Origin: Eubacteriales bacterium | GTDB taxonomy: Bacteria > Bacillota > Clostridia > Oscillospirales > CAG-272 | NCBI GenBank assembly: GCA_045533775.1 | Contig: JAZSIK010000054.1 | Span: 1-61,987 of the forward strand | Length of the DNA: 61,987 nucleotides | Reading direction: 5' to 3' | Part shown: positions 1 through 61,987 of the stretch, in pieces | Layout: every line of letters starts with the position of its first letter | How positions within the stretch are numbered: position 1 is the first letter of the stretch | Notes under the pieces: generated by a model | Database searches by the model: none | The model's input: only the letters and a program-made list of their open reading frames with translations | What the model was told of the DNA's origin: nothing | Position numbers and translations under genes: made by a program

Positions 1-65
1 GAATAATATTCCTGCAAATCTGCACGCATCCTTACGTGCAAGTGGGTTCGGTTTTGTGCGGAGCA

Positions 66-109
66 CAAAAAAAGAGACAGACACCCTTTTGTGGTGTCTG
101 TCTCTTTTC
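66..109. terminator. Bidirectional rho-independent terminator-like hairpin
   Basis: Perfect 13-bp stem agagacagacacc (73-85) / ggtgtctgtctct (93-105) with a 7-nt loop. A-run upstream and T-run downstream. Confidence 0.7.
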
Positions 110-273
110 TTGGTGAGCCATGCTATTACAATATCAAACTACGGGAATTTCGCTGGGGCGAATATTTGCTCGCTCTTCGCCTGGCAAACAAGCTTGCCGA
201 TCTCCGAGCGGCAAATGCGAACCCATGCACCGTCGCGCTCTGCGCTAGGTGCCGGGTTTGATGAGCGTACGGG

Positions 274-1797
274 TCAACCAACGACAGAAAAAAGAAAAAG
301 CAGGACTTCTGTCCTGCTTTCTGTCGTTGGTGAAGCAAAGGCTTCAGTATCCGAAATTTTCTCTACCTCGTCGAGCTCGTCGGTTGTGGGAACGGTTATA
401 GGCTCGTTTTTGTAGTTTAAGGTGATTACAAGCTTGTCGTCGTAAAGTAGCACGCATTTGACTAAACTGTCTATCAAGCGCTCTCGATTTCGCTCTAATG
501 TCAAGTCTAGTTTACGAAATTTGTCTACAACGAATATAATCTGCTCTTTCGTGAGCTTGGGAGTACTTGTCTGTTCTTTCAAAATATTAAGCTCGATTTG
601 CTCTTCCTGAGCTTCAAGCTCCTCAAGCTTTGCCTTAGTTGAACGAGTGATAATTCCTGCCTCGATAGCCTTCATTACGTTGTCAATAGACTTTCTAATT
701 TCTTTGAGCTGAGCCTCAAGAAGCGGTATAACCTTATTGTCCTCGTCAAGCAGGGCGACTATTTTGTCAGCAATCTTATCAAGAGCTTCGTCGTCAAATA
801 AAACCTTAATAACCTTATTAAGCACAAGCTCCTCAATCCATTCCTTGCGAACGGCTTTCTTGTCGCACTCGTGCCTCTTTGCACTGGCGCATTTGTAGTA
901 GCGGTAGATATTGCCGTTTTTCTTTTGTGCAGAGTCGGCAACCATCATCGTGTGGCATTTCCCGCAGAAAAGCTTTGTAGTCAGTATGTACTTCTCCTTC
1001 GCCTTATTCTTGGCGGCGGCTCTCTTGTTTTTAGCCATTCTCTGCTGTACTACCTCAAAGGTCTCGGCAGACACTATGGCAGGTACACCGCCCGGGATCT
1101 CAATGCCGTTATAGTGATACACGCCCATATATGATTTATTGGTAAACATTCTATTGAGCGTGCCGTTATTAAACTCTGCGCCCTTCTGCGTTTTAAGACC
1201 TCTTGCGTTAAGGCTACGGACTATGTCTATAATGGATTCACCGTGAGCGTAACGCTCGAATATTTCAGCCACTATGGGAGCTTTTAAGGGGTCAATCTGG
1301 AAGTGCTTCTCCTCGTCAACGGTATAACCGTATAGAAGACCATTGCCACCGTTAAAGCGGCATTTCAAAGCGTTCTCGGTCATGCCTCTCGTTACCTTTT
1401 CTGCAAGGTCAGCTGAATAGTATTCTGCCATGCCTTCAAGCACCGACTCGAGAATTATGCCCTCCGCACCTTCCGAGATAGCCTCGGTCGCCGAAACAAC
1501 GCGAACGTCATTTTTCTTCAAGGCAGCCTTGTATTTCGCACTGTCGTAGCGGTTACGAGAAAAACGGTCAAGCTTCCAAACTATGACTACGTCAAAGGTC
1601 TTCTTCGCGCTGTCGCGTATCATGCGCTGGAACTCGGGACGGTTGTCGGTTTTTGCGGAATATGCCCTATCTATGTAGTGCCCAACTATCGTGATGCCGT
1701 TCTTCTCGGCAAAAGCAGTATTCTCACGAATCTGCCCCTCAATCGACTCCTCTCGCTGATTGTCCGAGGAATACCGAGCGTAAATTACACCTGTCAT
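274..1797 (-). CDS. Large serine recombinase (integrase/excisionase type)
   Basis: 507 aa. N-terminal resolvase motifs VIYARYSSDNQ, SIEGQ and WKLDRFSRN. Central recombinase domain, Cys-rich zinc ribbon (CGKC...YYKC...HEC) and C-terminal coiled coil. Confidence 0.93.
   Translation of the reverse strand: MTGVIYARYSSDNQREESIEGQIRENTAFAEKNGITIVGHYIDRAYSAKTDNRPEFQRMIRDSAKKTFDVVIVWKLDRFSRNRYDSAKYKAALKKNDVRVVSATEAISEGAEGIILESVLEGMAEYYSADLAEKVTRGMTENALKCRFNGGNGLLYGYTVDEEKHFQIDPLKAPIVAEIFERYAHGESIIDIVRSLNARGLKTQKGAEFNNGTLNRMFTNKSYMGVYHYNGIEIPGGVPAIVSAETFEVVQQRMAKNKRAAAKNKAKEKYILTTKLFCGKCHTMMVADSAQKKNGNIYRYYKCASAKRHECDKKAVRKEWIEELVLNKVIKVLFDDEALDKIADKIVALLDEDNKVIPLLEAQLKEIRKSIDNVMKAIEAGIITRSTKAKLEELEAQEEQIELNILKEQTSTPKLTKEQIIFVVDKFRKLDLTLERNRERLIDSLVKCVLLYDDKLVITLNYKNEPITVPTTDELDEVEKISDTEAFASPTTESRTEVLLFLFSVVG
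281..327 (-). terminator. Rho-independent terminator lying inside the last codons of the recombinase ORF
   Basis: On the minus strand: aaagcaggac-agaa-gtcctgcttt followed by ttctttttt. An outer stem acgacag/ctgtcgt encloses it. The ORF stop (274-276) lies beyond the T-run. Confidence 0.6.
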
Positions 1798-2105
1798 ATC
1801 CTAATCTCCTTCCCTAAAATTTGTGGTTTGATTGTAGCATAAACTTTCCCGGTTTTCAAGTCTTTTTAACGACTTATTTTCCCAAAACACCTCGTTTTCA
1901 GCAAGGTGTGCACGTCTGGGTACATCTCGGAGTGAAAATTTAGCAAAGAACAAAATTTGAGCCGCTGAAAACAAAGAGAAACTCATAAAAATGTTTTGTT
2001 TGCAAAAATTCACGACTTTGCGAGTTAGACGAAATATGATGTCTTCAAATATGTGTCTAACTTAATTGTAAAATTTGTGCTATTCATATTAAAAAACAAT
2101 TTTAA

Positions 2106-2137
2106 AACCGATGCTCTGTAAAATTAGAGCATCGGTT
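2106..2137 (-). terminator. Hairpin terminator of the 2142-3140 gene
   Basis: 12-bp perfect stem aaccgatgctct (2106-2117) / agagcatcggtt (2126-2137). T-rich on the minus strand downstream. Confidence 0.65.
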
Positions 2138-2141
2138 GTGC

Positions 2142-3140
2142 TTATATATCTTTAAGCTCGCGGAAACGGGTAAGGACTTTTTCACAGTGAGTTTTTTCTT
2201 TCTCGGACTTAACTTCGATAATTTGGTTCAGAATCTTTACGCAAACGTCATTACTGAGATAGCGATAGAGACCTGTACCCCACTGGGTGCTATCGGGATT
2301 GTTTGCGTTATGGTAATAGTCCCAGAAGTTCAGCTGTTTAGCTTCCTCGGGCGTGAGCTCTATCGTGTATTCGGGGTCGGCCTTGACATATCCTGCAGCA
2401 AGAGCGTCGCCTTCATCAACAACTCCGGTAATAAAGACTCCGAAGATAACACGCTCTGTAGTGTTCGGGAAAACAGTTGTCAAAACAGCAAGACCATTCT
2501 GCTTTGCGCTTGTTATACGTCGAGCTTTATGTACTCCGTTTTCATCGAGATTATCACCGGCCTCTGCTTTCCATTCGGTAAGCATTCTTGATTCGTAGCA
2601 AACGAAGTTCTTCTTATGTATAGCGAGGAGCTCATCATAGGTAATTTCGCCTCTATAATAGCGACCACAGGGAGAACCTTCGTTTGAGCACCAGGCTCTT
2701 TTTTCCTTCTCGATGTTATATTTAATCTGCTCGGGAGAGCAAACACCTTTGAAGCCAATGCAAGATTCGGAGCAACCGCCGTCGCAGAAGTTTGCCTTGA
2801 ATGCGAGATTTCCTTCTTCCTTGTGCTTAAGCTCTGCCGACGAAAGCTTATGCTTTTTGTTTTCTTCGGCCAGAGTGCGCTGATAACGAAGGTGAATTTC
2901 CGCGGCCTTAGCCTCAGCTTTTTTACGCTCTTCTTCAGCCTTTTTTGCAATGGATTCATTAGCCAAGATTTCAACGTCCTTCTGCATAGCCTCGTCTGCA
3001 AATGTCAAGAACTGAGCGAAAATATCAGGGTAGCGGAAGTTAGTTGTTTTGGTGGAGAATTCGACTGTGGCAATATTGTTCTCGAACTTTACGATAGTTC
3101 CTTCTCCAAGGGTTTTGTGGATGACTTTTTTGTTAAGCAT
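2142..3140 (-). CDS. Hypothetical protein with an N-terminal UvrD/PcrA-C-terminal-like (Tudor-like) motif
   Basis: 332 aa. HKTLGEGTIVKFENNIATVEF resembles the UvrD C-terminal HAKFGEGTIV...VAF. Lys/Glu-rich coiled coil, Cys-rich middle, unknown C-terminal half. Confidence 0.5.
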   Translation of the reverse strand: MLNKKVIHKTLGEGTIVKFENNIATVEFSTKTTNFRYPDIFAQFLTFADEAMQKDVEILANESIAKKAEEERKKAEAKAAEIHLRYQRTLAEENKKHKLSSAELKHKEEGNLAFKANFCDGGCSESCIGFKGVCSPEQIKYNIEKEKRAWCSNEGSPCGRYYRGEITYDELLAIHKKNFVCYESRMLTEWKAEAGDNLDENGVHKARRITSAKQNGLAVLTTVFPNTTERVIFGVFITGVVDEGDALAAGYVKADPEYTIELTPEEAKQLNFWDYYHNANNPDSTQWGTGLYRYLSNDVCVKILNQIIEVKSEKEKTHCEKVLTRFRELKDI

Positions 3141-3374
3141 AGCTGTTTCTCCTTGTCATATTAAAATAATTATATCATAAACAAATAAAAAAAGCAAGCG
3201 CGCAAGAATGGGCGCAGATGATGGGCGCATAGCGTATTAACTCTTACAAACACATTATAACATATAGAGTTTGACAAAATCGTCACATACCAACAGCGCA
3301 AAAATTAGCGAATATAGTTGATAAAACGGATTTGGTATGATATAATAAATAAAAAATTCGAAGGAGTATTTGAT

Positions 3375-3860
3375 ATGTTTAGAGATTCTTCCAGAAATTT
3401 GCTTAATCAGAATATAACGGTAGACCAGGCAAATGAGGTTAAGGCGGCCTTTGATTCAGGTGTAGCCATGTGCTTTAAGGTAAACAAAGAGCTTGGTGCA
3501 GGTCCAAGAATTAAAATGGTATCTGACCTACTCGAAAACCACCTTGACGTGATGCTTGTAAAATGTGATTTGTTTATTGATAGTGCTGATCCGAAGGCAT
3601 TTAGTGATATGATATTACTGGTAAAGAAGGAAACAGAAAACGAATCCTTCAACAAAATGGTTGACGAGATTATTATTCCTTCAGGTATTGTAAGCGAGGC
3701 CGTTTTTGTTGGCAAAACCAACGAAAAAAATGTTAAAAAGGCCGTAAAGCGTGAATTTGCCAACGATAAGCCTTGTATTGTGAAGAGAGCAAATCTTCTT
3801 GTTGACGGAGATAAGCTTGTGTTAACGATAAGAAGCTATTCTCCAAAGAAGGATAAATAA
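3375..3860 (+). CDS. Hypothetical protein
   Basis: SD aaggag 8 nt upstream of ATG 3375; the longer frame from 3318 is judged unlikely. The stop lies 1 nt before the next start. No recognisable domain. Confidence 0.55.
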   Translation: MFRDSSRNLLNQNITVDQANEVKAAFDSGVAMCFKVNKELGAGPRIKMVSDLLENHLDVMLVKCDLFIDSADPKAFSDMILLVKKETENESFNKMVDEIIIPSGIVSEAVFVGKTNEKNVKKAVKREFANDKPCIVKRANLLVDGDKLVLTIRSYSPKKDK

Positions 3861-3861
3861 A

Positions 3862-4593
3862 ATGGATTTTGAATCTTTAAAGAAAAAATTTACGGAAGAT
3901 TATAGTTTTGATTTAGATAAAATAATTGACGATGCATACCTAGATATGCAGGTAAGAACTATCAAAGGTCATAATTCTTCTATAAAAGAAAAATGCTTTA
4001 ACTATCTAAAGAAAGAATTTGAAAAAATACTCAAAGATCAAAGTTGCCTAGAAAATTTTGACGATACCCACAAAAAACTTTGCGAAGGATTTTTAAAAAC
4101 ATTAAACGATAAAGCAAATAATATCGAAGATCAGCAATACGGAAAAGCCCAGAAGGTGATAAACATTACATTTAAATTCTTGGTAGCACACGGCAAGCTT
4201 GATCCCAAATACGCAGAAAAGTGCCATATGCCAATTGATAGCTTCGTTTTGAACTGGCTTTATGGCTCTGACAAATATAACAACGAACGTGCTTGGAGCT
4301 ATATTACCCAAAAGGATTACGAAGAAATACAGGCTAAAATAGATGAAACAATAAATGAAGAATTCAAAATATGTGGTATACCTATAAAGGTTAACAACAG
4401 AATTGAGGCCGATTTTTACGTTTGGTACATAACGAAAACACAGCGAAGCTACAATAATACTCTGAATGCGATAAAATATCTTTCAAAGCAAATTAACGAC
4501 TTCGACTCAGAATGCATTGATAAAAAGGTAATAAATAACTTAATAAACGAAACAACAGAATTAAGCAAAAAACTCAACAAGATAAAAACATAA
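3862..4593 (+). CDS. Hypothetical protein (243 aa), translationally coupled to the 3375 ORF
   Basis: ATG 1 nt after the upstream TAA. Followed by a strong hairpin terminator. No domain recognised. Confidence 0.55.
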   Translation: MDFESLKKKFTEDYSFDLDKIIDDAYLDMQVRTIKGHNSSIKEKCFNYLKKEFEKILKDQSCLENFDDTHKKLCEGFLKTLNDKANNIEDQQYGKAQKVINITFKFLVAHGKLDPKYAEKCHMPIDSFVLNWLYGSDKYNNERAWSYITQKDYEEIQAKIDETINEEFKICGIPIKVNNRIEADFYVWYITKTQRSYNNTLNAIKYLSKQINDFDSECIDKKVINNLINETTELSKKLNKIKT

Positions 4594-4600
4594 AAAGAGA

Positions 4601-4634
4601 AAGCACATCACCGTAAAAGTGATGTGCTTTTTTG
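4601..4634. terminator. Bidirectional terminator between convergent genes
   Basis: 11-bp stem aagcacatcac / gtgatgtgctt, loop cgtaaaa, T-run after it and A-run before it. Confidence 0.8.
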
Positions 4635-4647
4635 CATAAAAATATAC

Positions 4648-5637
4648 CTACGAATTAAGTAAAACGTACCCCTCTTTTGTATGCTCTATTTTATATTCCA
4701 GTTCAATTAGATCCTTTATGGAATTACCTATCGCTTTTCTATGTATGGTCGTACCGTTAAACCTCTTTTGCACTCTCTCGATAATCTCGGATTGCTGAAG
4801 GGGGTTTTCAGCGTCTTCAAGAATTTGCAAAATCATTATCGGATATGCGCTTGTTCCAAATTTAATATTCTTAGGTGCGGTTTTTCCCTCAAGGGAGAAG
4901 CCGCCTTCTTTTTTTATTATAACGTATCCGAGATCACGGAGCAGTTTAATATGTCGATATACCGTGCGCATTGACATGGGAGCCTTCTCCCCTACACCGT
5001 ATGCATCTTCGTACTCCTCGTCATCCTTATAGTTTTCGGGATTTATATGATACCCACTCTTTAGCTCTGCGAGAATCATAATGGGATTCGAGCGTCCACC
5101 CGTACATAATTTTTTGTAAATTTTTATCGAAAGCGTGTCTTCATTATATTTATACGTTTCGTTTTCGTCCCCCGCAAGTATAAGATTTGTTTCTATGGCA
5201 GGCAAGTCACATTGCTCGAAACAACCGGTGTTCATCCAGTCATTGCCGTCACCTATGCAGGCGAAAAACTCATCCTCTTCAAAGTATTCATCGGGACTTT
5301 CATACACGTAATTGGTAGCATCATCGTCTTCATCCAAATCATCACCGAATATCATTCCTGCGGGTGCCTGTTCCTCATAATCGTTTGCATCACCCGAGGG
5401 AATGTCTGCTTCTGTATACGGAAAGTGTGGGTCGTTAAAATACTTTTCGAAAAAGTCAGCAATGGCAGTGCGATATTTCTTGCGATGACCGTTTCTTAGA
5501 TCATCGAGATACTCCGGTGCTTCGGAGTGTTTTGAGATAAGCTTTCTTGCAAACAGCTTTGCGCTGTTAAAGCTTTCGAAGCTTCTCGTTTTTTCTTCTT
5601 CCAACGTTTCGTATTCGACTATCCATATTTTTCTCAT
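4648..5637 (-). CDS. Putative transcriptional regulator with an acidic N-terminal half and two winged-helix-like segments
   Basis: ATG 5637 preceded by gagg. Winged-helix-like segments MRTVYRHIKLLRDLGYVIIKKEGGFSLEG and YPIMILQILEDAENPLQQSEIIERV. The upstream 44 codons of the track ORF were trimmed. Confidence 0.5.
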   Translation of the reverse strand: MRKIWIVEYETLEEEKTRSFESFNSAKLFARKLISKHSEAPEYLDDLRNGHRKKYRTAIADFFEKYFNDPHFPYTEADIPSGDANDYEEQAPAGMIFGDDLDEDDDATNYVYESPDEYFEEDEFFACIGDGNDWMNTGCFEQCDLPAIETNLILAGDENETYKYNEDTLSIKIYKKLCTGGRSNPIMILAELKSGYHINPENYKDDEEYEDAYGVGEKAPMSMRTVYRHIKLLRDLGYVIIKKEGGFSLEGKTAPKNIKFGTSAYPIMILQILEDAENPLQQSEIIERVQKRFNGTTIHRKAIGNSIKDLIELEYKIEHTKEGYVLLNS

Positions 5638-5931
5638 ACAGAACCTCAAAATTGTATTTTGTTTTATTATACTACAAATGAATCTGCTTTTCAAGAGAAT
5701 GTGACGTTTTTGACAAAATCCATGTGTTATAATCTTCTCGCAAATGCTCAAACACCCCAAATTACACAAAAAACATCCATCTGGCTATACCATTTTCTGT
5801 GTCAAAAACGTCACGCGTTTGTATTTGATAAAATAAAACCCCCGTGTTATACTCATTAAAAATTGATCTTTGACAACACAAATAACATCTTTATAAATCA
5901 TCACTTTATTAATTTATTGAAAGGAGAAAAA

Positions 5932-6393
5932 ATGGAAGAAAACAAATTTGGTATTGTATTTATTGGTGGAAGCGAAACGATTGGCGCACTTCCCGAAAAC
6001 GCAGTCGCCTGGCTTGACCACTTTATAGGAGCAAATGAACGTTTTATAATAGGTGACTGCTTTGGTTCGGATCTTGCTCTGCAAAATTATCTTAATTCAC
6101 GAAAATATCAAAAAGTTACAGTGTATTATTCAGGTGATCGGTGTCGGTTTAACGTTGGTGAGTGGGAAGCTGTGCGAGTTGCGTTAAAACCCGAGGAAGC
6201 TATGATAGCGGAATGTAACTGTGCGTTTCTAGTATGGGATGGCTTCTCTAAAGAAACTAAAAGCAGTATAGAAAACCTTAGACAAAATGGGTTGCCAATA
6301 TTTATATACCGAACGGATCTTGACAAGCTACGTGTAGTAAGAAGAAATTGCAAATTAAATAGTGAAAAAACTGAAAAGGAGAAAACTGTATGA
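5932..6393 (+). CDS. Small Rossmann-like protein (SLOG/DUF2493-like or nucleoside 2-deoxyribosyltransferase-like)
   Basis: SD aaggag. Motifs GIVFIGGSE, IIGDCFGSD and FLVWDGFSKETKSSIE..GLPIFIYR. The stop overlaps the next start (ATGA). Confidence 0.4.
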   Translation: MEENKFGIVFIGGSETIGALPENAVAWLDHFIGANERFIIGDCFGSDLALQNYLNSRKYQKVTVYYSGDRCRFNVGEWEAVRVALKPEEAMIAECNCAFLVWDGFSKETKSSIENLRQNGLPIFIYRTDLDKLRVVRRNCKLNSEKTEKEKTV

Positions 6394-7100
6394 ACAACAA
6401 GCTTTTTATTAAGAGAGGTGCTAAGACGGTTGGAGTATGCGCTTATCAGGATAGGACGGATATTGCTACGGTACGAATACCCGAGGGAGTAAGGTGTATC
6501 GGTAACGGTGCTTTTTGCAGATGCGCATCGCTTTGCGACGTTTCTCTTCCTAATAGCCTTAAGATGATCGGTGAGATGTCATTTGCTGCTACAAATATCA
6601 AAGACATTATAATTCCGGATAGTGTAGAGCTTATAGAAAAACGCGCGTTTGCTTTTAATCCCGAACTTCGCACGGTGTATATCGGGAAATCCGTGAAATA
6701 CATAATGCCCGGTGCATTTTCGGGCTGTGAGAAGCTTGAAAGAATAACAGTTTCTCACCAAAACGACTACTACTATGTACAAAACGGCTGTCTTATAGAT
6801 AAAGAAACAAAGAAGCTTATAGTCGCATGCTATCCTTACATTGTGCCGGATGGAGTTAAAACAATCGAAGAGCAGACGTTTATGTTTCTTCTTAACTGCG
6901 ATAGAATAACCTTCCCCACAAGCGTCGAGCACATAAATATGGAGGGTGATCCTATTAAGAATTTTGATATGTGCCGCTATGTTGAATATGACAGGCGCGG
7001 TGAGGTAATGCTCGAAAAACCGATGAAAATAAAATCACCGAAAGGCTCTTGTGCGGCAAGGTTTGCTAAAGAACAAAATATTAAATTTGAGGAGATATAA
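6390..7100 (+). CDS. BspA-type leucine-rich-repeat protein without a signal peptide
   Basis: Repeating IP.SV..IG..AF..C..L units. C-terminal KGSCAARFAKEQNIKFEEI motif shared with the 19380 and 20152 ORFs. Confidence 0.8.
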   Translation: MNNKLFIKRGAKTVGVCAYQDRTDIATVRIPEGVRCIGNGAFCRCASLCDVSLPNSLKMIGEMSFAATNIKDIIIPDSVELIEKRAFAFNPELRTVYIGKSVKYIMPGAFSGCEKLERITVSHQNDYYYVQNGCLIDKETKKLIVACYPYIVPDGVKTIEEQTFMFLLNCDRITFPTSVEHINMEGDPIKNFDMCRYVEYDRRGEVMLEKPMKIKSPKGSCAARFAKEQNIKFEEI

Positions 7101-7102
7101 AA

Positions 7103-7498
7103 ATGGAGAACCAGATTATAGTTTTTGTCGGTAGAGGTACAAGCGGATTGAAAGAAATGCTCACCGATTATATGTGCGTTCGTGAGTTTAAGCACGAAAG
7201 AAAAGCGGGTGATCCTTGCCTTTCGGAATCCGATTTTATTCTTTACTCCCTCGGTCGCAGGTATGAGGGTGGCTTTATTGATGAGATATCGGTAGGTTGC
7301 GACAACGGTGAATATGAGCCTATTGTGTTTGATGATTTTCTTAGCAGAGTCGATGAAGCGATAGATATTAAGCCTTATTTTGAAGAGCTGCTTGAGCTCG
7401 GTGTGCCCATCTTCTATTTCGCAGAGCATGAGAGCAGCGTTGAGCGCATGAGTGAAAGCGGTTTGCCGCTTGTAATTTACAGAAAGAGCAAAAGTTAA
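7103..7498 (+). CDS. Hypothetical protein, distant paralogue of the 5932 ORF
   Basis: IIVFVGRGTSG at the N terminus. ELGVPIFYF and GLPLVIYR at the C terminus echo GLPIFIYR of the 5932 ORF. Confidence 0.4.
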   Translation: MENQIIVFVGRGTSGLKEMLTDYMCVREFKHERKAGDPCLSESDFILYSLGRRYEGGFIDEISVGCDNGEYEPIVFDDFLSRVDEAIDIKPYFEELLELGVPIFYFAEHESSVERMSESGLPLVIYRKSKS

Positions 7499-7514
7499 TA
7501 AAAGGAGTAAAAGA

Positions 7515-7862
7515 ATGACAACAGCAAATAAAGAACTTGTTCTTCTTGACGTGGATGATATTGAAGAGGCGGTGGCGGCATACTTCGGAGAAGAAGTATG
7601 CCTCGGTGAAATGGAATGTATATTAACCTATTTTATTCCTATGGACGAGGGAATTCCAAAAGGCATGGTATTTGATATTTTAGTTCATGAGAAGTCGGTA
7701 GATGCCTTCGATTTATTTATGGACGATGACGATTCCTGTGCCTATATTTACAAGGATAAAGAAATCAGCTTGAATGAAGCGTTCCTTGAGCCGAAAGATA
7801 TTTTCAACTTTGACACAAAGCTTTTCAAGTCTTTCAAAATCGATACAGATTCGAGCGATTAA
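7515..7862 (+). CDS. Hypothetical acidic protein
   Basis: 115 aa, SD aaggag, Asp/Glu-rich. Confidence 0.5.
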   Translation: MTTANKELVLLDVDDIEEAVAAYFGEEVCLGEMECILTYFIPMDEGIPKGMVFDILVHEKSVDAFDLFMDDDDSCAYIYKDKEISLNEAFLEPKDIFNFDTKLFKSFKIDTDSSD

Positions 7863-7906
7863 TAAAGCTTGGGACGTTAAAATTTAATTAAGGGGTTAAG
7901 AACAAA

Positions 7907-8473
7907 ATGTTCAAATATTTTAACGCTAACCCATGCGGCAAAGTCGTCGGAGACTGTGTAATAAGAAGCATATCCGTTGCAAGCGAGACCGATTACAGAG
8001 AAGTCAGGCGCGCGCTCAACAAGCACAAAAAGCTGACGGGGGCAAATAGCTTTAATAGTAATAGAAATCCCAACAGATACGTTGAGGACGTATTGTGTGG
8101 AGAGAAAATCGTTTTCAAGAAGAAAATGATAGCTAAGGAGTTTTGTGAAAAATTTCCAAGTGGCAGTTATATTCTTGATATGGATGAGCACTGGAGCTCC
8201 GTTGTTAACGGCATAGTTTACGATACCTGGGATTGCAGTAGTGAAACTGTGAATTTTGCATACAAAATAAAAGCCGATAACTGTAAAGCTCCGGACCTAT
8301 CACGGCAAAAGCTTTGCTACTGTTGTACGAGCGAGAAGGTATCTGATACGGAAAGCTGTATTCGCATTTACGATGGGAATAGCACGTTTGTTGAACGGCA
8401 TATTCCCATAGAGCTGGTCAAGGGTTATGTACGCTGTCTTGAGGATCAGCATTATACTTACGTAGAAACATAA
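7907..8473 (+). CDS. Hypothetical protein (possible papain-like Cys/His arrangement)
   Basis: NPCGKVVGDCVIR ... DEHWSS ... YDTWD. The spacing is compatible with a Cys-His-Asp peptidase fold. Speculative. Confidence 0.3.
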   Translation: MFKYFNANPCGKVVGDCVIRSISVASETDYREVRRALNKHKKLTGANSFNSNRNPNRYVEDVLCGEKIVFKKKMIAKEFCEKFPSGSYILDMDEHWSSVVNGIVYDTWDCSSETVNFAYKIKADNCKAPDLSRQKLCYCCTSEKVSDTESCIRIYDGNSTFVERHIPIELVKGYVRCLEDQHYTYVET

Positions 8474-8484
8474 GGAGAAATATT

Positions 8485-9273
8485 ATGAAAGTAGAAATAC
8501 ATTCGAGAATGTCAATTAAAAAGCTTATGGGTGAGGGATTCCCCAAAAGCACCGCAGTTATCAGCTTTTATACTCCGCAGAAAATGAGGCGCGCGGAAGA
8601 CATTCGCATAGATTATTCTGGTGTATGCGACAAGGTGTTTTATATAGCAGTTCCCGATATAGACCTTAAATGCCTTTCAGATTACGGTTATACTTACGAT
8701 ACTTATATCGAAGATACTAAAGGACTTGCGGAATTTATATATGAAGCAAATAATAATGATATGGACATTATCTGTCAGTGTGATTTCGGGCAGAGCCGAA
8801 GTGCAGCCTGTGCCGCCGCGATACTCGAGCATTTTGAAGAGAGAGGCATCGAAATATTTGCAGATTACAAATATTATCCCAACCAACTCGTATATCATAA
8901 AATTTACGATGCCCTTAACAAACATTTAAAAGAATCGGCAGACGGAGAGCCGTCTGCGATAGATCCTAATAAAGAATACACATTTGAAGAGGTTGTATCA
9001 ATGCTTCCTGCGGAAACGGAAGAAAGTCGCATTATCGATAAATTTATGCTGCATCTTAAAAAATCTCTCGAATTTATAAAGACGGCAGAGGAGTTTAAAA
9101 CTGTTGATATGCAGCGCTACTTAAAATGCGGATACGGTGACACATGTCGTATTCTTGATGCGCTCGTATTGTTTGGTGTAATTATGGAAACTGAGAATAC
9201 ACCGGTTAGATACAAGGTTGTTTTGAAAGGAGAAAACAGTGCAGGATCCCGCAATAAGAAAGATATTGGTTGA
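8485..9273 (+). CDS. Cx5R phosphatase-like domain fused to an FtsK-gamma-like winged helix
   Basis: CQCDFGQSRSAA contains a C-x5-R P-loop in a COG5350-like context. The C-terminal MQRYLKCGYGDTCRILDALVLFGVI resembles FtsK gamma (VQRRFRIGYNRAARIIEQME). Confidence 0.55.
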   Translation: MKVEIHSRMSIKKLMGEGFPKSTAVISFYTPQKMRRAEDIRIDYSGVCDKVFYIAVPDIDLKCLSDYGYTYDTYIEDTKGLAEFIYEANNNDMDIICQCDFGQSRSAACAAAILEHFEERGIEIFADYKYYPNQLVYHKIYDALNKHLKESADGEPSAIDPNKEYTFEEVVSMLPAETEESRIIDKFMLHLKKSLEFIKTAEEFKTVDMQRYLKCGYGDTCRILDALVLFGVIMETENTPVRYKVVLKGENSAGSRNKKDIG

Positions 9274-12200
9274 ATATCTTAAAATCAAATATAAAGAGCA
9301 CCGTCTATACCAGGAAAAAAGCATAGGTTTTTCTGTTTGTGATGTAATGCTGGTAACCGACAGACTTATCGGTTTTGAGATAAAAAGCGACAAAGATAAC
9401 TATGCCCGTTTAAACTCACAGGTGAAATCCTACGAGGAGTATTTTGATGAAAATTATATCGTAGTAGGTGAAAATCACAAGAAGAGTATCGAAAATCAGA
9501 TCCCAAATGAATGGGGAATCATACTGGTTACCGAGGGAAATATATCAGAGCTGCGTAAAGCACGTAAAAACAAGAATGTTGACAGAGAGTGTCAGTTATC
9601 GTTGCTCTGGAAAATAGAGCTTAAAAATATTCTTATAAAGAACAGACTACCTCTCTATGCTGCAAAGGATAAGGATTTTATTATTTCAAAAATAGTTGCT
9701 GCTGTACCAAAGGATACGCTCATGCATCATATTGCGGACGAGCTTATGAACAGGGATTACAGCGAATATGAATCAAATCTTTTTTACAAATCTCAGACAG
9801 CAGAGGAAGAAAACTCTATACCGCTTGATTTTCGAGCTGATGAGTTGATAGATATGCTTTCCGAGAGGGATCTTGCATCATTTACCCTTGATAAATGGAT
9901 GGCTATATATCAGAGGGCTATTCTAGCGAAGGATGTTAAGGAAAAGGCAACTCAAGAATATGAAGAAAGGCGAAAAAAGGACTCTCAGAAAATTATTCAC
10001 AGAACGCCATACACTGAAATAGAGGTATCTCTTGGCGTGCCGTGGATCAGCGCAGATATTATATCCGATTTTATAAAAGAGGTCTTTAAAGTCAAGCCTT
10101 ACGTTTCCTATATTTACGACAACGTAACCAGAACGTACATCCCCGGAAACAAGGAAAGAGCGCTTGTGGAACACGAGCCTATTACAGGCTATTGGTACGT
10201 TTGTAAGAACGTAAGCTCTGCGGGTGAAATATTTACTACATACGGAACGAGACGAATAAGCGCCTTACATATACTCGAGTCAACGTTAAACCTCAGAGAT
10301 ATAAAAATTCACAACGGCACAGAGTACGACGAGGTTGAAACTATCGCCGCACTTGAAAAGCAGAAAGCAATAAAAGATGCTTTTAAGGAGTGGATATGGA
10401 AGGATGAAGATAGGAAACTTGAGGTTGCCGATGCATATAACCGAATTTTTGGAAAATACGAGGTTGTAAGCTACGACGGTAGCGGACTTAAATTTGTCGA
10501 TATGAATCCCAATATCAAGCTCTTTGATTACCAGAAGAATGCCGTTCAAAAGATAATATCTACTCCTAACACGCTCCTTTCCTTTGATGTGGGTTCAGGA
10601 AAAACCTATATTATGATAGCCGCAGCTATGGAGATGCGTAAATCAGGACTTTCAAGAAAAAATCTCTTCGTAGTTCCTAACAACATTGTAGGTCAGTGGG
10701 AACGAATGTTTTGCGAGCTTTACCCACAGGCTAAGGTGTTGACGGTCGAGCCTAAATCATTCACCCCCGAAAAGAGAGGCAAGGTGCTTCGACAGATACA
10801 GAAGGAAGATTACGACGGAATAATTATGGCATACAGCTCATTTGAAATGATTCATCTTTCATCAGATTATATTTCGAAAAGCATGGGAAACGTGATATCC
10901 GAACTGCAAAAGCGTATGGCAAAATTAAGCCGAGACAATCACACCTCAACCAGCATAAGCCGCGAGGTCGAGCGTGTACGTAAGGTTATCTGCGAGCTTA
11001 CACAGTGCATTTCGGAATCTACCGACGGTATCTTTTTTGAGGATTTGGATATAAACACTCTGTTTGTTGACGAGGCGCACAATTTCAAGAACATTCCTAT
11101 TAGAACCACTATGAAAAATCTGAGAGGAATAAATACAGGGGGTTCGAAAAAATGCCTTGAAATGCTTGAAAAAGTGCACTGCGTTCAGGAAATGAACGGT
11201 GGTCGCGGAGTGGTTTTTGCTACCGGTACACCACTGTCCAATTCTATATCCGACACATACGCAATGCAGTGTTATCTTCAGTATAATGACCTTGCCGAAA
11301 ATGAACTGCAACGCTTCGATAACTGGGCAAAAACCTTTGCAGTGATAGAGGATGTATGCGAGATAGACGTCAATGCGGCAAGCTTTCGTATAATCAAGCG
11401 TTTTACAAAGTTTCACAACCTGCCGGAGCTTTCGCGCATGTTTTCGGGGGTTTCCATCTTTCATAGTGTTAGTAAGGACGGTTTGCCCGAGCTTCTCGGA
11501 TATACCGATGACGTAATAGAGAAAAGCCATGGGCTTGATGACTATATGAAGGAAATATACGAGCGTACCGAGCGTATACGCAATGGAGATGTAGACCGAA
11601 AGAAAGACAATATGTTGAAGATTAGTACTGACGGAAGAAAGGCAGCTCTTTCTCTTAATCTGGTGGGTAAAGAGCAGTTTTATGACGAGTATAGTAAGGT
11701 TTATTGCTGTGTTAAAAACGTAGCGAGAATCTATAATGAAACTCCCGGTAGCTCCCAGCTTGTTTTCTGCGACTATTCCACACCGAAGGGCGCATCGTAT
11801 AGCGTGTATAAGGAGATGAAGGATCGCCTTGTTGAATGCGGGATTCCAAAAAACGAAATAGCCTTTGTCCATTCCTGTAAGACCGAGGATGAAAAAATAA
11901 AGCTTTATGATGATGTAAACGCAGGACGTGTGCGTGTGCTTATAGGTTCTACCTTTAAGCTTGGAATTGGAGCTAACGTGCAAACAAGACTAAAAGCAAT
12001 ACATCACCTTGATGTGCCGTGGCGTCCTGCTGATATGGTGCAGCGAGAGGGCCGTATTCTGCGCCGCGGAAACGAGAATAAGGAAATAAACATTTTCCGA
12101 TATATTGTGGAAGGCAGCTTTGATTCTTATTCTTGGCAGATTCTTCAGACAAAGCAACACTTTATATCGCAGTTTCTCGGTGGAACAAGTAATGTAAGAA

Positions 12201-12859
12201 GCATTGAGGATCTCGAAAATGATGAGCTGAATTATGCGCAGGTAAAGGCGCTGGCACTTTCCGAGCCGCTTATGAAGGAATACGTTGAGAAGGAAAACGA
12301 GATTCGCAATGCTCGTATGGTATACCGACAAGAGCTTGCGCAAAAGGAAAGAGTAAGAACCGATATAAAAGAAACGGAGCTTAAAATCACAGAAGCAACG
12401 ACAGAACTCAGGCTTACAGTAGAAAACGATGAATACGTAAAGGCGAATATAGCCGCAATTACTGAGCAAATTCCAATACTCGCAGAAACCTTGATAACCT
12501 GGCAGAAAAACAAAAGCGATGATGGACGGATAGGTAAAATTTCAGAGTTCTCTGTTTTAGCATCAAGACACAAAAACGGCAACACGTTTCTCGTTCTTTC
12601 GCGCAACGGAATCAATTACTATATGGAAGCGAGCGACTCTTTGTCCGGAAATAAAAAGCGTATCAATAATTTCTTTACTAAGTTTGATAAGCAGATTGAG
12701 GCGAAAGAACATACGCTTAATGAGCTCAAAAAGAAAAAGCTCGAATTAACAGAGCAGTGTGAGTATTCATCGGATATAGTAGATACGATCAAGCGACTCG
12801 AAAGCGAGCTTAGGCACATATTTGCAGAGCTTTCAGTAAAACAGGAGGAAGCAGCGTAA
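9239..12859 (+). CDS. PD-(D/E)xK (sce7726/MmcB-like) N-terminal module fused to an SNF2-family helicase
   Basis: GTG start with SD aggag, overlapping the upstream gene by 35 nt. N terminus CDVMLV...GFEIKSD. Helicase motifs DYQKNAV, DVGSGKT, DEAHNFKN, ATGTPLSNS and HHLDVPWRPADMVQREGRILRRG. C-terminal coiled coil. Confidence 0.85.
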   Translation: MQDPAIRKILVEYLKIKYKEHRLYQEKSIGFSVCDVMLVTDRLIGFEIKSDKDNYARLNSQVKSYEEYFDENYIVVGENHKKSIENQIPNEWGIILVTEGNISELRKARKNKNVDRECQLSLLWKIELKNILIKNRLPLYAAKDKDFIISKIVAAVPKDTLMHHIADELMNRDYSEYESNLFYKSQTAEEENSIPLDFRADELIDMLSERDLASFTLDKWMAIYQRAILAKDVKEKATQEYEERRKKDSQKIIHRTPYTEIEVSLGVPWISADIISDFIKEVFKVKPYVSYIYDNVTRTYIPGNKERALVEHEPITGYWYVCKNVSSAGEIFTTYGTRRISALHILESTLNLRDIKIHNGTEYDEVETIAALEKQKAIKDAFKEWIWKDEDRKLEVADAYNRIFGKYEVVSYDGSGLKFVDMNPNIKLFDYQKNAVQKIISTPNTLLSFDVGSGKTYIMIAAAMEMRKSGLSRKNLFVVPNNIVGQWERMFCELYPQAKVLTVEPKSFTPEKRGKVLRQIQKEDYDGIIMAYSSFEMIHLSSDYISKSMGNVISELQKRMAKLSRDNHTSTSISREVERVRKVICELTQCISESTDGIFFEDLDINTLFVDEAHNFKNIPIRTTMKNLRGINTGGSKKCLEMLEKVHCVQEMNGGRGVVFATGTPLSNSISDTYAMQCYLQYNDLAENELQRFDNWAKTFAVIEDVCEIDVNAASFRIIKRFTKFHNLPELSRMFSGVSIFHSVSKDGLPELLGYTDDVIEKSHGLDDYMKEIYERTERIRNGDVDRKKDNMLKISTDGRKAALSLNLVGKEQFYDEYSKVYCCVKNVARIYNETPGSSQLVFCDYSTPKGASYSVYKEMKDRLVECGIPKNEIAFVHSCKTEDEKIKLYDDVNAGRVRVLIGSTFKLGIGANVQTRLKAIHHLDVPWRPADMVQREGRILRRGNENKEINIFRYIVEGSFDSYSWQILQTKQHFISQFLGGTSNVRSIEDLENDELNYAQVKALALSEPLMKEYVEKENEIRNARMVYRQELAQKERVRTDIKETELKITEATTELRLTVENDEYVKANIAAITEQIPILAETLITWQKNKSDDGRIGKISEFSVLASRHKNGNTFLVLSRNGINYYMEASDSLSGNKKRINNFFTKFDKQIEAKEHTLNELKKKKLELTEQCEYSSDIVDTIKRLESELRHIFAELSVKQEEAA

Positions 12860-12902
12860 TTGTGAAAATTATCATAAAAGAAAAATATATTCGGAGGTTG
12901 AA

Positions 12903-13703
12903 ATGATACTTAAGTTTAACGAATATATTCCTGCGGTTTTTACGGAAGATGATCTTGAATCAGAATTGCTTGGCGAGTATATCAAGCTTGACGGCACGAG
13001 TCTTATATCCATATGCTCCCGTCCCGGTATGGGTAAGACCGCGTTGGCTCTTAACTTGGCGCTCGACTTTGCAAGAAAAAGCGAAAAATGCGTGTATATA
13101 TTTTCTTATGAAATGACAGCGGAACAGGTTTATGCAAGACTGTTGTCTATATTATCCGGAGTAGACCTAAATAGCATAACGAAACGCATTTTTTCGAAGG
13201 AAGAACTCAAATTACTTAATGACAGTATGGAGTTTATTAAGAGGCTGAATATTATTATCGACGATGATACCTATAACGGTATTTCGGATATGGAAGAGAA
13301 AATTTCAAGGATAGATAATCTTGGAATGATTGTCGTAGATTATCTGGGGTTGATGTTCCCAAGAGAAAATTGTTTGGATAATTATAAAGAAATCGCAACG
13401 CTTGATATGAGAAATCTGTCTCGGAAATTCTCCGTTCCCATATTCTTTACACACAAGCTATCAAAGCGTTTGGAATATCGAAAAGATAAAAGACCTAATA
13501 CAAGTGATGTTGAAAGCTATATAGCACAAAATACGGATACCATGGTTCTGCTTTACCGCGAAGACTACTACCGTGACGGTATTGATAACGAGCGAACGAA
13601 CTTAGCCGAGGTCACAACCTCGAATAAACTCGGGAAAAACGGCACTGTTTGTCTTAATTGGGATGGAGAGTGTATGAAATTTGAAAAGCACGAGGTGAAT
13701 TGA
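12903..13703 (+). CDS. DnaB C-terminal-domain (RecA-like) ATPase lacking the DnaB N-terminal domain
   Basis: SRPGMGKTALALNLAL (Walker A), YEMTAEQV and MIVVDYLGLM. Only 266 aa. Confidence 0.75.
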   Translation: MILKFNEYIPAVFTEDDLESELLGEYIKLDGTSLISICSRPGMGKTALALNLALDFARKSEKCVYIFSYEMTAEQVYARLLSILSGVDLNSITKRIFSKEELKLLNDSMEFIKRLNIIIDDDTYNGISDMEEKISRIDNLGMIVVDYLGLMFPRENCLDNYKEIATLDMRNLSRKFSVPIFFTHKLSKRLEYRKDKRPNTSDVESYIAQNTDTMVLLYREDYYRDGIDNERTNLAEVTTSNKLGKNGTVCLNWDGECMKFEKHEVN

Positions 13704-13704
13704 C

Positions 13705-14580
13705 ATGCTTGGAGCAATTGTTGGTGACGTTCTCGGATCATCTTACGAATTTGAAGAAATGAAATTTGACTGGGTTATGCCTCACAATGAAAATTTGAAA
13801 GATATTCCGTTATTCAATGAGGATGACCAATTTACAGACGATACCGTCTTGACATTAGCTGTTGCGGATTGGTTATTGCATGATATTCAGAAGGATTACT
13901 ACGATGATGAAAAATTAAAAATTGCTTTAGGAAAACGTATGGTTTGGTGGACGCGATTTTATCAGGAACGTGAAATTGCTTACGGTCTTTCTTATATCGA
14001 TTTTTTCTATCGTGCAGAGCTGATACAAGAATACGTACCGCAAAGTAGTTGTGGAAACGGTTCTGCAATGAGAGTTAGCCCTGTTGGTTGGTTTTTTGAT
14101 ACTATGGAAGAAACAATGCGGTTTGCCAAGATTTCAGCAGATGCTACACACAAGCATCCTGAAGGTCAAAAAGGGGCTATGTGTATTGCTGCTGCCATAT
14201 ATTTAGCTCGAAAAGGTAGCAGTAAAGACGAAATCAGAGATTATCTAATACGAGCTTTCGGGTATGAAAAATTAGATAAAGATGTATTAGATTTACGAAA
14301 AAACTATGTGAGAGTTTGCACGTGTCAAGATACAGTTCCCGAATCGGTTGTGTGCTTTTTGGAAAGTGATGATTATGAGTCTGCGGTACGTCTGGCTATC
14401 TCTTTTGGAGGAGATACCGACACTATGGCGGCGATGGCTGGCAGTATAGCTGAGGCGTATTACGGACAAGTTACACCCGACCTGTTTTCATACGCAAAAG
14501 GGAAGCTAACCTCTGAAGCACTCGAGCTTTGCAAAGAATTTTACAAACGAATAAAGAACTGTGAGGGACAAAATGAATAA
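13705..14580 (+). CDS. ADP-ribosylglycohydrolase (ARH/DraG family)
   Basis: GAIVGDVLGSSYEFE, DDTVLTLAV, CGNGSAMRVSPVG and GGDTDTMAAMAGSIAEAYYG. Start 1 nt after the upstream stop. Confidence 0.88.
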   Translation: MLGAIVGDVLGSSYEFEEMKFDWVMPHNENLKDIPLFNEDDQFTDDTVLTLAVADWLLHDIQKDYYDDEKLKIALGKRMVWWTRFYQEREIAYGLSYIDFFYRAELIQEYVPQSSCGNGSAMRVSPVGWFFDTMEETMRFAKISADATHKHPEGQKGAMCIAAAIYLARKGSSKDEIRDYLIRAFGYEKLDKDVLDLRKNYVRVCTCQDTVPESVVCFLESDDYESAVRLAISFGGDTDTMAAMAGSIAEAYYGQVTPDLFSYAKGKLTSEALELCKEFYKRIKNCEGQNE

Positions 14581-15244
14581 TTTCGATACTCAAATTGAAA
14601 TGCTAGTAACGAAGCCGCTAGGATTTTCTCCTGTTGTGATAATTGGAAACGTGGGAAGCGGCAAGACATATTTTCTTGAGAAATATCGTGAAAAACGAAA
14701 TAAGTTTTACAAGCCCGCGTTTGGTGAGTGGGGCGCAGGTGAAGGCGCAAAGATATTTAATGCTGATGAGATTTGTCAAAAAATAATTGACTCTATTGCT
14801 AATGGCAACGGGAAATCGTGGAGTAAAATATTTGCTTCGGTTAATGTAATAATCATAGACGATTTTGATAAGTTGGCTGGAAAAACCACCACCCAAGAAA
14901 TGCTCTTTTCTTACTTTTTAACATGCAAAAAGGCTATTGTTGTGAGCTCGAAATCAGAAATTGCAGGAGAAGGCTTCTTGGAAGAGCTTAGCTCGTTTTT
15001 GTCAACAGGTGCGCACATATATATCAATGATCCGGATAAAGAATCAAAATTCGATTTCCTTGTAAACGGCTTATGTACCGCAGGAATACAAATGGAAAAT
15101 GAAGCTCTTGTATGGCTTTCAAATCAGAATTTTATATCTTATGCTGCCACAAAAGGATTTGTTAAAACTTTACGGCTATTTACAACCGGCGAGCCATTAT
15201 CTCTTTCGGATTGCATTAAGTACACAAAAGGTTATATCAATTAA
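14573..15244 (+). CDS. DnaA-domain-III-like AAA+ ATPase (initiator or helicase-loader type)
   Basis: ATG overlaps the ARH stop (ATGAATAA). VVIIGNVGSGKTYF Walker A. IIIDDFDKLAGKTTTQEMLFSYF resembles DnaA [20 protein letters not shown]. Confidence 0.65.
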   Translation: MNNFDTQIEMLVTKPLGFSPVVIIGNVGSGKTYFLEKYREKRNKFYKPAFGEWGAGEGAKIFNADEICQKIIDSIANGNGKSWSKIFASVNVIIIDDFDKLAGKTTTQEMLFSYFLTCKKAIVVSSKSEIAGEGFLEELSSFLSTGAHIYINDPDKESKFDFLVNGLCTAGIQMENEALVWLSNQNFISYAATKGFVKTLRLFTTGEPLSLSDCIKYTKGYIN

Positions 15245-15259
15245 GGAGAACCAGCTATA

Positions 15260-16147
15260 ATGAACGCACTTGACTTTATAAACTCGCGCGATGTCAGAGC
15301 GCATCTTGAAAAGATAGGCTGGCAACCCGATTCGCTCTGCGCTGCGTGGCTTATTTACCAAAGTAAAAACCACACACTTGAAGAAAAGCTTCTTGCGTGG
15401 CAGAGTGTTATAGATAATATGCCGGATTGTGCAGTGCCCGAGAACTATTCAGGTACGTATCACGAAAGCTTACACACGTTTCTGAAAAGATATATTGAGC
15501 TTCAGCACAAGCTTGTTAACTCGTTCAAAAAGTGCAACACGGGAGAGGTTTATTCCTATAAATATTATGGCAAGAACTGTGACGGATTCCTCTCCGACGG
15601 GGGACTTTACTCAAGCTATGAAAAGGTTATGGAAGCTATGAACGAAGAGATATGTGAGGAATACAAGCCTTACGTCTTCAGGCTTACGAAGCGCAGAATA
15701 GATAGTCCCGAACTTGACGTGCACGCTGAGCTTTCGCCGGGACTCGAAATCCGTTCGATTGTCGATATGACCGCTATGATGCTAGGCGAGGATGACGAAG
15801 GGGATATTGAGGTGCTCTTCCGCGTATTCGAGGGAATGTGGTTTGATATTCCTACCCCGTTTTGCCGTGGCGACCTTGTCCGCGAGTGCGGCGGCAAATA
15901 TCACGTCCCTTCAAATTATCGCCAGGAAACGCTTGTTTTTGACTCCATGACAGCGAATAATGAAAACTCCCCTCTTGCACAGGAAAAGGAGGATATGAAC
16001 GCCTATGGATATTTTCCCGACGGTGATGGCGGGGTTTATTACGGATGTGCATTTAATTATATAAGCCTTGAATTTATAACCCCCAATCAGCTCACACCAC
16101 AGGAGGCTATACTGACCTCTCTACCCGTTTTTATCAATAAAATGTAA
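15260..16147 (+). CDS. Hypothetical protein (295 aa)
   Basis: SD aaggag. Sits in the operon between the AAA+ and PolC-like genes. No domain recognised. Confidence 0.5.
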   Translation: MNALDFINSRDVRAHLEKIGWQPDSLCAAWLIYQSKNHTLEEKLLAWQSVIDNMPDCAVPENYSGTYHESLHTFLKRYIELQHKLVNSFKKCNTGEVYSYKYYGKNCDGFLSDGGLYSSYEKVMEAMNEEICEEYKPYVFRLTKRRIDSPELDVHAELSPGLEIRSIVDMTAMMLGEDDEGDIEVLFRVFEGMWFDIPTPFCRGDLVRECGGKYHVPSNYRQETLVFDSMTANNENSPLAQEKEDMNAYGYFPDGDGGVYYGCAFNYISLEFITPNQLTPQEAILTSLPVFINKM

Positions 16148-17488
16148 ATGAAAGTAGGCAAAACAATGGATGATGCATTAAAAAATAAAATTATAAACAC
16201 AAAAATCAATGAGCGCAAAAAGCTTATGAGAGAGCTGTGGAAAAAGGCGGAGGATGCTTTGAAGGCATTATACGGAGATATGCCCGACATGCGAATATTG
16301 AATCGCTTTTACACTGAAAAGATGATTTTCGGCGAGACCGATAGCGTGATTTTATGGGATCTCGTCGCAGAAACAATACATCAGGCAAAGGAAAAAGGAT
16401 ATACAACCACGATTGCAGGAACAGATGGCTCCTGCTTTACAGCATATCTTCTCGGTATGTGTGAAAATCCCCTGCCGCTTCACTACTTGTGTCCAGTATG
16501 CAAGAAAACCGAGTTTATAAACGAGCGTGCGCTGCCTTGGGATATGCCAAACAAGCCTTGCGAGTGCGGTGGCGTGATGCGAGCAGATGGTTTTGACATT
16601 CCTTTTGAAACGCATATCAGAATGGCGCACAGGCCTTGGCCAAATGTTTGTGTTAACCCGGCATTTATGGAAGAAGCAAAGCAAATTGTGAGAAAAAAGG
16701 TGGGCGGTTTGTATCGAATCTGCACGCTCACCAAACCCGACTACGCCCCGGTGAAATTCGTCTTTCTCCCCTTCAACGGAGAATCCGAGTTCGAAGAACA
16801 TGTTGATACAGTAGACGGTAAGTACGACGATTTCCCGCGCATAACGATAATACCGTTTGATTTGTACGAGCGTAAAGCGCGATTGTGTGAGGAAACGGGG
16901 GAAAACTTATTTGAAGGCATTCTTTCTAAAAAGGTCCTTTCCGATCCTCGTATTATAGAGGCATTCGCAAACGGCGATACAGATAATATACCGAATTTCA
17001 CGTCAAAATTCCTTGATATGAAAGAAGCGCTGCGCCTCGCCTCACCGAAGAACTATTATGACCTCTTGCAGTTTATGGGCGCGATGCACGGCACAAACAC
17101 CTGGTGCAATAATGCCGAGTGTCTGATCCGTGACGGAATATGCTCTATCGGAGATATCCCCACTCACAGAGATGATGTGTTTATGCTTCTTCGCGACAAG
17201 CTTCGAGAAGCCGGACACGAGGACGTCGGTATAGCGTATAATCTCGCTATGAAGATTCGTTACGGCATTTCTGCAAACAGAGGTATTAGTGCAGAGGAAC
17301 TCGCTTTACTTGATTACCTCGACCTGCCCGAGTGGTTTATCCCCTATGCCGAAAGAATACAGTATATGTTCTCGAAGGCGCATAACATAGAAAGCCTTCG
17401 CATAGCTCTCACGTTTATGTGGTATAAAATAAATTATCCGAAAGAGTTTGATGCTTGTGTAAAATCGAAGCTTAAGGATCATATTTGA
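16148..17488 (+). CDS. Truncated PolC-like protein 1 (zinc-finger, partial palm and fingers segment; catalytic Asp motif absent)
   Basis: GSCFTAYLLG..NPLPLHYLCPVCKKTEF...CECGGVMRADGFDIPFETH, HGTNTW, HRDDVFMLL and LPEWFIPYAERIQYMFSKAH all match PolC motifs. PolC has PDIDLNF where this ORF reads WPNVCVNPAF. Confidence 0.7.
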   Translation: MKVGKTMDDALKNKIINTKINERKKLMRELWKKAEDALKALYGDMPDMRILNRFYTEKMIFGETDSVILWDLVAETIHQAKEKGYTTTIAGTDGSCFTAYLLGMCENPLPLHYLCPVCKKTEFINERALPWDMPNKPCECGGVMRADGFDIPFETHIRMAHRPWPNVCVNPAFMEEAKQIVRKKVGGLYRICTLTKPDYAPVKFVFLPFNGESEFEEHVDTVDGKYDDFPRITIIPFDLYERKARLCEETGENLFEGILSKKVLSDPRIIEAFANGDTDNIPNFTSKFLDMKEALRLASPKNYYDLLQFMGAMHGTNTWCNNAECLIRDGICSIGDIPTHRDDVFMLLRDKLREAGHEDVGIAYNLAMKIRYGISANRGISAEELALLDYLDLPEWFIPYAERIQYMFSKAHNIESLRIALTFMWYKINYPKEFDACVKSKLKDHI

Positions 17489-17513
17489 TTATTTTAAAAA
17501 GGGTGTATTAAAG

Positions 17514-18779
17514 TTGAATAAAGAAAAAACAAAACTTATAGAAAAAATTTGGCAAAAGGCGGAAAAAGCACTTTATGCCTTATACGGTGATATGCCGGAT
17601 ATTCAAATACTAAACCGCTTTTATAGCGAGAAAATAGCTTTCTGTGAGACCGATAATATAATTATTTGGGATCTTGTCGGAAATATTTGCAGCGAGGCGT
17701 TGTGCCTTGATTATAATGTAAGACCCGTTGGCACTGTCGGATCTTGTTTTACGGCGTATCTTTTGGGAGCATCAATAAACAATCCCTTGCCGCTTCACTA
17801 TCACTGCTCAAGCTGCGGTTGCACCGAATTTGTAGATAAAAGCAATGCACTCCCATTTGATATACCGAGTAAAACTTGTGCTTGCGGTGGAGTGATGTGT
17901 CCCGAAGGATTTGATATCCCGTATGAAATGGACATATCCGTTTCGCACGCTCCACATACATCGCTTTGGGTTTCACCGGGATTTTTAAAAGAGACAAAAC
18001 GAATGGTTTTTGAACGAATGAAAAATCATTACTGCGTCGGAGAATTATCGAATGATATGGGTTATACGAAATTTGCCTTTTTGCCTAAGAATTCCAAAGC
18101 TCATTTTAATGAAAAAGTTGATGTTACAGATGACAGGTATATTATTTTCCCATCACTGACTGTAGGAGATAACCCGCTCTTCGACAAAGCCGAGAAGTTA
18201 ACCGAGAAAACCGGTGTTGATTTTTATGAAATTTATTCCTCTAATTGCAAGGATTATCTTTCGGATGAAAAAATCGTTCGAGAATTTGCATCGGGAAATA
18301 TAGACGGAATCCCCCCTTATTGGAAAGAACCAAGATACAATAACATGAAGGATGTCTTAAAATTTGTCAATCCACAAAGCAGTTATGAACTTTTGAAAGT
18401 TTATAGCGTGTTGCAATGTTCGCGCACATGGGTGGAATACTGCGAAACTTTGCTTCTTAGCGGTGTTTGCATTGCAGATATCCCTACAACAATAGAAGAG
18501 GTGTTTATGCTAGTTCGTGACAAATTAGGATATAGTGGCGCGAGCATTGCCTGCGAGCTGGCAAACAAGATTTGTTATAACAAGCTTGATGCAAATGCAC
18601 TTGCGATACTTTCATTACTGGATCTTCCGAAATGGTTTATTACATACGCCGAAAAAATGAAGTTTATACATGATAAAGTGAGAATGGTTGCTTTCTTGCG
18701 CGAAGCTCTCGCATTTATGTGGTATAAAATAAATTATCCCGAGGCGTTTAAGGAAATTATGCCGAATGATGGATTGTAA
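17514..18779 (+). CDS. Truncated PolC-like protein 2 (paralogue of the 16148 ORF)
   Basis: TTG start. Same motif series: GSCFTAYLLG, NPLPLHYHCSSCGCTEF, CACGGVMCPEGFDIPYE, LPKWFITYAEK and FMWYKINYP. Reads HTSLWVSPGF at the PolC catalytic position. Confidence 0.65.
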   Translation: MNKEKTKLIEKIWQKAEKALYALYGDMPDIQILNRFYSEKIAFCETDNIIIWDLVGNICSEALCLDYNVRPVGTVGSCFTAYLLGASINNPLPLHYHCSSCGCTEFVDKSNALPFDIPSKTCACGGVMCPEGFDIPYEMDISVSHAPHTSLWVSPGFLKETKRMVFERMKNHYCVGELSNDMGYTKFAFLPKNSKAHFNEKVDVTDDRYIIFPSLTVGDNPLFDKAEKLTEKTGVDFYEIYSSNCKDYLSDEKIVREFASGNIDGIPPYWKEPRYNNMKDVLKFVNPQSSYELLKVYSVLQCSRTWVEYCETLLLSGVCIADIPTTIEEVFMLVRDKLGYSGASIACELANKICYNKLDANALAILSLLDLPKWFITYAEKMKFIHDKVRMVAFLREALAFMWYKINYPEAFKEIMPNDGL

Positions 18780-18780
18780 T

Positions 18781-19086
18781 ATGGATAAAACAATTAGTGA
18801 ACAGATAAAAGCTGTAATAGAAGATACTATATCACGGCTTCAAGAGGAAGGCGTAGAGGATATTCGAAAAACGGTAGAATATCTTGAATACGGCTTCAAG
18901 GTTGTGACCTGTCCGATATGCGGTAACGAAACGCTCGATATGTTTTGGGTATGTCAGCATTGCGGTTGGGAATACGATTATTTCTTGAATGAAAATGAAG
19001 AATCACTATCAAACGGCGTAACCATCGCCGAATACAGAGCCGAATATAAAAAAAATATTAATAATAAATCTACAGAAAGGAGATAA
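18781..19086 (+). CDS. Cysteine-rich CPCC-type domain protein
   Basis: CPICGNETLD..WVCQHCGWEYD...NGVTIAEYRAEY. ATG directly after the upstream stop. Confidence 0.6.
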   Translation: MDKTISEQIKAVIEDTISRLQEEGVEDIRKTVEYLEYGFKVVTCPICGNETLDMFWVCQHCGWEYDYFLNENEESLSNGVTIAEYRAEYKKNINNKSTERR

Positions 19087-19090
19087 CTTT

Positions 19091-19234
19091 ATGCAACAGT
19101 GGGAAGTATGCTTCTTAATTGGCGGACACCAATACACCTACATAGTACAGGCTGTTTCGCAAGCGAAAGCGATTGAAGAAGCAAAACGCATCTACGGTAT
19201 TGACAAGGGCGCTCTTTGGGCAAAGAGAATCTAA
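19091..19234 (+). CDS. Small hypothetical ORF (47 aa)
   Basis: Below the ORF-track cutoff and read directly from the sequence. ATG 4 nt after the upstream stop. Followed by a terminator. Confidence 0.35.
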   Translation: MQQWEVCFLIGGHQYTYIVQAVSQAKAIEEAKRIYGIDKGALWAKRI

Positions 19235-19253
19235 TAGCGCGTGTCAAAAACCA

Positions 19254-19290
19254 AGACCTGCCGTAAGATGTGACTTGCGGCAGGTCTATT
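19254..19290 (+). terminator. Hairpin terminator ending the 5.9-19.2 kb gene string
   Basis: 10-bp perfect stem agacctgccg (19254-19263) / cggcaggtct (19278-19287). Weak T tract. Confidence 0.6.
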
Positions 19291-19295
19291 GAGTA

Positions 19296-19324
19296 TTGAA
19301 ATAAACAAAAAATCGTGTTATAAT
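19296..19324 (+). promoter_or_regulatory. SigA-type promoter with an extended -10
   Basis: TTGAAA (19296-19301), 17-nt spacer, then TGtTATAAT (19316-19324), upstream of the LRR gene pair. Confidence 0.6.
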
Positions 19325-19379
19325 TAAGTAAAATTATCGTAACACAGTCGATAAAACTAACATTCTAAAGGAAGCAAAA

Positions 19380-20132
19380 ATGAGCAACATTAACGATTTT
19401 GTGATGAAAGACAAAGCTCTTGAAAAATCTTCAAGCAAAGAAACTCAAAAGTTTACACTTCCCCACATAAATATATATGAGAGCAAATATGAGAAAATTT
19501 TGGTTGAATATATACCTGACAACTCTTCCAAAACTATAATTATACCCGAAGATGTTGAAATAATAGACCAATTTGCTTTTGATGCGGACGATTCTTTAAC
19601 ATTTTTAAAGGAAGCGTACGGAGAAAATTTTCAATATCCTGACAATATCGGTACAAAATTTATTGAAAAGATCCTAATAAACAAAAGGTTAATAGGGGTC
19701 GAAAACTACGCTTTTTGCGGACTTGAAAATTTGAAAATTATCGAGGTTGATAAAGAAAACCCATATTTTATAGGTGGAGATACCCTGTTTTACACGAAAA
19801 AGGTCTCTCATCCCAATTTCATATGGTGTAGTAGTCAAAAAACAGGAAGTTATACCGTCCCTTCTTGGATAACGGCAATTGGTCCAAAAGCTTTTGCAAA
19901 TTCAAAGTTGGATAGCGTAATACTGCTTGAAAAAATCACTTATATCTGGGATGATTCCTTTGAAAATTGCAAAAACCTCGTTATAAAAGGCTATAAAGGC
20001 AGTTATGCTGAAGAGTATGCAAAAGAAAATGGAATGCCCTTTGAGGCGATAGAAATCGTTATAAAGGGATATGAAGGTAGTTATGCTGAAAAATACGCAG
20101 AAGAAAACGGAATTCCCTTCGAGGCGATATAA
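19380..20132 (+). CDS. BspA-type leucine-rich-repeat protein without a signal peptide, with a duplicated C-terminal motif
   Basis: LRR units (IPEDVEIIDQFAF, IGVENYAFCGLENL, ITAIGPKAFANSKL). The C terminus repeats IKGYKGSYAEEYAKENGMPFEAI / IKGYEGSYAEKYAEENGIPFEAI. Confidence 0.8.
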   Translation: MSNINDFVMKDKALEKSSSKETQKFTLPHINIYESKYEKILVEYIPDNSSKTIIIPEDVEIIDQFAFDADDSLTFLKEAYGENFQYPDNIGTKFIEKILINKRLIGVENYAFCGLENLKIIEVDKENPYFIGGDTLFYTKKVSHPNFIWCSSQKTGSYTVPSWITAIGPKAFANSKLDSVILLEKITYIWDDSFENCKNLVIKGYKGSYAEEYAKENGMPFEAIEIVIKGYEGSYAEKYAEENGIPFEAI

Positions 20133-20151
20133 AAATAAAAGAGGACTTAAT

Positions 20152-21087
20152 ATGAGTTATTATGTAAAAGTAATTGAAAACGGAGTTTTGCAAAGGTATA
20201 TGATTTCTTCAGAGAGTGTCATAGAAATTCCCGAGAATGTTCATACAGTAGCGTCTGACTGTTTTCGTCCAGAGCTTCACGATAATTTCACAAAGGATAT
20301 TTTATATGATCTTTCAAATTGGGATCATACGTGCAAAATTGAAACTGTAGTGATAAGAGAAAACATCAAATTCATTGAAGATGGCGCTTTTTGCGGGCTT
20401 CCTAATCTTAAAAGTTTTGAGGTTGCCACCGACTGCACCGCTGCAAGTGTTTATGACGACGTATTGTTTTCTAGAGATGGCAAAAAGTTGATTTCCTGCC
20501 CGCCTAAAAAGCAAGGAGACCTTGTTGTCCCTCGCGGAACCGAGAAAATATGCGAAGGAGCATTTGAGGAAACCGAGCTTAAACGCATATGTCTGCCCGA
20601 CGGATTGATATGCATTGATGACTACTTCACTTACGGATATTGCCTTGAAGAAATATACATTCCGTCGAGTGTTGTTGATATTACATCCCTTGCTTTTAAA
20701 CACTGTGAAAATCTGGTTATCAAAGCTCCTGGAGGCTCGTATGCGATTCAGTACGCTATGGAAAACAATATTGCATACGAAGAAATCTCCCCCGAGGTTA
20801 TCACCGATATGGCGAACTCCAAAAAGCAGGAATATTGGATTTTGGTGCGAGGCGATGACGGTAATCCTTGTCGTGCAAAAAGATTCGGCTACGCTTATGA
20901 ATGGAATGGATTTACTTTCTTTTCAGACAGAATAATTCCCTCTGATGATACCGTTCCCACCGAAAAAAGAAGCGGAAAAAGCCTTTGCGCGTGGAGCAAA
21001 TTCCTCGAAAGATACGAAAAAAATCCCCAAAAAATAACGAAAATGTTGACCGGCGGAGCCTCGGTTCTCGATTTTCCGGAGTATTGA
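20152..21087 (+). CDS. BspA-type leucine-rich-repeat protein with an extra C-terminal domain
   Basis: ATG 20152 with SD agagga; the track ORF start at 20071 overlaps the upstream gene. LRR units plus the GSYAIQYAMENNIAYEEI motif. About 90 aa of unknown C-terminal extension. Confidence 0.75.
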   Translation: MSYYVKVIENGVLQRYMISSESVIEIPENVHTVASDCFRPELHDNFTKDILYDLSNWDHTCKIETVVIRENIKFIEDGAFCGLPNLKSFEVATDCTAASVYDDVLFSRDGKKLISCPPKKQGDLVVPRGTEKICEGAFEETELKRICLPDGLICIDDYFTYGYCLEEIYIPSSVVDITSLAFKHCENLVIKAPGGSYAIQYAMENNIAYEEISPEVITDMANSKKQEYWILVRGDDGNPCRAKRFGYAYEWNGFTFFSDRIIPSDDTVPTEKRSGKSLCAWSKFLERYEKNPQKITKMLTGGASVLDFPEY

Positions 21088-21100
21088 AGGAGTATTAAAT

Positions 21101-21478
21101 ATGAAAGATTTTGAAAGCAAATTGCCAAAAATAAAAGAAATGATCGCTGAAAAGCTCGAAGCATTAAGGGTTCCGAAACGACTTAAGGGATACGATTATC
21201 TTGTAAGCGCAATTCTTTTATTAGTAGAGGATTCCGATTACATATTGAATAAAGAAAAGCTTTATTCCGAGGTTGCACAAAAGCACAATAGTACAATGTT
21301 AAGCGTTGAAAAATGCATAGAACGAGCTGTCAGCGAAACACTTGCTAACGGAAATAAATCTGAGCTGGACAAATACTTTGGTTACACAATAGCAAACGGA
21401 AGCACTCCGTCAACCTCAGAATTTGTGGCAATGATATCGGATGCGATAAGGTTGGTTTTAAAATATCAATTGCTTTGA
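21101..21478 (+). CDS. Stand-alone Spo0A C-terminal (DNA-binding) domain protein with no receiver domain
   Basis: KGYDYLVSAILL...LYSEVAQKHNSTMLSVEKCIERAV...FGYT...PSTSEFVAMISDAIRL is colinear with Spo0A [54 protein letters not shown]. Confidence 0.85.
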   Translation: MKDFESKLPKIKEMIAEKLEALRVPKRLKGYDYLVSAILLLVEDSDYILNKEKLYSEVAQKHNSTMLSVEKCIERAVSETLANGNKSELDKYFGYTIANGSTPSTSEFVAMISDAIRLVLKYQLL

Positions 21479-21500
21479 GAAAACAATCGTATCGTCAACA

Positions 21501-21541
21501 AAAGCTATCACAACGGAAAAATGTGTTGTGATAGCTTTTTA
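21501..21541 (+). terminator. Rho-independent terminator
   Basis: 14-bp stem aaagctatcacaac / gttgtgatagcttt followed by T-run. Confidence 0.8.
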
Positions 21542-22097
21542 AAATAAAAAATTACACTGCCTAAGACAAAGAATAGTGCATTTTAAAAAGTCGAAATTAA
21601 CTATCATGTACCTTAATTTTAGAGGCATAAAAACAAGGTGTAGAACTAAAAAAATGAGCAAAAAATCAAGGTGGTAGAGTAAACATATCACCCCCCTATT
21701 GCTAAATGTTTTTGCAAGGTCTAGACCGAAAAAATAGACTATACATTTTACATTGAATTTAACGAATTTTTAGCGTAAATCAGCAATTGTGTAAAACTTG
21801 GGATAATAGGCTATTGAATATGCCTTCAGAATATGATATAATTTTATTGTCAAAGTAATAAGCTGTGCAAAATTTGAGCTGCTTGAAACAAAGAAAAGTC
21901 GCGAAAATTTGCTCAAAAATGCGATTCTAAATTCTAAGGTCTAAACCATGGTAATATTCGCTTTTGCCCTTTGGGAAAGAATGTTCCAACAATGAAGTAC
22001 AAAAACAAGCATTTCATTTGAAAATCGCGATATTTCCAAGCTCTAGACCGAGGCTTTTTCGGCTAAAAATCAGTTACACGAAAGAAAAGGAGAAATT

Positions 22098-22466
22098 ATG
22101 AAAAAGAAGCTTAAAACTACGGAAATCTCCTTCAATGAAGCAGATCCCACTACCACGATTTATACATATAATACCAAATTAAAGAAAAGGCTTTTAGAGT
22201 TCTCCGAAGAATGCCCGGATTTGTGCAAGGTTATCTTGAAAGATGAGGACGGTTGCATAGGATTTGAAATAAACAAGGACAATTTCACATTCAGGTGTAT
22301 GAAGCCTCCGTCTGACGAGAAGCGAGAGAAAGCCAGGGAGCAGATGAACAAGCTTCGTGGCAAGAATCAGGAGTCGAGCGCAACAATAAGTGAGACGACA
22401 AGCGAGCCGAAAAACGAGCCTAAATTCATACCGAAAGACGAGTGGAAGCGACGCTTTGAGCGGTAA
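22098..22466 (+). CDS. Hypothetical protein (122 aa, Lys/Glu-rich C terminus)
   Basis: SD aaggag 7 nt upstream of the ATG. Weak hairpin downstream (22465-22490). Confidence 0.5.
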   Translation: MKKKLKTTEISFNEADPTTTIYTYNTKLKKRLLEFSEECPDLCKVILKDEDGCIGFEINKDNFTFRCMKPPSDEKREKAREQMNKLRGKNQESSATISETTSEPKNEPKFIPKDEWKRRFER

Positions 22467-22491
22467 ATACGGATAAAACAAGCCGTATTTA

Positions 22492-22706
22492 TTGGGTCGA
22501 ATTTTAAGCAGGAGAAAGGGTGTGGGTCGTAAACCGCCCACCCCCGCTTCACATCTGCCGGCAGAGCCGACAGAATAAGGACTTTCCCCAAAAACGCTAA
22601 AACTGAAGTATGGGTCACGAAAGGCATTTGGGGTTAGGCGCTATGGGTCAACGAATGAGTTTTATGAGACTTGACACCGTTTTTCTATGGGTCAAAGTAT
22701 GGGTCA
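22492..22706 (+). promoter_or_regulatory. Iteron- or operator-like array of the TATGGGTCA motif
   Basis: Four perfect direct copies at 22609, 22642, 22686 and 22698. Degenerate copies at 22492 (TTGGGTCGA) and 22521 (TGTGGGTCGT). TTGACA at 22671-22676 lies between copies. Confidence 0.55.
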
Positions 22707-22729
22707 CAATAAAATCAAAGGAGAAAAAT

Positions 22730-23029
22730 ATGAACTTGAAAACAATAAAAGATAGAATTCAAGCTTTGCTCACCGATCAATCATCGGGTATCAGTCCCGA
22801 GGTGCAAAATAAAGTTAATGAGATAGTAAAACGCATTGAGGATTTGCTTTCAAGCAACAATGGCGAGTGTGATATTCCTGATGATTTGATAAAGGAAATT
22901 GCAAGATGCTTGATTCCGGATGTTATAAAATTTCTCGAGTCTGAAAAAGGAAAGGACGAGTTCGAAAAATGGAAGAAAGAGCAGCACAAAAACGAAACAA
23001 CACGAACAATTAACAATTTAATCTCGTAG
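22730..23029 (+). CDS. Hypothetical protein (99 aa)
   Basis: ATG 22730 with SD aaggag. The track ORF from 22610 runs across the repeat array and was trimmed. Confidence 0.5.
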   Translation: MNLKTIKDRIQALLTDQSSGISPEVQNKVNEIVKRIEDLLSSNNGECDIPDDLIKEIARCLIPDVIKFLESEKGKDEFEKWKKEQHKNETTRTINNLIS

Positions 23030-23278
23030 TTTCGACAATCTTATCTTTCCGCTTGCTATAAAATTATAATGATTTTACCATAATATATGTAATAACATAC
23101 TTATAGGAGGTGAAAAGAACTGTTTTGTGATAGATATCATTCTTTTTACCATTTTGGAAAACCGATTGGAAATTACGAAAACAAAAATTCATCTTGTGAT
23201 TTGAATGATAAACTACAACTTTTTTATTATCCAATAAATAGAGCTATAAAAAAAGAAGGACAAATAAAAAAACATGGA

Positions 23279-23307
23279 TTGACAAAATTAGACAACAGTG
23301 GTATAAT
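23279..23307 (+). promoter_or_regulatory. Consensus SigA promoter with an extended -10
   Basis: TTGACA (23279-23284), 17-nt spacer, then TGgTATAAT (23299-23307). About 30 nt upstream of the protease gene. Confidence 0.7.
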
Positions 23308-23338
23308 TATCAAAAAAGATATTTGATTGGAGACTAAA

Positions 23339-24250
23339 ATGCCATCTTGGGGAAAACTATTAAATGAATTACAGCCCACTAAAGATGCTTCGGGAAATGA
23401 TGTTTCAGGATTGAGTCTTGATGGATTGAGAGAGAAATATTTAAAGAAACTATCCGTAAAGACAGGAAGAAATGTAATTGCGTATTATTCAGGATGGCTG
23501 AAATCCGGCAAAGATCAAAACGTAGATATAAACGATAGCGATATAACAGGTTTTATGAATGCCATCAATGGTATGGATTGTACAAAAGGTCTGGATTTGA
23601 TTCTTCATACCCCCGGCGGTAATCCTACCGCAACAGAGGGCATAGTTAAATATTTGCACAAAAAATTTGGGAATGATATTAGAGTTATAGTTCCCCAAAT
23701 GGCCATGTCTGCTGGCACTATGTTGGCTTGCTCTGCGAATGTTATTTTGATGGGAGCTCACTCGTATTTAGGCCCGATAGACCCGCAATTTGGAGGCATT
23801 CCTGCATATAACATAGTTACGGAATTTAAAGAAGCTAAGGGAGATATTGAAAATCGTCCTGAATCGCGAGGATTTTGGGAAACGCAGTTGAATAAATATC
23901 CCCCAGCATTTTTCTACTCCGTGATAGATGCGATTAACTTATCATCAACCCTCGCGGGAGAATGGTTGTCAAATTATATGTTCGCTTCGTTGGATAAATC
24001 CGAATCCAAAAAGCGTGTGAACGCTATTTTAAAAAAACTTAATAATAACAACCAATCTCATTCGCGTCATTTTTCACTTGATGATTGTGAAAAAATGGGG
24101 CTAATTGTAGAAAAACTTGAAAGCGATCAAGATTTACAAGAGTGTGTACTTAGTGTACATCATGCATTTATAATAACAATAGACAATAGTGATGTTACGA
24201 AGGTGATTGAAAACCAACTAGGATCTAGATATTTAACAACACAAAAGTAA
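23339..24250 (+). CDS. SDH-family Clp-fold serine proteinase (S49/ClpP-like)
   Basis: LDLILHTPGGNPTATEGIVKYLHKKFGNDIRVIVPQMAMSAGTMLACSAN...LGPIDPQF. ATG 23339 with SD ggaga. Confidence 0.8.
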   Translation: MPSWGKLLNELQPTKDASGNDVSGLSLDGLREKYLKKLSVKTGRNVIAYYSGWLKSGKDQNVDINDSDITGFMNAINGMDCTKGLDLILHTPGGNPTATEGIVKYLHKKFGNDIRVIVPQMAMSAGTMLACSANVILMGAHSYLGPIDPQFGGIPAYNIVTEFKEAKGDIENRPESRGFWETQLNKYPPAFFYSVIDAINLSSTLAGEWLSNYMFASLDKSESKKRVNAILKKLNNNNQSHSRHFSLDDCEKMGLIVEKLESDQDLQECVLSVHHAFIITIDNSDVTKVIENQLGSRYLTTQK

Positions 24251-24267
24251 GGATAGTGAGTATTACA

Positions 24268-24465
24268 ATGAAAACTATTACATATGAAGAAGTTGCAAAA
24301 CTTTATAATGATCTGAAAATAACTTCTCAACCCAGTGAAAACACAAAACTCGATACATCATACGAGCAAATAACAAATCGGAATTTTGGAACAAGAGACT
24401 ATACAACTTCTTCTAATTTTTCAGAGCACGCCGTTAACTATTCAAAGTGTTCCATAGATATTTGA
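24268..24465 (+). CDS. Small hypothetical protein
   Basis: 65 aa from ATG 24268, with an alternative GTG at 24256. Followed by a strong terminator. Confidence 0.35.
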   Translation: MKTITYEEVAKLYNDLKITSQPSENTKLDTSYEQITNRNFGTRDYTTSSNFSEHAVNYSKCSIDI

Positions 24466-24480
24466 TAATAATTTATTGCG

Positions 24481-24515
24481 GGCGAGCACCTATAAATGTG
24501 CTCGCCTTGTTTTTC
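24481..24515 (+). terminator. Rho-independent terminator
   Basis: Stem ggcgagcac / gtgctcgcc, 8-nt loop, then ttgttttt. Confidence 0.8.
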
Positions 24516-24530
24516 TAAATTTTGAAATAA

Positions 24531-24580
24531 AAAACAAATCCGAACCAATCTCGATTTACGAAATAGTTCGGATTTGTTTT
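24531..24580 (-). terminator. Hairpin immediately downstream of the tRNA-Glu 3' end
   Basis: Perfect 15-bp stem aaaacaaatccgaac / gttcggatttgtttt with a 20-nt loop. Confidence 0.6.
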
Positions 24581-24583
24581 GTT

Positions 24584-24658
24584 TGGTGACCCGTACGGGA
24601 ATCGAACCCATGTTTTCAGCGTGAGAGGCTGATGTCTTAACCGCTTGACCAACGGGCC
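24584..24658 (-). tRNA. tRNA-Glu (anticodon CUC), CCA encoded
   Basis: The reverse complement reads GGCCCGTTGGTCAAGCGGTTAAGACATCAGCCTCTCACGCTGAAAACATGGGTTCGATTCCCGTACGGGTCACCA. It folds as a cloverleaf with anticodon loop CTCTCAC. The first 26 nt are identical to the Bacillus tRNA-Glu as I remember it. Confidence 0.9.
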
Positions 24659-24678
24659 TTGTTGTGTTCAGCTTGTCT

Positions 24679-24707
24679 ATTATACTATTTTTTTCTCGGT
24701 TTGTCAA
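24679..24707 (-). promoter_or_regulatory. Consensus SigA promoter for tRNA-Glu
   Basis: On the minus strand: TTGACA (24707-24702), 17-nt spacer, TATAAT (24684-24679). About 20 nt upstream of the tRNA 5' end. Confidence 0.7.
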
Positions 24708-24922
24708 GGGGTTTTGAAAAGTTTTTTTATTTTTTTGTCAAAAAACTTTTTCCTTTCAAAAAATACAAGAAAATGGCGGTTTTTTAGGGGTTTTCGGTTA
24801 GTTTTTTTATATTTTTCTATTGATTTTAGTATCAGAAAATGATAAAATTATGGTGTTAAAGTATAATTTGTCGGTAAAATGTTGTCTCATCCGACAGAAA
24901 TCTCAGACAAAAGGAGAACACT

Positions 24923-25762
24923 ATGGACACTTCAAGACTTAATCCCGTAATACGCTCTATCTCGCTGTACGAAAAAATCAACCGCACCGACGAGTGCGTT
25001 GGCTATGACTGCCGTGTGATCTATATTATCTCAGGAGAGCTGACCGCCCAGGTCGGAGGTGAAAAGTTGGGGCATATGGCACCCGGCAATCTGCTCTATA
25101 TTCCCGCCGGAGTGAGCTACAAGCTGAAGAGCAAATATATGAGGGCGGTGGTGATCACCTTTGACCCCTATGACACCAACCCCGAGCCGACGGAGCGCCT
25201 ATTGCCTGTGGCTGTGGGTGACTACGACGAGAGCCTATGTCACCGTGACGGAGTTGAGGGCATACTCGCCCGTCATATTTTCCTGCCGGATATGGAGTCC
25301 GAGCGAGACAACTTTATCCGTATGGCAAACATATTTACCTCCGCGGAGGGGCATTACAGGGCTCAGCTGTCGGCTATGTTCAAGCTACTGCTTCTGAAGA
25401 TCATTGAGACCGCAGACGAGAACGCCCTGCCCGCCCGTATGGTTGAGGAGCTGGCAAGCTACATCAGAGAAAATGTCTCCGACGAGATCTCAAACACCGA
25501 GATCGGCGCCATCTTCGGCTATCATCCTTTCTATGTGAGCCGTATGCTGAAGGATCGCAAGGGTATGACCCTGCGCCAATACATAATCGCCTACCGTCTG
25601 AAAATGGCAAAGCGACTGCTGGAGCTGTCGCAAAAGAGTGCGGCGGAGATCGCCGAGGAGTGCGGTTTTACCGACGCGTCCTATTTTGCAAAGACGTTCA
25701 AGGCTGCTTTTGGTATGACTCCCAAGGAGTACAGGAACAGCTTTAAGGATGATTTTATTTGA
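24923..25762 (+). CDS. AraC-family transcriptional regulator (cupin sensor plus HTH)
   Basis: The C terminus IAEECGFTDASYFAKTFKAAFGMTPKEYR is a typical AraC HTH. The N-terminal part is cupin-like. Confidence 0.9.
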   Translation: MDTSRLNPVIRSISLYEKINRTDECVGYDCRVIYIISGELTAQVGGEKLGHMAPGNLLYIPAGVSYKLKSKYMRAVVITFDPYDTNPEPTERLLPVAVGDYDESLCHRDGVEGILARHIFLPDMESERDNFIRMANIFTSAEGHYRAQLSAMFKLLLLKIIETADENALPARMVEELASYIRENVSDEISNTEIGAIFGYHPFYVSRMLKDRKGMTLRQYIIAYRLKMAKRLLELSQKSAAEIAEECGFTDASYFAKTFKAAFGMTPKEYRNSFKDDFI

Positions 25763-25802
25763 TTTTTTGTAAACTCTACTTGACATTTGCAAGGAAAACA
25801 CT

Positions 25803-27176
25803 ATGAAAATAAAGAAAAACGACATATTTGTGTCGGAGATTGTTGATATAACAAACCTGGGCTTTGGCATTGCCAAGGCTGGTGGCATCGTGGTTTTTGT
25901 CGCCGACTGTGTGCCCGGGGATGTGGCAAAAATTAAGATAATTAAGGCAGGCTCATCCTACGCGGTCGGTCGGGTGGAGGAGTATATCAGCCACTCTGTG
26001 AGGCGAGTGGAGGGCAGATGTGACAACCACGCCTGCCGCAGCTGTGCCTACAAGTGCCTGTCCTATCAGCACGAGAAGGAGCTGAAGGAGGAGTCTGTGC
26101 GTCAGATCTTCAAGAAAAGCGGCCTTAGCGAGGTGAAAATTGCCCCGATAGTAGGCTCACCTACCGAGCGCGAGTACAGAAACAAGGCGCAGTATCCCGT
26201 GGCTATGGGCAAAAACGGTGAGTATATTATCGGCTTTTACGCCCCCAAGAGCCACAGAGTGACCGAGGCGGCGAGCTGCCCTCTTGCGCCCGAGATTTTT
26301 GGCGAGATATGTGAGACCCTGCGTCTTTTGTTCGCCCGTTTTTCGCTCTCCGTCTACAACGAGGAGTCGGGCGAGGGACTTCTGCGCCACATTTATCTGC
26401 GCCGCGGTGAGATCAGCGGCGAGGTGCTTTTGACTCTTGTGGTCAACGGCTCTTCCCTGCCCCATTCTGACGAGATCGTTGCTTCGCTGTGCGAGAGATT
26501 TCCCGAGCTGGTGGGCATTCTGCTGAATGTGAACACCCGCAACACTAATATAATTCTCGGTGAGGAATATCTGACCCTTTACGGCAGAAACTATATATTT
26601 GACACCCTGGGCGGTGTGGCGCTGAAGATCACTGCGCCCTCATTTTATCAGGTAAATCACTCGGCGGCAGAACTGCTGTACGCCAAGGCAAAGGAGCTTG
26701 CCGCTCCTACAAAGGAGGATCTTCTGCTTGACCTCTACTGCGGCGCGGGCTCTATCGGTCTGTCTATGGCAGATCTGGCAGGTGAGGTTATCGGCATTGA
26801 GATCGTGGAGAGCGCGGTGGAGTGCGCCACCTTTAATGCCGAGATAAATCACATCGCCAACGCCTCCTTCTATGCGGGTAATGCCAGCGAGGCAGCAAGG
26901 CTGCTGGCACCGGCTGAGGCTCTTCGCGGCGAGAGGATAAAGCCGGATATTGTTATCCTTGACCCTCCGAGAGGCGGCACAACTGCATCTCTTATCGCCC
27001 ACATCGCTTCCCTCGCACCGAGAAAGGTGGTCTACATCTCCTGCAATCCCGCAACGCTTGCGCGCGATATGGTGATTTTCAAGCAGTATGGCTACACCAG
27101 CGACGAGGTGACTCCCTTTGATCTGTTCCCGATGACAGGGCACGTTGAAACTATTGTTTGTCTCTGCAAACAATAG
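25803..27176 (+). CDS. rlmD: 23S rRNA (uracil-5-)-methyltransferase, RumA/RlmD family (TRAM + Fe-S + SAM MTase)
   Basis: N-terminal TRAM domain. Cys cluster CDNHACRSCAYKC. SAM motif LLDLYCGAGSIGL. DPPRGG and SCNPATLARD. Confidence 0.88.
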   Translation: MKIKKNDIFVSEIVDITNLGFGIAKAGGIVVFVADCVPGDVAKIKIIKAGSSYAVGRVEEYISHSVRRVEGRCDNHACRSCAYKCLSYQHEKELKEESVRQIFKKSGLSEVKIAPIVGSPTEREYRNKAQYPVAMGKNGEYIIGFYAPKSHRVTEAASCPLAPEIFGEICETLRLLFARFSLSVYNEESGEGLLRHIYLRRGEISGEVLLTLVVNGSSLPHSDEIVASLCERFPELVGILLNVNTRNTNIILGEEYLTLYGRNYIFDTLGGVALKITAPSFYQVNHSAAELLYAKAKELAAPTKEDLLLDLYCGAGSIGLSMADLAGEVIGIEIVESAVECATFNAEINHIANASFYAGNASEAARLLAPAEALRGERIKPDIVILDPPRGGTTASLIAHIASLAPRKVVYISCNPATLARDMVIFKQYGYTSDEVTPFDLFPMTGHVETIVCLCKQ

Positions 27177-27189
27177 TTTCAACAACTAA

Positions 27190-27364
27190 GTTTGCCCCCA
27201 GGGGCAAGTGAAGTTGCCTTCGGCAGTGAAGTTCACTGCGTGAGTGAAGTTTCGCCTGACGGCGAAGTGGGGCAAACTTAACTTCACTTTGCGAGTGATG
27301 CGAGCAAAACTTCACTGTGAGCGAAGCGAACAACTTCACTACGAGCGAGAGCGAGTAACTTCAC
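27190..27364 (+). repeat. Array of GTGAAGTT octamers switching to the complement AACTTCAC
   Basis: GTGAAGTT at 27208, 27226 and 27244, with a degenerate copy at 27262 (18-nt period). AACTTCAC at 27280, 27308, 27332 and 27357. Flanking inverted repeat gtttgcccc (27190) / ggggcaaac (27270). Confidence 0.75.
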
Positions 27365-27387
27365 CAAAAACCAAAAGGAGAAAGACA

Positions 27388-27741
27388 ATGAAAGATTCAG
27401 AACTGCGTGCAAGAGCCAAAGCATTGGCTTTGCATATAATCGCTGTCTGCGATGAGGTGGATACGCGCAAAGGCAGAGGTGTGCTTGTTAATCAAATTTT
27501 CAGAAGTGCCACTTCTATCGGTGCAAATATCCACGAAGCCAACTATGCTGCCAGCAAAGCTGACTTTATAAACAAATTTCATATTGCACTCAAAGAATGT
27601 GGTGAAACAGAATATTGGATTGAAATGCTTGTCGGCTCAAATGCAATAAGCGAACAAACAGCAAAAGAACTTTTGCAGGAATGCGGTGTCATTCGCCGTA
27701 TGCTTGTCAAATCCATCACCACCGCAAAGGAAAACAGATAA
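27388..27741 (+). CDS. Four-helix-bundle protein (23S rRNA intervening-sequence protein / Avd-like family)
   Basis: 117 aa from ATG 27388 (SD aaggag). RSATSIGANIHEA...KADFINKFHIALKECGETEYWIEML is the family signature. Confidence 0.85.
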   Translation: MKDSELRARAKALALHIIAVCDEVDTRKGRGVLVNQIFRSATSIGANIHEANYAASKADFINKFHIALKECGETEYWIEMLVGSNAISEQTAKELLQECGVIRRMLVKSITTAKENR

Positions 27742-27754
27742 GAACAACTGTGAG

Positions 27755-27811
27755 TTTTGAGCAAAGCTCAAAAAATACAATTTACAGCAGTTTGGTATAA
27801 CATATTGAAAG
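27755..27811 (+). repeat. Leader repeat R1 copy a, containing the palindrome TTTTGAGC-AAA-GCTCAAAA
   Basis: About 48 of 57 nt identical to 28430-28485. Ends at the SD of the 27823 ORF. Confidence 0.7.
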
Positions 27812-27822
27812 GAGAGCCTTTA

Positions 27823-28248
27823 ATGAACAAACTAAGAATTATTGACAATCTGAAAATACTTGAAGAAATTGACAAGGTGGCAATAGAAGCATCCCTTATT
27901 TGCGATTGTGGTAACGAATGGTTTTATGTATTGCATACGGGCAAGAAAACAAAAGGACTCCTTAGCCCTTGGCTGGTAAAAAGCAACAAGCAAATCTCCG
28001 TTATGTGCAAATGTAGGGACTGTGGTAAAAAAATAACCGTATGTGACACCACAATTGATGGCTTAAAGCCATTATATATTGATAAACCCGACTACGCGGA
28101 ACTAGAAATAAAAGGTAAAAACATATTCAAAATTATTCTTTATTACAATTATCAAGAAAAGGACTATCTGACAAATCGCTTTTACGATTGCTTTATACAT
28201 GCGATAGACGAGGAAGGCAAAAAGCGAATACTGTATGAAGGTTGGTAA
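27823..28248 (+). CDS. Hypothetical Cys-rich (zinc-ribbon-like) protein
   Basis: 141 aa from ATG 27823 with SD aaggagag. Cys pairs CDCG...CKCRDCG. Confidence 0.5.
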   Translation: MNKLRIIDNLKILEEIDKVAIEASLICDCGNEWFYVLHTGKKTKGLLSPWLVKSNKQISVMCKCRDCGKKITVCDTTIDGLKPLYIDKPDYAELEIKGKNIFKIILYYNYQEKDYLTNRFYDCFIHAIDEEGKKRILYEGW

Positions 28249-28255
28249 TAAATAT

Positions 28256-28303
28256 ACCTTTTGGCTTTACAGCCGCGTGGAGAATGTCGTTTGTCTGACG
28301 AGA
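28256..28303 (+). repeat. Repeat R2 copy a
   Basis: accttttgg...cgtggagaatgt... is roughly 70% identical to 30787-30835. Confidence 0.55.
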
Positions 28304-28429
28304 AAATAAGCCAAAATCGGCTCAAAATGGGCAAAATCAAGCCGTTTTAAGCGATTTTGAGATAAAAATTCAAAAAATTAGTGTTCAAAGTTAAAAAATG
28401 CCCCAAGTTTGCGTTGGGACAAATAATGA

Positions 28430-28485
28430 TTTTGAGCGAAACTCGAAACTTCAATTTACATCTGTTTGGTATAACATATCGAAAG
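28430..28485 (+). repeat. Leader repeat R1 copy b
   Basis: ttttgagcgaaactcgaaacttcaatttacatctgtttggtataacatatcgaaag lies upstream of the restriction gene. Confidence 0.7.
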
Positions 28486-28519
28486 AAACAAAAATAAATT
28501 AAATTAGGAGAATGAAATA

Positions 28520-29395
28520 GTGAAAGCATTTAGAGATTATCAACCAGAAGAACGTAGAAATTACATAACATTATCAACAGGCGAATATTACCCAGATATT
28601 TTAGAGGATGCTTGCAGATTGTATTCTTCTGTATTAGAAACTTTCTCTCAATTACTCAATCGTTCCGAGAGTTCTAGTGCATTGTTTATGAATATCTCTG
28701 CTGTTCCTACTCAATGGATGAGAATCCAATTATGTAGAGTGTTCAGAAAATATGTGTCTCCCGAAACTCCAGTTGAGATGTTAAAAAAGAAGTCACAAGC
28801 TAAAAGGATCTGCGAAGATTTTGGAGACGGGTTCCGTCCTATCCATATAGTACAAGCAAAATTTGATTCTCGCCCTATGCCCGATGAGGCACTTTGTGCA
28901 GTTCTCTGGGAGTACAAGGATAGAGGTAAAAAAGGTTATGATTTAACCGACAAATTTTTTGATATGATTCAAGGAAAATTTCCCGATTTGAGCATCTGGG
29001 GTCCACGTGGTGCCGGTGCTGATGTTCAAGCAAAATCCATTTGGAGCGATTATCCAAACAATAGCAGACCTCTTGATTTCGTTATATCCTCCGATGATAA
29101 AAAAATCATCTATGCCGTCGGTTTGGCAAGATATGATGGAGACCGTGGAGGAGCGCAAGAGGATGATAGGACTGGCGGTTATAAGAACTGCGCTGATGAA
29201 GTTTTGGAATATGTACACTCTCATGGCTTGAATACAAAGGTTATTTTCTTGAATGACGGACCTGGGTTGCTCCTTGGCTCAATGTGGGAGGACTATTCTC
29301 GAATTGAGGAACGACACCCGAACGAAGTTAAGGTTATCACTCTGCGAATGATCGAGGAACGACTCACAAAATGTTGGTTAAAAGGAGAAGAGTAA
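28520..29395 (+). CDS. Putative type II restriction endonuclease (family not identified)
   Basis: GTG start with SD aggag. The stop abuts the methyltransferase ATG. Possible PD-(D/E)xK region PLDFVISSDDKKIIYAVGLARYDG. The call is mainly positional. Confidence 0.5.
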   Translation: MKAFRDYQPEERRNYITLSTGEYYPDILEDACRLYSSVLETFSQLLNRSESSSALFMNISAVPTQWMRIQLCRVFRKYVSPETPVEMLKKKSQAKRICEDFGDGFRPIHIVQAKFDSRPMPDEALCAVLWEYKDRGKKGYDLTDKFFDMIQGKFPDLSIWGPRGAGADVQAKSIWSDYPNNSRPLDFVISSDDKKIIYAVGLARYDGDRGGAQEDDRTGGYKNCADEVLEYVHSHGLNTKVIFLNDGPGLLLGSMWEDYSRIEERHPNEVKVITLRMIEERLTKCWLKGEE

Positions 29396-30655
29396 ATGGC
29401 AACAGGAGTTTCATCTAAGAACGGGGTAAAAAAAAGCAAAGTTCCTGTTTTCCTGACCTATGAAGGTAAGGAGGATGTTGCTACTATTTTAACTCAATCT
29501 TTCAATCAGTACGAGGTACAGACATCCATAAACGGTGATGGAGACAACAGATTTTATTTTGGTGATAATTTGGATGTGCTTCTTTACTTACTGAACAACG
29601 GTTATAAAGGGAAAATCCGTCTTGTATATATTGACCCACCATTTGCCACCACATCCGTGTTTGTGAACAGAGACCAAGAACACGCATACAGTGATTCACT
29701 TTCCGGCGGTGAGTTTGTTGAGTTCCTACGACAGAGATTGATACTAATTAGAGAACTGCTTGCAGAAGATGGTTCAATTTATCTACATTTGGATAACAAG
29801 ATGGCCTTTACCATGAAACTCATTATGGATGAAATTTTTGGTGAGAATAACTGCCGAGCATTTATAACTCGTAAAAAATGCAGTACCAAGAATTACACCA
29901 AAAACACATACGGTAATATTTCTGACTATATCATGTTCTATTCCAAGACGGACAAGTATGTATGGAATAGACCTTTTGAACCTTGGGAATATGAGAAAAT
30001 GGTTGAGCAATACCCATGTGTTGATGAACAGGGACGAAGGTACAAAAAAGTTCCAGTTCATGCTCCCGGTTTGAGAAATGGTGAAACAGGAAAAGAGTGG
30101 AGAGGTAAAATGCCTCCCAAAGGCAAGCATTGGCAATACACTCCCGACAAACTGGATGAACTGGATGCTGCAGGCGAGATTTATTGGAGTCCGACAGGAA
30201 ATCCAAGACGAATGGTATTCTGCGATCCATCTAAGGGCATTCCTGTTCAAGATATTTGGATGGATTACAGAGACTCTATCAATCAAGCTCAGAAAACCAC
30301 TGGATATCCAACCGAAAAGAATTTTGATATGCTCAGAATGATTGTTGAGGCATCTTCCAATGTGGGAGACCTTGTAATGGATTGCTTTGCAGGTAGTGGC
30401 ACAACTCTCGGTGCAGCATTTGAAACGGGGAGACAATGGATTGGTGTTGATAATAGTCCTGAAAGCTTGAAAGCAATTTTAAAGAGATTTGTCAAAGGAC
30501 TTGAAGTGTATGGCGATTACGTCAATAGTAGTAATTGCGCCCAAATTACTATGGATTTAATGGAGAAATGTGGATTCTCTATCTTTTCATGCCAAGAGAT
30601 GTCAACAATTGTGCAAGAAATTTGTAGGCAAGCAACTAATACAACCGAATTATGA
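29396..30655 (+). CDS. Beta-class N6-adenine (or N4-cytosine) DNA methyltransferase
   Basis: Motif IV VYIDPPFATT precedes motif I DCFAGSGTTLGAA, the N6_N4_Mtase architecture. Confidence 0.88.
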   Translation: MATGVSSKNGVKKSKVPVFLTYEGKEDVATILTQSFNQYEVQTSINGDGDNRFYFGDNLDVLLYLLNNGYKGKIRLVYIDPPFATTSVFVNRDQEHAYSDSLSGGEFVEFLRQRLILIRELLAEDGSIYLHLDNKMAFTMKLIMDEIFGENNCRAFITRKKCSTKNYTKNTYGNISDYIMFYSKTDKYVWNRPFEPWEYEKMVEQYPCVDEQGRRYKKVPVHAPGLRNGETGKEWRGKMPPKGKHWQYTPDKLDELDAAGEIYWSPTGNPRRMVFCDPSKGIPVQDIWMDYRDSINQAQKTTGYPTEKNFDMLRMIVEASSNVGDLVMDCFAGSGTTLGAAFETGRQWIGVDNSPESLKAILKRFVKGLEVYGDYVNSSNCAQITMDLMEKCGFSIFSCQEMSTIVQEICRQATNTTEL

Positions 30656-30786
30656 TATGTTTCCAAGAACCGAGTCGCCAGTTTAACTAATGATGACTTG
30701 TGCCGAAATTTAGGGACAAATGATGATTTCCACCTATAAAATGAGACTTTTTGGAGTTTCCACCCCCGTTTTTGACCTATTTTGAG

Positions 30787-30835
30787 ACCTTTTGGAGCCC
30801 CCACCCACGTGGAGAATGTGGTGTGTATTGAGAGG
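30787..30835 (+). repeat. Repeat R2 copy b
   Basis: accttttgg...cgtggagaatgtggtgtgtattgagagg runs into the SD of the Mrr-type gene. Confidence 0.55.
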
Positions 30836-30842
30836 ATATAAA

Positions 30843-32042
30843 ATGAAAAAACCTAGATTAAAAGACTATGGATTAACCAAAGAAATTATAGAAAATCACA
30901 AATTGCAGGTTTGTAAATATGAAGCGGCTAAAAGCAAGGCGGAAGAAGAGAATCAAAGTCACAATAGATATTTAATTGTTTGCATTTCTATAGTGGTTAT
31001 TCTTGCTTTAGTTGCTTACGTTTTAATCCTTGCTAATGTTTCAGAGCCCCTAAGTGCTTTTATTGCAATATTGATTATTCACACCCTAGTTTTAGGATAT
31101 CTGACCAACAAAGACAAAACCGAAATTGCAATAATTCCTTCCTTCTTCACCGCATTAGTGTTAAGTGCAACTATGCCAATGATATCAATTGGGGTTGCTG
31201 TCTTTTTACAGTGTTGCGACAACAAAAAAGCAACAGTTCGTCAGGAAGACTATTATAGCGCTGATGTAGAAAAAAATATTCAGGCGTACGAAGATGCAAC
31301 TTTATTATTTAACGAGTGGGTAAAAACAAACAATAAAAATTATTGGATAAATATGACCGGTTATGAATTTGAAAAAGCTGTTGCAGAGTTGTATTCAAAA
31401 CAAGGATATTGTGCAAAAACAACCTCATACAGCGGTGACGGTGGAGTTGACATTATTCTCACTAAGGATAATTCCAAAATTGCAGTACAATGCAAGCACC
31501 ATTCAAAACCGGTCGGCCCCAATGATGTACGTGCCTTAATGGGAGTGGTTGCTAGCCAAGGATTTGACAGAGGCATTTTTGTTTCCTTAAATGGATTTAC
31601 ACAAACCGTTAACACCGAAGTTCGCAAATCAAAGATTGCTATTGAATTAGTTGATTTAGATAGAATACTTTTATTAGTTCAAAATAGTAGTGCAAATGTT
31701 GAAGCGCAAAAGACCAGGCTATCTTCCAAACATACTACATTGGCTCATAATCAAACAGTCTATCATAAAACCTTCAACAAGGGTTACATAAAAGAAATAT
31801 CAGGTAATACTGTAACTGTAAAATTTGATAATTGCGAAAAAAAGTTTGTTATTCCTGATGCTTTCAACGAGGGATTTCTATCAGTAAAGCCCCAAAATGT
31901 TATAAAGAAAACAGAGTCTCAAAATTCAAAAAACACTTCCTTTGATAAAGTTGATACAAATAATCAAACAAAAAAAGTTTGCATGGGCAACTGTTCTATA
32001 TGCAAGCGTGATGTTTGCATAGAAGATAGTTGGAACAGTTGA
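30843..32042 (+). CDS. Membrane-anchored Mrr-type restriction endonuclease with a C-terminal Tudor-like motif and Cys cluster
   Basis: ATG 30843 (SD gagagga). Three or four TM helices. Mrr_cat GYEFEKAVAELY...GDGGVDIILTKDNSKIAVQCKH...VRALMG. C terminus VYHKTFNKGYIKEISGNTVTVKF. CMGNCSICKRDVC. Confidence 0.75.
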   Translation: MKKPRLKDYGLTKEIIENHKLQVCKYEAAKSKAEEENQSHNRYLIVCISIVVILALVAYVLILANVSEPLSAFIAILIIHTLVLGYLTNKDKTEIAIIPSFFTALVLSATMPMISIGVAVFLQCCDNKKATVRQEDYYSADVEKNIQAYEDATLLFNEWVKTNNKNYWINMTGYEFEKAVAELYSKQGYCAKTTSYSGDGGVDIILTKDNSKIAVQCKHHSKPVGPNDVRALMGVVASQGFDRGIFVSLNGFTQTVNTEVRKSKIAIELVDLDRILLLVQNSSANVEAQKTRLSSKHTTLAHNQTVYHKTFNKGYIKEISGNTVTVKFDNCEKKFVIPDAFNEGFLSVKPQNVIKKTESQNSKNTSFDKVDTNNQTKKVCMGNCSICKRDVCIEDSWNS

Positions 32043-32057
32043 ACATGCTTAAGACAA

Positions 32058-32513
32058 ATGACAACGATTAACATGAAATTAACTATAAAGCATTTTGACG
32101 AGCTGACGGCTCGGGAATTATATGAAATAGTGAGAGCGAGGCAGGAGATATTCCTGATGGAGCAGAGGATAATTTGCCGCGATTTTGACGGCATTGACTA
32201 TAATTGTTTACATTGTTGCCTTTTGGAAGGCGAAAAAGTGGTTGCATATATGCGCGCCTTTATACAGGAGGGCGAGATACATCTGGGCAGATTTCTGACG
32301 GTGCGGCACGGCGAGGGGCTTGGCAGGCGGCTTATGGAGGAGTCGTTGCCCGTGGTTAAGGAGAGGCTCGGCTGTGAGATAATAACCTTCCACGCTCAAA
32401 AACACGCCGAGGGCTTCTATCAGAAGCTGGGCTTTGTCACCACCTCGGATGTCTTTCTTGAAGAAGGGATTGAGCACGTTATAATGAGAAATGATGTTGC
32501 CTTGGGCAATTAA
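32058..32513 (+). CDS. GNAT acetyltransferase (ElaA-like)
   Basis: ELTARELYEIVRARQEIFLMEQ...DGIDY..LHC and RHGEGLGRRLM. Alternative start at 32073. Confidence 0.8.
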   Translation: MTTINMKLTIKHFDELTARELYEIVRARQEIFLMEQRIICRDFDGIDYNCLHCCLLEGEKVVAYMRAFIQEGEIHLGRFLTVRHGEGLGRRLMEESLPVVKERLGCEIITFHAQKHAEGFYQKLGFVTTSDVFLEEGIEHVIMRNDVALGN

Positions 32514-32578
32514 TGAATGAAAATGCTGAATGCAGAATGCAGAATTAATTAATTGGTAAGCAATTAACAGGAGTATAT

Positions 32579-34657
32579 ATGAACAGAAGCTGGGCGTTGG
32601 TATTATTTTTAACATATGCCGTTTTACTGATGCTGGTAATCACCTTTGGGTCGGAGATGTCGCTGGTGATGCGGGATGTGATAACCGAGGTTATACTTGA
32701 CTACGAGATTACCGATGTAAAAACGACCCTTGACCCGGGGGAGCCACTGACGGCGGGCAAGATCTACAAGCTGAACCCGAAGGCGGTGGGCAAGTTCAGC
32801 GAGGCGGGAGGACTACGCTTTGCCTCATCCAATACAACCGTACTATCGGTTGCCACCGACGGCACCATTACCACATCGGTAAGGTTTGAGGGACCCGAGA
32901 CCACCGCTGACATTATCATTACCTCCTCTCAGGACAAGGATTTCAGAAAGGTGATCAGTTTTAATATTAAGAAGGAGTACCCCTCTGACTTTTCCTGTTA
33001 CCACTACATAAAGGGCTATGATCTGAACAAGAGTCAGGTCTATGTGGGTATGACGGTGTACCCTTACGTTCTCACCCGCGACGGAACCTACGCCACGCGC
33101 GAGGAGTTTGTGGTGGAGTATGACGAGGAATACTTCCGCTATGACGAGGAGAGCCTCGGCTATGTTGCCATAAAGGAGACCCCGGCGGACAAGACCGTCT
33201 ACTTCAAGGTTAGCTATCCGAACGGCAAGAGCGCCAGGAGCGAGAGCTTTTCCATAATTCCCTATGTGCAGGTGGACTCCTTTGACCAGGTGAAGATACT
33301 GGAGAAGGATGCCGAGGAGGTTATCCTCATACGCAACAATGTATTTATACCTTACTTATATAAAGACGGCAAGACGGTGCAGACCAAGGTGGATATCAGC
33401 TTCTCGGATCCCGACCGAGTGATAATGACGAGAACGGGCAGATATTATTTCACCAAGACGGGCGACTATCAGATAACCTTTACCCTGCCGAACGGCTTTT
33501 CTAAGACGGTGACGGTCAAGGTAAGAAATAAGCTGTTCCTGCCTACTCCCAACGACACCGTAATAGCCGACTCAAAGGAGATCGCAGCCTACACCAACAA
33601 GGTGGTGAATGTTCCATTTCTCTTTGACGATACCGCCAGCTTTACCGATGTGACATATGAATACGACGAGGAAATGCTTGAGCTTACGCCCTACCGACGC
33701 AGTTTTTCCTTATTGGGTAAAAAGACGGGCACAACCACCATAAAGCTTATTATTGACGACGGATATGACCGTCTGGAGCAGGAATATACCATTGATATAA
33801 CCAAAATCGTCACCGAGGACCGTGTGGTTATGGGAAACGTGACCCAGTTTGTTGCCAAGATTCTGGGTCATCTCGGACTCTTCGGTCTGCTGGGTATCCT
33901 GGGATATAATTACTTCAGATTTATTTTCATTAAAAAGCGACTGCTCAGAATAGCTCTGATGCTTGCCCTCGGTCTGCCCTGGGCATTTGCCAGCGAGTTT
34001 TTCCAGCTGTTTATGGAGGGACGCGGCGCAAAGCTTTCGGATGTGCTGATAGATATATGCGGATATGCTCTCGGTCTGCTCTTTGGCTACCTGTTTATCA
34101 GGCTGACGGACAGACGGGCAAAGAGGGTGTTCCTCTGGTCGGCGATTGATATAAACGACAGCACCGAGGCTCTGGCAGAAAAGGTGCGACTGGTGTGCGA
34201 GGAGCTTGGGGTAGAAAACCCTGCCCTCAGCCTGCCGATGCATAGCTCGCTGAAGATCTCCGACAGGATAAAGACGAGGAGTCTGCCCCGCGCGGTAGAG
34301 AAAATAACGGCTAAGCTCTCGCAGCTGCCGACATGCGAGCTTCTGCCCGAGTGCATTGAGAGGCGCGACGGAATTGTATGGATAAGGTACAAAGAGAGCG
34401 AGCAGCTCAGCCTGATCCATCAGTGGATGGTAGATCTTTACCTGGGTCAGTGCGGTGTTATGCCCCACGAGCTTGACGGCGAGTTTATCTTCCACACCAC
34501 CCTCTTTGTAGGCGAGGCGGCAGAGGCAGAAAGGGTGTACGATGCTCTGAAGGACGAGCCCCTGCCCGAGAGTATTTCCGCTGAGAGCTATGTTCTCGGC
34601 GTGTCCGAGAGCGGACTTGCGGGAGAGTATAGAGTAATAAAGAATATTAGGAGATAA
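32579..34657 (+). CDS. Multidomain membrane protein: N-terminal extracytoplasmic beta-rich (Ig-like) region, VanZ-like TM domain, C-terminal 2H-phosphoesterase-like domain
   Basis: N-terminal TM. VanZ-like FVAKILGHLGLFGLLG...SEFFQLFMEGRGAKLSDVLIDICGY. Two H-x-[ST]-x motifs (PMHSSLKI, IFHTTLFV) in the last 190 aa. Confidence 0.55.
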   Translation: MNRSWALVLFLTYAVLLMLVITFGSEMSLVMRDVITEVILDYEITDVKTTLDPGEPLTAGKIYKLNPKAVGKFSEAGGLRFASSNTTVLSVATDGTITTSVRFEGPETTADIIITSSQDKDFRKVISFNIKKEYPSDFSCYHYIKGYDLNKSQVYVGMTVYPYVLTRDGTYATREEFVVEYDEEYFRYDEESLGYVAIKETPADKTVYFKVSYPNGKSARSESFSIIPYVQVDSFDQVKILEKDAEEVILIRNNVFIPYLYKDGKTVQTKVDISFSDPDRVIMTRTGRYYFTKTGDYQITFTLPNGFSKTVTVKVRNKLFLPTPNDTVIADSKEIAAYTNKVVNVPFLFDDTASFTDVTYEYDEEMLELTPYRRSFSLLGKKTGTTTIKLIIDDGYDRLEQEYTIDITKIVTEDRVVMGNVTQFVAKILGHLGLFGLLGILGYNYFRFIFIKKRLLRIALMLALGLPWAFASEFFQLFMEGRGAKLSDVLIDICGYALGLLFGYLFIRLTDRRAKRVFLWSAIDINDSTEALAEKVRLVCEELGVENPALSLPMHSSLKISDRIKTRSLPRAVEKITAKLSQLPTCELLPECIERRDGIVWIRYKESEQLSLIHQWMVDLYLGQCGVMPHELDGEFIFHTTLFVGEAAEAERVYDALKDEPLPESISAESYVLGVSESGLAGEYRVIKNIRR

Positions 34658-34660
34658 AAA

Positions 34661-35047
34661 ATGGACGACGCTTTACTTTGGGGATTAATAATTTTTGGGG
34701 TGATGATAGCGGTTATTGTCATCTGCGTAGTATGGGATCTTAAGAAAAACAAGGCAAAATACGACAAAGCAGCCGAGGAGCATATTGAAAAGACCTTCTC
34801 CGAGGAGGCAGAGGTCGTAAGCTTTCACGCCGAGATAACCGATATGATCTGCGGCACAGGTATGGTCGGCAGCTACCGCCTGCCCAAGAGCGAAAAGACC
34901 TTCCTCGTCATATTTAAGAGCGACGAGGGCGAGATCACCGAGCTGCGCGTCAGCGAGGAAATGTACAGCTCGCTGGAGATCGGTATGCGCGGCAAACTTA
35001 CTATTCTGGAGGGCCACCTTGACAGCTTTGAGCTGGATGAGGAGTAA
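34661..35047 (+). CDS. Small membrane-anchored protein (DUF2500-like)
   Basis: N-terminal TM LLWGLIIFGVMIAVIVICVV, then a beta-rich soluble part. Confidence 0.45.
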   Translation: MDDALLWGLIIFGVMIAVIVICVVWDLKKNKAKYDKAAEEHIEKTFSEEAEVVSFHAEITDMICGTGMVGSYRLPKSEKTFLVIFKSDEGEITELRVSEEMYSSLEIGMRGKLTILEGHLDSFELDEE

Positions 35048-35440
35048 GACTTTTTTATCAGTAATCATTTATTTTGTAAAGGGGTTGATCTTATCATCTG
35101 GTTTCTCATTTTAATAGCAGTTGTTGTCGCACTTATTTACTGTGGCAAGGAGTATGTAACAAAAAAGCGTACAGACTTTGTATCAAAGCACAGTGCAGAT
35201 AAAGCGCAAAATAATGCTAAACTTCGGAACTCAAATTACACTGCAATCAAAACAAAAAGATTACTCAATTACAAGGAAAGATTAGCCACGCATACTGATT
35301 CAATTCAAATTGAAGGGTATAATTCCTCAACTCGCTTAATTGAGTATAGTTGCATAAATTGTCATAACATTTGGTTTGAACCACCGAAATCAGATGACCA
35401 ACATAACTCTTTCATATGCCCAAAATGCAAAAACAAATGA
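35048..35440 (+). pseudogene. Open frame of 130 codons without any in-frame ATG/GTG/TTG (TM helix plus zinc ribbon), in frame with the upstream stop
   Basis: I read every codon from 35048 to TGA 35438-35440. There is no stop and no canonical start. It encodes LIIWFLILIAVVVALIY and CINCHN...CPKCKN. AT-rich relative to its neighbours. Not in the ORF track. Confidence 0.5.
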
Positions 35441-35473
35441 AATAATAAAAATTACATACAAGGAGAAAAAATT

Positions 35474-37129
35474 ATGAGCAAGAAGACTACCTGGTACAAG
35501 GATATGGTGTTTTACCAGATCTGGCCGAGATCCTTTAAGGACGGAAACGGCGACGGTATGGGTGACCTGTACGGCGTGTACGAAAAGCTGGATTACATTA
35601 AGTCGCTGGGATGCGACGGCATCTGGTTCTCTCCCCTCTACCCCTCCCCCGGAGTAGACTGCGGCTATGACATCTCCGACTATATGGATATAGCGGAGGA
35701 GTTCGGCGGTATGGACGCCTTTCAGAAGGTGCTTGACGGCGCTCACGAGAGAGGTATGAAGGTTATTATGGACCTGGTTGTAAACCACACCTCCACCGAG
35801 CACGAGTGGTTCAAGAAGAGCCGTCAGCGCATTGAGCCCTACACCGACTACTATATCTGGAGACCTGCCAAGAACGGCAAGCTGCCCAATAACTGGGACT
35901 CTCTCTTTGAGGGCAAGGCGTGGCAATGGGACGAGGTAAGACAGGAATACTATATGCACCTCTTTGCTATCCAGCAGGCAGATCTGAATATGGACAACCC
36001 TCTCGTGCGCGAGGAGGTAAAGAAGATCCTTAAGTTCTGGCTTGACCGCGGTGTTGACGGCTTCAGAGAGGACGTAATCACCTTTATTTCCAAGCCCGAG
36101 GGTCTGCCAAACGACCGACTGCTGCCCTTCTCCAAGGGTATCTTTATGTTCAACCACGGTCCCCATCTCTACGAGTATCTTGACGAGTTCAAGCGCGACG
36201 TTTTCTCAAAGTACGACTGTATGACTCTGGCAGAGTCGCCTATGGTTACACCCAAGAAGGCACTGGAGTACATCACCGAGGACGACACTCAGGTGCTGGA
36301 TATGATGATCCAGTTCCAGACACAGGAGGCAGACTGCTTCTTCACCGACTTCCGTCATCTGCCCTTCAATCTGCGCAAGATGAAAAAGGCGTTCTCCCGC
36401 TGGCAGGAGGGCATTAACGGCAAGGGCTGGAATATGCTCTACATTGAAAACCACGACCATCCCAGAATGGTATCCCGTTACGGCAGCGAGGCATTCCAGA
36501 AGGAGAGCGCAAAGATGCTCTGCGCCATGTATATGTTCCAGAGCGGCACTCCCTTTGTATATCAGGGTCAGGAGATCGGCATGATCAACTGGCGTCCTGA
36601 GAGAGCCGATATGTACGAGGATGTACAGACCAGATGGCAGTACAACAATGTGGGAACAGGAAAGCCCGAGCAAAAGCGCCTTGAGGTGCTGTGGAATGGC
36701 TCCCGTGACTCTGCCCGTACCCCTGTGCAGTGGTCGGCTGAGGAGAACGCAGGCTTTACCACCGGCACGCCCTGGTTCTATGTCAACGAAAACTACAAGA
36801 AGATCAATGTGGCAGATCAGGAGGGTGATCCCGACTCTGTACTCAACTTCTACCGCAAGACCATAAAGCTGCGTAAGACTCTCTCGGCGGTAAGATACGG
36901 CGACTACAAGGAGCACTTCAAGGGCTCGGACAAGCTCTACGCCTACTCCCGCGAGGACAAGAGACAGAGGCTGCTTGTGCTATGCTCCTTCTCCGACAAG
37001 GAAATGAAGCTTAAGGCACCCGCCGGCTTTGATATGGAAAAGGCACAGCTTATGCTCTCAAACTACAAGGACGAAACGACCACCACCCTCCGTCCCTACG
37101 AGGTAAAGGTGTATATGTGGAATAAGTAA
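35474..37129 (+). CDS. GH13 alpha-glucosidase / oligo-1,6-glucosidase
   Basis: WYKDMVFYQIWPRSFKDGNGDGMGDL, DLVVNHTS, GVDGFREDV and ENHDHPR. Confidence 0.92.
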   Translation: MSKKTTWYKDMVFYQIWPRSFKDGNGDGMGDLYGVYEKLDYIKSLGCDGIWFSPLYPSPGVDCGYDISDYMDIAEEFGGMDAFQKVLDGAHERGMKVIMDLVVNHTSTEHEWFKKSRQRIEPYTDYYIWRPAKNGKLPNNWDSLFEGKAWQWDEVRQEYYMHLFAIQQADLNMDNPLVREEVKKILKFWLDRGVDGFREDVITFISKPEGLPNDRLLPFSKGIFMFNHGPHLYEYLDEFKRDVFSKYDCMTLAESPMVTPKKALEYITEDDTQVLDMMIQFQTQEADCFFTDFRHLPFNLRKMKKAFSRWQEGINGKGWNMLYIENHDHPRMVSRYGSEAFQKESAKMLCAMYMFQSGTPFVYQGQEIGMINWRPERADMYEDVQTRWQYNNVGTGKPEQKRLEVLWNGSRDSARTPVQWSAEENAGFTTGTPWFYVNENYKKINVADQEGDPDSVLNFYRKTIKLRKTLSAVRYGDYKEHFKGSDKLYAYSREDKRQRLLVLCSFSDKEMKLKAPAGFDMEKAQLMLSNYKDETTTTLRPYEVKVYMWNK

Positions 37130-37216
37130 ATTGCGCGACTGCAGAATAAAAAATGCAGAATTAATCTAACAACACCTCATCCGAGCTTTTCGGCTTGCCA
37201 AAAAGCCCACCTTCCC

Positions 37217-37225
37217 GGGGGGGGG
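37217..37225. repeat. G9 homopolymer inside a hairpin
   Basis: Hairpin ccttccc-gggggg-gggaagg at 37210-37229, which is 55 nt upstream of the APH-like gene start. Confidence 0.8.
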
Positions 37226-37279
37226 AAGGCTTTAGAATGACAAACTATGTTTCAAGAGTGAATGCAAAATTGATTAATT

Positions 37280-38092
37280 ATGAAAAAAACGAAAATTGAA
37301 AGAATACCGATTGAGCTGCCGGGGGAGATACTGGCGGTTTGTCGCGGAGCTGAGATTTTTGACAGCTCCTGCTCACCCGAGGCGAAGGTGTATTTTATAG
37401 ACTCGGGCGAGGGATATTATCTGAAGTCTGCCGCCGCCGGAACACTACGGCGGGAGTGGGAGATGACGGAATATTTCCACAAGAAGGGTCTGGGCACAGA
37501 GCCGCTCTGCTACCTGTCCGGCGATGGAGATCTGCTCCTTACGCGAGCGGTGGCGGGAGATGACTGTACAACTGCCCGTTACCTTGAGGATCCCCGCCGC
37601 CTGTGTGACACCGTTGCCGAAAGGCTGAGAATGCTGCACGAGCTGAATGCCTCGGACTGTCCCGTTTGCGACAGGGTGGGCGAGTATCTCAGGCTCGCCG
37701 AGGCAAACTATCTCTCGGACAACTATAACAAGGAGCATTTTCCCGACTCCTTTGGCTACAGATCGGGAGAGGAGGCATACGGTGTGCTGACGGGGGGCGG
37801 GCATCTCTTAAAAAACGAGGTGCTTATCCACGGCGACTACTGTCTGCCGAACATAATGCTATATAATTGGGACTTCAGCGGCTTTATTGACGTGGACCAC
37901 GCCGGACTTGGAGATCGGCACATAGATCTGTTCTGGGGCGAGTGGTCAATGAGATTTAATCTGATGATGCACGGCAAAATGGCAGAGGGCGAGGCAGACA
38001 GATATGCCGCCCGATTCCTTGATGCTTACGGCAGAGAAAAAATTGATAAGGAGATGCTCCGCATTGTTGCGGCAGCAGAGGTATTTGGCTGA
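37280..38092 (+). CDS. Aminoglycoside phosphotransferase family protein (APH(3')-like)
   Basis: LIHGDYCLPNIML...GFIDVDHAGLGDRHIDL matches the APH catalytic and Mg-binding motifs. Confidence 0.8.
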   Translation: MKKTKIERIPIELPGEILAVCRGAEIFDSSCSPEAKVYFIDSGEGYYLKSAAAGTLRREWEMTEYFHKKGLGTEPLCYLSGDGDLLLTRAVAGDDCTTARYLEDPRRLCDTVAERLRMLHELNASDCPVCDRVGEYLRLAEANYLSDNYNKEHFPDSFGYRSGEEAYGVLTGGGHLLKNEVLIHGDYCLPNIMLYNWDFSGFIDVDHAGLGDRHIDLFWGEWSMRFNLMMHGKMAEGEADRYAARFLDAYGREKIDKEMLRIVAAAEVFG

Positions 38093-39093
38093 TGAAGGCA
38101 ATTAAGATTTTGGTCAGCATATTGCTGATCCTGGCGGTGTTTATTACGGTGATAAACATTATTCCGCCGAAAAAGAACGAGAACAACCCATTTATCGTAG
38201 GCGAGGGAGATCTGCCTATGATAGCCGCCCACCGCGGCGGTGGTGAAAACAACCCCGAGAACACTATGCTCGCCTTTCGTCAGGCGGTGCTGACCTATGG
38301 GGTGGACATTATTGAGAGCGATCTCTATCTGACAAAGGACGGTCATCTGGTGTACAACCACGACGCCTATATTGACAGAACATCAAACGTAAACGGCGAC
38401 ATATCCTTTAAGGAAGCGAAGGAGCTGTACAGTAACACCGAAAACCGCCATTACATCAGGGATATGACCCTTGATGAGCTGAGGCAATACAACTTCGGCT
38501 ACTATTTTGAGGACGAGAGCGGCGAGCGTATCTACAAGGACAGCACCGACATTGCCCAAGAAGGCATAGGAATAGCCACCTGCGAGGAGCTTTTTGCCGA
38601 GTTCTATGAGAGTCATCCCGATCTGCTCTTTATCGTGGAGATAAAGGACAAGGGCGAGCGCGGTATCACTGCGGTGGAGAAGCTCTGCGAGATACTTGAC
38701 AAATACCAAAATTACCGCGACAATATCGTAATTGGCACCTTCCACCCCGAGATTGAGGATTATCTGGCAAGCGAGCATCCCGATCTGATGCGCGGCGCGT
38801 CAACCAAGGGTGCGGCGCAGTTCATACTGACCCACTTTGCAGGGGTCAACCTCTTTGACAACAGCAGCTTCAGCTGTCTGCAGATACCTATGGAGTACGA
38901 TCTGGGCATTATCGTGCCGCTGGACCTAAGCTCCATAATCTCCCGCGCTCATCTGAGGGGCATTGCGGTGCAGTACTGGACCATCAACGACGAGAGCGAG
39001 ATGAGACATCTCATTGACCTGGGATGCGACTGTATTATGACAGACAACCCCGCACTTCTGCGCGAGGTAATAGAGGATTATAAGGCAAAATAA
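38092..39093 (+). CDS. Glycerophosphodiester phosphodiesterase with an N-terminal membrane anchor
   Basis: AAHRGGGENNPENTMLAF, ESDLYLTKDGHLV..HD. The ATG overlaps the upstream stop (TGATG). Confidence 0.88.
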   Translation: MKAIKILVSILLILAVFITVINIIPPKKNENNPFIVGEGDLPMIAAHRGGGENNPENTMLAFRQAVLTYGVDIIESDLYLTKDGHLVYNHDAYIDRTSNVNGDISFKEAKELYSNTENRHYIRDMTLDELRQYNFGYYFEDESGERIYKDSTDIAQEGIGIATCEELFAEFYESHPDLLFIVEIKDKGERGITAVEKLCEILDKYQNYRDNIVIGTFHPEIEDYLASEHPDLMRGASTKGAAQFILTHFAGVNLFDNSSFSCLQIPMEYDLGIIVPLDLSSIISRAHLRGIAVQYWTINDESEMRHLIDLGCDCIMTDNPALLREVIEDYKAK

Positions 39094-39167
39094 GGGTGTT
39101 TTGCACACTTTACTTTGCATTTTGTACAAAATACGCCTTTTTTCAGGCACAAAGGAGCTTTAGAAAA

Positions 39168-39689
39168 ATGAAAAGCTGTATGGAAACTATGCTCTCAAGA
39201 AGGAGCACAAAGAAGTATACCGACGCTATGCCAAAAAAAGAGGACCTTGACAGGATCATTGAAGCGGGTCTCTTTGCGGCAAGCGGAAGAAATATGCAAT
39301 CCCCCGTTATCATAGCGGTGACAAACAGAGAGATACGCGACAGACTCTCCCGCGATAATGCGGCGATTATGGGAGCTGCGGGCGATCCCTTCTACAACGC
39401 GCCCTGTGTTTTGGTAGTGCTGGCGGATAAAAGAGCGCATACCTATGTGTACGACGGCTCGCTCTCGCTGGGCAATATGATGCTGGCGGCAGAGGAGCTG
39501 GGGCTTGGCAGCTGCTGGATACACAGAGCAAAAGAGGTTATGGCGCAGCCCCATTGGGTTGAATGGATAAAGTCCCTCGGCCTTGAGGGTGAGTACGAGG
39601 GCATAGGCAACCTGGTGGTGGGCTATGCTGACGGTGATTTCTCGGCTATGAAGCCCCGTCGCGACGGACGGGTCGTGTGGGTGGAGTGA
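39168..39689 (+). CDS. Nitroreductase family protein
   Basis: LSRRSTKKYTD, ASGRNMQSP, GLGSCWI. ATG 39168 with SD aaggag. Confidence 0.85.
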   Translation: MKSCMETMLSRRSTKKYTDAMPKKEDLDRIIEAGLFAASGRNMQSPVIIAVTNREIRDRLSRDNAAIMGAAGDPFYNAPCVLVVLADKRAHTYVYDGSLSLGNMMLAAEELGLGSCWIHRAKEVMAQPHWVEWIKSLGLEGEYEGIGNLVVGYADGDFSAMKPRRDGRVVWVE

Positions 39690-39690
39690 T

Positions 39691-40194
39691 ATGGAAAGCT
39701 ACATTCTGAACAGACGGTCTGTACGCAAATACAAGGATACGCCCGTGGCAAGAGAGGTTATTGAGAAGCTTCTTGAGGCGGCGTGCGCCGCGCCCAGCGC
39801 CTGCAACCGCAGACCTGTGGACTTTTATGTAGTGACAGGAGAGGAAAAGCTGTCGGAGCTTTCTCAGTGCGGCAGATTTACCAGGTTCAAGTCACCGCTG
39901 ATCATAGTGGTGGTGGGAAACCTAAGTCGCGCCCTGCCCCTCGGTCTTGCTGACTACTGGATCCACGACGCCGCAGCGGCAAGCGAGAATATTCTGCTCC
40001 AGGCGACATCCCTGGGTCTTGGCAGCTGCTGGTGCGGAGTGCATCCGCAGAAAAGGATGATGGACAAGGTAGCTAAGTGCCTCGGTCTTTCTGACAAGCA
40101 GATACCCTTCTCGCTGATAAAGCTGGGCTATCCCGACGAGAGCCCAAAGCCTCACTCGGGCTATGAGGAAAAGCGGGTGTTCTTTGTAGACTAA
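39691..40194 (+). CDS. Nitroreductase family protein
   Basis: LNRRSVRKYKD, APSACNRRP, GLGSCWCG. Confidence 0.85.
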   Translation: MESYILNRRSVRKYKDTPVAREVIEKLLEAACAAPSACNRRPVDFYVVTGEEKLSELSQCGRFTRFKSPLIIVVVGNLSRALPLGLADYWIHDAAAASENILLQATSLGLGSCWCGVHPQKRMMDKVAKCLGLSDKQIPFSLIKLGYPDESPKPHSGYEEKRVFFVD

Positions 40195-40236
40195 GTCGGC
40201 TTTTGGTAAACCAAAGCAGGTTTTTTCATAAAACAA

Positions 40237-40281
40237 AAAAGAGCAAAGCTCAGGGAAAATCCTTGATTTTGCTCTTTTTTT
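40237..40281. terminator. Bidirectional terminator between convergent genes
   Basis: Stem aaagagcaaa / tttgctcttt. A-run before it and a T8 run after it. Confidence 0.75.
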
Positions 40282-40300
40282 TAGCCTTAGACGATGGGCA

Positions 40301-40804
40301 TTATTTCAGCCTTGCCCTGTCAACCTGGGTCAGCGGAAGGACAAAGCCCTTCGGGTCGGCAGAACAGATGTCGCAGGCGACGATTTTGCCGCGGTAGACA
40401 AAGAGGTTGGCGTACACCTCGCCCTCTGAGTCGTAGTTTGTCACAAGGTAGGTGTAGCGGGTGACTCTTTTGTTCTTGTATTTCAAGAGGTCAAGCCCCT
40501 GCCTTTTCTGTAGCTCGTTGTAGCCCAGGATAACGCGATCAAAGTCGCTCGGCATACTGAACTCACCCGACTGCTCCGAGCCCTCTGCCACCTCAATGCC
40601 AAATCTGTTTATAAAGGAGAGGCGATCCTCGGCAGTTTTTATGCCGCTGTAATCAATCTCACCGACCGAAGCCGATGCCAATACCGTGCTACCCTCTCCC
40701 GTCAGCACCACAACACCCACCAGCAGGGCAAACACCGCCAATATCACACCGAGCCGCAGCGTCTGCGCCCGAACAGAGTATATGAACATACATAACCTCC
40801 ACAT
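40301..40804 (-). CDS. DUF4830-like membrane-anchored protein
   Basis: N-terminal TM. IKTAEDRLSFINRFGIEV...GYNELQKRQGLDL...VTRYTY pattern. Possible later start at 40789. Confidence 0.7.
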   Translation of the reverse strand: MWRLCMFIYSVRAQTLRLGVILAVFALLVGVVVLTGEGSTVLASASVGEIDYSGIKTAEDRLSFINRFGIEVAEGSEQSGEFSMPSDFDRVILGYNELQKRQGLDLLKYKNKRVTRYTYLVTNYDSEGEVYANLFVYRGKIVACDICSADPKGFVLPLTQVDRARLK

Positions 40805-40921
40805 TTTTGTTTGTAGTAGATTATATTGCAGGCGGTAAGAAAAAATTACCGAATATGGATAATTGATGATGTAGAATGTAAAATTGATGTAGGGCGAGCA
40901 TTGCTCGTCCGAATACAGAAT

Positions 40922-40955
40922 AAAAAAATCAGCCCGCTCGGGTGGAGGGGCTGAT
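40922..40955 (-). terminator. Rho-independent terminator (minus strand)
   Basis: Stem atcagccc / gggctgat. The A7 run on the plus strand becomes a T-run after the hairpin on the minus strand. Confidence 0.7.
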
Positions 40956-40999
40956 GGAGAATGTTGTCACAAACTGTGCCATAACTGGCAATGACGGCG

Positions 41000-41262
41000 T
41001 TATAGCCAAAATATCAAAGCGTTAGTGATATTTGTATCATAAGTGCAAAGAGATTTTGAGATAGAATGTTCGTTTGCGACCGAAGGCGTAGTTATCTACG
41101 GCGAGTGTTCAGCAAGCGGACATTATAGCCAAAATATCAATGCGTTAGTGATATTTGTATCATAAGTGCGAAGAGATTTTGAGATAGAATGTTCGTTTGC
41201 GACCGAAGGCGTAGTTATCTACGGCGAGTGTTCAGCAAGCGGACATTATAGCCAAAATACGC
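41000..41262. repeat. 123-bp tandem direct repeat, 2 full copies plus about 17 bp
   Basis: Units start at 41000, 41123 and 41246. The two full copies differ at only 2 positions. Confidence 0.9.
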
Positions 41263-41271
41263 CATCAATGA

Positions 41272-41370
41272 TCAGTGGTTGCAGCAGCAGATGAACACCA
41301 CCACAATCGCCAGGATTATGATCCAGGTGCAGTTGTCATCAAAGATGTGGCATAAGCAGTTGTTATTCAT
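41272..41370 (-). CDS. Small Cys-rich membrane peptide (32 aa)
   Basis: MNNNCLCHIFDDNCTWIIILAIVVVFICCCNH, with ggagg upstream. Below the ORF-track cutoff and read directly from the sequence. Confidence 0.4.
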   Translation of the reverse strand: MNNNCLCHIFDDNCTWIIILAIVVVFICCCNH

Positions 41371-41446
41371 TTTTATGTTTTTCCTCCAAGGTCTTTTTTT
41401 GAGCTGGGCTCGTTATTATGTTATGCCCCAGAGGTGTTTTTGGTTA

Positions 41447-43567
41447 TTATTTTGTGAAATCAAATGCGGCGGTGCCGTCCTTGATCACCAGGCGAGCGTC
41501 AAAATATCTGTTGTTCTTGGAGATAAAGCCCTTGATTATATCGGTCTTGCCCTCGGAGAGCAGACGGCGTACCTCAGAGATGGGGATGTCGCGGCGGCAG
41601 ATGTTTACGCCAACGCGGAACTTACAGCCATCCTCAAAGCCCATACAGCCGTAGCTGAATCTGCCTCTCACAACGTTTCTGCCACAGAGGGGACAGGCGC
41701 CGACTATCTCGCCGTATTTACCTGTATCAACGCCAAGCACCTCGGTGGTGCCTCCGGTACCCTTGCGGAATATCTCGGCGATCTCGCTCTCACAGAGGCG
41801 TACGCTCTCCTCAACGGTCATCTCACCGTGATAAACCTTTTTCAGCGCCTTGCCAAGCTCGCTGGTCTTGTATTTATCCATATTAATGGATAGCTTACCC
41901 AGAGACTCAATAAAATGCTCGCCGCCGGGGAGAATGGTGTACACATCCTTTTTAAGAGCGATATAGCCGCTCTTCTTGGCGTTGTCAATAATGCCCGAGC
42001 GGGTAGCCTCGGTGCCAAGCTCCAGACCCTCAAAGATAGCGCGGTAATCCTCAGCGTCATCAAGAGCACCCGACTCCTCCAGCTCCTTTGCCTTTGCCTT
42101 ATCGTCCTTAAAGGGATTTTTCAGGTAGTTGTTAAGAGTTGTGATGGTGTAGTGCCTCGGGGGTGTGGTGGTCTTCTCGGCAGGCTTAAAGTCAATGTTT
42201 ACCACGTCACCCACAGAGAGCTTGGGCAGTATCTTATCCTTTTTTGTATAGTCGTCATACTTGGTCCAGCCGCGCTCCAGAATTACAGTACCCTTCAGTA
42301 CAAACTCCTCAAGCGAGCCTACCTTTATCTTTATCTCAGACTTCTGCGCTAAGCATTCCTCGGCACAGAAAACCGCCACAAAGCGACGGAAAACGGTGGA
42401 ATAAACCTTGTTTTCCTCATCGGAGAGCTTCTCCCTCTGAGGTATCTTATATGTGGGGGTCAGAGCGGAGTGCGCCTCTATCTTGGAGTCGTCAAAAATA
42501 GACTTTGAGTCCTTGAACCTTACGGGATAGCCAAGCCCCTTGATGTTGCTGATGATCTGCTTCATCTTATCCTTCTCGGCGGTGGCGAGGTACTCGGAGT
42601 TGGTTCTCGGATAGGTCAGGTAGCCCTCCTCATAGAGCTTCTGGATAATTCGCAAGCTGTCGGTCATGCTCATCTTGTATTTTTCGCCGAGAACATTCTG
42701 CAGAGTGGAGAGTGAAAAGAGCTTTCCGGGGTAGATATTCTCCTTTTTGCTGGTGACACTAGTTACAACTGCGCCGGTGTCATTATAGAGCTTTGCCGAC
42801 TCCTCTGCCTTAGAAATCTCATCTTTTGCAAACTTAAGTTTACTTGTAAGCTCAATTTTCTCGCCATTCGTCTTTTCAGCGGAGGAAATCACATAGTATT
42901 TTTCGGGCACAAAATTGCGTATCTCCATATCCCTGTCATAGATGGCGCGGACTATGGGAGCGATAACTCTGCCCACGCGGAGCAGCTTGCCCGTCTTGAT
43001 AGTGGCGTATCTTGTCAGATTTACACCGTAGAGCCAGTCAATATATGTGCGGGCAAGACCCTCACCCGCCAGGTTGTCATACTCCGACTCATCCTTCATC
43101 TCACCGAGCGCCTTTGCCACGGTCTCGGGGGTCTGGTCTGGCAGCCAGAGTCTCTTCTGCTTTTTCTCGGACTTCAGAGCGTTCTGCACGCAGAGGCGAA
43201 CGATGATCTCTCCCTCTCGGTCGGCGTCTCCTGCGTTTACGATAGTGTCAACATCGTCACGGTTGCAGAGGGTGGCTATGGTGTTATACTGCTTTTTCAC
43301 GCCCTGGTCAACGCCCTTTTTGTTATCTGCGCGGCGCAGCTCAAAGCGGAATTGCCGGGGGAAGCAGGGCAGCTTCGTCAACGTCCATCTGCCGGGCTCC
43401 TCACCTGTGTAGCTCTCAATGTCGGCAAGGGAGAACAGGTGACCGAACGCCCAGGAAACTATATAGCTTTTGCCAATATAGTAGCCGTCTTTTTTATCCA
43501 TTTTTTCGCCTATGCCCGCGATGATGTTTCTCGCCAGGCTGGGCTTTTCGGCTATGATAAGTACCAT
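41447..43567 (-). CDS. topB: DNA topoisomerase III
   Basis: MVLIIAEKPSLARNI, WAFGHL, DREGE, LTYPRTNSEYL, and a C-terminal zinc ribbon CPLCGRNVVRGRFSYGC. Confidence 0.92.
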   Translation of the reverse strand: MVLIIAEKPSLARNIIAGIGEKMDKKDGYYIGKSYIVSWAFGHLFSLADIESYTGEEPGRWTLTKLPCFPRQFRFELRRADNKKGVDQGVKKQYNTIATLCNRDDVDTIVNAGDADREGEIIVRLCVQNALKSEKKQKRLWLPDQTPETVAKALGEMKDESEYDNLAGEGLARTYIDWLYGVNLTRYATIKTGKLLRVGRVIAPIVRAIYDRDMEIRNFVPEKYYVISSAEKTNGEKIELTSKLKFAKDEISKAEESAKLYNDTGAVVTSVTSKKENIYPGKLFSLSTLQNVLGEKYKMSMTDSLRIIQKLYEEGYLTYPRTNSEYLATAEKDKMKQIISNIKGLGYPVRFKDSKSIFDDSKIEAHSALTPTYKIPQREKLSDEENKVYSTVFRRFVAVFCAEECLAQKSEIKIKVGSLEEFVLKGTVILERGWTKYDDYTKKDKILPKLSVGDVVNIDFKPAEKTTTPPRHYTITTLNNYLKNPFKDDKAKAKELEESGALDDAEDYRAIFEGLELGTEATRSGIIDNAKKSGYIALKKDVYTILPGGEHFIESLGKLSINMDKYKTSELGKALKKVYHGEMTVEESVRLCESEIAEIFRKGTGGTTEVLGVDTGKYGEIVGACPLCGRNVVRGRFSYGCMGFEDGCKFRVGVNICRRDIPISEVRRLLSEGKTDIIKGFISKNNRYFDARLVIKDGTAAFDFTK

Positions 43568-43670
43568 ATTCTCTCTCCTTTCCCAAGATATTGAAGCTCG
43601 TATTTACTATTGTAGCACATCCGTCGGCAAAATACCATAGGTTTTTGAAAATTATTTTTCTGCAGCGGTT

Positions 43671-43779
43671 GGTACTACGGGCGGTGGTGGTCAAGGGTGA
43701 TTTGGCGGATGGTACAGCGGGCGACGGAGGTCAAGGGTGATTTGGCGGATGGTACTACGGGCGGTGGTGGTCAAGGGTA
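43671..43779. repeat. 40-bp tandem repeat, about 2.7 copies
   Basis: ggtactacgggcggtggtggtcaagggtgatttggcggat at 43671. A variant copy at 43711 and a partial copy at 43751. Confidence 0.85.
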
Positions 43780-43882
43780 GTACAGAGGAGAGTTTTCTCG
43801 GATTTGTAGGGAGAAAGCTTGTTTTTGGTTGACAAGAGACTGCATTTGAGTTATAATGGACTCATAAAAAAGGAGATGCGCT

Positions 43883-44710
43883 ATGAAAAAGACTTTGATT
43901 TTTGTAATTTTGGCACTCAGCCTGTGCTGTATTTTCAGCTCCTGCAATCCCACCGGGCAGACCCCCGACCCTGGCTATTCCACCGGACTTGTGTTCGTAT
44001 CAAACGGTGACGGAACCTGCTTTGTCAACGGAATAGGCGACTGCACCGACACACATATTGTTGTACCCCCCACATCCCCCGAGGGCGACATAGTTGTCAC
44101 TATCAGCAAGACGGCATTCTCGGAGTTTGACTCTATTACCGACATAACAATCCCCGACAGTATTACCAGCATCGGCACTCTGCATAATCAGGCGCTGGGC
44201 CTCTGCCCCTCACTTAAAAATGTGAACATCAGCGACAGCCACCCCAACTACAAGTCTGTTGACGGCGTGGTATACTATAAGGACGGCACCCGCCTTGCCT
44301 GGTATCCCGCGGGCAGAACAGAGAGCAGCTATACTGTGGCAGAGGGTACCTACGCTATTACCGATTTTGCCTTCTCGGGCTGCAAGAATCTTAAGGAAAT
44401 AATCCTGCCCGACGAGTGTGTGAGTATCGGAAGCCACGTTTTTCGCGGCTGCAGCTCGCTTCTGAGCATCACTCTGCCCGAGGGAACAAGGGATATATTC
44501 AACGGCGCATTTATCGCCTGTACCTCACTTAAGAGCATTGTCATTCCCGCCTCTGTGACCCGAATTGGTGATATGGCGTTTATACAGTGCCCCGCCCTCA
44601 CCGATGTGTACTACGGCGGCAGCGAGGAGGACTGGAAGAGTATTGATATGGGCTCGGACAACGGCCTTACCAACGTAACAGTCCACTATAACCAGGGTAG
44701 CAAAAACTAA
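43883..44710 (+). CDS. BspA-type leucine-rich-repeat lipoprotein
   Basis: Signal peptide with lipobox IFSSC. LRR units ITIPDSITSIG, IILPDECVSIGSHVFRGCSSL and IVIPASVTRIGDMAF. Confidence 0.85.
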   Translation: MKKTLIFVILALSLCCIFSSCNPTGQTPDPGYSTGLVFVSNGDGTCFVNGIGDCTDTHIVVPPTSPEGDIVVTISKTAFSEFDSITDITIPDSITSIGTLHNQALGLCPSLKNVNISDSHPNYKSVDGVVYYKDGTRLAWYPAGRTESSYTVAEGTYAITDFAFSGCKNLKEIILPDECVSIGSHVFRGCSSLLSITLPEGTRDIFNGAFIACTSLKSIVIPASVTRIGDMAFIQCPALTDVYYGGSEEDWKSIDMGSDNGLTNVTVHYNQGSKN

Positions 44711-44718
44711 TAATCAAG

Positions 44719-44745
44719 GCGAGTCGGAGACGGCTCGCTTTTTTT
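44719..44745 (+). terminator. Rho-independent terminator
   Basis: 8-bp stem gcgagtcg / cggctcgc, loop GAGA, T7 run. Confidence 0.8.
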
Positions 44746-45033
44746 GTGCGAAAATGCCTGTTGGGAAAGGCAAGGTCGGGTGTCCCCCCTGCCCGAAATG
44801 TGAAAAAGGCAGCCTGTTTTTTCCGGGGAATGTGGAAAGTGTGGAAAGGTCGTCAGCGCTGATCCCGAGTGAGATCCGAGGGAGAGCGAGCAAAAGCCCC
44901 GGCCAACACCGACCGAGAGCGCGGATAGACCGTCTGAGTGCCGAGCGGACCCGAGTCAGATCCCGCACAGATGCTTAACGAGGAAAACAAAAGTCAGCAT
45001 TTTCAAGGGTTTTCGGGCATTTTTTGTCACCCA

Positions 45034-45090
45034 AGATAAAAAAAGATAAGGCAAGATAAGGTAAGGTAAGTAAAGATAAGGTAAGTAAAG
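45034..45090. repeat. Degenerate (GATAAG/GTAAG)n microsatellite
   Basis: agataaaaaaagataaggcaagataaggtaaggtaagtaaagataaggtaagtaaag. Confidence 0.7.
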
Positions 45091-45303
45091 TATTCTACTA
45101 CCAATATTCTCTCTTTCTTTCATACAAGGGGCGCGGGGCGCCATCGCGCGATGCTTTTAACGGGTCGTTCAGGCTAAACGGTGCTTGCATTGTGGACAAG
45201 TGATGTTGCCTTCGGCTTTTTTTCTTAGTTGGCAAAAAAATCTTTACTTTTTTTAATATGTATGTTATAATAAATTGTTAAGATATATACGGAGGACAAA
45301 CAT

Positions 45304-45882
45304 ATGGCCAAGCTATATTTCAAATACGGCGCTATGGGCTCGTCAAAGACGGCAAGCGCGCTGATCACCAAGTTTAACTATGAGGAGAGAGGAATGAAGG
45401 TGTGGCTCATCAAGCCTGCCACCGACACACGCGACGGAGATGACGTAATTAAGTCGCGCATCGGACTCTCCCACAGGTGCAGAGCTATTGACAGAGGAGA
45501 GGATCTCTTTGAGGTATTCTGCCGTGAGGCGAGGGATGTTGACGCAATTATCTGTGACGAGTGTCAGTTCCTCACAAAAGAGCAGATTGACGGTGCGAGG
45601 AGGATAGTTGACGACTTTGATCTTCCCGTGCTCTGCTTTGGTCTGCGGACAGACTTCCTTACCCACTGCTTTGAGGGCTCTGCCAGACTCTTTGAGGTTG
45701 CCGACTCTATCGCTGAGATAAAGACTATCTGTGAGTGCGGCAGAAAGGCTACCGTAAACGCCCGTATAAATGACGGCAAGGTTGTGACAGAGGGTGAGCA
45801 GTTTATGCTGGGAGGCAATGACAGCTATGTTGCTATGTGTCACCGCTGCTGGAAAAAGAGAATTGCAAACGAGAAAAATTGA
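45304..45882 (+). CDS. tdk: Thymidine kinase
   Basis: [12 protein letters not shown] (P-loop), DECQFL, and the C-terminal zinc motif CECG...CHRC. Confidence 0.92.
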
Positions 45883-45898
45883 CGAAAGGAATATAAAT

Positions 45899-46567
45899 AT
45901 GGAACTTAAGAACATTCTTGCAAGATGCGACCACACACTTCTGCTGCAGGGCTCTACCTGGGCGGAGATCTCGGCTATCTGTGACGACGGCATAAAGTAC
46001 GGCTGCGCGTCTGTATGTATTCCCGCCTCCTTCGTAAAGCGCGCAAAGGAGTATGTAGGCGACAAGCTTGCTATCTGCACCGTAATAGGCTTCCCCAACG
46101 GATATTCCACCACAAAGGTCAAGGTATACGAGACCGCCGACGCCATCTATAACGGTGCTGACGAGATAGATATGGTTATCAACATCGGCGACCTGAAGGA
46201 CAAGAGATATGACCTTATCTTAGAGGAGATAAACGCTATCAAGGCTGCCTGCGCGGGCAGAATACTTAAGGTAATTATTGAGACCTGTCTGCTCACCGAG
46301 GAGGAGAAGATCAAGATGTGCGAGATCGTGTCTGGGTCAAATGCCGACTATATCAAGACCAGCACGGGATTTTCCACCGCGGGCGCTACAAAGGCAGACG
46401 TGGAGCTGTTCGCAAAGCACACCACCAATGGCAAGAAGATAAAGGCGGCGGGCGGTATCGCCTCTCTCGCTGATGCGGAGGACTTTATCAATCTGGGAGC
46501 TGACAGACTTGGCACCAGCCGTATCGTAAAGATCGCTAAGGCGGAGAGTAACATTTCGGGCTACTGA
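45899..46567 (+). CDS. deoC: Deoxyribose-phosphate aldolase
   Basis: ATG 45899 (SD aaagga). [31 protein letters not shown]. Confidence 0.9.
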
Positions 46568-46725
46568 TTAAAAGCAGAATTAACCGTAGGGGCGAGCATC
46601 GGTCTCGCTACAACTCGGTCACGCTCGGGGTCTAACAGTCCGCCGGACTGTTATTAAACACCCTCACGCCGCTACGCTACGTCCGAATGCAGAATTAACA
46701 GAAAAACATCTAAGGAGAAAAAATA

Positions 46726-47451
46726 ATGGATAACACAAGATTTCACACCCCTCATATAAAGGCTACACCCGACGATTTTGCCAAGACCGTGCTTATGCCC
46801 GGCGATCCTCTCAGAGCTAAGTTTATCGCAGAGACCTTCCTTGAGAATGCCAAGCTGGTCAACAATGTGCGCGGTATTCACGGCTATACAGGTATGTGGA
46901 AGGGCGAGAGAGTCTCTGTTATGGCAAGCGGCATGGGTATGCCCTCTATCGGTATTTATTCCTACGAGCTCTTTAACAACTTCGGTGTAGAGAATATTAT
47001 GCGTATCGGCTCTGCCGGCGCTATGAGCGAGAAGGTAAAGGTGCGCGACATTATCTTCGGTATGGGTGCCTGCACCAACTCCAACTACGCCGTTCAGTAC
47101 AACCTTCAGGGCGCCTTTGCCCCCATTGCAAGCTACGATATGATGAAGATAGCTATTGAGGAGGCTGAAAAAATAGGCGCAAGATACTGCGTAGGTAATC
47201 TCCTCTCCTCCGACACCTTCTATAACGCTGATGCAGAGGCTACTATGAAGTGGGCAAAGCTTGGTGTTCTCGGTGTTGAGATGGAGGCTGCCGCTCTCTA
47301 TATGAACGCGGCATATCTTGGCAAGCGCGCGCTGGCTATCTGCACCGTCTCCGACCACATCATCACAGGCGAGGCGCTTGACGCAGACGCAAGACAAAAC
47401 TCCTTTACCGAGATGATGGAGATCGCGCTTAACACCGCTATCAGACTGTAA
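46726..47451 (+). CDS. deoD: Purine nucleoside phosphorylase, DeoD type
   Basis: TPHIKA...VLMPGDPLRAKFIAE, SGMGMPSIGIYSYEL, GVEMEAAALY. Confidence 0.92.
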   Translation: MDNTRFHTPHIKATPDDFAKTVLMPGDPLRAKFIAETFLENAKLVNNVRGIHGYTGMWKGERVSVMASGMGMPSIGIYSYELFNNFGVENIMRIGSAGAMSEKVKVRDIIFGMGACTNSNYAVQYNLQGAFAPIASYDMMKIAIEEAEKIGARYCVGNLLSSDTFYNADAEATMKWAKLGVLGVEMEAAALYMNAAYLGKRALAICTVSDHIITGEALDADARQNSFTEMMEIALNTAIRL

Positions 47452-47573
47452 TTAAGAAATGATGGAATGATGGAATGATGTCGCTTCGCTGATGATGGAA
47501 TTGATCGTAGCGAGACCACCTCGTCCGAAATCATAATGCAAAATCAACTTTTTCATCAATAAGGAGAAAAGAA

Positions 47574-48743
47574 ATGAAAGCAAAAAGAGTATTTATCATA
47601 GTTCTTGACTCCGTTGGAATTGGATACGCGCCTGACGCCGCCGATTTTGGCGACCTCGGAGCAAATACTATGAAGAGAATATCCGCATCGGATAAGTTTA
47701 ATATACCCACCCTGCTGAAGCTGGGACTCGGCAGCATTGACGGCGTGGACTACCTGCCCAAAAATGACAGCCCCGAGGCAGCTATATGCAGACTGCGCGA
47801 GCGCAGCAAGGGTAAGGACACCACCACGGGTCACTGGGAGATGATGGGTATCGTGTCAGAAAAGCCTATGCCCACCTACCCGGACGGTTTTCCCCCCGAG
47901 GTGCTTGACGAGTTCAGCCGTCAGACGGGCAGAGGCGTGCTTTGCAACCTGCCCTACTCGGGCACCGATGTTATCCGCGACTACGGAAAGAGACACGTGG
48001 AGAGCGGCGACCTTATCGTCTATACCTCGGCGGACAGCGTATTTCAGATCGCAGCCCACGAGGAGCTTGTACCCCCCGAAAAGCTTTATGAATACTGCCG
48101 AATTGCCAGAGGTATCCTTCAGGGCGATCACGCGGTGGGCAGAGTTATTGCCCGTCCCTTCATAGGCAGCGAGGGAGCATACAAGAGGACCGAGAACCGC
48201 CACGACTTCTCTCTCACCCCGCCCAAAAGGACGGCTATGGATGCTATCGGTGAGAGCGGTCTTGACGTGATCTCTATCGGCAAGATATACGACATCTTCT
48301 CGGGAGCGGGTATAAAGGAAAGCCTGCCTACCCACAACAACACCGAGGGTATGGCGACCCTGCTTGATGTACAGAAGAGAGATTTCCACGGTCTGTGCTT
48401 TGCAAATCTCGTAGATTTTGATATGCTGTACGGTCACAGACAGGATATAGACGGCTATGCGGCTGCCCTGACTGCCTTTGACAGCTGGCTGCCCACCTTC
48501 CTTTCGGGTATGAGAGAGGACGATGTACTGATGATCACCGCCGACCACGGATGTGACCCCGGCGACAGCAGCACCGACCATACGAGAGAGGAGGTGCCGC
48601 TCATCATCTGCGGCGACTCCGTAAAGCCCCGCAACCTTGGCAGAGTATACGGCTTTGCCACCATTGGCAACACCGCGGCAGACCTGCTTGGTGTTGAGTA
48701 TTCCGAGGGCGGAGTAGGCTCGCTTATGGAGGAGATAATATGA
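47574..48743 (+). CDS. deoB: Phosphopentomutase
   Basis: VLDSVGIG, KDTTTGHWEMMG, FANLVDFDMLYGHR, ADHGCDP. Confidence 0.92.
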   Translation: MKAKRVFIIVLDSVGIGYAPDAADFGDLGANTMKRISASDKFNIPTLLKLGLGSIDGVDYLPKNDSPEAAICRLRERSKGKDTTTGHWEMMGIVSEKPMPTYPDGFPPEVLDEFSRQTGRGVLCNLPYSGTDVIRDYGKRHVESGDLIVYTSADSVFQIAAHEELVPPEKLYEYCRIARGILQGDHAVGRVIARPFIGSEGAYKRTENRHDFSLTPPKRTAMDAIGESGLDVISIGKIYDIFSGAGIKESLPTHNNTEGMATLLDVQKRDFHGLCFANLVDFDMLYGHRQDIDGYAAALTAFDSWLPTFLSGMREDDVLMITADHGCDPGDSSTDHTREEVPLIICGDSVKPRNLGRVYGFATIGNTAADLLGVEYSEGGVGSLMEEII

Positions 48744-49150
48744 CTGTAAACACAAAGGCCCTGCTGGCTATGGCAGAGGAGGCGAGAGGCGCGTCCTATT
48801 CACCCTACTCTCACATCTCTGTGGGCGCGGCACTACTTACCAAAACGGGCAAGGTATATCGGGGGGCGAATATTGAGAACGCCTCCTACTCCCCCACTAT
48901 ATGCGCAGAGCGGGTGGCATTCTTCAAGGCTATCTCCGACGGAGAGCGCGATTTTGTCGCTATTGCAATCGCCGGTGGCGAGGCAGGTGGAGAGAGCAAG
49001 GCAGATTTTCCTCCCTGCGGTGTTTGCCGTCAGGTTATGGCGGAGTTCTGCTCCGAGAGATTCCTCGTCATCTGGGGAAACAAGGATAAAATGACAGAAA
49101 AGACCCTGGGCGAGATCCTGCCCTGCGGCTTTGACAAGAGTAATTTATAA
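48740..49150 (+). CDS. cdd: Cytidine deaminase
   Basis: CAERVAFFKAI and PCGVCRQVMAEF zinc ligand motifs. The start overlaps the deoB stop. Confidence 0.92.
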   Translation: MTVNTKALLAMAEEARGASYSPYSHISVGAALLTKTGKVYRGANIENASYSPTICAERVAFFKAISDGERDFVAIAIAGGEAGGESKADFPPCGVCRQVMAEFCSERFLVIWGNKDKMTEKTLGEILPCGFDKSNL

Positions 49151-49165
49151 GAAAAGGAAAATACT

Positions 49166-49954
49166 ATGCAGGATATAGGAACTCAGTTTCACATTCGCTG
49201 TAACGCGGGTGACGTAGGTCGCTATGTTTTTCTCCCCGGTGACCCCGGTCGCTGCGAGGAGATCGCAAAGCATTTTGACGATCCCATTCACGTGGGAATG
49301 AACAGAGAATACAACATTTACACAGGCACGCTCTTAGGACAGAAGGTGTCGGTATGCTCTACCGGTATCGGCGGTCCCTCCGCCTCTATTGCTATGGAGG
49401 AGCTCTCTGCCATCGGCGCTGACACCTTTATACGCATCGGTACCTGCGGTGGCATTGATCTTGACGTTCAGCCGGGTGATGTGGTGGTTGCCACCGGTGC
49501 TATCCGCTACGAGCACACCTCTATGGAATATGCGCCCATTGAGTTCCCTGCCGTGCCCGACTTTGACATTGCCTGGGCTCTCAAGACGGCAAGCGAGGAG
49601 CTGTGCTACCGCACCCACACCGGCGTTGTACAGTGCAAGGACTCCTTCTACGGTCAGCATTCACCCGAGAGGTCGCCCGTATACTACGAGCTGCTCAACA
49701 AGTGGGAGAGCTGGAAGCGTCTTGGCGTTAAGGCGAGCGAGATGGAGTCTGCCGCCCTCTTTGTTGTTGCATCAGCGCTGGGCGTTCGCTGCGGCAGCTG
49801 CTTCCACGTTATCTGGAACCAGGAGAGAGAAAAGGCGGGTATGAATATGCCTATGACCGAGGACACCTCGGGAGCTATTAAGGTAGGTATTGCGGCGATG
49901 AAGAAGATCATCACAAAAGATATTGCCACACTCGTTAAAACCGAAAAAGTCTAA
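49166..49954 (+). CDS. udp: Uridine phosphorylase
   Basis: [44 protein letters not shown]. Colinear with E. coli Udp as I remember it. Confidence 0.85.
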
Positions 49955-50007
49955 ATAAACTATTCAATATAGCACGCAGAAAAATGCAATTTTGAAAAGG
50001 ACAGAAT

Positions 50008-50622
50008 ATGGAAAATGTACTTGTAATCGGAATAGCCGGCGGCTCGGGCAGCGGAAAGACCACTCTGGCTAAAAACATCGTAACTCACTTCTCCGACCGC
50101 ATCAGCGTGCTTCGTCACGACGACTACTACAAGTGTCAGGACGATATTTCTATGGAGGAGCGCATTAAAACGAACTATGACCACCCCCACGCCTTTGACA
50201 CCGATCTGCTCATCTATCACATTGACGAGCTGCGGGCGGGACGGGATATTTGCTCGCCTACATACGACTATTCCCGTCATACAAGGTCCAGCGAGGTGCG
50301 AGAGGTCAAGGCGAATAAGGTTATCGTCTTGGAGGGTATTCTCATTCTTGAGAACGACAGGCTCCGCGACCGCCTTGATATGAAGATCTATGTGGATACA
50401 GATGCGGACGTACGCATTCTGCGCCGTATTCTCCGCGACGTAAAGGAGAGAGGCAGAAGTCTTGACTCGGTTATCGGCCAGTATCTCAGTACGGTAAAGC
50501 CTATGCACGAGGCATTTGTTGAGCCCAGCAAGCGCTATGCCGACATTATCGTGCCCGTCGGCGGTGAAAACGCCGTTGCCTGTCAGATGATCGTGGATCA
50601 GATTGAGAAGCACTTATCATAA
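50008..50622 (+). CDS. udk: Uridine kinase
   Basis: [40 protein letters not shown]. Confidence 0.92.
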
Positions 50623-50728
50623 GCTTGCATAGGCGAATTTCATCCACCGCAAGCGGTCCCCCTTCCGGGGCAGGGAAGGCTGTAGCACGAGGCGTTTGTT
50701 ATCAGCTCTGAACTTTTAACTCTTAAAT

Positions 50729-50762
50729 AAAAAAATCGGCAACTTTCGTTGCCGATTTTTTT
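50729..50762. terminator. Bidirectional terminator
   Basis: Stem atcggcaac / gttgccgat, loop tttc, A-run before it and a T7 run after it. Confidence 0.8.
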
Positions 50763-50783
50763 GTGCCATTTGGCTATTAAAGG

Positions 50784-51179
50784 TTATCTTTTTATAGATA
50801 TGGCATTACATACCAGCGATACAAAGGATGTCGCCGCGGGAACAAAGAGGGTGACGATCCTTCCTACATCCACTCCGACGGAGAGGGCGGATTCTGCAAA
50901 GAAGAGCGCAATATTGAGCCATATTAATAACGCGGGAATATCAATCAAAACGCAAAGCAATCCGACAATCTTCCATCCGCTGCCCAGGTGAATAAGCTTC
51001 AAAACCGTGGCGACAACGCCGAATGCAATCAGAAAGAGCGCAAGAAGCGAAAAAATGCCTGCGGCAATGTTGTCATAGATCTCATCTGAGGTAAGACCCG
51101 AGATCATATGCATAATTGCGATTCCGACGACCAGATGCAAAATATAGTTAAATAACGAAATTATACCAATTTTTCTCAT
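50784..51179 (-). CDS. Small polytopic membrane protein (paralogue A)
   Basis: Four predicted TM helices. LKLIHLGSGWKIVGLLCVLIDI is shared with the neighbouring gene. Confidence 0.6.
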   Translation of the reverse strand: MRKIGIISLFNYILHLVVGIAIMHMISGLTSDEIYDNIAAGIFSLLALFLIAFGVVATVLKLIHLGSGWKIVGLLCVLIDIPALLIWLNIALFFAESALSVGVDVGRIVTLFVPAATSFVSLVCNAISIKR

Positions 51180-51242
51180 ATTTTTACTCCTTTTTTGTTT
51201 TTTCCTCTCAAAAAGGAGGTGTTCTTACAATATTAGCAAAAA

Positions 51243-51650
51243 TTATCTGCCCAGCGATCTGATATTGGACACCATAGAGCTTACAGACAAGGATATGGGC
51301 AGAGCAAGGGGAGCTAAGTCGTAGAGCAGATCGGGAAGATAGACAGAGGAGAAATCTCCCGCAGGAAGTGCGGTGCTGATCCAGGCAAGAATGGCAAAAA
51401 TGTCAAGCAAAATGCAAAGGAAGCCGAAAAAGCCCCAGCCTGATGCCATATGTATGCCCTTCAGAATCACACCGGCCAGACCGTAGGCTGCAAGCGCAAC
51501 GCCAAGGATAAGCAGAACAGCAAGTCCGATACCCTCGCCGCCCTCCAGCTCCTTTGTCTCGGTGACAATCTTAACATAGACCACAAGTCCGCCGCCAAAG
51601 AGCAGATACAGAAGATAGACGATAAACGAAAACTTTCCACCACGTTTCAT
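51243..51650 (-). CDS. Small polytopic membrane protein (paralogue B)
   Basis: LKGIHMASGWGFFGFLCILLDI. Same topology as 50784-51179. Confidence 0.6.
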   Translation of the reverse strand: MKRGGKFSFIVYLLYLLFGGGLVVYVKIVTETKELEGGEGIGLAVLLILGVALAAYGLAGVILKGIHMASGWGFFGFLCILLDIFAILAWISTALPAGDFSSVYLPDLLYDLAPLALPISLSVSSMVSNIRSLGR

Positions 51651-52057
51651 AGTTTTTTACTCCTTTTTCTTTTATTATATCATAGCAAATCGGCTATGTA
51701 AAGAGAAAAAAACAACTTTTTTGTTGACAAACACCCGGGGAATGCTCAATATTACGCGTGTCATTTTTTCGCCTCTCAAAAAGGGGCGTTTTTTTGTGCA
51801 GTTTGCACAATGAATTATCTCAAAACGGGCAAACATTTGGAAGGGTGGTATACTTACACCGAGGAAAAAATGCTGTATAATGGGCTTGTCAGTGGCGTCC
51901 GGAAGCCAAAACTGACAAAAAAACGAAAGGAAAGCAAGCAATAGCAGATCAGACGGGCAAATCTCCCTCCAAAGCATGCCACCGAGGAGGCAGAGCCACC
52001 GATGGCAGAGAAAAACCGCCCTCCCCCCTCTCCCCTACTGCATATTGCGGTGAAAGG

Positions 52058-52396
52058 ATGACAAAAAAGCCAAAAAGAGCGAAATACTCCCCAAGCCTTG
52101 CGGGGCGGATGTATCTGTTTTTCTGCGATTATGCAGACGTGGGTGCGCCAAGCTTCACCAAGTTTGCAAGGCTGGCGGGGCTGACAACGGCGGACATTGA
52201 GCGATTCCGCTCCCACGAGAGATTTGAGATAGCCTACAACGAGTGCAAGCAGATAAGACGGGACTACCTCATAGATCGGGCGTTGGAAAAGCGGTTTGAC
52301 TCCAGCCTGACAAAATATCTGCTGAGTCTTGACGAGGAGGCGGCGGCAAGAGAGGACATAGGCGACATTCTGGTGCAGCTGGAGGTGAAGGAATGA
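52058..52396 (+). CDS. Phage terminase small subunit (putative)
   Basis: 112 aa, with the HTH-like segment FTKFARLAGLTTADIERF. The stop overlaps the TerL start (ATGA). Confidence 0.6.
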   Translation: MTKKPKRAKYSPSLAGRMYLFFCDYADVGAPSFTKFARLAGLTTADIERFRSHERFEIAYNECKQIRRDYLIDRALEKRFDSSLTKYLLSLDEEAAAREDIGDILVQLEVKE

Positions 52397-53754
52397 AGCT
52401 CACTCTCTCTGTAACCAAAAAGCAAAAATCCTTTATTGACTCCACGGAGTCGGAGGTGCTGTTCGGCGGAGCGGCGGGCGGCGGAAAATCCTACGGGCAG
52501 GCGGTGGACGCACTGCTATTTGCCCTGAGATACCCCGGCTCAAAGCAGTTGATACTGAGGCGGAGCTTCTCCGAGCTTGACAAATCGCTGATACGCACTA
52601 CCCTCGCCCTCTACCCGAGGGAGCTGTACAGCTTCAACTCCTCCAGCCATACGGGCAGATTCAAGAACGGCTCGCTGATTGACTTCGGCTACTGTGCTGC
52701 GGAAAACGATGTCTACCAATATCAGAGCGCGGAATATGACGTCATCCGCTTTGATGAGCTGACCCACTTTACCGAGAGCCAGTATGTCTACCTTATCTCA
52801 AGAGTCAGGGGCGCAAACGACTATCCTAAGCAGGTCAAGTCCTCCACAAACCCCGGCGGCGTGGGTCACAACTGGGTAAAGGCCCGCTTCGTTGACCCCT
52901 CCCCCGCGGGCGAGAGCTTTGTGGGGGATGACGGTATGAGGCGGATATTTATCCCCGCCCTGCTCTCTGACAACCGCTTTCTCATAGAGGGTGACCCCGA
53001 CTACGAGCGGCGACTGCTCGCCCTGCCGGATGCTGAGCGACGTGCTCTGCTCCACGGTGACTGGAACATCTTTGAGGGACAGTATTTCACCGAGTTTGAC
53101 CCGAGGCGTCATATAGTAGAGCCCTTTGAGATACCGAGATCCTGGCGAAAATACAGGACTCTGGACTACGGTCTTGACCGCCTCGCCTGTCTGTGGATAG
53201 CCGTCTCACCCGAGGGTATTTCCTATGTTTACAGGGAGTTTTGTAAACCAAACCTTACAATCAGCCAGGCTGCAGAGGAGATTTTGCGCAGGACACCCAC
53301 GAGCGAGGAGATCTACGCCACCCTCGCTCCCCCTGATCTGTGGCACCGAAGTCAGGAGACGGGAAAGGGCAAGGCGACCCTCTTCTCAGAGTTTGGACTA
53401 AGCTTTACCAAGACCTCAAACGACCGTGAGTGCGGCTGGCTTGCCATAAAGGAGCTGCTGCTTGGCGGTGAGGGCAGACAGAGCGTGAGATTTTTCTCAA
53501 GCTGCAGAGAGATCATAAAATGCCTGCCCGCCCTGCAAAGAGACAGGCTGCGCCCCACTGACTGCGCCACCGAGCCCCACGACATCACCCACGCCCCCGA
53601 TGCTCTGCGCGGCTTTGCCATCTATCACACCCGCCCCGGAGAGAGGACTGCAAAAATAAAATGCAAATGGAGCGCCGATATGTGGGAGGACTATATATCG
53701 GCAGACGAGGCGGGAAAAAAATATCTAAAAAATAAGTATGGAGAACCGAATTGA
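52393..53754 (+). CDS. Phage terminase large subunit
   Basis: Walker A GGAAGGGKS and Walker B VIRFDELTHF. C-terminal nuclease-type region. Confidence 0.88.
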   Translation: MKLTLSVTKKQKSFIDSTESEVLFGGAAGGGKSYGQAVDALLFALRYPGSKQLILRRSFSELDKSLIRTTLALYPRELYSFNSSSHTGRFKNGSLIDFGYCAAENDVYQYQSAEYDVIRFDELTHFTESQYVYLISRVRGANDYPKQVKSSTNPGGVGHNWVKARFVDPSPAGESFVGDDGMRRIFIPALLSDNRFLIEGDPDYERRLLALPDAERRALLHGDWNIFEGQYFTEFDPRRHIVEPFEIPRSWRKYRTLDYGLDRLACLWIAVSPEGISYVYREFCKPNLTISQAAEEILRRTPTSEEIYATLAPPDLWHRSQETGKGKATLFSEFGLSFTKTSNDRECGWLAIKELLLGGEGRQSVRFFSSCREIIKCLPALQRDRLRPTDCATEPHDITHAPDALRGFAIYHTRPGERTAKIKCKWSADMWEDYISADEAGKKYLKNKYGEPN

Positions 53755-55469
53755 AAGAACTGAATAAAGAAACAAAGAAACGATTTGAGTGGCTGCGTGA
53801 GCTATATTCCACCGCTCAGGTGGCTGCCGAGGACACGAGAGATCAGCTGACCAAAAATATGGATCAGTACCTGGGCAGCGACGAGATTGACGGCGGTGAG
53901 CGTGCGGGCGTGGTGAGGAATATCACCTACGAGCTGATTGAGAGCGAGATAAACGCCGAGATACCTCTGCCCAAGGTAGACACCAGCTGTTACAGTACAA
54001 GGCGTGAGGAAAACGCCCGAGCGGTTGAGAGGCTATCGGGCGCCCTCAGAAGCCGTCTGCCCTTTGAGGAGCTGAACGACCGCGACGAGCGATACACCTA
54101 TATTTTGGGCGGCAGCGTCTTTTATGTAGAGTGGGACGGCTCTCAGCAGGACAGCGCGGGCGAGGGCTCTGTCAGGGTGCATCTGCTCTCACCTATGGAC
54201 TTTATCCCCCAGCCGGGAATTGACTCTGTGGAGGATATGGAATACTGCTTCCTCCACTTTACCACCACACGCAGCGAGCTGATCACAAAATACGGTATCA
54301 GCGAGGCGGACGCCGCCCTTGCCGAATGCGAGTTTCTCGCCGACATAGACGATCCCTCGGCAGATGCGGTGGCGGTCATCATCGCCTTCTATAAGGACAG
54401 GCGAGGCCAGGTGGGAAGGCTGGTATTCTCGGGCGAGCTTCTGCTCTCCGACACCCCCACATACTACAAGCGAAAGGCATACATCTGCAGAGAATGTGGA
54501 CATATAGCAAGTGAGTGCGACTGTGCTCTGCCCGATGAGGAATGTCTTGATCTTGAGTACGAAAAGGTGACGCTGCCCAACGGCGAGGAGATCAGAATAC
54601 CCTATTATACCCCCACCTGCTTCCCCATTGTAGTGAGGAAGAACACCCTGGGAGATGGGACTCTGCTCGGCGGCTCCGACTGCGAGAGAATACGCCCCCA
54701 GCAGCAAGCAATAAACAAGGTGGAGTCAAGAATACTCCAGAAGCTGCTCCGCGCAGGAGTGACACCCGTAATGCCCGAGGGAACGGCGGTGACGCTGAAC
54801 AACACCGTCTTTGGTCAGATCATAAAGACCCGCCCGGGAGAGAGTATGGCAAGCTACGGCACCCTGGACACCACCCCCGACATATCCCAGGATATTGAGG
54901 AGGCAGACCGACTCTACGACCAGGCGAAGAGAGTGCTGGGTATTTCCGACGCACTCCAGGGTCTTGACAGCACATCCTCCGAGTCGGGCTATGCAAGGCA
55001 GCTGAAGATCTCCCGCGCCTCCAGCCGTCTGGAGACCAAAAAGCGTATGAAGCACCTGGCATACTGCCGCATCTACGAGCTGATATTCAAGCACTACCTG
55101 GCATTTGCCGACGAGCCCCGACGCTTTGCCTACCGCGACACCCTGGGCAAGATGCACTTCTCGGAGTTCAACCGCTATGACTTCATAGAGCAGGATAAGT
55201 ACGGCAACTACTATTATGACGACTCCTACCTCTTTACCGTAGACACCAACGCAGACGATCATTATAGTCAGGAGACCCTCTGGGAGATAAATCTCACCAA
55301 CCTTGAGCGAGGCACGCTGGGTGAGAAAACAAGCCCCACCACCCTGATGCGCTACTGGCAGCTGCAGGACAAGGCACACTACCCCTACGCAAGAGATAAC
55401 GTGGAATACTTCCAGGATATTATCAACAGAGAGGCGGGTATAGTCGCAAGCGAAACCCAAACAACCTAA
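53751..55469 (+). CDS. Phage portal protein
   Basis: 572 aa. The TTG start overlaps the TerL stop. Position and size are typical. Family not assigned. Confidence 0.7.
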   Translation: MKELNKETKKRFEWLRELYSTAQVAAEDTRDQLTKNMDQYLGSDEIDGGERAGVVRNITYELIESEINAEIPLPKVDTSCYSTRREENARAVERLSGALRSRLPFEELNDRDERYTYILGGSVFYVEWDGSQQDSAGEGSVRVHLLSPMDFIPQPGIDSVEDMEYCFLHFTTTRSELITKYGISEADAALAECEFLADIDDPSADAVAVIIAFYKDRRGQVGRLVFSGELLLSDTPTYYKRKAYICRECGHIASECDCALPDEECLDLEYEKVTLPNGEEIRIPYYTPTCFPIVVRKNTLGDGTLLGGSDCERIRPQQQAINKVESRILQKLLRAGVTPVMPEGTAVTLNNTVFGQIIKTRPGESMASYGTLDTTPDISQDIEEADRLYDQAKRVLGISDALQGLDSTSSESGYARQLKISRASSRLETKKRMKHLAYCRIYELIFKHYLAFADEPRRFAYRDTLGKMHFSEFNRYDFIEQDKYGNYYYDDSYLFTVDTNADDHYSQETLWEINLTNLERGTLGEKTSPTTLMRYWQLQDKAHYPYARDNVEYFQDIINREAGIVASETQTT

Positions 55470-55622
55470 GCTAACAGAAAGGAAAAAATATGAAAAAAAA
55501 GGATAAAAGTGTATATGCAGACCTCAGTATTAACAAAATTACTGCCCCCAATAAAAGCACTAAAGAGCCTGCTGGCAAGAAAAAGGTCGGCGGAGACTTC
55601 AGAATCAAGGGAGGTAAGTGAT

Positions 55623-55889
55623 ATGACCGAAGAGATGACCGCGGCAGAGCAGACCTGCGAGAGCATACCCGATACCGCCGAGGAATACGAGGCGGAGGAG
55701 ACCCGGGACTATGAGCCCTGCCCCAATGTGAGCGGGGGAGGCAAGGCGCATCTGACCGGCAGCGTGCCCAGAGCGGCGAGAGTACCGAGAGGCGCACTCT
55801 CAAAGTCGGAGATGGCAGAGCTGCGCCAGCTTTTCTCAGGCCTTGACGACAGCGAGATACACAGACTCTACAAGAAAGTAACGAAATAA
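55623..55889 (+). CDS. Hypothetical acidic phage protein (possible scaffold-related)
   Basis: ATG 55623 with a strong SD gggagg. A 43-aa Lys-rich ORF (55490-55621) precedes it. The track start at 55509 is judged less likely. Confidence 0.45.
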   Translation: MTEEMTAAEQTCESIPDTAEEYEAEETRDYEPCPNVSGGGKAHLTGSVPRAARVPRGALSKSEMAELRQLFSGLDDSEIHRLYKKVTK

Positions 55890-55914
55890 AAAGCAAAAAA
55901 GAAAGGAAAAAACT

Positions 55915-56982
55915 ATGTTAATTTACTCTAAATCCAGCGGCTACAACGACGCCGCGATAGGCAGACTTGAAACCCCTATCAAAATGTTGATTGAACACCA
56001 GAGCGACCTGCTCACCAAGAAGGGCGGTATATGCGACCAGCTCTTTAACGTTGAGCGCAGCAACAGATTCGGCGAGAGCATTATCGGCGGCTGCGACTTT
56101 GACACCTTCTTAGCCACCGAGGAGGGTGGCGAGCCCACAAAGGACTCTCTCTTTGAGACCTACAACAAGTTTATTGAGCATATCCAGTACTCCAAGGAGT
56201 TCGTTATCACCGCGGAGATGATGGAGGACGCCAACTACGGCGTGGCAACCAGCGCAAAGCAGAGAGCCGAGAACTTTGTCCGCGCATACTACAAGACCAT
56301 CAACAAGATCTGTGAGAAGGCTCTTACCTCGGGCATCTGGACCACCACCAGCTATGCGGGCGCATCCCTTGACCTTACCACCGCTGACGGTATGCCCCTC
56401 TTCTCCAAGGGTCACGCCTGGGGCAACTCTGAGGTAGGCTACGGCACCCAGGACAACTACTTCTGGGGCGACATCTTCGGCACAGGCGATGAGCAGGAGA
56501 GAGTCTACTCCACCGAGACCTTTGAGGCGGCACTCTACACCCTGGCGGGCAAGATCCGCAATATGGTTGACGAAAGAGGCGAGCCCCTGGGCTACACCGC
56601 CGACACCGTTATTATCCCCGGCAACAACCCCAAGCTTGAGACCATCGTAAAGAAGGTATGCGGCTCTCCCGGCGCGCTGGGCAACGGCTACAACGACCTC
56701 AACCTCCACTACGGCAACTGGAACGTGATCGTACTTCCCTCCTGGCAGCCTGACGATATGCGTATTATGGTAATGTCCAGCGAGGCGAACAAGAACCTCT
56801 GCGGCAATATGTTCTTCAACCGTGTGCCTCTCACCGTGACCAACTGGGTGGACAACCACACCGGCAACTATATCTGGAACGGCAGATGCCGCTTTGGCGT
56901 AGGCTTTGGCACCTACAAGCACATTCTTATGGCTGTTGACTCTCCCGCTGAAATCAGCAAGGCGGCTCATATCACCATCTGA
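55915..56982 (+). CDS. Phage major capsid protein (putative)
   Basis: 355 aa with a strong SD. Sits downstream of the portal and a small acidic gene. The call is positional. Confidence 0.6.
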   Translation: MLIYSKSSGYNDAAIGRLETPIKMLIEHQSDLLTKKGGICDQLFNVERSNRFGESIIGGCDFDTFLATEEGGEPTKDSLFETYNKFIEHIQYSKEFVITAEMMEDANYGVATSAKQRAENFVRAYYKTINKICEKALTSGIWTTTSYAGASLDLTTADGMPLFSKGHAWGNSEVGYGTQDNYFWGDIFGTGDEQERVYSTETFEAALYTLAGKIRNMVDERGEPLGYTADTVIIPGNNPKLETIVKKVCGSPGALGNGYNDLNLHYGNWNVIVLPSWQPDDMRIMVMSSEANKNLCGNMFFNRVPLTVTNWVDNHTGNYIWNGRCRFGVGFGTYKHILMAVDSPAEISKAAHITI

Positions 56983-57006
56983 TAAGAGAGAAAGGCAGGT
57001 AAAGTT

Positions 57007-57852
57007 ATGACCTATGAGGAATTATCTGCCCAGCTGGTCATTCTGACCGACGACGACGCGGTGGGCGCATCTCCAAGATTGCTCACCGCAACCAACCTTG
57101 CCCTCTCGGAGCTATACTCCGCCCACGCGGTGCTTAAGACCGTACGCCTTGGCGCAAGAGGTGTAAAGCCCCTGCTCTATCACAGGCAGATCGTGGCGGA
57201 GAACGGCAGAGCCGTTGAGTTTGAGATAGAGGGCCACGCATACAGCTTCAGAATACAGGGCTCCTGCCAGGTGGTTATCACCAACACCAGCGGTATGCAG
57301 AGCTTCTCGGTGGAGTCGGGCGTGGAGGCAAAGACGGTCAAGGGTATTATACCAAAGGGCAGCAAAATGACGCTTTTCGGCAGCTTTACGTTCACCATCT
57401 ACGACTTCTCGGTATACGGGCAGATGTTCTCGCTTGAGGAAGCAGACATACCCGAGCCGGGCAACAAGGCGGTCTTTGATCTGAGGAGGATATTCGGCGA
57501 CTTTATGTCCTTTTATACTCCTGCAGAGGATGGCGCAGGTAACAGGCTTGAAGGATGCCGTCTCTATGACGGAAGGGTGGAGATTGATTCCCACTACAAT
57601 GGCGAGATTCAGATTACCTACCGCCGTCTGCCTACCCTCTGCCTTGGTGACGTGCCCGAGGAGGTTGTTGATGTACCGGGAGAATACGCTCAGGTGCTGC
57701 CTCTCCTGATTGCCTCCTATCTTCTGTCTGACAGCGACGAAAAGCTCGCAGCATACTACAAGAGCAAATACGACGAGATAACCGCTATGATTGACGGCGG
57801 GGGCTACCGCGCCATTGACAGCAGCTATGAGCTGAAGGGCGGCTGGACGTAA
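57007..57852 (+). CDS. Hypothetical phage structural-module protein
   Basis: 281 aa. No domain recognised. Confidence 0.5.
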   Translation: MTYEELSAQLVILTDDDAVGASPRLLTATNLALSELYSAHAVLKTVRLGARGVKPLLYHRQIVAENGRAVEFEIEGHAYSFRIQGSCQVVITNTSGMQSFSVESGVEAKTVKGIIPKGSKMTLFGSFTFTIYDFSVYGQMFSLEEADIPEPGNKAVFDLRRIFGDFMSFYTPAEDGAGNRLEGCRLYDGRVEIDSHYNGEIQITYRRLPTLCLGDVPEEVVDVPGEYAQVLPLLIASYLLSDSDEKLAAYYKSKYDEITAMIDGGGYRAIDSSYELKGGWT

Positions 57853-57860
57853 GGAGGGAT

Positions 57861-58160
57861 GTGCCTATGGATCTTGATCACGAGAGAAGACTGACCGAGG
57901 TGGAGGAACGGGCAAAATCCAACTCCCACCGTCTCAGCGACGTGGAAAAGCGACAGGACAATCTGGACGAGCTGGTCGGTACGGTAAAGGTGCTGGCGGT
58001 CAGAGAAAAACAGGTAGAAGCCGACGTAAAGGAAATCAAGGGCGATGTAAAGTCGCTGGCAGGCAGACCCGCGCAGAGATGGGAGCTGCTGGTGACACAG
58101 ATAATCTCGCTGATTGTGGCGGCGGTCATCGGTTTTTTCTTAGCTAAGCTGGGAATATAG
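57861..58160 (+). CDS. XhlA-like protein (coiled coil plus C-terminal TM)
   Basis: [28 protein letters not shown] coiled coil, then the TM helix [19 protein letters not shown]. The start may be ATG 57867. Confidence 0.6.
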
Positions 58161-58168
58161 GAGGACAT

Positions 58169-58375
58169 ATGGAAAAATATATACCCTGGCTTCGGGCGGC
58201 GGGAATACGCGCGCTGAGGACCCTTGCCCAGACCGCCATAGCCGGCATAGGCACGGCGGCAATGCTGGGTGAGATAAACTGGGTGGCGGTTGGCTCTGCG
58301 GCTCTTACGGCTGCTATACTGTCGCTGCTGACCAGCCTCGCGGGTCTGCCCGAGCTTGATACAAAAAACCAATAA
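58169..58375 (+). CDS. Phage holin (Dp-1/LL-H-like, two TM)
   Basis: 68 aa. [19 protein letters not shown] and [24 protein letters not shown]. Confidence 0.7.
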
Positions 58376-58384
58376 AACAGAGGG

Positions 58385-58416
58385 CGGAGACGGTAGAAAT
58401 ACCGTCTCCGTTATTG
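58385..58416 (+). terminator. Hairpin terminator after the holin gene
   Basis: Perfect 10-bp stem cggagacggt / accgtctccg, loop agaaat, weak T tract. Confidence 0.6.
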
Positions 58417-58477
58417 ACTTTGCACCTATAATATGGTACAATATTTTTAATAGATTTTCAGAAAAAGGAGGTGCGGT

Positions 58478-60865
58478 ATGAGATACGACAAGGACGCGCA
58501 GCTGTTACGGATATCATTCTCGGAGTTTGTGGCTATTGCCAGACGCGGTATTTCTCCCACCGCATCACCCGACGAGGACGAGCCCGCCATCAGCCCTATC
58601 GCAAGGACCAGGCTCCACGGTATAATCGGTGAGATAGCCGACGAGACTCTGCATTACCGCTTTATAGACGGAGAATACAGCTTTGAGCTGTCGGCGGTGG
58701 TGGAGCGGATACAGAAAAATGAGATAACCATAGCCCGCACCGTACAGGGCAACCCCAAGAAGCCGAAGAAAAACGAGCTGGCTCAGATACGCGGCGAGGG
58801 ATATACCGCGGCGTTTATGCTGGCGCGCGAGCGCGGCTATGACCCATTGAATATCAGATTTATCTACTACGGTGAGGGTCGCGGAGAGGTTTATGAAAAG
58901 ACCGAGACGGTGAGCAAGAAAAAGCTTGACGCCTTCTTTGAAAGGTGCCTTGCAGCCGTGCGTATTTTTGCCGCGCCCGAGATTGACAGGGTGACGCGCC
59001 GACTGCCCTCGCTTGCCAAAATGAAGTTCCCCTACGACAATGTCCGCGAGGGACAGAGCGAGTTTGTGAGAAGCGCCTACCGTACCCTTTCCCGCGGAGG
59101 ATGTCTGTATGCTACGGCTCCCACAGGCACGGGCAAGACTGTTTCGGCTCTCTACCCCGCCCTGCGCGCCCTGGGTGACGGTAGGGTGGAAAAGGTGTTT
59201 TACCTGACCCCCAAGACCACCACGAGAGAGGCAGCCTGCGACTGTCTTAAGCTTATGGCAGAGTCGGGAGCAGATCTGCGGGCGGTGGTCATTACCGCCA
59301 AGGACAAAATATGCCCTATGGGCAACCTCTGCCGCAAGTCATCAAAGCTCTGCCGTCGGTCAAGTCACAATATGATGGCGGAGGCGACCCTGTCGCTGTT
59401 CTGCCTTAACCAGACGGTTATAGATATGGATGATCTGAGGGAAACGGCGTATATCTTTGATGTCTGTCCCTACGAGCTGTCGCTCACCTATGCTGAGCTA
59501 TGCGATGTGGTCATCTGCGACTTCAACTACCTCTTTGACCCCGTGGTATACATCAAGCGATTCTTTACCAAGGGGGGCAAATACGCCTTTCTCGTTGACG
59601 AGGCGCACAATCTCCACGAGAGAGCGAGAGAGATGTACTCTGCCGAGCTGCTTGTGTCCGAGGTCTTTGCGCCCGCGGAGGACTGTATACTCGGCGCCCT
59701 CTCCCCTACCAAAAAGCTGAGCTACAACGCCAGCATCGTTATGGGCGAGGTGCTGCTTCCCTATCTGAAGGACGAGATGTTTACCGACCGAGAGGGCAGA
59801 CTTGTGGGTGGAGTGGCAATATCCGAGATGCCCGCCCGTCTGTACAGCCTCTTTGACGAGCTGCTCTCTGTGGTTGACGATGAGATATCAGTCAACCGCC
59901 GCGCCACCGACACCGAGGCAGATCAGCGGCTCTCCTACCTGCGCGCGTATTATTATAAGCTGAAAAGATTTGCCGACGCAATGGCTCGGTTTGACTCTGC
60001 ATACAAGCTCTTTATCTTCTACGAGGACGGGGATATTCGGGCAAAGATCTTCTGCCTTGACACCGCCCCCGCGATCCGCGAGGGATTGAACAAGGGACAG
60101 GGCGCCGTGCTCTTCTCTGCTACTCTCTCACCCCTGCCCTACTACCGCGCGGTGCTGGGCGGCGACAGGTCTGACGATGTACTGGAGGTAAGCTCTCCCT
60201 TTGACCCCTCTCAGCTCTCGGTCTGCATTATGGATAAGATAAGCACCAGGTATTCCGAGCGGGATAAGACTCTACCCTCGGTGTGTCGGGCAGTGGCTGC
60301 AACCGTATCTTCCAAGCGGGGCAACTATATGGTGTTCTGCCCCTCCTTTGAATACTGCTACAAGCTGAGCAAGATATTCAGCGACAAGTACCCCAAGATA
60401 AAGGTCATCTGCCAGACGCCCAATATGTCACAGAAGGAGAAGGATGAGTTCCTTGACAGCTTCAGACAGAGCGGCGGCAGCTATCTCATAGCCTTTTGCG
60501 TTATGGGTGGCATATACTCCGAGGGCATTGACCTGGCGGGAGATGAGCTGATCGGCGCGGTCATCGTGGGCATCGGTATGCCGGCACTCTCCTTTGAGCG
60601 AGAGGCGATCGCCGCCTACTATGAGGAAAAATATGAGGAGGGCAAGCAGTACGCCTATATTTACCCGGGTATGAACAGGGTGTTCCAGGCGGCAGGACGA
60701 GTGATTCGCCGCGAGGATGACAGAGGTGTTATCGTGCTGATAGACGACCGCTTTGACGACCCGATATACAAAAAAAGCCTGCCAAAGCTATGGGAGGGTG
60801 TATCCTTTATCGGCGACGCAAAGGAGCTGCGAGAGGAGCTGGACTCCTTCTGGGCGGGAAATTGA
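58478..60865 (+). CDS. DinG/Rad3-family (DEAD_2) ATP-dependent helicase with an N-terminal extension of about 190 aa
   Basis: ATAPTGTGKT, DEAHNL, VLFSATLSP, and C-terminal GIYSEGIDL...FQAAGRVIRRE. Confidence 0.85.
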   Translation: MRYDKDAQLLRISFSEFVAIARRGISPTASPDEDEPAISPIARTRLHGIIGEIADETLHYRFIDGEYSFELSAVVERIQKNEITIARTVQGNPKKPKKNELAQIRGEGYTAAFMLARERGYDPLNIRFIYYGEGRGEVYEKTETVSKKKLDAFFERCLAAVRIFAAPEIDRVTRRLPSLAKMKFPYDNVREGQSEFVRSAYRTLSRGGCLYATAPTGTGKTVSALYPALRALGDGRVEKVFYLTPKTTTREAACDCLKLMAESGADLRAVVITAKDKICPMGNLCRKSSKLCRRSSHNMMAEATLSLFCLNQTVIDMDDLRETAYIFDVCPYELSLTYAELCDVVICDFNYLFDPVVYIKRFFTKGGKYAFLVDEAHNLHERAREMYSAELLVSEVFAPAEDCILGALSPTKKLSYNASIVMGEVLLPYLKDEMFTDREGRLVGGVAISEMPARLYSLFDELLSVVDDEISVNRRATDTEADQRLSYLRAYYYKLKRFADAMARFDSAYKLFIFYEDGDIRAKIFCLDTAPAIREGLNKGQGAVLFSATLSPLPYYRAVLGGDRSDDVLEVSSPFDPSQLSVCIMDKISTRYSERDKTLPSVCRAVAATVSSKRGNYMVFCPSFEYCYKLSKIFSDKYPKIKVICQTPNMSQKEKDEFLDSFRQSGGSYLIAFCVMGGIYSEGIDLAGDELIGAVIVGIGMPALSFEREAIAAYYEEKYEEGKQYAYIYPGMNRVFQAAGRVIRREDDRGVIVLIDDRFDDPIYKKSLPKLWEGVSFIGDAKELREELDSFWAGN

Positions 60866-60923
60866 CCCGACGAAAGCAGAAGCGCAGTTATAAATATTCT
60901 TTCGGAATCTGACAAAAAGAAAG

Positions 60924-60957
60924 CTCCCGACACAAAAGATGTGTCGGGAGTTGTTTA
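60924..60957. terminator. Bidirectional terminator between convergent genes
   Basis: Perfect 10-bp stem ctcccgacac / gtgtcgggag, flanked by A-rich and T-rich runs. Confidence 0.75.
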
Positions 60958-60970
60958 TTTAATTAATAAA

Positions 60971-61735
60971 TCACTCAGCGTCGGGGGAGTAGGACTGCGC
61001 GTCTGCGCTCTCTCCTGCGTAGAACTGACCGTCGGGTTCTGCGGAGGCATTAAGGTTCTCGTGCTTCTTCATGATCTCCTCATAGAACGCAGCCTGTACA
61101 AGACCGAGGAAGAGAGGAAGGATCATACCTGCGAAAAGATTGATGAAGAAGAAGATAAAGCTGATAAGACCGCCGATGAAGGCAAGCTCATCGCTGATGC
61201 CGAAGAATAAGCTGGAAAGGAAGCCGCCAACAAAGCTGATAGCCACAACTATCAGGGACGCAAGAAGATCTGCGCCAAACATCTTACCCTTGTAGCCGAG
61301 AGTACGGCTCTCAGAAACCTTGTGAGCGTCGGTGATCTTCACATCGGGCTCAAGAACAAGGATATAGGGGGTGAGACGGTAAGCATAGGCCTTTACGATA
61401 GCGATGATGGGACCGACAACGGGAATAAGAGCGTAGAGGAATACCCACAGAGCCATCCAAGCCATACCGCCGATGGTACGCTTTGCAGTCTGACCGTCCT
61501 TCAGGCACTCAAAGAGATCGGCAGCCTGGGGCTCCTTACCTCTGTAACCGTAAAGGTAGATCATAGTCATAGAAGTATTGATAGCAAGATTGATAGCAAG
61601 CGAAACACCGGGCACGCCGATAAAGAGAGCGGAGAAAATTGTGTTAAGAAGAATAGCAAGGAGAGAGATACCCCAAAGCTTAAAGGGCTTCTTCATAACA
61701 ACTGCGAACGCCTGCTTATAGATTTTAGAAATCAT
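60971..61735 (-). CDS. Polytopic membrane protein (DUF975-like?)
   Basis: ATG 61735 with SD gaggtg. The 78-codon upstream extension in the track ORF was trimmed. Five or six TM helices and an acidic C-terminal tail. Confidence 0.6.
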   Translation of the reverse strand: MISKIYKQAFAVVMKKPFKLWGISLLAILLNTIFSALFIGVPGVSLAINLAINTSMTMIYLYGYRGKEPQAADLFECLKDGQTAKRTIGGMAWMALWVFLYALIPVVGPIIAIVKAYAYRLTPYILVLEPDVKITDAHKVSESRTLGYKGKMFGADLLASLIVVAISFVGGFLSSLFFGISDELAFIGGLISFIFFFINLFAGMILPLFLGLVQAAFYEEIMKKHENLNASAEPDGQFYAGESADAQSYSPDAE

Positions 61736-61987
61736 AATGCACCTCGTATTGTTATTTATTCGTGTTACCACTATATTAAGTTTAGCACAATTATTGATAA
61801 ATGTCAATAAATTGTGAACAGAAATAGAATAAAATGTAGAAAAGAATAGAATAAAGAAATAAATAGAATAAAGAAAAAAAGCGGCTTGTACAGGTGGGCG
61901 AAAAAAAACAAAAAAACACAGCTGAAAAGGAACAGATAATATGTACTGAAAAGCGAGAAAAAGCAACAAGAGGGATCGTAGCCATGT

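Follow-up and report, generated by a model that had tools for sequence, protein, structure and literature searches.

A 24-kb island at the tip of a tRNA-Glu(CUC) gene in a gut Clostridia genome: a probable serine-recombinase integrative element without the means of self-transfer

Positions 334-24589 of the DNA analysed here are interpreted, with moderate confidence and together with the mechanism proposed below, as a complete, site-specific integrative island that has no capacity for self-transfer. The window, which is the whole stretch of 61,987 nucleotides, is an entire contig of a metagenome-assembled genome (MAG). The evidence supports an integrative element that is discrete and acquired, that has exact junctions and for which relatives show empty sites. 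It is best read as non-autonomous and similar to SCC elements or ‘hitchers’, and hitch-hiking is its probable means of spread. The features on which this interpretation draws are collected in Table 1.

Table 1. Features of the island and of its flanks (positions are those of the window)
Feature	Position	Strand	Remarks
Host flank	1-326		Terminator hairpin 66-112; structured repeat of ~150 nt (~117-275); 5' arm of palindromic terminator
Palindromic host terminator	266-333		Ends in displaced tRNA tip; host arm of attL
Large serine recombinase (integrase)	274-1797	-	Resolvase, Recombinase and Zn_ribbon_recom domains
attL core copy, TTGGTGA	327-333		
Promoter-like site upstream of recombinase	1831-1859	-	
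332-aa ORF, variable left arm	2142-3140	-	No Pfam, PHROG, PADLOC, NCBIfam or PDB-sequence match
Two ORFs, 180 aa and 243 aa	3318-4593	+	No assigned function
Tandem winged-helix regulator, 329 aa from internal Met	4648-5637	-	HTH_11 match
Switch region	5638-5862		Divergent promoter-like sites; perfect 15-bp inverted repeat 5701-5715 / 5800-5814
Operon start: 176-aa ORF, LRR_5 protein (6390-7100), two further ORFs	5863-7862	+	176-aa ORF with weak GTP-binding PHROG match
phrog_3754-family protein	7907-8473	+	
Phosphatase-like (DSPc / Init_tRNA_PT-type) N-terminal domain with C-terminal FtsK-gamma-like wHTH	8485-9273	+	262 aa
sce7726-family N-terminal domain fused to SNF2-type helicase	9239-12859	+	SNF2/ResIII
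DnaB C-terminal (RecA-fold ATPase) protein	12903-13703	+	DnaB_C 1e-47; no DnaB N-terminal domain
ADP-ribosylglycohydrolase	13705-14580	+	
DnaA/DnaC-like AAA+ ATPase	14561-15244	+	Bac_DnaA AAA+ 3e-10
295-aa protein, SH3/Tudor-like C-terminal barrel	15260-16147	+	Large unannotated family
Two paralogous PolC-derived proteins	16148-18779	+	446 aa and 421 aa
Cys-rich CPCC zinc-ribbon protein	18766-19086	+	
Two overlapping LRR_5 (BspA-type) ORFs	19380-21087	+	
Orphan Spo0A DNA-binding domain	21101-21478	+	Spo0A_C 4e-22; no receiver domain
Two ORFs, 122 aa and 139 aa	22098-23029	+	No assigned function
SDH-type Clp-fold serine protease, then 69-aa ORF	23327-24465	+	phrog_11747
Element-borne terminator hairpin, now 3' of tRNA	24531-24580		Repeat analysis
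attR core copy, TTGGTGA	24583-24589		Overlaps tRNA CCA end
tRNA-Glu(CUC), target gene	24584-24658	-	Intact

The element spans 24,256 bp and lies wholly inside the window. Window base 1 is the contig end and the left junction falls at 333/334, which disposes of the concern, raised in the first-pass annotation, that parts of the element could lie off-window; since both ends are inside it, no missing phage or conjugation module can adjoin. The element is flanked by copies of a 7-bp core whose sequence, TTGGTGA, forms the 3' tip of the tRNA gene (correctly called earlier as a tRNA-Glu), and apart from this core no similarity was detected between its two ends. Short att sites of this kind, with a small central core and no long direct repeats, are those expected of large serine recombinases. 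To the left, the host terminator (hairpin arms at 277-290 and 318-331) has kept within its palindrome the displaced complement of the tRNA end, now 24 kb from the tRNA: the 5' arm of the palindrome (266-281) is the reverse complement of 24583-24597 plus one extra base. Copies of 141-223 and of 257-340 are present on other contigs of the MAG. The tRNA-Glu gene itself stays whole because the island brings identical tip bases together with a new terminator hairpin.

The comparison with relatives proposed in the first-pass annotation yielded both an empty site and the exact junctions, which lie at the 7-bp core. Three of the 13 same-genus genomes with retrieved loci (G020, G023 and G007, all from other species and of ~65% nucleotide identity) are empty, and in these a flank-like repeat and one hairpin directly adjoin the 3' end of tRNA-Glu. 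In G016, a different low-GC insert of 1.9 kb occupies the same TTGGTGA core. No circular form or excision product was seen in the sequencing runs, which offered low-depth fragments only. It is extremely improbable that the island is an assembly or binning artefact, with foreign low-GC DNA misjoined to host DNA: the MAG consists of 79 contigs (92% completeness, 3% contamination) and only 333 bp separate the contig start from the junction, but a single contig has host-type sequence on either side of the island, both junctions coincide with the duplicated tRNA tip, and the palindrome on the left matches the right junction as its complement.

The composition and distribution of the island also mark it as acquired. 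Its GC content is 0.395, compared with 0.47 in the rest of the genome, and across 299 further 24-kb windows of the MAG the lowest value is 0.423, in keeping with the AT-richness noted at first reading. The SNF2 marker was found in just 2 of 40 other same-genus genomes, which bears out the earlier view that these genes do not belong to a conserved core synteny, and a survey of 400 further genomes of the family turned up the regulator in 4. Between G000 and G327 the core proteins are 85-94% identical, as against 71% for the RlmD-like host neighbour. The coding capacity is well preserved, with 26 ORFs spanning 90% of the element and no obvious pseudogenes.

The enzyme at the left end, previously recognized as a serine recombinase, was confirmed by Pfam and PHROG matches as a large serine recombinase. 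It has the resolvase catalytic domain with its catalytic serine (PF00239, 9.6e-30), the recombinase domain (PF07508, 9e-20) and the zinc ribbon (PF13408, 3e-11) by which this class is defined; the best PHROG is the integrase phrog_95 (4e-121), the catalytic-serine motif YARYSS occupies residues 6-11, and the N-domain is homologous to that of the TP901-1 integrase. With all its domains present, the recombinase appears from its sequence to be intact. Its ORF crosses attL, and hence the last 17 residues differ after integration, the final 17 codons coming from host DNA: the protein is 507 aa long in the integrated state and 512 aa in the computed circle, the two being identical through residue 490. 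Upstream of the gene, a 70-aa ORF call (1801-2013) looks non-coding. Large serine recombinases usually target protein-coding genes or intergenic sites. A related recombinase is present in G327, where it and the core module are found on separate contigs and may or may not be linked.

No capsid, portal, terminase, tail, relaxase, coupling-protein or VirB4 family match was obtained with Pfam and PHROGs among the 28 island ORFs, and the same searches revealed no small terminase, capsid-redirecting or other packaging gene. Nor is there any unexplained ORF of at least 350 aa that could conceal a virion or transfer gene, as the only ORFs of this size encode the recombinase (507 aa), the regulator call (373 aa), the SNF2 protein (1206 aa) and the PolC-like proteins (446 and 421 aa). 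The terminase, portal, capsid and tail genes that characterize a prophage were not found within the att-bounded element, nor were the VirB4-type ATPase, coupling protein and relaxase of an ICE, and the gene content agrees with the first-pass judgement that virion and conjugation ORFs are missing and that the island is neither prophage nor ICE. Virion and transfer genes were likewise absent from the relatives L056 (a 43-kb contig) and L122. As regards a helper, the MAG at its 92% completeness contained neither a PF03432 relaxase nor a PF05065 capsid, and no AAA_10 match passed the cut-off. We could identify neither a directionality factor nor an origin, and neither a primase nor an active polymerase. 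Of the components of a satellite, an integrase, a repressor and a replication module are plausible in the island and a packaging gene was not found.

The island might instead be a decayed prophage from which the late (virion and lysis) genes have been deleted. Indeed its PHROG matches comprise an integrase, a DnaB-like helicase, an ADP-ribosylglycohydrolase, phrog_3754, phrog_11747 and a Spo0A_C-like protein, and seven phage records (from Shewanella, Porphyromonas and Gordonia phages) contain proteins with 35-45% identity to the protease. Such decay is nevertheless unlikely, as the recombinase and both att junctions are intact, coding density is 90% with no obvious pseudogenes, and the core is retained at 85-98% identity, again with no virion genes, in relatives from another species and from a metagenome. 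The element markers have no relatives in IMG/VR, which was searched with the PolC-like protein and with the PolC-like and regulator alignments, and the phage-database matches to the PolC-like, DnaB_C and SNF2 proteins were, among those examined, full-length cellular-type genes.

In two other genera, relatives of the 180-aa ORF of the left arm co-occur with proteins distantly related to the regulator. The regulator belongs to a family of 20 clusters, and a promoter is located inside its longer ORF call (373 aa). Its predicted structure (pLDDT 82) confirms the double winged helix proposed in the first-pass annotation, the winged helices resembling those of the NiaR, BirA and Mga regulators. It is divergent to a rightward operon of ~20 ORFs (5863-24465), from which it is separated by a region with two perfect 15-bp inverted repeats, and it may act as the switch for this operon. 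The two winged helices would also suit a Rep initiator, in which case the island would be an integrated iteron-type plasmid replicon, but this is very improbable. In the fold search the top matches were transcription regulators and ScpB-like tandem winged-helix proteins (none reaching E<=0.001), and no Rep protein was among the 50 fold matches listed. No iteron arrays were found; the candidate iterons reported earlier came down to two-copy, chance-level repeats in the repeat search, the sole real tandem repeat (78 nt x2, 19978-20133) lying inside an LRR gene. Matches in PLSDB to the PolC-like protein were, among those listed or examined, annotated as full-length PolC genes or proved to be such. 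With neither iterons nor a Rep initiator, a double-wHTH protein that folds like a transcription regulator, PolC-like proteins that appear catalytically dead and a 262-aa ORF that is phosphatase-like with a wHTH, the earlier idea of a plasmid-like replicon is not supported.

The operon contains a replisome-like core, which is shared at 85-98% identity with one same-genus MAG and one metagenome contig and is reshuffled there. The replication-type Pfam matches of the island are confined to the DnaB_C, AAA+ and PolC-derived proteins. The DnaB_C protein (266 aa) aligns to positions 195-433 of the 435 of the DnaB model and scores 169.8, short of the cut-off of 385 for a DnaB helicase; it is only 32% identical to the host DnaB (C36). 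In the DnaA/DnaC-like ATPase, no DNA-binding domain was detected. The 295-aa gene is translationally coupled (TAAATG) to the PolC-like gene. Homology of the latter to PolC of G. kaustophilus is clear (E 1.4e-38), but in both paralogues a part of the palm is missing, as are the two aspartates of the PDIDLN motif, the position of which reads PNVCVN and HTSLWV in the two copies, so that neither has the palm with two catalytic aspartates of a PolC. This PolC-derived family comprises 144 unannotated clusters, and its HTH-fused members sit in ordinary chromosomal contexts. The sce7726-SNF2 protein is 91% identical in L056/G327 and 98% in L122, whilst the ADP-ribosylglycohydrolase is missing from L056 and L122 and is fused to a PolC-like protein in P0011. 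Two PolC-like proteins had been claimed in the first-pass annotation and stand by homology, though without the catalytic aspartates and part of the palm; similarly, the DnaB_C, AAA+, PolC-like and SNF2 homologies behind its ‘replication-type functions’ hold, whereas the first three of these proteins are fragments. As the helicase and loader are domain fragments and HTH-fused PolC-like relatives are found in ordinary chromosomal surroundings, the core may have been misread as a replication module.

It is quite possible, although not the account that we favour, that the core is instead a defence or counter-defence module riding on the island, integration being the same as in the main explanation. 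The replisome look-alikes would then sense or inhibit foreign replication or be decoys for it, and ADP-ribosylation would be reversed by the hydrolases. Both catalytic aspartates are gone in all 19 sampled members of the PolC-like family, with the Zn module retained, and one member is fused to an ADP-ribosylglycohydrolase and others to an XRE HTH; the family of the 262-aa ORF is phosphatase-like and sometimes NADAR-fused. The SNF2 part has weak matches to DrmD and DpdE and follows an N-terminus of the sce7726 family. In G327 the genes flanking the core encode a WYL regulator, a Cas4/DUF2779 nuclease, an RNA ligase with kinase and AAA ATPases, and gene order is shuffled among L056, L122 and L123, as in defence islands. 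Against this, PADLOC (v2) recognizes no known system in the island, giving only weak single-domain DrmD, DpdE and Cas3 helicase matches in the SNF2 and DnaB_C proteins, and the DnaB_C match is strong and phage helicase-like.

A speculative proposal, to which we attach considerable doubt, is that the core forms a ‘replisome-mimic’ module (dead PolC paralogues, SH3-like partner, DnaB_C ATPase, AAA+ protein, nuclease-SNF2 helicase and ADP-ribose hydrolases) that docks to the host replisome to copy the excised island, or acts as a decoy or sensor against phage replication, alongside a large serine recombinase whose crossover site is the final 7 bases of the tRNA gene. Such a module would be undescribed and carried by mobile islands of gut Clostridia, a suggestion to be treated with the same reserve.

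Other genes of the operon also have relatives elsewhere. The ORF at 7515-7862 is 89% identical in L122, a homologue of the phrog_3754-family protein (46% identical) lies near a regulator relative in G584, and the phosphatase-like wHTH family has 1128 relatives, some fused to NADAR. Three LRR_5 proteins were identified by Pfam. The orphan Spo0A domain of the first-pass annotation was recovered with Pfam; it is 94% identical in L056, and the host Spo0A (C4) is 41% identical.

SCC elements carry large serine recombinases, occupy the 3' end of a conserved housekeeping gene, measure tens of kb, lack virion and conjugation genes, and combine a conserved replication-type operon with variable cargo. 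The island resembles them in its large serine recombinase, 3'-end target, size of tens of kb, absence of virion and conjugation genes, and replication-type operon with cargo. It differs in that its recombinase is far under the Ccr equivalog cut-offs (best match CcrB, 141.5 bits against 900), in its target, which is the tRNA-Glu(CUC) tip and not the 3' end of rlmH (orfX), and in its host, a gut Clostridia MAG. In SCC elements an active A-family polymerase/primase and a helicase are present, whereas the island has C-family derivatives without catalytic aspartates. A replication module is among the features described for SCCmec (PMC7581432). The ‘iOriT’ islands are described as integrative, with an oriT only, and as having defence and counter-defence genes clustered near the transfer origin (bioRxiv 10.64898/2026.01.13.699239). 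The present island is likewise integrative and without relaxase and mating-pore system, but no conjugative helper was found in the MAG and its integrase is a serine recombinase. With PICI/SaPI-like satellites it shares an integrase, a divergent regulator, candidate replication genes of helicase type and the lack of tail and lysis genes; at 24 kb, however, it exceeds typical satellites, no packaging gene and no inducing helper prophage were found, and again the integrase is a serine recombinase. The PolB encoded by pipolins is active and primer-independent, in contrast to the inactivated PolC paralogues and serine recombinase found here. Pipolins are portrayed as integrative elements with a polymerase gene and defence cargo (PMC11551731), and in the island, too, a gene of a polymerase family is joined by defence-type cargo that is exchangeable. 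Finally, the tRNA islands of tyrosine integrases are likewise inserted at a tRNA 3' end and rebuild the tRNA through a short direct repeat, but here the repeat is only 7 bp and the enzyme is a large serine recombinase.

For the non-autonomous integrative element favoured here, we infer that the recombinase performed attP x attB recombination within the TTGGTGA core. After excision, the island may amplify by means of the DnaB-type ATPase and the AAA+ loader-like protein, borrowing the host polymerase, and the dead PolC paralogues, together with the SH3-like protein coupled to them, may connect it to the host replisome as adaptors. A counter-defence role, shielding incoming DNA, is probable for the nuclease-SNF2 helicase, the ADP-ribosylglycohydrolase and the phosphatase-like protein. 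Transfer between cells would depend on a helper (a transducing phage, or a conjugative element acting via an unrecognised oriT) or proceed by transformation, in parallel with proposals for SCC elements and ‘iOriT’ islands.

The route of movement is mostly unknown for genomic islands of gut anaerobes, and the present island provides a clean, fully delimited case. Its recombinase, with sites of ~50 bp, would be directly testable, and a tRNA-tip specificity would be of interest for integrase tool-building. The island also brings to light a PolC-derived family that is tied, by gene order and one gene fusion, to ADP-ribose hydrolases and to helicase/loader fragments; finding out whether its members mimic the replisome in the service of island replication or of immunity would reveal a function new to polymerase paralogues.

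The large serine recombinase (507 aa) and the tRNA-Glu(CUC) gene between which the first-pass annotation had placed an acquired block are both confirmed. At the left end of the window a host flank (~140–297) that is in part a structured repeat is followed by a terminator hairpin, the 7-bp core TTGGTGA and then island sequence; on the right, the hairpin that precedes TTGGTGA and the tRNA gene is a different one. The two island ends are alike only in this core, which consists of the final six tRNA bases including CCA, plus one base. With one core copy counted the element measures 24,256 bp and is complete inside the window, so that the worry that more of it might lie beyond does not hold: the window is an entire contig (C70) of the source MAG (79 contigs, 1.83 Mb, 92% complete), and on its left, where off-window sequence had been supposed, the contig simply breaks off. 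No match to k-mers of 21–127 nt from the window start was found on any other contig of the MAG. The recombinase ORF spans attL, with residues 1–490 coming from the island and the final 17 from the host palindrome, and becomes 512 aa long in the computed circle. The left hairpin is a long palindrome whose 5′ arm (266–281) is the reverse complement of 24583–24597, that is, of the core and the next tRNA bases, and the host sequence thus retains a record of the tRNA that formerly adjoined it.

Coordinates of the island, its genes and neighbouring features in the window
Feature	Position	Strand	Description
Structured repeat	~117–333		~150-nt repeat, multi-copy, plus the palindromic terminator after it
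Serine recombinase	274–1797	−	spans attL
attL core	327–333		TTGGTGA
Element	334–24589		
70-aa ORF	1801–2013		
332-aa protein	2142–3140	−	
Regulator	4648–5637	−	tandem winged helices
262-aa ORF	8485–9273	+	phosphatase-like
SNF2	9239–12859	+	
DnaB_C	12903–13703	+	
AAA+	14561–15244	+	
295-aa ORF	15260–16147	+	
PolC-like pair	16148–18779	+	
LRR_5 ORFs	19380–21087		overlapping
Tandem duplication	19978–20133		78 nt, in LRR_5 ORFs
attR core	24583–24589		TTGGTGA
tRNA-Glu(CUC)	24584–24658	−	
Second low-GC patch	27244–32042		23S-rRNA-IVP/Avd-like protein, two unknown ORFs, N6/N4 DNA methyltransferase, Mrr-type endonuclease
Head-and-packaging cluster	52058–57852		TerS-like; TerL (phrog_979, 9e-47); portal (phrog_156, 1.6e-29); weak major-head match

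Host genes share only ~64–68% nucleotide identity with same-genus species representatives, and comparisons accordingly rest on synteny and short conserved elements. In three of the 13 same-genus tRNA-Glu loci fetched (G020, G023 and G007, all empty sites being from other species), a homologous repeat and one hairpin directly precede the tRNA-Glu 3′ end, and in G007 the AraC and RlmD-like neighbours come next, as in the window. A like architecture in a further genome, G016, holds an unrelated low-GC insert flanked by two core copies, which indicates that the tip of tRNA-Glu is a site in repeated use. This insert (locus L055, contig C33) lies between tRNA-Glu and the flank repeat and is 1.9 kb long with a GC content of 0.41 against 0.545 for its host. 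It encodes two zinc-ribbon/membrane-like ORFs, of 329 and 192 aa, but not a recombinase, and may represent either a remnant or a minimal passenger belonging to this attachment site. To our knowledge, tRNA genes are rare targets of serine recombinases, a point on which a literature search was not decisive either way. A second, distant serine-recombinase homologue (25% identity) at a low-GC contig end of the source MAG (C58:18143–19330) may mark another island.

Parts of 22000–27200 were found in 11 sequencing runs, the best of which contained a 0.26 share of the words. The four runs examined held only short, low-depth Logan contigs, with the host flank 24867–26706 present at ~99% in two of them (X1 and X2); no Logan contig crossed either junction, and as the retrievable stretch (20 kb) is shorter than the element, a circle or empty-site joint could not have appeared. 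That the arrangement is an assembly artefact is unlikely. The island yielded no directionality factor, origin or oriT; the 70-aa ORF beside the recombinase was rejected as a directionality factor, its translation looking non-coding and a promoter-like site lying there.

In the structured repeat of the left flank (fold z-score −5.3) conservation extends to the hairpins, with some compensatory changes, and to a TATGCGAACCC box; Rfam has no family for the repeat or for the flank. Further copies occur in the source MAG (C16, two; C68; C51; C11, two; C25, three palindromes), in the fetched loci L052, L054, L055, L011 and L121, and at the start of the G327 contig that bears a related recombinase. 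Several species of the genus have the repeat next to tRNA genes, and after it comes the long palindromic terminator, in whose arms the 3′ end of tRNA-Glu is copied.

The block had been described as AT-richer by eye, and measurement bears this out: the delimited element has a GC content of 0.395 against 0.47 for the remaining genome, and the minimum among 299 other 24-kb windows of the MAG is higher, at 0.423, although the genome is uneven in this respect, shorter stretches of low GC occurring at several other places, so that the contrast within the window slightly overstates the difference between island and host. The second low-GC patch (0.38), outside the island, encodes a methyltransferase matching PADLOC MTase_II (8e-140) and probably represents a small islet for restriction-modification or defence.

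Among the 28 island ORFs, Pfam and PHROG searches gave no match to a capsid, portal, terminase, tail, relaxase, coupling protein or VirB4, as first reported. The five ORFs of at least 350 aa are all assigned (recombinase, regulator, SNF2 and the two PolC-like proteins), and none remains that could be an overlooked large terminase, portal, VirB4 or coupling protein. A decayed prophage, which would have lost such genes, is an unlikely origin. In the 92% complete MAG no AAA_10 match above cut-off, PF03432 relaxase or PF05065 capsid was found, which is weak evidence that a helper is absent. The head-and-packaging-only cluster at the far end of the window has host-like GC and was rejected as a helper prophage: its TerL is found in 37/40 other same-genus genomes at 61–75% identity, and in all 20 high-quality genomes, the source MAG included. 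Given this near-ubiquity, the cluster appears to be a phage module that was domesticated and is passed on vertically, perhaps akin to a gene-transfer agent.

The replication-type functions first proposed stand in part. Homology to DnaB, DnaA, PolC and SNF2 is real, but the DnaB-like protein (266 aa) is a lone C-terminal ATPase domain and the PolC copies are without their aspartates. For the AAA+ protein (227 aa) the match is to DnaA domain III, with weak similarity to DnaC-like loaders as well, and the SNF2 protein has an N-terminal domain of the sce7726 family. Alignment of the PolC-like pair with PolC is confined to the fingers and to the zinc-finger part of the palm, two blocks whose intervening region has been lost along with the motif PDIDLN. 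When 19 family members were aligned with the MAG's own PolC, none kept both aspartates, which are the catalytic residues of C-family polymerases, whilst the zinc cysteines and DG(F/H)DIPFE are kept. This short family forms 144 clusters among proteins of 245–781 aa, nearly all unnamed; some members stand alone, some are fused to an XRE HTH and one to an ADP-ribosylglycohydrolase. A survey of 300 other genomes of the order yielded short forms in five; HTH-fused forms occupy housekeeping neighbourhoods in four other genomes of the order. In P0011 (750 aa) an ADP-ribosylglycohydrolase domain is naturally joined to a PolC-like part with 59% identity to the window copy, a Rosetta-stone hint that the two proteins may act jointly.

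The candidate iterons did not survive, as none was found in the island, and no plasmid Rep protein is among the listed fold matches of the regulator, so that an iteron plasmid, a replicon governed by such repeats, is unlikely. The regulator model (pLDDT 82) has tandem winged helices closest to NiaR, BirA and Mga-type regulators, no match being significant. A strong promoter-like site lies within the longer ORF call, and the start is therefore most likely the internal Met at 5637; divergent promoter-like sites and a perfect 15-bp inverted repeat separate the gene from the rightward operon. Four of the 20 clusters of the regulator family come from contigs (54,431, 52,333, 26,120 and 13,703 bp) equal in size to those of PolC-like family members, which suggests further islands with both genes.

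The 295-aa ORF, of a large, unannotated family (1195 representatives), is joined to the first PolC-like gene via TAAATG, and this gene junction explains the in-frame stop at 16145 that might have implied recoding. Its model (pLDDT 91) resembles solved structures only in an SH3/Tudor-like C-terminal barrel; Foldseek gave nothing at E≤0.001, and the best match of the barrel in a wide fold search with the model (5ycq, Z 8.6, rmsd 3.0, 77 residues aligned) is within the range of common arrangements. By sequence, no PDB entry matched the 295-aa, regulator or 332-aa protein below E 0.7, and for neither the 295-aa nor the 262-aa ORF did the ESM Atlas give a usable result. The 262-aa ORF was discarded as an initiator: it combines a phosphatase-like domain (DSPc/Init_tRNA_PT) with a C-terminal wHTH, and fusions to NADAR occur in its family. 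Together with the ADP-ribosylglycohydrolase it points to ADP-ribose processing among the island's functions. The LRR_5 pair may represent a single gene that a frameshift has divided, or else a repeat protein that underwent recent duplication.

The SNF2 marker is present in two of 40 other same-genus genomes, G327 (91%) and G333 (41%), and the regulator profile matched in four of 400 other genomes of the taxonomic family, every one a distant relative. G327 (the same genome as L056/G324) shares SNF2, DnaB_C (85%), AAA+ (85%), the 295-aa ORF (33%), one PolC-like protein (81%), a CPCC protein (63%), an LRR protein (76%) and Spo0A_C (94%), and is without the ADP-ribosylglycohydrolase, the second PolC-like gene and the protease. 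Its host RlmD-like protein is only 71% identical to that of the source MAG, so that the shared core is more alike than this single housekeeping neighbour. Its flanks differ, encoding a WYL regulator, Cas4/DUF2779 nuclease, RNA ligase with kinase, AAA ATPases and phosphoesterases, and no virion or transfer families were found there. In L122, a 9.3-kb metagenome contig, SNF2 (98%) is followed directly by a divergent AAA+ gene, and L123 has the order AAA+, DnaB_C, SNF2; only L056, L122 and L123 of 140 loci fetched with SNF2 have at least three island genes in common. In IMG/VR neither the PolC-like protein nor the PolC-like and regulator alignments detected a relative, and SNF2 had a single distant match. 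Phage and plasmid database matches to PolC-like, DnaB_C and SNF2 were rejected as relatives, since none of six records opened had the short forms; they held full-length PolC (1228–1469 aa; that of pJM1A is an annotated CDS at 6964–10983, ~1339 aa), a 444-aa DnaB and a 3176-aa helicase. The island is not core and has been recently exchanged, and the picture that these comparisons suggest is of a mosaic mobile family in which the SNF2, DnaB_C and AAA+ set is recurrently linked.

Taken together, the genes of the island, its intact junctions and its relatives support a site-specific, non-autonomous integrative island, unable to build particles or a mating channel. As far as the available accounts describe them, the SCC family, with serine recombinases, a target at the 3′ end of a housekeeping gene and a replication operon, is the closest working analogue, and relaxase-less ‘iOriT’ islands are the next closest; the island itself falls outside SCC. 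PADLOC recognised no known defence system in it, and the core may nonetheless be a defence or counter-defence module that mimics a replisome, a reading to which the dead polymerases and the hydrolases give slightly more weight. For the helicase and loader pair slightly more weight falls on replication, and the core module would then serve to replicate the island after excision.

Follow-up and report, generated by a model that had tools for sequence, protein, structure and literature searches.

A candidate orphan ADP-ribosylation eraser of the ARH fold in a variable slot of a Clostridia-type mobile island

Why should a gene for an ADP-ribosylglycohydrolase (ARH) lie between a DnaB-like ATPase and a DnaA-like AAA+ protein, and what would it be doing there? 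Bacteria, phages and mobile elements widely use ADP-ribosylation of DNA, RNA and proteins as a weapon against one another. The gene comes from a Eubacteriales bacterium, and the whole stretch analysed (the window) is 61,987 nucleotides long. The initial annotation saw a replication module and offered two readings of the ARH within it, a counter-defence against DarT-type toxins and a regulator of the element's own replication proteins, which it held equally open.

The island and its operon

The element that bears the ARH is best explained as a serine-recombinase integrative (mobile) island of a Clostridia-type gut host. It is about 23 kb long (about 1.8-24.5 kb of the window) and low in GC, 0.36-0.43 versus about 0.50-0.55 further right. 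These are the features on which the argument depends.

274..1797, - strand: large serine recombinase bordering the low-GC island on the left (Pfam Resolvase, Recombinase, Zn_ribbon_recom)
4648..5769, opposite strand to the operon: HTH_11 protein, the sole regulator-like gene
5825..5853, + strand: promoter-like site before the 14-gene array (TTGATA-17-TATACT plus a TG extension; 10/12, a consensus match only)
8485..9273, + strand: cysteine-phosphatase-like protein with a C-terminal FtsK-gamma-like wHTH (weak Pfam DSPc and FtsK_gamma; PHROG 5614)
9239..12859, + strand: sce7726 (PD-(D/E)xK-like) N-terminal domain fused to a SNF2/ResIII helicase, 1206 aa, the island backbone gene
12903..13703, + strand: DnaB C-terminal-only ATPase, 266 aa (Pfam DnaB_C 1.3e-47)
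13704..14572, + strand: extent of the ARH cassette relative to ARH-less sister islands, ~870 nt
13705..14580, + strand: ADP-ribosylglycohydrolase (ARH/DraG family, ARH3-like), 291 aa (Pfam PF03747 2.2e-41)
14573..15244, + strand: DnaA/Hda/DnaC-like AAA+ ATPase, domain III only, 223 aa (Pfam Bac_DnaA 3.7e-10)
15260..16147, + strand: conserved protein g15260, found after the variable slot in all close relatives
16148..18779, + strand: two paralogous PolC-derived proteins, 446 and 421 aa, palm catalytic aspartates absent

The three ORFs of interest are read from the sequence exactly where the initial annotation placed them, and its description of nearly gapless joins is correct. The ARH begins 1 nt past the DnaB_C stop (junction TGAcATG, with the TGA at 13701-13703, the single base C13704 and the ATG at 13705). 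The AAA+ ATG overlaps the end of the ARH by 8 nt at the junction ATGAATAA, where the ATG occupies 14573-14575 and the ARH stop TAA 14578-14580. The ORF listing also offers an upstream GTG at 14561 as a start for the AAA+ gene. This GTG is ruled out and the ATG at 14573 taken as the real start, because the AAA+ homologues all begin MNN(Y/F)D and because this ATG stands directly 3' of the DnaB_C stop in islands that lack the ARH. Shine-Dalgarno-like motifs, GAGGTG before the ARH ATG and GAGGGA before the AAA+ ATG, each lie within the preceding gene. The arrangement places the ARH for translational coupling to the ATPase upstream and the AAA+ protein downstream, so it should be produced whenever the operon is expressed. 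Tight spacing is not peculiar to these three genes, since 14 co-directional ORFs, the ARH among them, are all packed alike between 5863 and 19086 at spacings of -35 to +44 nt. No convincing + strand terminator was seen inside this array.

It is important to be clear about what the flanking ATPases are. The upstream one covers positions 18-254 of the 255 in the Pfam DnaB_C profile, lacks the DnaB N-terminal domain, carries Walker A (GMGKT) at residue 42 and Walker B (VVDY) at residue 144, and matches the DnaB-like helicases of PHROG 243/19. NCBIfam DnaB matches it at 8.7e-50 over positions 195-433 only, with 169.8 bits against a cut-off of 385. Judged by its domain content, it is not a full DnaB replicative helicase and is the C-terminal RecA-like domain only. 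The AAA+ protein, with Walker A (GSGKT) at residue 28 and Walker B (IIIDD) at residue 93, matches NCBIfam DnaA at 1.1e-15 in domain III only and has a weak PHROG match to a DnaC-like loader.

The backbone gene, sce7726-SNF2, scores above the cut-off for NCBIfam sce7726_fam (1.2e-42), contains Pfam ResIII, SNF2 and Helicase_C, and matches the DarB-like antirestriction proteins of PHROG 10089 at 1.9e-194. It has 1232 homologues with E <= 1e-20, and of the 120 listed nearly every one has ~1180-1230 aa and an identical set of Pfam domains. Its start is overlapped by 35 nt by the cysteine-phosphatase-like gene, whose product has a CX5R-S motif (CDFGQSRS, residues 99-106) that is kept in L001 and L003-6. 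Protein g15260 has homologues in L001, L104, L187, L188, L190 and L195 and no family match in Pfam, PHROGs, PADLOC or NCBIfam. The PolC paralogs match NCBIfam PolC at 1.8e-48 and 1.5e-20, both far below the cut-off; the first has PNVCVN in place of PDIDLN when aligned to Geobacillus kaustophilus PolC (3f2b), and the second, when aligned pairwise with the first, has HTSLWVS there.

The predicted enzyme

The initial annotation credited the ARH with all of its hallmark motifs and pointed to degeneracy of the active site as the thing to look for. The active site is intact. The metal-site motifs (Thr-Asp-Asp and Asp-x-Asp-Thr) and the catalytic Glu and TH motif are present; E15, T44-D45-D46, T148-H149 and D237/D239/T240 are invariant in an alignment of 20 homologous sequences; and the conserved residues align to the YE, TDDT and GGDTDT motifs of ARH3. 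Residues 1-254 cover positions 3-280 of the 287 in Pfam ADP_ribosyl_GH (PF03747) with 142.9 bits against a cut-off of 26.2, and the protein matches PHROG 6572 at 5.9e-54. An AF2 model (pLDDT 93.8) is all helical, the all-alpha ARH fold, and a Foldseek search with it puts ARH3 at the top (E 5e-12, TM 0.70-0.75, about 0.72), with DraG at TM 0.74. Estimates of dN/dS of about 0.11-0.13 point to purifying selection, compared with 0.20-0.33 for the flanking ATPases. These data are best explained by a gene product that is predicted to be a catalytically competent, metal-dependent, ARH3-like ADP-ribosyl hydrolase.

The best match by sequence in the PDB is also ARH3 (ADPRHL2) at 1.2e-19; Tri1 scores 6e-06 and DraG 4e-05. 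The protein shares with ARH3 and the ARH/DraG superfamily the fold, the binuclear metal site and the YE/TDDT/TH/GGDTDT motifs, but it is shorter (291 aa versus about 350-365), only about 25% identical, bacterial and borne on a mobile element. DraG and Tri1, of the DraT/DraG and Tre1/Tri1 pairs, are erasers of specific ADP-ribosylation from the same superfamily. By sequence score the window's ARH is not close to the Arg-specific DraG or to Tri1; it falls far below the NCBIfam equivalog cut-offs (60 bits versus 337 for DraG, 48 versus 490 for Tri1), and unlike those erasers it has no adjacent writer. We rejected the idea that the cassette is compositionally foreign to its operon, because its GC of 0.397 lies within the 0.37-0.46 of its neighbours.

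Presence and absence of the ARH among related islands

The close relatives come from metagenome assemblies. A megablast of 9239..19086 against phage and plasmid collections gave no match, and ARH and SNF2 queries of IMG/VR, as single sequences and as alignments, gave only distant matches of 31-57% identity, so this viral collection contains next to nothing of the island family. A scan of GTDB genomes found only ARHs of at most 52% identity, with none of the window's neighbour genes beside them.

The survey of sister islands is where the replication-module picture fails. The initial annotation had named sporadic presence beside these ATPases as a ground for refutation, and by that standard its triad fails. 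The order DnaB_C, ARH, AAA+ was seen only in the window and in L104, and islands with the same backbone differ. No ARH is present on islands with an SNF2 helicase 93%, 91% or 72% identical to the window's, and it is missing from 8 independently sampled architectures anchored on SNF2, several of which lack both ATPases as well. In L187, L188 and L189 the AAA+ gene follows DnaB_C directly. L001 and L002 have the ARH and AAA+ genes with a DnaB_C remnant, which in L001 is about 30 nt of the 3' end ahead of the ARH, and L195-L197 have neither ATPase nor ARH. The cleanest comparison is with L188, whose recombinase is 95% identical to the window's: there the TAA stop of DnaB_C is followed directly by the ATGAATAATTAC of the AAA+ gene, while the window has the ARH between the same flanks. 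The ARH is, on these sequence comparisons, an optional cassette of ~870 nt in a variable slot of a long operon. The presence of closely related islands without it makes it a sporadic accessory gene rather than replication machinery. The two ATPases are themselves optional among related islands; the helicase-type genes are optional fillers of the variable slot in sce7726-SNF2 islands, and the ARH may lie beside them incidentally, through an insertion slot that is permissive. It is important to realize that this does not count against a role in conflict or counter-defence, since accessory conflict genes typically come and go.

The cysteine-phosphatase-like gene was considered as a partner of the ARH, since it lies two genes upstream in the window and directly upstream in L003-6. 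We set this aside as doubtful because the gene accompanies the SNF2 helicase in islands without an ARH as well. Its homologue is found upstream of SNF2 whether or not the ARH is present, at full length in L190/L191 and L195-197 and as a piece of ~100 aa in L188/L189.

Possible roles in conflict and their rivals

We believe that the ARH is probably used in bacterial conflict. To the more definite proposal, drawn from its genomic context, that it is an orphan eraser in an ADP-ribosylation conflict we give an even chance. A foreign transferase would attach ADP-ribose to macromolecules of the island or the cell and the ARH would remove these tags. The transferase could be a DarT-type or other ART toxin of the host, or an ART of a competitor or a phage. 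Because the ARH gene sits among helicase-type genes, the protected process would most plausibly be DNA replication, with replicating DNA or replication proteins as the substrate. The ARH would then serve the island against host defence as counter-defence, or the host against phage ARTs as defence cargo. No ART or DarT writer was found in the island by sequence-based searches with Pfam on about 30 island proteins and with PHROGs, NCBIfam and PADLOC on subsets of them, though a divergent ART may be concealed among the island's unknown proteins.

The neighbourhoods of related ARHs help to separate the versions of this idea. The window's clade, as drawn by a rough NJ tree (52-90% identity), turns up on islands at differing positions: after PDC-S02 (21 loci), overlapping a retron-type RT, or beside PTP, SNF2 and DnaB_C genes. 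The gene upstream of the ARH in the gut loci is identified by PADLOC as the candidate defence gene PDC-S02 (6.8e-40) and has no Pfam match or PDB sequence match; the retron-type RT match has a value of 7e-119, and an Rfam search ahead of the RT-ARH pair in L007 gave no retron RNA. In Porphyromonas phage005 and Bacteroides phage Versailles, too, an ARH homologue stands at the end of the early-gene block. One fusion of an ARH to an autotransporter (L132) was set aside as a probable artefact of assembly or ORF calling.

Given PDC-S02 and the retron RT next to close relatives, a defence role fits at least as well as counter-defence. The ARH would shield host and island proteins from phage transferases, or be a component or regulator of a defence module of the island; in this specific form we regard the idea as possible though unlikely. 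On sister islands there are GmrSD, type I R-M, McrB and WYL genes. In 2022 Iyer, Burroughs, Anantharaman and Aravind predicted ARG-centric conflict systems whose partner genes encode phosphatases, REases and helicases (PMC9503650). The window resembles these in having an ARG without a coupled ART or sirtuin, in an operon with a cysteine-phosphatase-like gene and a REase-helicase fusion, and the wider ARH family (40-47% identity) occurs in matching clusters with NrtR-type Nudix TF, vWA and microbial PARG genes or with ARHs in tandem. On the other side, the NrtR-type TFs stand beside distant members only and no Nudix or WYL regulator adjoins the window's ARH, PADLOC has no match for it, and its operon's phosphatase and helicase are tied to each other rather than to the ARH. 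The ARG-centric systems are themselves predictions, made from actinobacterial, planctomycete and proteobacterial chromosomes, whereas this is a mobile island of Clostridia.

The counter-defence against DarT that the initial annotation proposed gains support at the level of the family only, and we think it distinctly unlikely here. The ARH would strip base-linked ADP-ribose from the island's ssDNA at the fork, as AdfN, AdfM and DarG do, possibly together with the DnaB_C and AAA+ proteins. In 13 of 141 distant-family loci, the 13 all from one lineage, gene order is conserved and an ARH lies in one cluster, on the same strand, with a DarT-domain protein (Pfam DarT 2.4e-19, 70 bits; motifs LYHFT and QAEVLI) encoded about 1.5 kb upstream. 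The DarHTG defence system has an ARH-like antitoxin, DarG3, whose mutated forms proved impossible to clone (PMC13069673). The orphan ARH also sits between helicase-type and loader-type genes. The DarT-linked ARHs are, however, only about 42% identical to the window's and form a separate branch on the rough NJ tree, and tblastn with the DarT domain of L145 found no DarT-like sequence in the window, so unlike a DarG-type antitoxin this ARH has no cognate DarT beside it. Nor is its position beside the ATPases conserved. Those ARH enzymes that have been characterised act on ADP-ribose in O-glycosidic or Arg N-glycosidic linkage, and to our knowledge removal of base-linked ADP-ribose from DNA has been demonstrated for no enzyme of the ARH fold. 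The fullest form of the idea is still more doubtful: the ARH would accompany a minimal DnaB_C helicase and that helicase's AAA+ partner, stripping DarT-type base-linked ADP-ribose from island ssDNA during replication. If it were true, anti-DarT factors would have a third, structurally unrelated class in addition to NADAR (AdfN) and the macrodomain (AdfM, DarG2-like), and this ARH would be the first factor of its fold to be borne on a mobile element.

The likeness to DarHTG, as that system is described, is that there too an ARH-like fold goes with a DarT transferase and a helicase belongs to the system; members of the window's ARH family adjoin DarT in those 13 distant loci. The window differs in having no DarT and in its helicases, which are of DnaB_C and SNF2 type instead of UvrD type. 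Other parallels are the orphan phage erasers AdfN, a NADAR-fold protein that acts against DarTG1 (PMC11825919), and AdfM, a macrodomain protein that acts against DarTG2 (10.1101/2025.11.20.689424). Like them, the window's ARH is an eraser on a mobile element without a cognate writer, in an early or replication-type gene block and sporadic among relatives. Unlike these proteins of lytic phages, it has the ARH fold, lies on an integrative island and is predicted from sequence.

Two further readings are each very improbable in our opinion. In one the ARH would hydrolyse a soluble molecule derived from ADP-ribose (the ribose-ribose bond of a cyclic ADPR made by TIR, or O-acetyl-ADP-ribose) and so blunt nucleotide-signalling immunity. 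Its closest solved relative, ARH3, cleaves O-glycosidic ribose-ribose and O-acetyl linkages, and mobile elements and phages carry the window's kind of ARH as an orphan accessory gene. Against this, no TIR, Thoeris or sirtuin genes lie beside the ARH in any locus examined, ARGs prefer macromolecular adducts according to Iyer et al. (PMC9503650), and our literature search found no report of an ARH acting as such a signal eraser. In the other the ARH would be a housekeeping-type hydrolase with no part in conflict, which cleans up, for example, spontaneous or metabolic ADP-ribose adducts and has landed in a permissive slot. The family is certainly very large (7641 proteins with E <= 1e-10 among 8000 candidates scored) and often a stand-alone chromosomal gene, but the island gene is under strong purifying selection, the ARHs borne on mobile elements form one clade that recurs at several island positions on the rough NJ tree, and the ARH is repeatedly a neighbour of conflict genes.

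The regulatory reading, in which the ARH would take ADP-ribose off the DnaB_C or AAA+ protein of its own element as a replication switch like DraT/DraG, is suggested by its placement against both ATPases but is hardly credible, since the ARH is sporadic and no writer was detected in the island by the sequence searches, and moreover sister islands have DnaB_C and AAA+ without ARH, ARH and AAA+ without DnaB_C, or none of the three, and the window's clade also occurs far from such ATPases.

An orphan eraser in an ADP-ribosylation conflict is thus the reading that we prefer. Orphan erasers have recently been shown to act as phage counter-defences, for the NADAR and macrodomain folds only, and the window's ARH is a concrete and testable candidate for a third eraser fold on an island of gut or rumen Clostridia. 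The sister islands with and without the cassette, which have exact junctions in common, are natural controls, and the DarT-domain protein, the candidate defence gene PDC-S02 and the retron RT found beside members of the ARH family are natural partners.

An ARH gene within a long island array

The initial annotation placed an ADP-ribosylglycohydrolase (ARH) gene between a DnaB_C ATPase gene and an AAA+ gene, and we find all three adjoining ORFs as claimed. Both junctions hold as well: the single nucleotide between DnaB_C and ARH reads TGA-C-ATG, and the AAA+ ATG overlaps the ARH stop in ATGAATAA. Shine-Dalgarno-like motifs for the ARH and AAA+ starts lie within the preceding genes. An upstream GTG proposed by the ORF finder as the AAA+ start was rejected; homologues all start MNN(Y/F)D at the ATG. 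The tight packing extends beyond this triad to an entire array of 14 co-directional genes (5863..19086), with intergenic gaps of -35 to +44 nt. Ahead of the array, at 5825..5853, is a promoter-like site, and we found no convincing + strand terminator within the array. Through translational coupling the ARH would be co-expressed with this long island operon, which also encodes BspA-type LRR proteins and a CPCC zinc-ribbon protein.

The ARH lies in a low-GC island (0.36-0.43) of roughly 23 kb, and ordinary chromosomal genes begin to its right at about 24.9 kb.

Features of the island and the rest of the window
274..1797, - strand: large serine recombinase, left bound of the island
8485..9273, + strand: cysteine-phosphatase-like protein (CX5R-S motif CDFGQSRS) fused to an FtsK-gamma-like wHTH
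Following gene: sce7726-family PD-(D/E)xK-like domain fused to an SNF2 helicase, 1206 aa (NCBIfam sce7726, 1.2e-42)
12903..13703, + strand: DnaB_C ATPase, 266 aa, RecA-like C-terminal domain alone (Pfam DnaB_C, 1.3e-47)
13705..14580, + strand: ADP-ribosylglycohydrolase, 291 aa (Pfam PF03747, 2.2e-41; PHROG 6572, 5.9e-54)
14573..15244, + strand: AAA+ protein, 223 aa, related to DnaA domain III, Hda and DnaC, lacking DNA-binding domain IV
15260..16147: g15260, conserved operon member with no assigned family
16148..17488 and 17514..18779, + strand: two PolC-derived paralogs, in the ARH operon
21101..21478: stand-alone Spo0A C-terminal (DNA-binding) domain protein without receiver domain, on the island
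29396..30655: N6/N4 DNA methyltransferase, in a second low-GC islet
30792..32042: Mrr-type restriction endonuclease domain protein, in the same islet
45304..45882: thymidine kinase
52393..53754: terminase large subunit
53751..55469: SU10-type portal, weak match
55915..56982: major head protein, weak match

The DnaB_C product matches NCBIfam DnaB over positions 195-433 only and scores far under the equivalog cut-off; its Walker A and Walker B motifs are both intact. The best PHROG for the sce7726-SNF2 fusion is 'DarB-like antirestriction' (1.9e-194). In the PolC paralogs the catalytic palm motif PDIDLN has become PNVCVN in one and HTSLWVS in the other, and to judge by sequence both are probably non-catalytic polymerase relics. 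They retain palm and finger segments, miss the PHP and exonuclease parts, and are conserved downstream of g15260 in most sister islands. The phosphatase-like product has an upstream Asp in VPDIDL, and the last 35 nt of its gene overlap the start of SNF2; many islands, with or without ARH, have homologous sequence ahead of sce7726-SNF2. A 94% identical copy of the Spo0A-domain protein is present on sister island L187. The second islet spans 28520..32042 (GC about 0.37), and the phage-like packaging and head cluster (52393..56982) lies about 28 kb from the island.

We saw neither virion genes nor conjugation genes on the island. Searches of its proteins against Pfam, PHROG, NCBIfam and PADLOC returned no ADP-ribosyltransferase (ART, the writer) of any kind, and a DarT domain used as a tblastn probe had no match there.

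A predicted ARH3-like hydrolase

The hallmark motifs claimed for the ARH stand up to alignment. E15 aligns with the catalytic Glu of the ARH3 'YE' motif, T44-D45-D46 with 'TDD' and D237/D239/T240 with 'GGDTDT'. These are the residues known to hold the two metal ions, with human ARH3 E41, T76/D77/D78 and D314/D316/T317 as their counterparts. Together with T148-H149 they are invariant in 20 of 20 aligned sequences (46-89% identity). The closest PDB relative by phmmer is ARH3 (1.2e-19); Lmo0067, MJ1187 and a Thermus ARH come next, and Tri1 and DraG are only distant. Modelled with AlphaFold2 from 30 homologues (pLDDT 93.8), the protein has ARH3 structures as its top Foldseek matches (E 5e-12, TM about 0.72), and DraG gives a TM of 0.74. 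The protein is a clear member of the ARH/DraG superfamily, nearest ARH3, and an equivalog of neither DraG nor Tri1, for both of which it scores far under the NCBIfam cut-offs. Its dN/dS is 0.11-0.13 against relatives 88-91% identical, and the flanking ATPases have higher values (0.20-0.33). The ARH is thus an intact, selected, predicted ARH3-like hydrolase, and the first check proposed in the initial annotation comes out in its favour.

The variable slot between SNF2 and g15260

The initial annotation read the ARH as an eraser placed among the replication genes of its own replicon. The strong form of this reading is refuted by the annotation's own criterion, since the gene is only sporadic beside these ATPases. 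In a small sample from metagenome assemblies, comprising eight further architectures reached through the SNF2 helicase independently of ARH plus close ARH loci, about 40 in number and many of them from one gut lineage, the triad is confined to the window and one comparison locus, L104. There the order DnaB_C-ARH-AAA+-g15260 recurs with an ARH 91% identical, the only recurrence in the ARH-anchored sampling. Two loci with a 90% identical ARH (L001/L002) have SNF2-ARH-AAA+, and a stretch of about 30 nt from the 3' end of DnaB_C persists ahead of their ARH, so DnaB_C was lost secondarily. In L003-L006 (ARH 67%) the genes are a Toprim primase, a phosphatase-like gene, ARH, DnaB_C and SNF2.

The SNF2-anchored loci complete the picture. 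L187 (SNF2 91%) and L188/L189 (72%) have SNF2, DnaB_C, AAA+ and g15260 without ARH. In L188, whose integrase is 95% identical to the window's, AAA+ starts directly after the DnaB_C stop (TAAATGAATAATTAC). The ARH gene separates in the window the two flanks that abut in L188; it is therefore a cassette of ~870 nt inserted exactly at an intergenic junction. L195-197 (SNF2 93%) run from the phosphatase-like gene through SNF2 to g15260-like and PolC-like genes, with DnaB_C, ARH and AAA+ all absent. These three are also missing at that position in L190/191, L192, L193, L194 and L198/199 (SNF2 52-62%), which have no ARH within 10 kb; L193 and L198/199 have a divergent DnaB_C-like ORF upstream of SNF2. 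The content of the slot, 12860..15259 in the window, thus varies: nothing in L195-197, DnaB_C-AAA+ in L187 and L188, the full triad in L104 as in the window, an LRR gene in L190, and in L001 ARH-AAA+ preceded by the DnaB_C remnant. The ARH is gained and lost like a cassette, the helicase-type genes of the slot are themselves optional, and the 'replication module' is not a fixed unit.

Conflict-type cargo is plentiful in this island family. Elsewhere on these islands we see GmrSD (L190), type I R-M (L194) and McrB (L193). Sister islands also carry one or two Metallophos (calcineurin-like) phosphatase genes (L187 7853..9276, L193 4031..5442, L001 436..1131), and WYL, DUF2779 (Cas4-like) and AAA-protease genes lie near SNF2 in these.

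Relatives of the ARH and its proposed role

From an intact and selected enzyme, its probable co-expression with the operon, a search that found no writer, cassette turnover and association with conflict genes, we infer a putative orphan eraser used in ADP-ribosylation-based conflict, and hold this at about even confidence. The family is very large (7641 proteins at E <= 1e-10 among 8000 candidates scored). In a rough NJ tree without support values the window ARH falls in a clade of copies 52-90% identical to it, nearly all in island-type contexts and occupying several unrelated gene positions; in L008 the ARH comes after a PolC-like gene.

In 21 human-gut loci (L090, L107-L128; e.g. L127 8959..10849) an ARH 56-60% identical to the window's lies 43 nt after a gene for a 332-415 aa protein matching PDC-S02, a PADLOC candidate defence family (6.8e-40). 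This pair ends the conserved block of an LRR-rich island, ARH last, before variable flanks. In L007 (8943..10840) a retron-type reverse transcriptase gene (PADLOC RT_Ec107-like 7e-119, RT_III-A 4e-97) and a 55% identical ARH share 1 nt where the first ends and the second starts, and this locus may be a retron with ARH as accessory gene. Inverted repeats typical of retron ncRNA lie upstream of the transcriptase; there is no Rfam match for a retron ncRNA there. The PDC-S02 and retron neighbours speak for the ARH as defence cargo, guarding against phage ARTs or belonging to a defence module; we hold this reading to be unlikely, about as probable as an anti-DarT role.

Conflict genes recur in the more distant family too (40-47% identity), for which genomes, metagenomes and viral contigs gave 141 loci. 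Its neighbours include an NrtR-type Nudix-wHTH regulator (33/141), a vWA-containing protein (34/141), microbial-type PARG and tandem ARH paralogs, the setting that Iyer et al. 2022 (PMC9503650) predicted as an 'ARG-centric' conflict system. A DarT-domain protein heads a conserved same-strand cluster in 13 of the 141 (L140-L146, L148, L152, L158, L160, L161, L167; e.g. L145 6539..14130), which form four sub-lineages of 75-100% identity. It has 669 aa, a C-terminal DarT domain (Pfam 2.4e-19, 70 bits) and the motifs LYHFT and QAEVLI. After it come NrtR, a small ORF, an ARH with about 42% identity to that of the window, a vWA protein and a TPR-aspartyl protease. The cluster resembles a DarT system in which the eraser is of ARH type and the regulator senses ADP-ribose. 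That the window ARH is itself a specific anti-DarT factor stays an improbable, minority reading because the DarT-linked ARHs sit on another NJ branch, DarT is absent from the window, and no ARH-fold enzyme is known to cleave base-linked ADP-ribose.

More doubtful still are the ideas that the ARH erases soluble ADP-ribose-derived signals or, to the same degree, that it is a passenger with a housekeeping role. Regulation of the island's own ATPases, which the initial annotation held equally open, is the least probable reading and very hard to credit, since ARH and ATPases assort independently and no writer was detected in the island.

Further ARH homologues (35-41% identity) occur in very large uncultured phage genomes, in large Clostridium plasmids, and in Porphyromonas phage005b (L200 5001..5783) and Bacteroides phage Versailles (L201 5001..5774). 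The last two are cultivated Bacteroidales phages in which the ARH is the penultimate gene of an early/accessory block before oppositely oriented structural genes. The eraser concept is established, and the ARH enzyme family is well known; the gene is sporadic. In T4-like phages DarT-made DNA ADP-ribosylation is undone by orphan AdfN (NADAR; PMC11825919) and by the orphan macrodomain eraser AdfM (10.1101/2025.11.20.689424), and one described DarT system combines a helicase with DarG3, an ARH-like antitoxin (PMC13069673). The window system is similar to these orphan antitoxin-like phage erasers, but without a DarT partner or proven target. It is similar also to the predicted ARG-centric systems, but without a Nudix or WYL regulator, and its phosphatase-like gene goes with the SNF2 helicase rather than with ARH. 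We found no description in the literature of an eraser of ARH type on an island like this one, or beside DnaB_C/AAA+ genes. Natural plus and minus controls exist for the cassette, and the window ARH is a clean, testable candidate for the third eraser fold in mobile-element conflicts.

Follow-up and report, generated by a model that had tools for sequence, protein, structure and literature searches.

To our knowledge, the DNA polymerases of the C family are regarded as large and invariably catalytic. In the Y family, ImuB is an inactive polymerase of the ImuA-ImuB-DnaE2 mutasome, encoded beside the active machinery that it is thought to serve (PMC3919608; PMC12926913). A truncated polymerase of the A family, CCPol, forms a primase together with a small partner, MP, on the serine-recombinase element SCCmec (PMC7581432, PMC10061031). 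Of two systematic surveys, one left out sequence fragments whose active site was not intact (PMC3919608) and the other excluded sequences that were truncated or had diverged strongly (PMC12926913), and catalytically dead, miniaturised forms of PolC (dead mini-PolC) were therefore missed.

The window, which is the whole stretch of DNA analysed (61,987 nucleotides, contig JAZSIK010000054.1 of a Eubacteriales bacterium), carries two adjacent open reading frames, ORF-A and ORF-B (Table 1), whose products are very probably non-catalytic pseudo-polymerase descendants of the PolC polymerase core. The two are paralogs with 44% identity across 419 residues (E = 5e-122). A preliminary description made from the sequence alone had placed the two ORFs at the coordinates confirmed here and had read their products as adjacent, shrunken PolC relatives without catalytic function on a mobile element; searches by sequence, by profile and by structure upheld this reading. 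The pair resembles ImuB in that a polymerase fold has been selected for after catalysis was lost, as judged from dN/dS values and residue loss, and differs from it in belonging to the C rather than the Y family, in its extreme domain loss, its tandem paralogs and its mobile-element setting; mini-PolC also differs in having no identified clamp-binding motif and no partner polymerase encoded nearby. The arrangement is likewise similar to that of CCPol-MP and the Cch helicase of SCCmec, with a truncated polymerase and a small partner beside a helicase, on an element mobilised by large serine recombinases. Unlike CCPol, which is catalytically active and of the A family, mini-PolC is of the C family and has lost its active site, and the SSB-like MP has no sequence or fold relation to the 295-aa partner encoded here.

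Table 1. Features of the locus and its surroundings, with positions in the window.
Feature	Position	Strand	Remark
Large serine recombinase	274..1797	-	Left end of low-GC island
1206-aa protein, sce7726-type N-terminal domain and SNF2/ResIII helicase	9239..12859	+	First large operon gene; conserved in L087, L088
DnaB_C-only helicase, RecA-like domain without N-terminal domain	12903..13703	+	
ADP-ribosylglycohydrolase	13705..14580	+	Optional operon member
227-aa AAA+ protein resembling DnaA domain III / Hda	14561..15244	+	Without DNA-binding domain IV
295-aa protein, no recognised fold	15260..16147	+	Most constant neighbour of mini-PolC genes
ORF-A, 446 aa	16148..17488	+	A-type dead mini-PolC: palm, zinc finger and fingers
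ORF-A Cys4 zinc finger (CPVC ... CECGG)	16490..16573	+	
ORF-A strand PWPNVCVNP replacing catalytic PDIDLNF	16634..16660	+	No acidic residue
ORF-A RITIIP replacing PolC KLDILG	16838..16855	+	Third catalytic Asp replaced by Thr
Identical 26-nt stretch, copy 1	17414..17439	+	Encodes FMWYKINYP (in ORF-A)
ORF-B, 421 aa	17514..18779	+	B-type dead mini-PolC, more degenerate than ORF-A
ORF-B Cys4 zinc finger (CSSC ... CACGG)	17805..17891	+	
ORF-B strand PHTSLWVSP replacing catalytic DxD strand	17952..17978	+	
Identical 26-nt stretch, copy 2	18714..18739	+	Encodes FMWYKINYP (in ORF-B)
CPCC zinc-ribbon protein	18766..19086	+	Last operon gene
14-bp inverted repeat (hairpin)	19254..19287	+	Past operon
tRNA-Glu(CTC)	24584..24658	-	Right edge of low-GC island

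The homology to PolC was found to be strong. ORF-A matched the PolC of G. kaustophilus (3f2b) with an E value of 1.4e-38 in two blocks, query residues 23–170 corresponding to chain index 415–563 and residues 273–434 to 733–883, and the PolC of E. faecium (9qpc) with an E value of 1.3e-34; ORF-B matched 3f2b with an E value of 2.2e-16, and the profile of the dead mini-PolC family matched PolC with an E value of 1e-65. The homologous span comprises PolC residues ~829–1297 (Geobacillus numbering, set from PDIDLN as D973/D975), with matched parts at ~829–977 and ~1147–1297. The AlphaFold model (pLDDT 93.6) presented a palm and fingers fold and, when compared with PolC structures (3f2c/9qpc) using Foldseek, gave TM values of 0.75–0.77 with E values of ~1e-20. 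Common to PolC (3F2B/3F2C, 9QPC) and the pair are the palm/fingers fold, the PolC-type Cys4 zinc finger and the motifs NPLxxHY and DG(F/H)DIPFE, and every motif pair proposed in the preliminary description was recovered in the alignments of ORF-A and ORF-B with PolC. All four zinc-finger cysteines are present in both ORFs, and the finger is kept in 195 of the 198 mini-length family members. The finger motifs HGTxxW, RDD and YMFxKAH are shared by PolC and ORF-A, which reads HGTNTW, HRDDVF and YMFSKAH, and the corresponding motifs of ORF-B are QCSRTW, TIEEVF and FIHDKVR. Unlike PolC, the mini-PolC proteins have one third of the PolC length, and the scores of ORF-A and ORF-B lay far below the cut-offs of the curated PolC models NF001688 (165 and 69 bits, respectively, against 873) and TIGR01405 (159 and 73 bits, respectively, against 1043). 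Neither net charge nor pI distinguished the family from the core of PolC.

Both ORFs start at the equivalent of PolC residue ~829 and stop 9–12 residues past the fingers, where PolC runs on for 146–184 residues. The N-terminal, OB, PHP and exonuclease domains are absent, a Pfam scan of both ORFs giving no PHP or RNase_T match, and so are the C-terminal (HhH)2 duplex-binding region and the beta-clamp binding motif. These absences had been described correctly, but the missing middle piece, then taken for a part of the palm, appears to be mainly the thumb subdomain and not the palm sheet. About 90 residues lie between the two palm halves in mini-PolC, compared with 141–158 in PolC, and the family profile left residues ~1017–1089 of the E. 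faecium PolC unmatched; judging from these lengths, most of the thumb has apparently been lost from both ORFs.

The catalytic triad was scored as D973, D975 and D1098 of Geobacillus, located in PDxDxN and KxDxLG. The strand equivalent to PDIDLN of PolC reads RMAHRPWPNVCVNPA in ORF-A and SVSHAPHTSLWVSPG in ORF-B and, as first claimed from the raw sequence, contains no acidic residue; the strand was aligned in two registers, 2 residues apart, and neither placed an acidic residue there. At the KxDxLG position ORF-B reads SLTVGD, and almost every other family member has Thr, Ala, Ser or a gap in place of the third Asp. The GS motif of the Pol-beta-like nucleotidyltransferase palm (RGS in PolC) is AGT in ORF-A and VGT in ORF-B, with KAP, TGT, RGT and others across the family. 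The losses of the third Asp and of the GS motif are additional to those of the preliminary description. The His that forms the steric gate never varies in Pol III alpha (PMC8485763) but is not conserved within the dead mini-PolC family. All nucleotidyl-transfer residues are gone from ORF-A and ORF-B, and nearly all of the family likewise lacks the triad. Despite the loss of every catalytic residue, both ORFs are maintained by selection, their reading frames being unbroken and their dN/dS values, about 0.25–0.33 against close orthologs within an overall range of 0.13–0.33, indicating purifying selection.

The dead mini-PolC family was defined by a length of 360–450 aa, full profile coverage in one or two stretches, a score well above that of PolC, a retained zinc finger and an absent DxD, and it includes both ORFs, with A1 profile scores of 641 bits for ORF-A and 514 bits for ORF-B. 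With a 120-sequence family profile, other members reached 476 bits or more and were thereby cleanly set apart from true PolC, which did not exceed 247 bits. There are at least 59 representatives at 50% identity, each with at least 275 bits, and the motifs and zinc finger are invariant over 120 clusters. The family occurs almost solely in uncultured gut Clostridia and is carried mainly by their integrative elements, with the exception of an HTH-fused subgroup of single genes amid ordinary chromosomal genes; its rarity and mostly mobile location argue against a common housekeeping family. A scan of GTDB species representatives returned almost exclusively genuine PolC genes, since the search pattern is common to both, and only L001 and L002 were family members. 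Isolated phages and plasmids yielded full-length PolC genes only, a Lactococcus megaplasmid match included, and the significant matches in BFVD were longer C-family polymerases (606–1348 aa). Known defence, anti-defence or phage families were rejected for the pair, as PADLOC and PHROGs gave no match for ORF-A, ORF-B or the 295-aa partner. A literature search turned up no paper describing the family, in line with the earlier remark that such a pair had no described function, and the family thus appears to be previously undescribed.

The pair shares one operon with DnaB_C-like and DnaA-like genes, as the preliminary description had stated, and the recombinase of the window is CcrB-like (E = 3.5e-41). 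Mini-PolC recurs in serine-recombinase elements as 1–3 tandem copies (2 in L088, 3 in L093), and both lengths and neighbours are conserved among elements diverged to 30–80% identity. The neighbours across elements are of replication type, namely DnaB_C, DnaA/Hda-like AAA+, FtsK, TubZ-like tubulin and the 295-aa partner. The gene for this partner lies directly upstream of mini-PolC in the window, L087, L093 and L094 and two genes upstream in L089, and in L088 the protein is fused to an FtsK ATPase. The partner is acidic, its model was of moderate confidence (pLDDT 73) and gave no match in the PDB better than E = 0.17, and it was rejected as a further PolC fragment after comparison. The N-terminus of the AAA+ protein has a conserved QIExL, a candidate clamp-binding motif that may serve as a lead, and homologs of the CPCC zinc-ribbon protein occur in every related element compared that had enough flanking DNA. 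Neither an iteron array nor an evident origin was found near the operon, and the best promoter-like site lies at 19296–19324, after the hairpin. The element also carries conflict-type genes, encoding the SNF2/sce7726 protein, the ADP-ribosylglycohydrolase and BspA-type repeat proteins.

Dead mini-PolC is probably a non-enzymatic part of the replication machinery of the element. More specifically, it is tentatively proposed, with slightly less than even confidence, to be a non-catalytic, hetero-oligomeric scaffold coupled to the element helicase and serving replication or establishment. The two paralogs would assemble into a hetero-oligomer that acts as a non-enzymatic scaffold within the replication/establishment module, physically joined to the DnaB_C-type helicase, the Hda/DnaA-like AAA+ protein and the conserved 295-aa partner; through the PolC surfaces that remain, it would engage either DNA (fork or primer-template) or a component of the host replisome, and the element would be copied by host polymerases. 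The recurring paralog arrays and the replication-type neighbours point to such a scaffold, and a structural role coupled to the helicase is favoured by the fusions: P0139 contains two dead cores within one chain, P0212 joins DnaB_C to a dead core, and P0169 joins DnaB_C to PHP and a core retaining PDVDLN. The DnaB_C fusions also indirectly support the idea that mini-PolC may bridge replisome parts as an ImuB-like scaffold. The roles suggested earlier (replisome hijacking, a decoy and a structural subunit) are all still conjectural, a structural subunit being favoured by the fusions. Against the scaffold, the helicase gene does not always accompany mini-PolC: L089 and L094 have no DnaB_C. The isolated position of the HTH-fused subgroup and the lack of iterons or an evident origin near the operon also count against it. 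We know of no element of this type for which replication has been shown. The HhH domains of C-family polymerases contribute DNA contacts. Such contacts are contributed by the thumb as well (PMC3919608), and it is doubtful that the core, without the HhH domains and apparently without most of the thumb, binds DNA strongly by itself.

A second role, possible though rather unlikely, is that of a sensor or targeting module, in which the dead core recognises a DNA structure, such as a stalled 3' end or a lesion bound in the former active-site cleft, or a nucleotide-like ligand, and signals to an attached or neighbouring effector. The effector would be either an HTH domain for transcription control or an ADP-ribosyl hydrolase undoing host-defence ADP-ribosylation of DNA or replisome proteins. 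About 44 of the 198 mini-length members are extended at the N-terminus by 80–100 residues, and this part was HTH_3 or an FtsK-gamma winged helix in those scanned, and the chromosomal HTH-fused subgroup stands alone, without replication partners, so that the dead core can work outside a replication module. In P0011 the core is fused to an ADP-ribosylglycohydrolase, the window operon encodes a separate one, P0278 of the sister group has a NADAR gene three genes upstream, and most family members retain Lys410 together with the finger motifs RDD and HGT. However, even the finger motifs are lost in ORF-B and its orthologs, which form their own clade, the residues that hold nucleotide and metal (GS motif, three Asp and steric-gate His) are not conserved, ADP-ribose hydrolases were found in only 3 of the 9 contexts examined, and known defence and anti-defence families gave no match.

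A joint reading, which is quite unlikely when taken as a whole, combines an evolutionary series on mobile elements with dead cores as a new replisome adaptor and with host recruitment of the core as a sensor. The series would run from the helicase-fused PolC replicase P0169 through a free-standing, possibly active minimal C-family polymerase of ~436 aa (P0171) to obligate paired dead cores, the adaptor would dock the DnaB_C helicase of the element onto the host Pol III machinery, and the recruited core would serve an XRE-type transcription factor as the domain that senses replisome or DNA-end status. Pairing in this series takes the form of either separate A and B proteins or two cores in one chain (P0139).

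It is improbable that the pair is a decoy or inhibitor, mimicking the PolC core and either titrating a host factor that contacts PolC, with host replication slowed to the benefit of the element, or absorbing a host or rival factor that attacks PolC. ORF-A retains PolC-like surface motifs without catalysis, and the location is a mobile element beside conflict-type genes. Nevertheless, the parts by which C-family polymerases are known to bind partners are missing: the clamp motif, the C-terminal region and also the proofreader-docking PHP domain. The conserved tandem paralogs, the single-chain double core and the helicase fusions suggest an assembled machine more than a mere mimic, and the chromosomal HTH fusions are not what a decoy would lead one to expect.

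Very improbable is a cryptic enzyme, in which the pair, possibly assisted by the acidic 295-aa protein, makes primers or DNA through a non-canonical or trans-complemented active site. CCPol and MP of SCCmec are a precedent, and the metagenomic protein P0171 (436 aa) keeps the DxD (PDIDIN), KIDILG and KAH, reading RGC at the GS position; with these motifs intact, a core of ~436 aa may be active, and P0171 may be an active minimal polymerase. P0171 and its sister group (P0186, P0278, P0279 and P0280) share size and domain content (only palm, zinc finger and fingers) with the pair and have gene neighbours unlike those of the dead family; a rough NJ tree places them between PolC and the dead mini-PolC proteins, and P0186 is already degenerate (PDIALN). 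Within the dead family, on the other hand, no conserved acidic substitute was found in the catalytic strands of about 190 members, the GS motif is lost, and the conserved D132, D147/D150, E154 and D342/D343 are just as conserved in PolC without being catalytic there. That the ORFs are decaying, functionless remnants of an element-borne polC can practically be dismissed: the catalytic residues and most domains are gone and ORF-B is the more degenerate, but the frames are intact under the dN/dS values given above, the motifs and zinc finger are invariant across the clusters, lengths and neighbours persist between diverged elements and the predicted fold is very confident.

If dead mini-PolC is indeed such a pseudo-polymerase, it would be the first pseudo-polymerase branch of the C family and a conserved, stand-alone dead palm and fingers core. 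Its tight link to element helicases would provide a handle on the replication or establishment of integrative elements in gut Clostridia, and the 436-aa sister form, which may be active, would rank as the smallest polymerase core of the C family and be useful for enzymology. The HTH fusions would suggest that a polymerase core is reusable as a regulatory domain.

An identical 26-nt stretch had also been reported for ORF-A and ORF-B. It is real, with 0 such identities expected by chance, and its second copy begins at 18714 as described, but the first begins at 17414 and not at 17412. The same 26 nucleotides, plus or minus one, were found in 5 of 6 homologous genes checked from other elements, and other conserved family codons displayed an equally strong codon preference. 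Because the stretch recurs in these homologs and the codon preference is general, no special DNA-level explanation is needed; a functional DNA or RNA element and a gene-conversion tract were both ruled out, the identity being accounted for by the conserved FMWYKINYP and general codon fixation.

ORF-A and ORF-B are homologs of PolC that show, of the enzymatic and architectural hallmarks of that family, only the palm and fingers fold and the zinc finger. The two proteins are paralogous, with 44% of 419 aligned residues identical (E 5e-122). ORF-A matched the PolC chains of G. kaustophilus (3f2b, E 1.4e-38) and E. faecium (9qpc, E 1.3e-34) in two blocks (query 23-170 and 273-434), ORF-B matched both chains with E values of ~2e-16, and a family profile (n = 58 members) matched them with E values of 1e-65 and 2e-63, respectively. 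All the motif pairs through which the preliminary description had related the tandem proteins to PolC were present in the alignments. Pfam alone is insufficient to see this kinship, since it gave a weak DNA_pol3_finger match in ORF-A and no match in ORF-B. The NCBIfam PolC models scored both proteins far under their cut-offs.

With PolC positions numbered from PDIDLN as D973/D975 (Geobacillus numbering), the ORF-A blocks correspond to PolC residues ~829-977, from the palm start through the catalytic strand, and ~1147-1297 in the fingers. The clostridial PolC proteins compared have 823-876 residues N-terminal and 146-184 C-terminal of the shared region, compared with 29 and 12 in ORF-A and 11 and 9 in ORF-B; from these flank lengths, the N-terminal, OB, PHP and exonuclease domains and the (HhH)2/clamp-binding region are missing from both. 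The gap between the palm halves is ~90 residues in the mini proteins versus 141-158 in PolC, and E. faecium PolC residues ~1017-1089 had no match in the family profile. As this is where the thumb interrupts the palm of PolC (PMC12592400), most of the thumb has probably gone, judging by length. The AlphaFold2 model of ORF-A, with the family alignment as input, was very confident (pLDDT 93.6, pTM 0.91) and resembled PolC structures most closely (TM 0.75-0.77, E ~1e-20), followed by DnaE structures (TM 0.5-0.6).

The fold is that of the PolC palm and fingers, stripped of the catalytic apparatus. Between the pairwise and the profile alignment the DxD strand shifts by two residues, and in neither register does RMAHRPWPNVCVNPA (ORF-A) or SVSHAPHTSLWVSPG (ORF-B) contain an acidic residue, in agreement with the catalytic loss proposed earlier. 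The third Asp of PolC (KLDILG) aligns with RITIIP in ORF-A and SLTVGD in ORF-B, and family-wide this column holds Asp in only 2 of 120 proteins and otherwise Thr, Ala, Ser or a gap. The RGS motif is replaced by AGT and VGT, respectively. The steric-gate His, invariant among Pol III alpha (PMC8485763), is present in ORF-A, replaced by Arg in ORF-B and not conserved family-wide. Invariant or nearly so are the four zinc-finger Cys, NPL, His112, Asp132, GFDIPFE and Lys410, as well as the finger motifs HGTxxW, RDD(V/I)F and W(F/Y); HGT, RDD and YMFxKAH are further losses of ORF-B, shared with its close orthologs. Both genes are under purifying selection, with dN/dS values of 0.27 for ORF-A against its homolog on contig L087, 0.25-0.33 for ORF-B against its orthologs and 0.13 between the two (dS saturated). 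The identical 26-mer noted previously in both genes was located at 17414-17439 and 18714-18739, where it codes FMWYKINYP; of the six homologous genes compared, five carry it to within one nucleotide, and a conserved peptide together with codon preference accounts for it.

A word-indexed search of 5.8 billion proteins gave 144 clusters, nearly all of 360-450 aa, and an exhaustive profile search gave 59 representatives at 50% identity with at least 275 bits, almost all of 296-540 aa. The family HMM separated members (at least 476 bits) from genuine PolC (at most 247 bits). Where a source was named, it was an uncultured member of the Clostridia or Lachnospiraceae from the gut of animals or humans; among the best 80 of 594 confirmed matches in species-representative genomes, only two loci (L001 and L002) held members. 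None was found in the isolated phages and plasmids searched, and significant BFVD matches were longer C-family polymerases (606-1348 aa). The zinc finger was kept in 195 of 198 mini-length proteins and PDxDxN in only ~6. Among the latter, P0171 (436 aa; 1983-3293 of the 3.4 kb contig L092) also retains KIDILG and KAH, with RGC at the GS position, and with these catalytic motifs could be a minimal C-family polymerase that is still active. In a rough NJ tree it branches between PolC and the dead forms; degeneration is already evident in part of its small sister group. The same tree gave an A clade (ORF-A, the L087 protein and the second copy of L093) and a B clade (ORF-B, the second copy of L088 and the third of L093).

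The same kind of helicase domain is fused to both dead and DxD-bearing cores: P0212, complete within its 3.2 kb contig, has DnaB_C followed by a dead core, and P0169 has DnaB_C, homologous to the helicase of the window, with PHP and a core retaining PDVDLN. Paralog pairs persist, and P0139 unites two dead cores in a single chain after an N-terminal region that looks OB-like by eye. P0121 joins an FtsK-gamma winged helix to the core.

The pair lies on a low-GC island (window 1-24700; GC 0.36-0.42 versus ~0.5 beyond), which may extend past the left edge of the window and showed no recognisable genes for capsid, terminase, relaxase or type IV secretion. The operon with DnaB_C-like and DnaA-like ATPases described previously was recovered as a tight + strand unit, in the order sce7726/SNF2 helicase, DnaB_C-only helicase, ADP-ribosylglycohydrolase, AAA+, 295-aa protein, ORF-A, ORF-B and CPCC zinc ribbon, with no + strand terminator-like site of note inside it; the neighbours of the pair are replication-type genes. 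The sce7726/SNF2 protein bears a weak resemblance to the helicase region of DISARM DrmD, and its length is almost unchanged in L087 and L088. The AAA+ protein has an N-terminal QIExL, conserved among orthologs and loosely like the Hda clamp-binding motif, and in the L093 ortholog the Walker A motif is degenerate, reading GNIPFYKA. The 295-aa protein has just 12 homolog clusters, and its moderate model found no fold match in the PDB.

Features of the low-GC island and the operon
Feature	Position	Strand	Remark
Large serine recombinase, CcrB-like	274-1797	-	Left bound of island
sce7726 N-terminal domain + SNF2/ResIII helicase	9239-12859		1206 aa; operon member
ADP-ribosylglycohydrolase	13705-14580		Separate gene in operon
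DnaA-domain-III/Hda-like AAA+	14561-15244		Lacks DNA-binding domain
295-aa acidic protein	15260-16147		Directly 5' of ORF-A in operon
ORF-A	16148-17488	+	446 aa
ORF-B	17514-18779	+	421 aa; adjacent to ORF-A
Hairpin	19254-19287		After operon; followed by strong promoter-like site
tRNA-Glu	24584-24658		Right bound of island

In the neighbourhoods compared, the most constant companions of mini-PolC genes are the 295-aa and CPCC proteins. Among related elements, L087 carries one copy; L088 two, with the 295-aa protein fused to an FtsK ATPase; L093 three, the middle one fused to a glycohydrolase; and L089 and L001 a 365-aa subgroup with TnpV, PemK and a serine recombinase. On L094, a tubulin/FtsZ-family gene (11283-11834) stands directly 3' of the single copy, the contig ending within or just past it, which hints that this element may have a segregating, plasmid-like life stage.

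A fold without catalysis, selection, paralog pairs, replication neighbours and helicase fusions point, tentatively and at somewhat less than even odds, to descent from helicase-coupled PolC replicases borne on elements, the dead cores persisting as a hetero-oligomeric scaffold on the element's helicase and AAA+ protein. Such a scaffold would hold DNA or a part of the host replisome, with synthesis left to host polymerases. A sensor or targeting module is unlikely, at roughly one chance in four, and would draw on two observations. N-terminal extensions of 80-100 residues occur on ~44 proteins, those scanned being HTH_3 plus core, and all three gene contexts looked up were single genes amid ordinary chromosomal genes. 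ADP-ribose hydrolases also recur near mini-PolC, as the glycohydrolase of the window, the core-glycohydrolase fusion P0011 (L093 10001-12253) and a NADAR gene (L099 3933-4415) close to P0278, a protein of the P0171 sister group. A decoy or inhibitor is improbable, a cryptic enzyme very improbable, and a decaying remnant scarcely credible.

Inactivated polymerase scaffolds of the ImuB type are similar to the pair in its proposed function, and the truncated CCPol-MP-helicase module of SCCmec in its setting, but both belong to other families. Of the two systematic surveys of C-family polymerases, one filtered out fragments that lacked an intact active site (PMC3919608) and the other excluded sequences that were truncated or had diverged strongly (PMC12926913); full-text literature searches gave no account of such a dead mini-PolC family. 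We rate it as a miniaturised pseudo-polymerase borne by mobile elements, which would be the first of its kind among C-family polymerases.

The island also encodes three BspA-type LRR_5 proteins (6390-7100, 19380-20132 and 20071-21087), the last two ORFs overlapping at a 78-nt tandem duplication (19978-20133) that repeats a C-terminal peptide; LRR_5 genes also occur near mini-PolC in L087, L088, L089 and L093. A stand-alone Spo0A C-terminal DNA-binding domain (125 aa, 21101-21478) is shared with L087. A second low-GC patch (0.37; 28000-32000), with ORFs at 28520-32042, lies inside the GC-richer host region.
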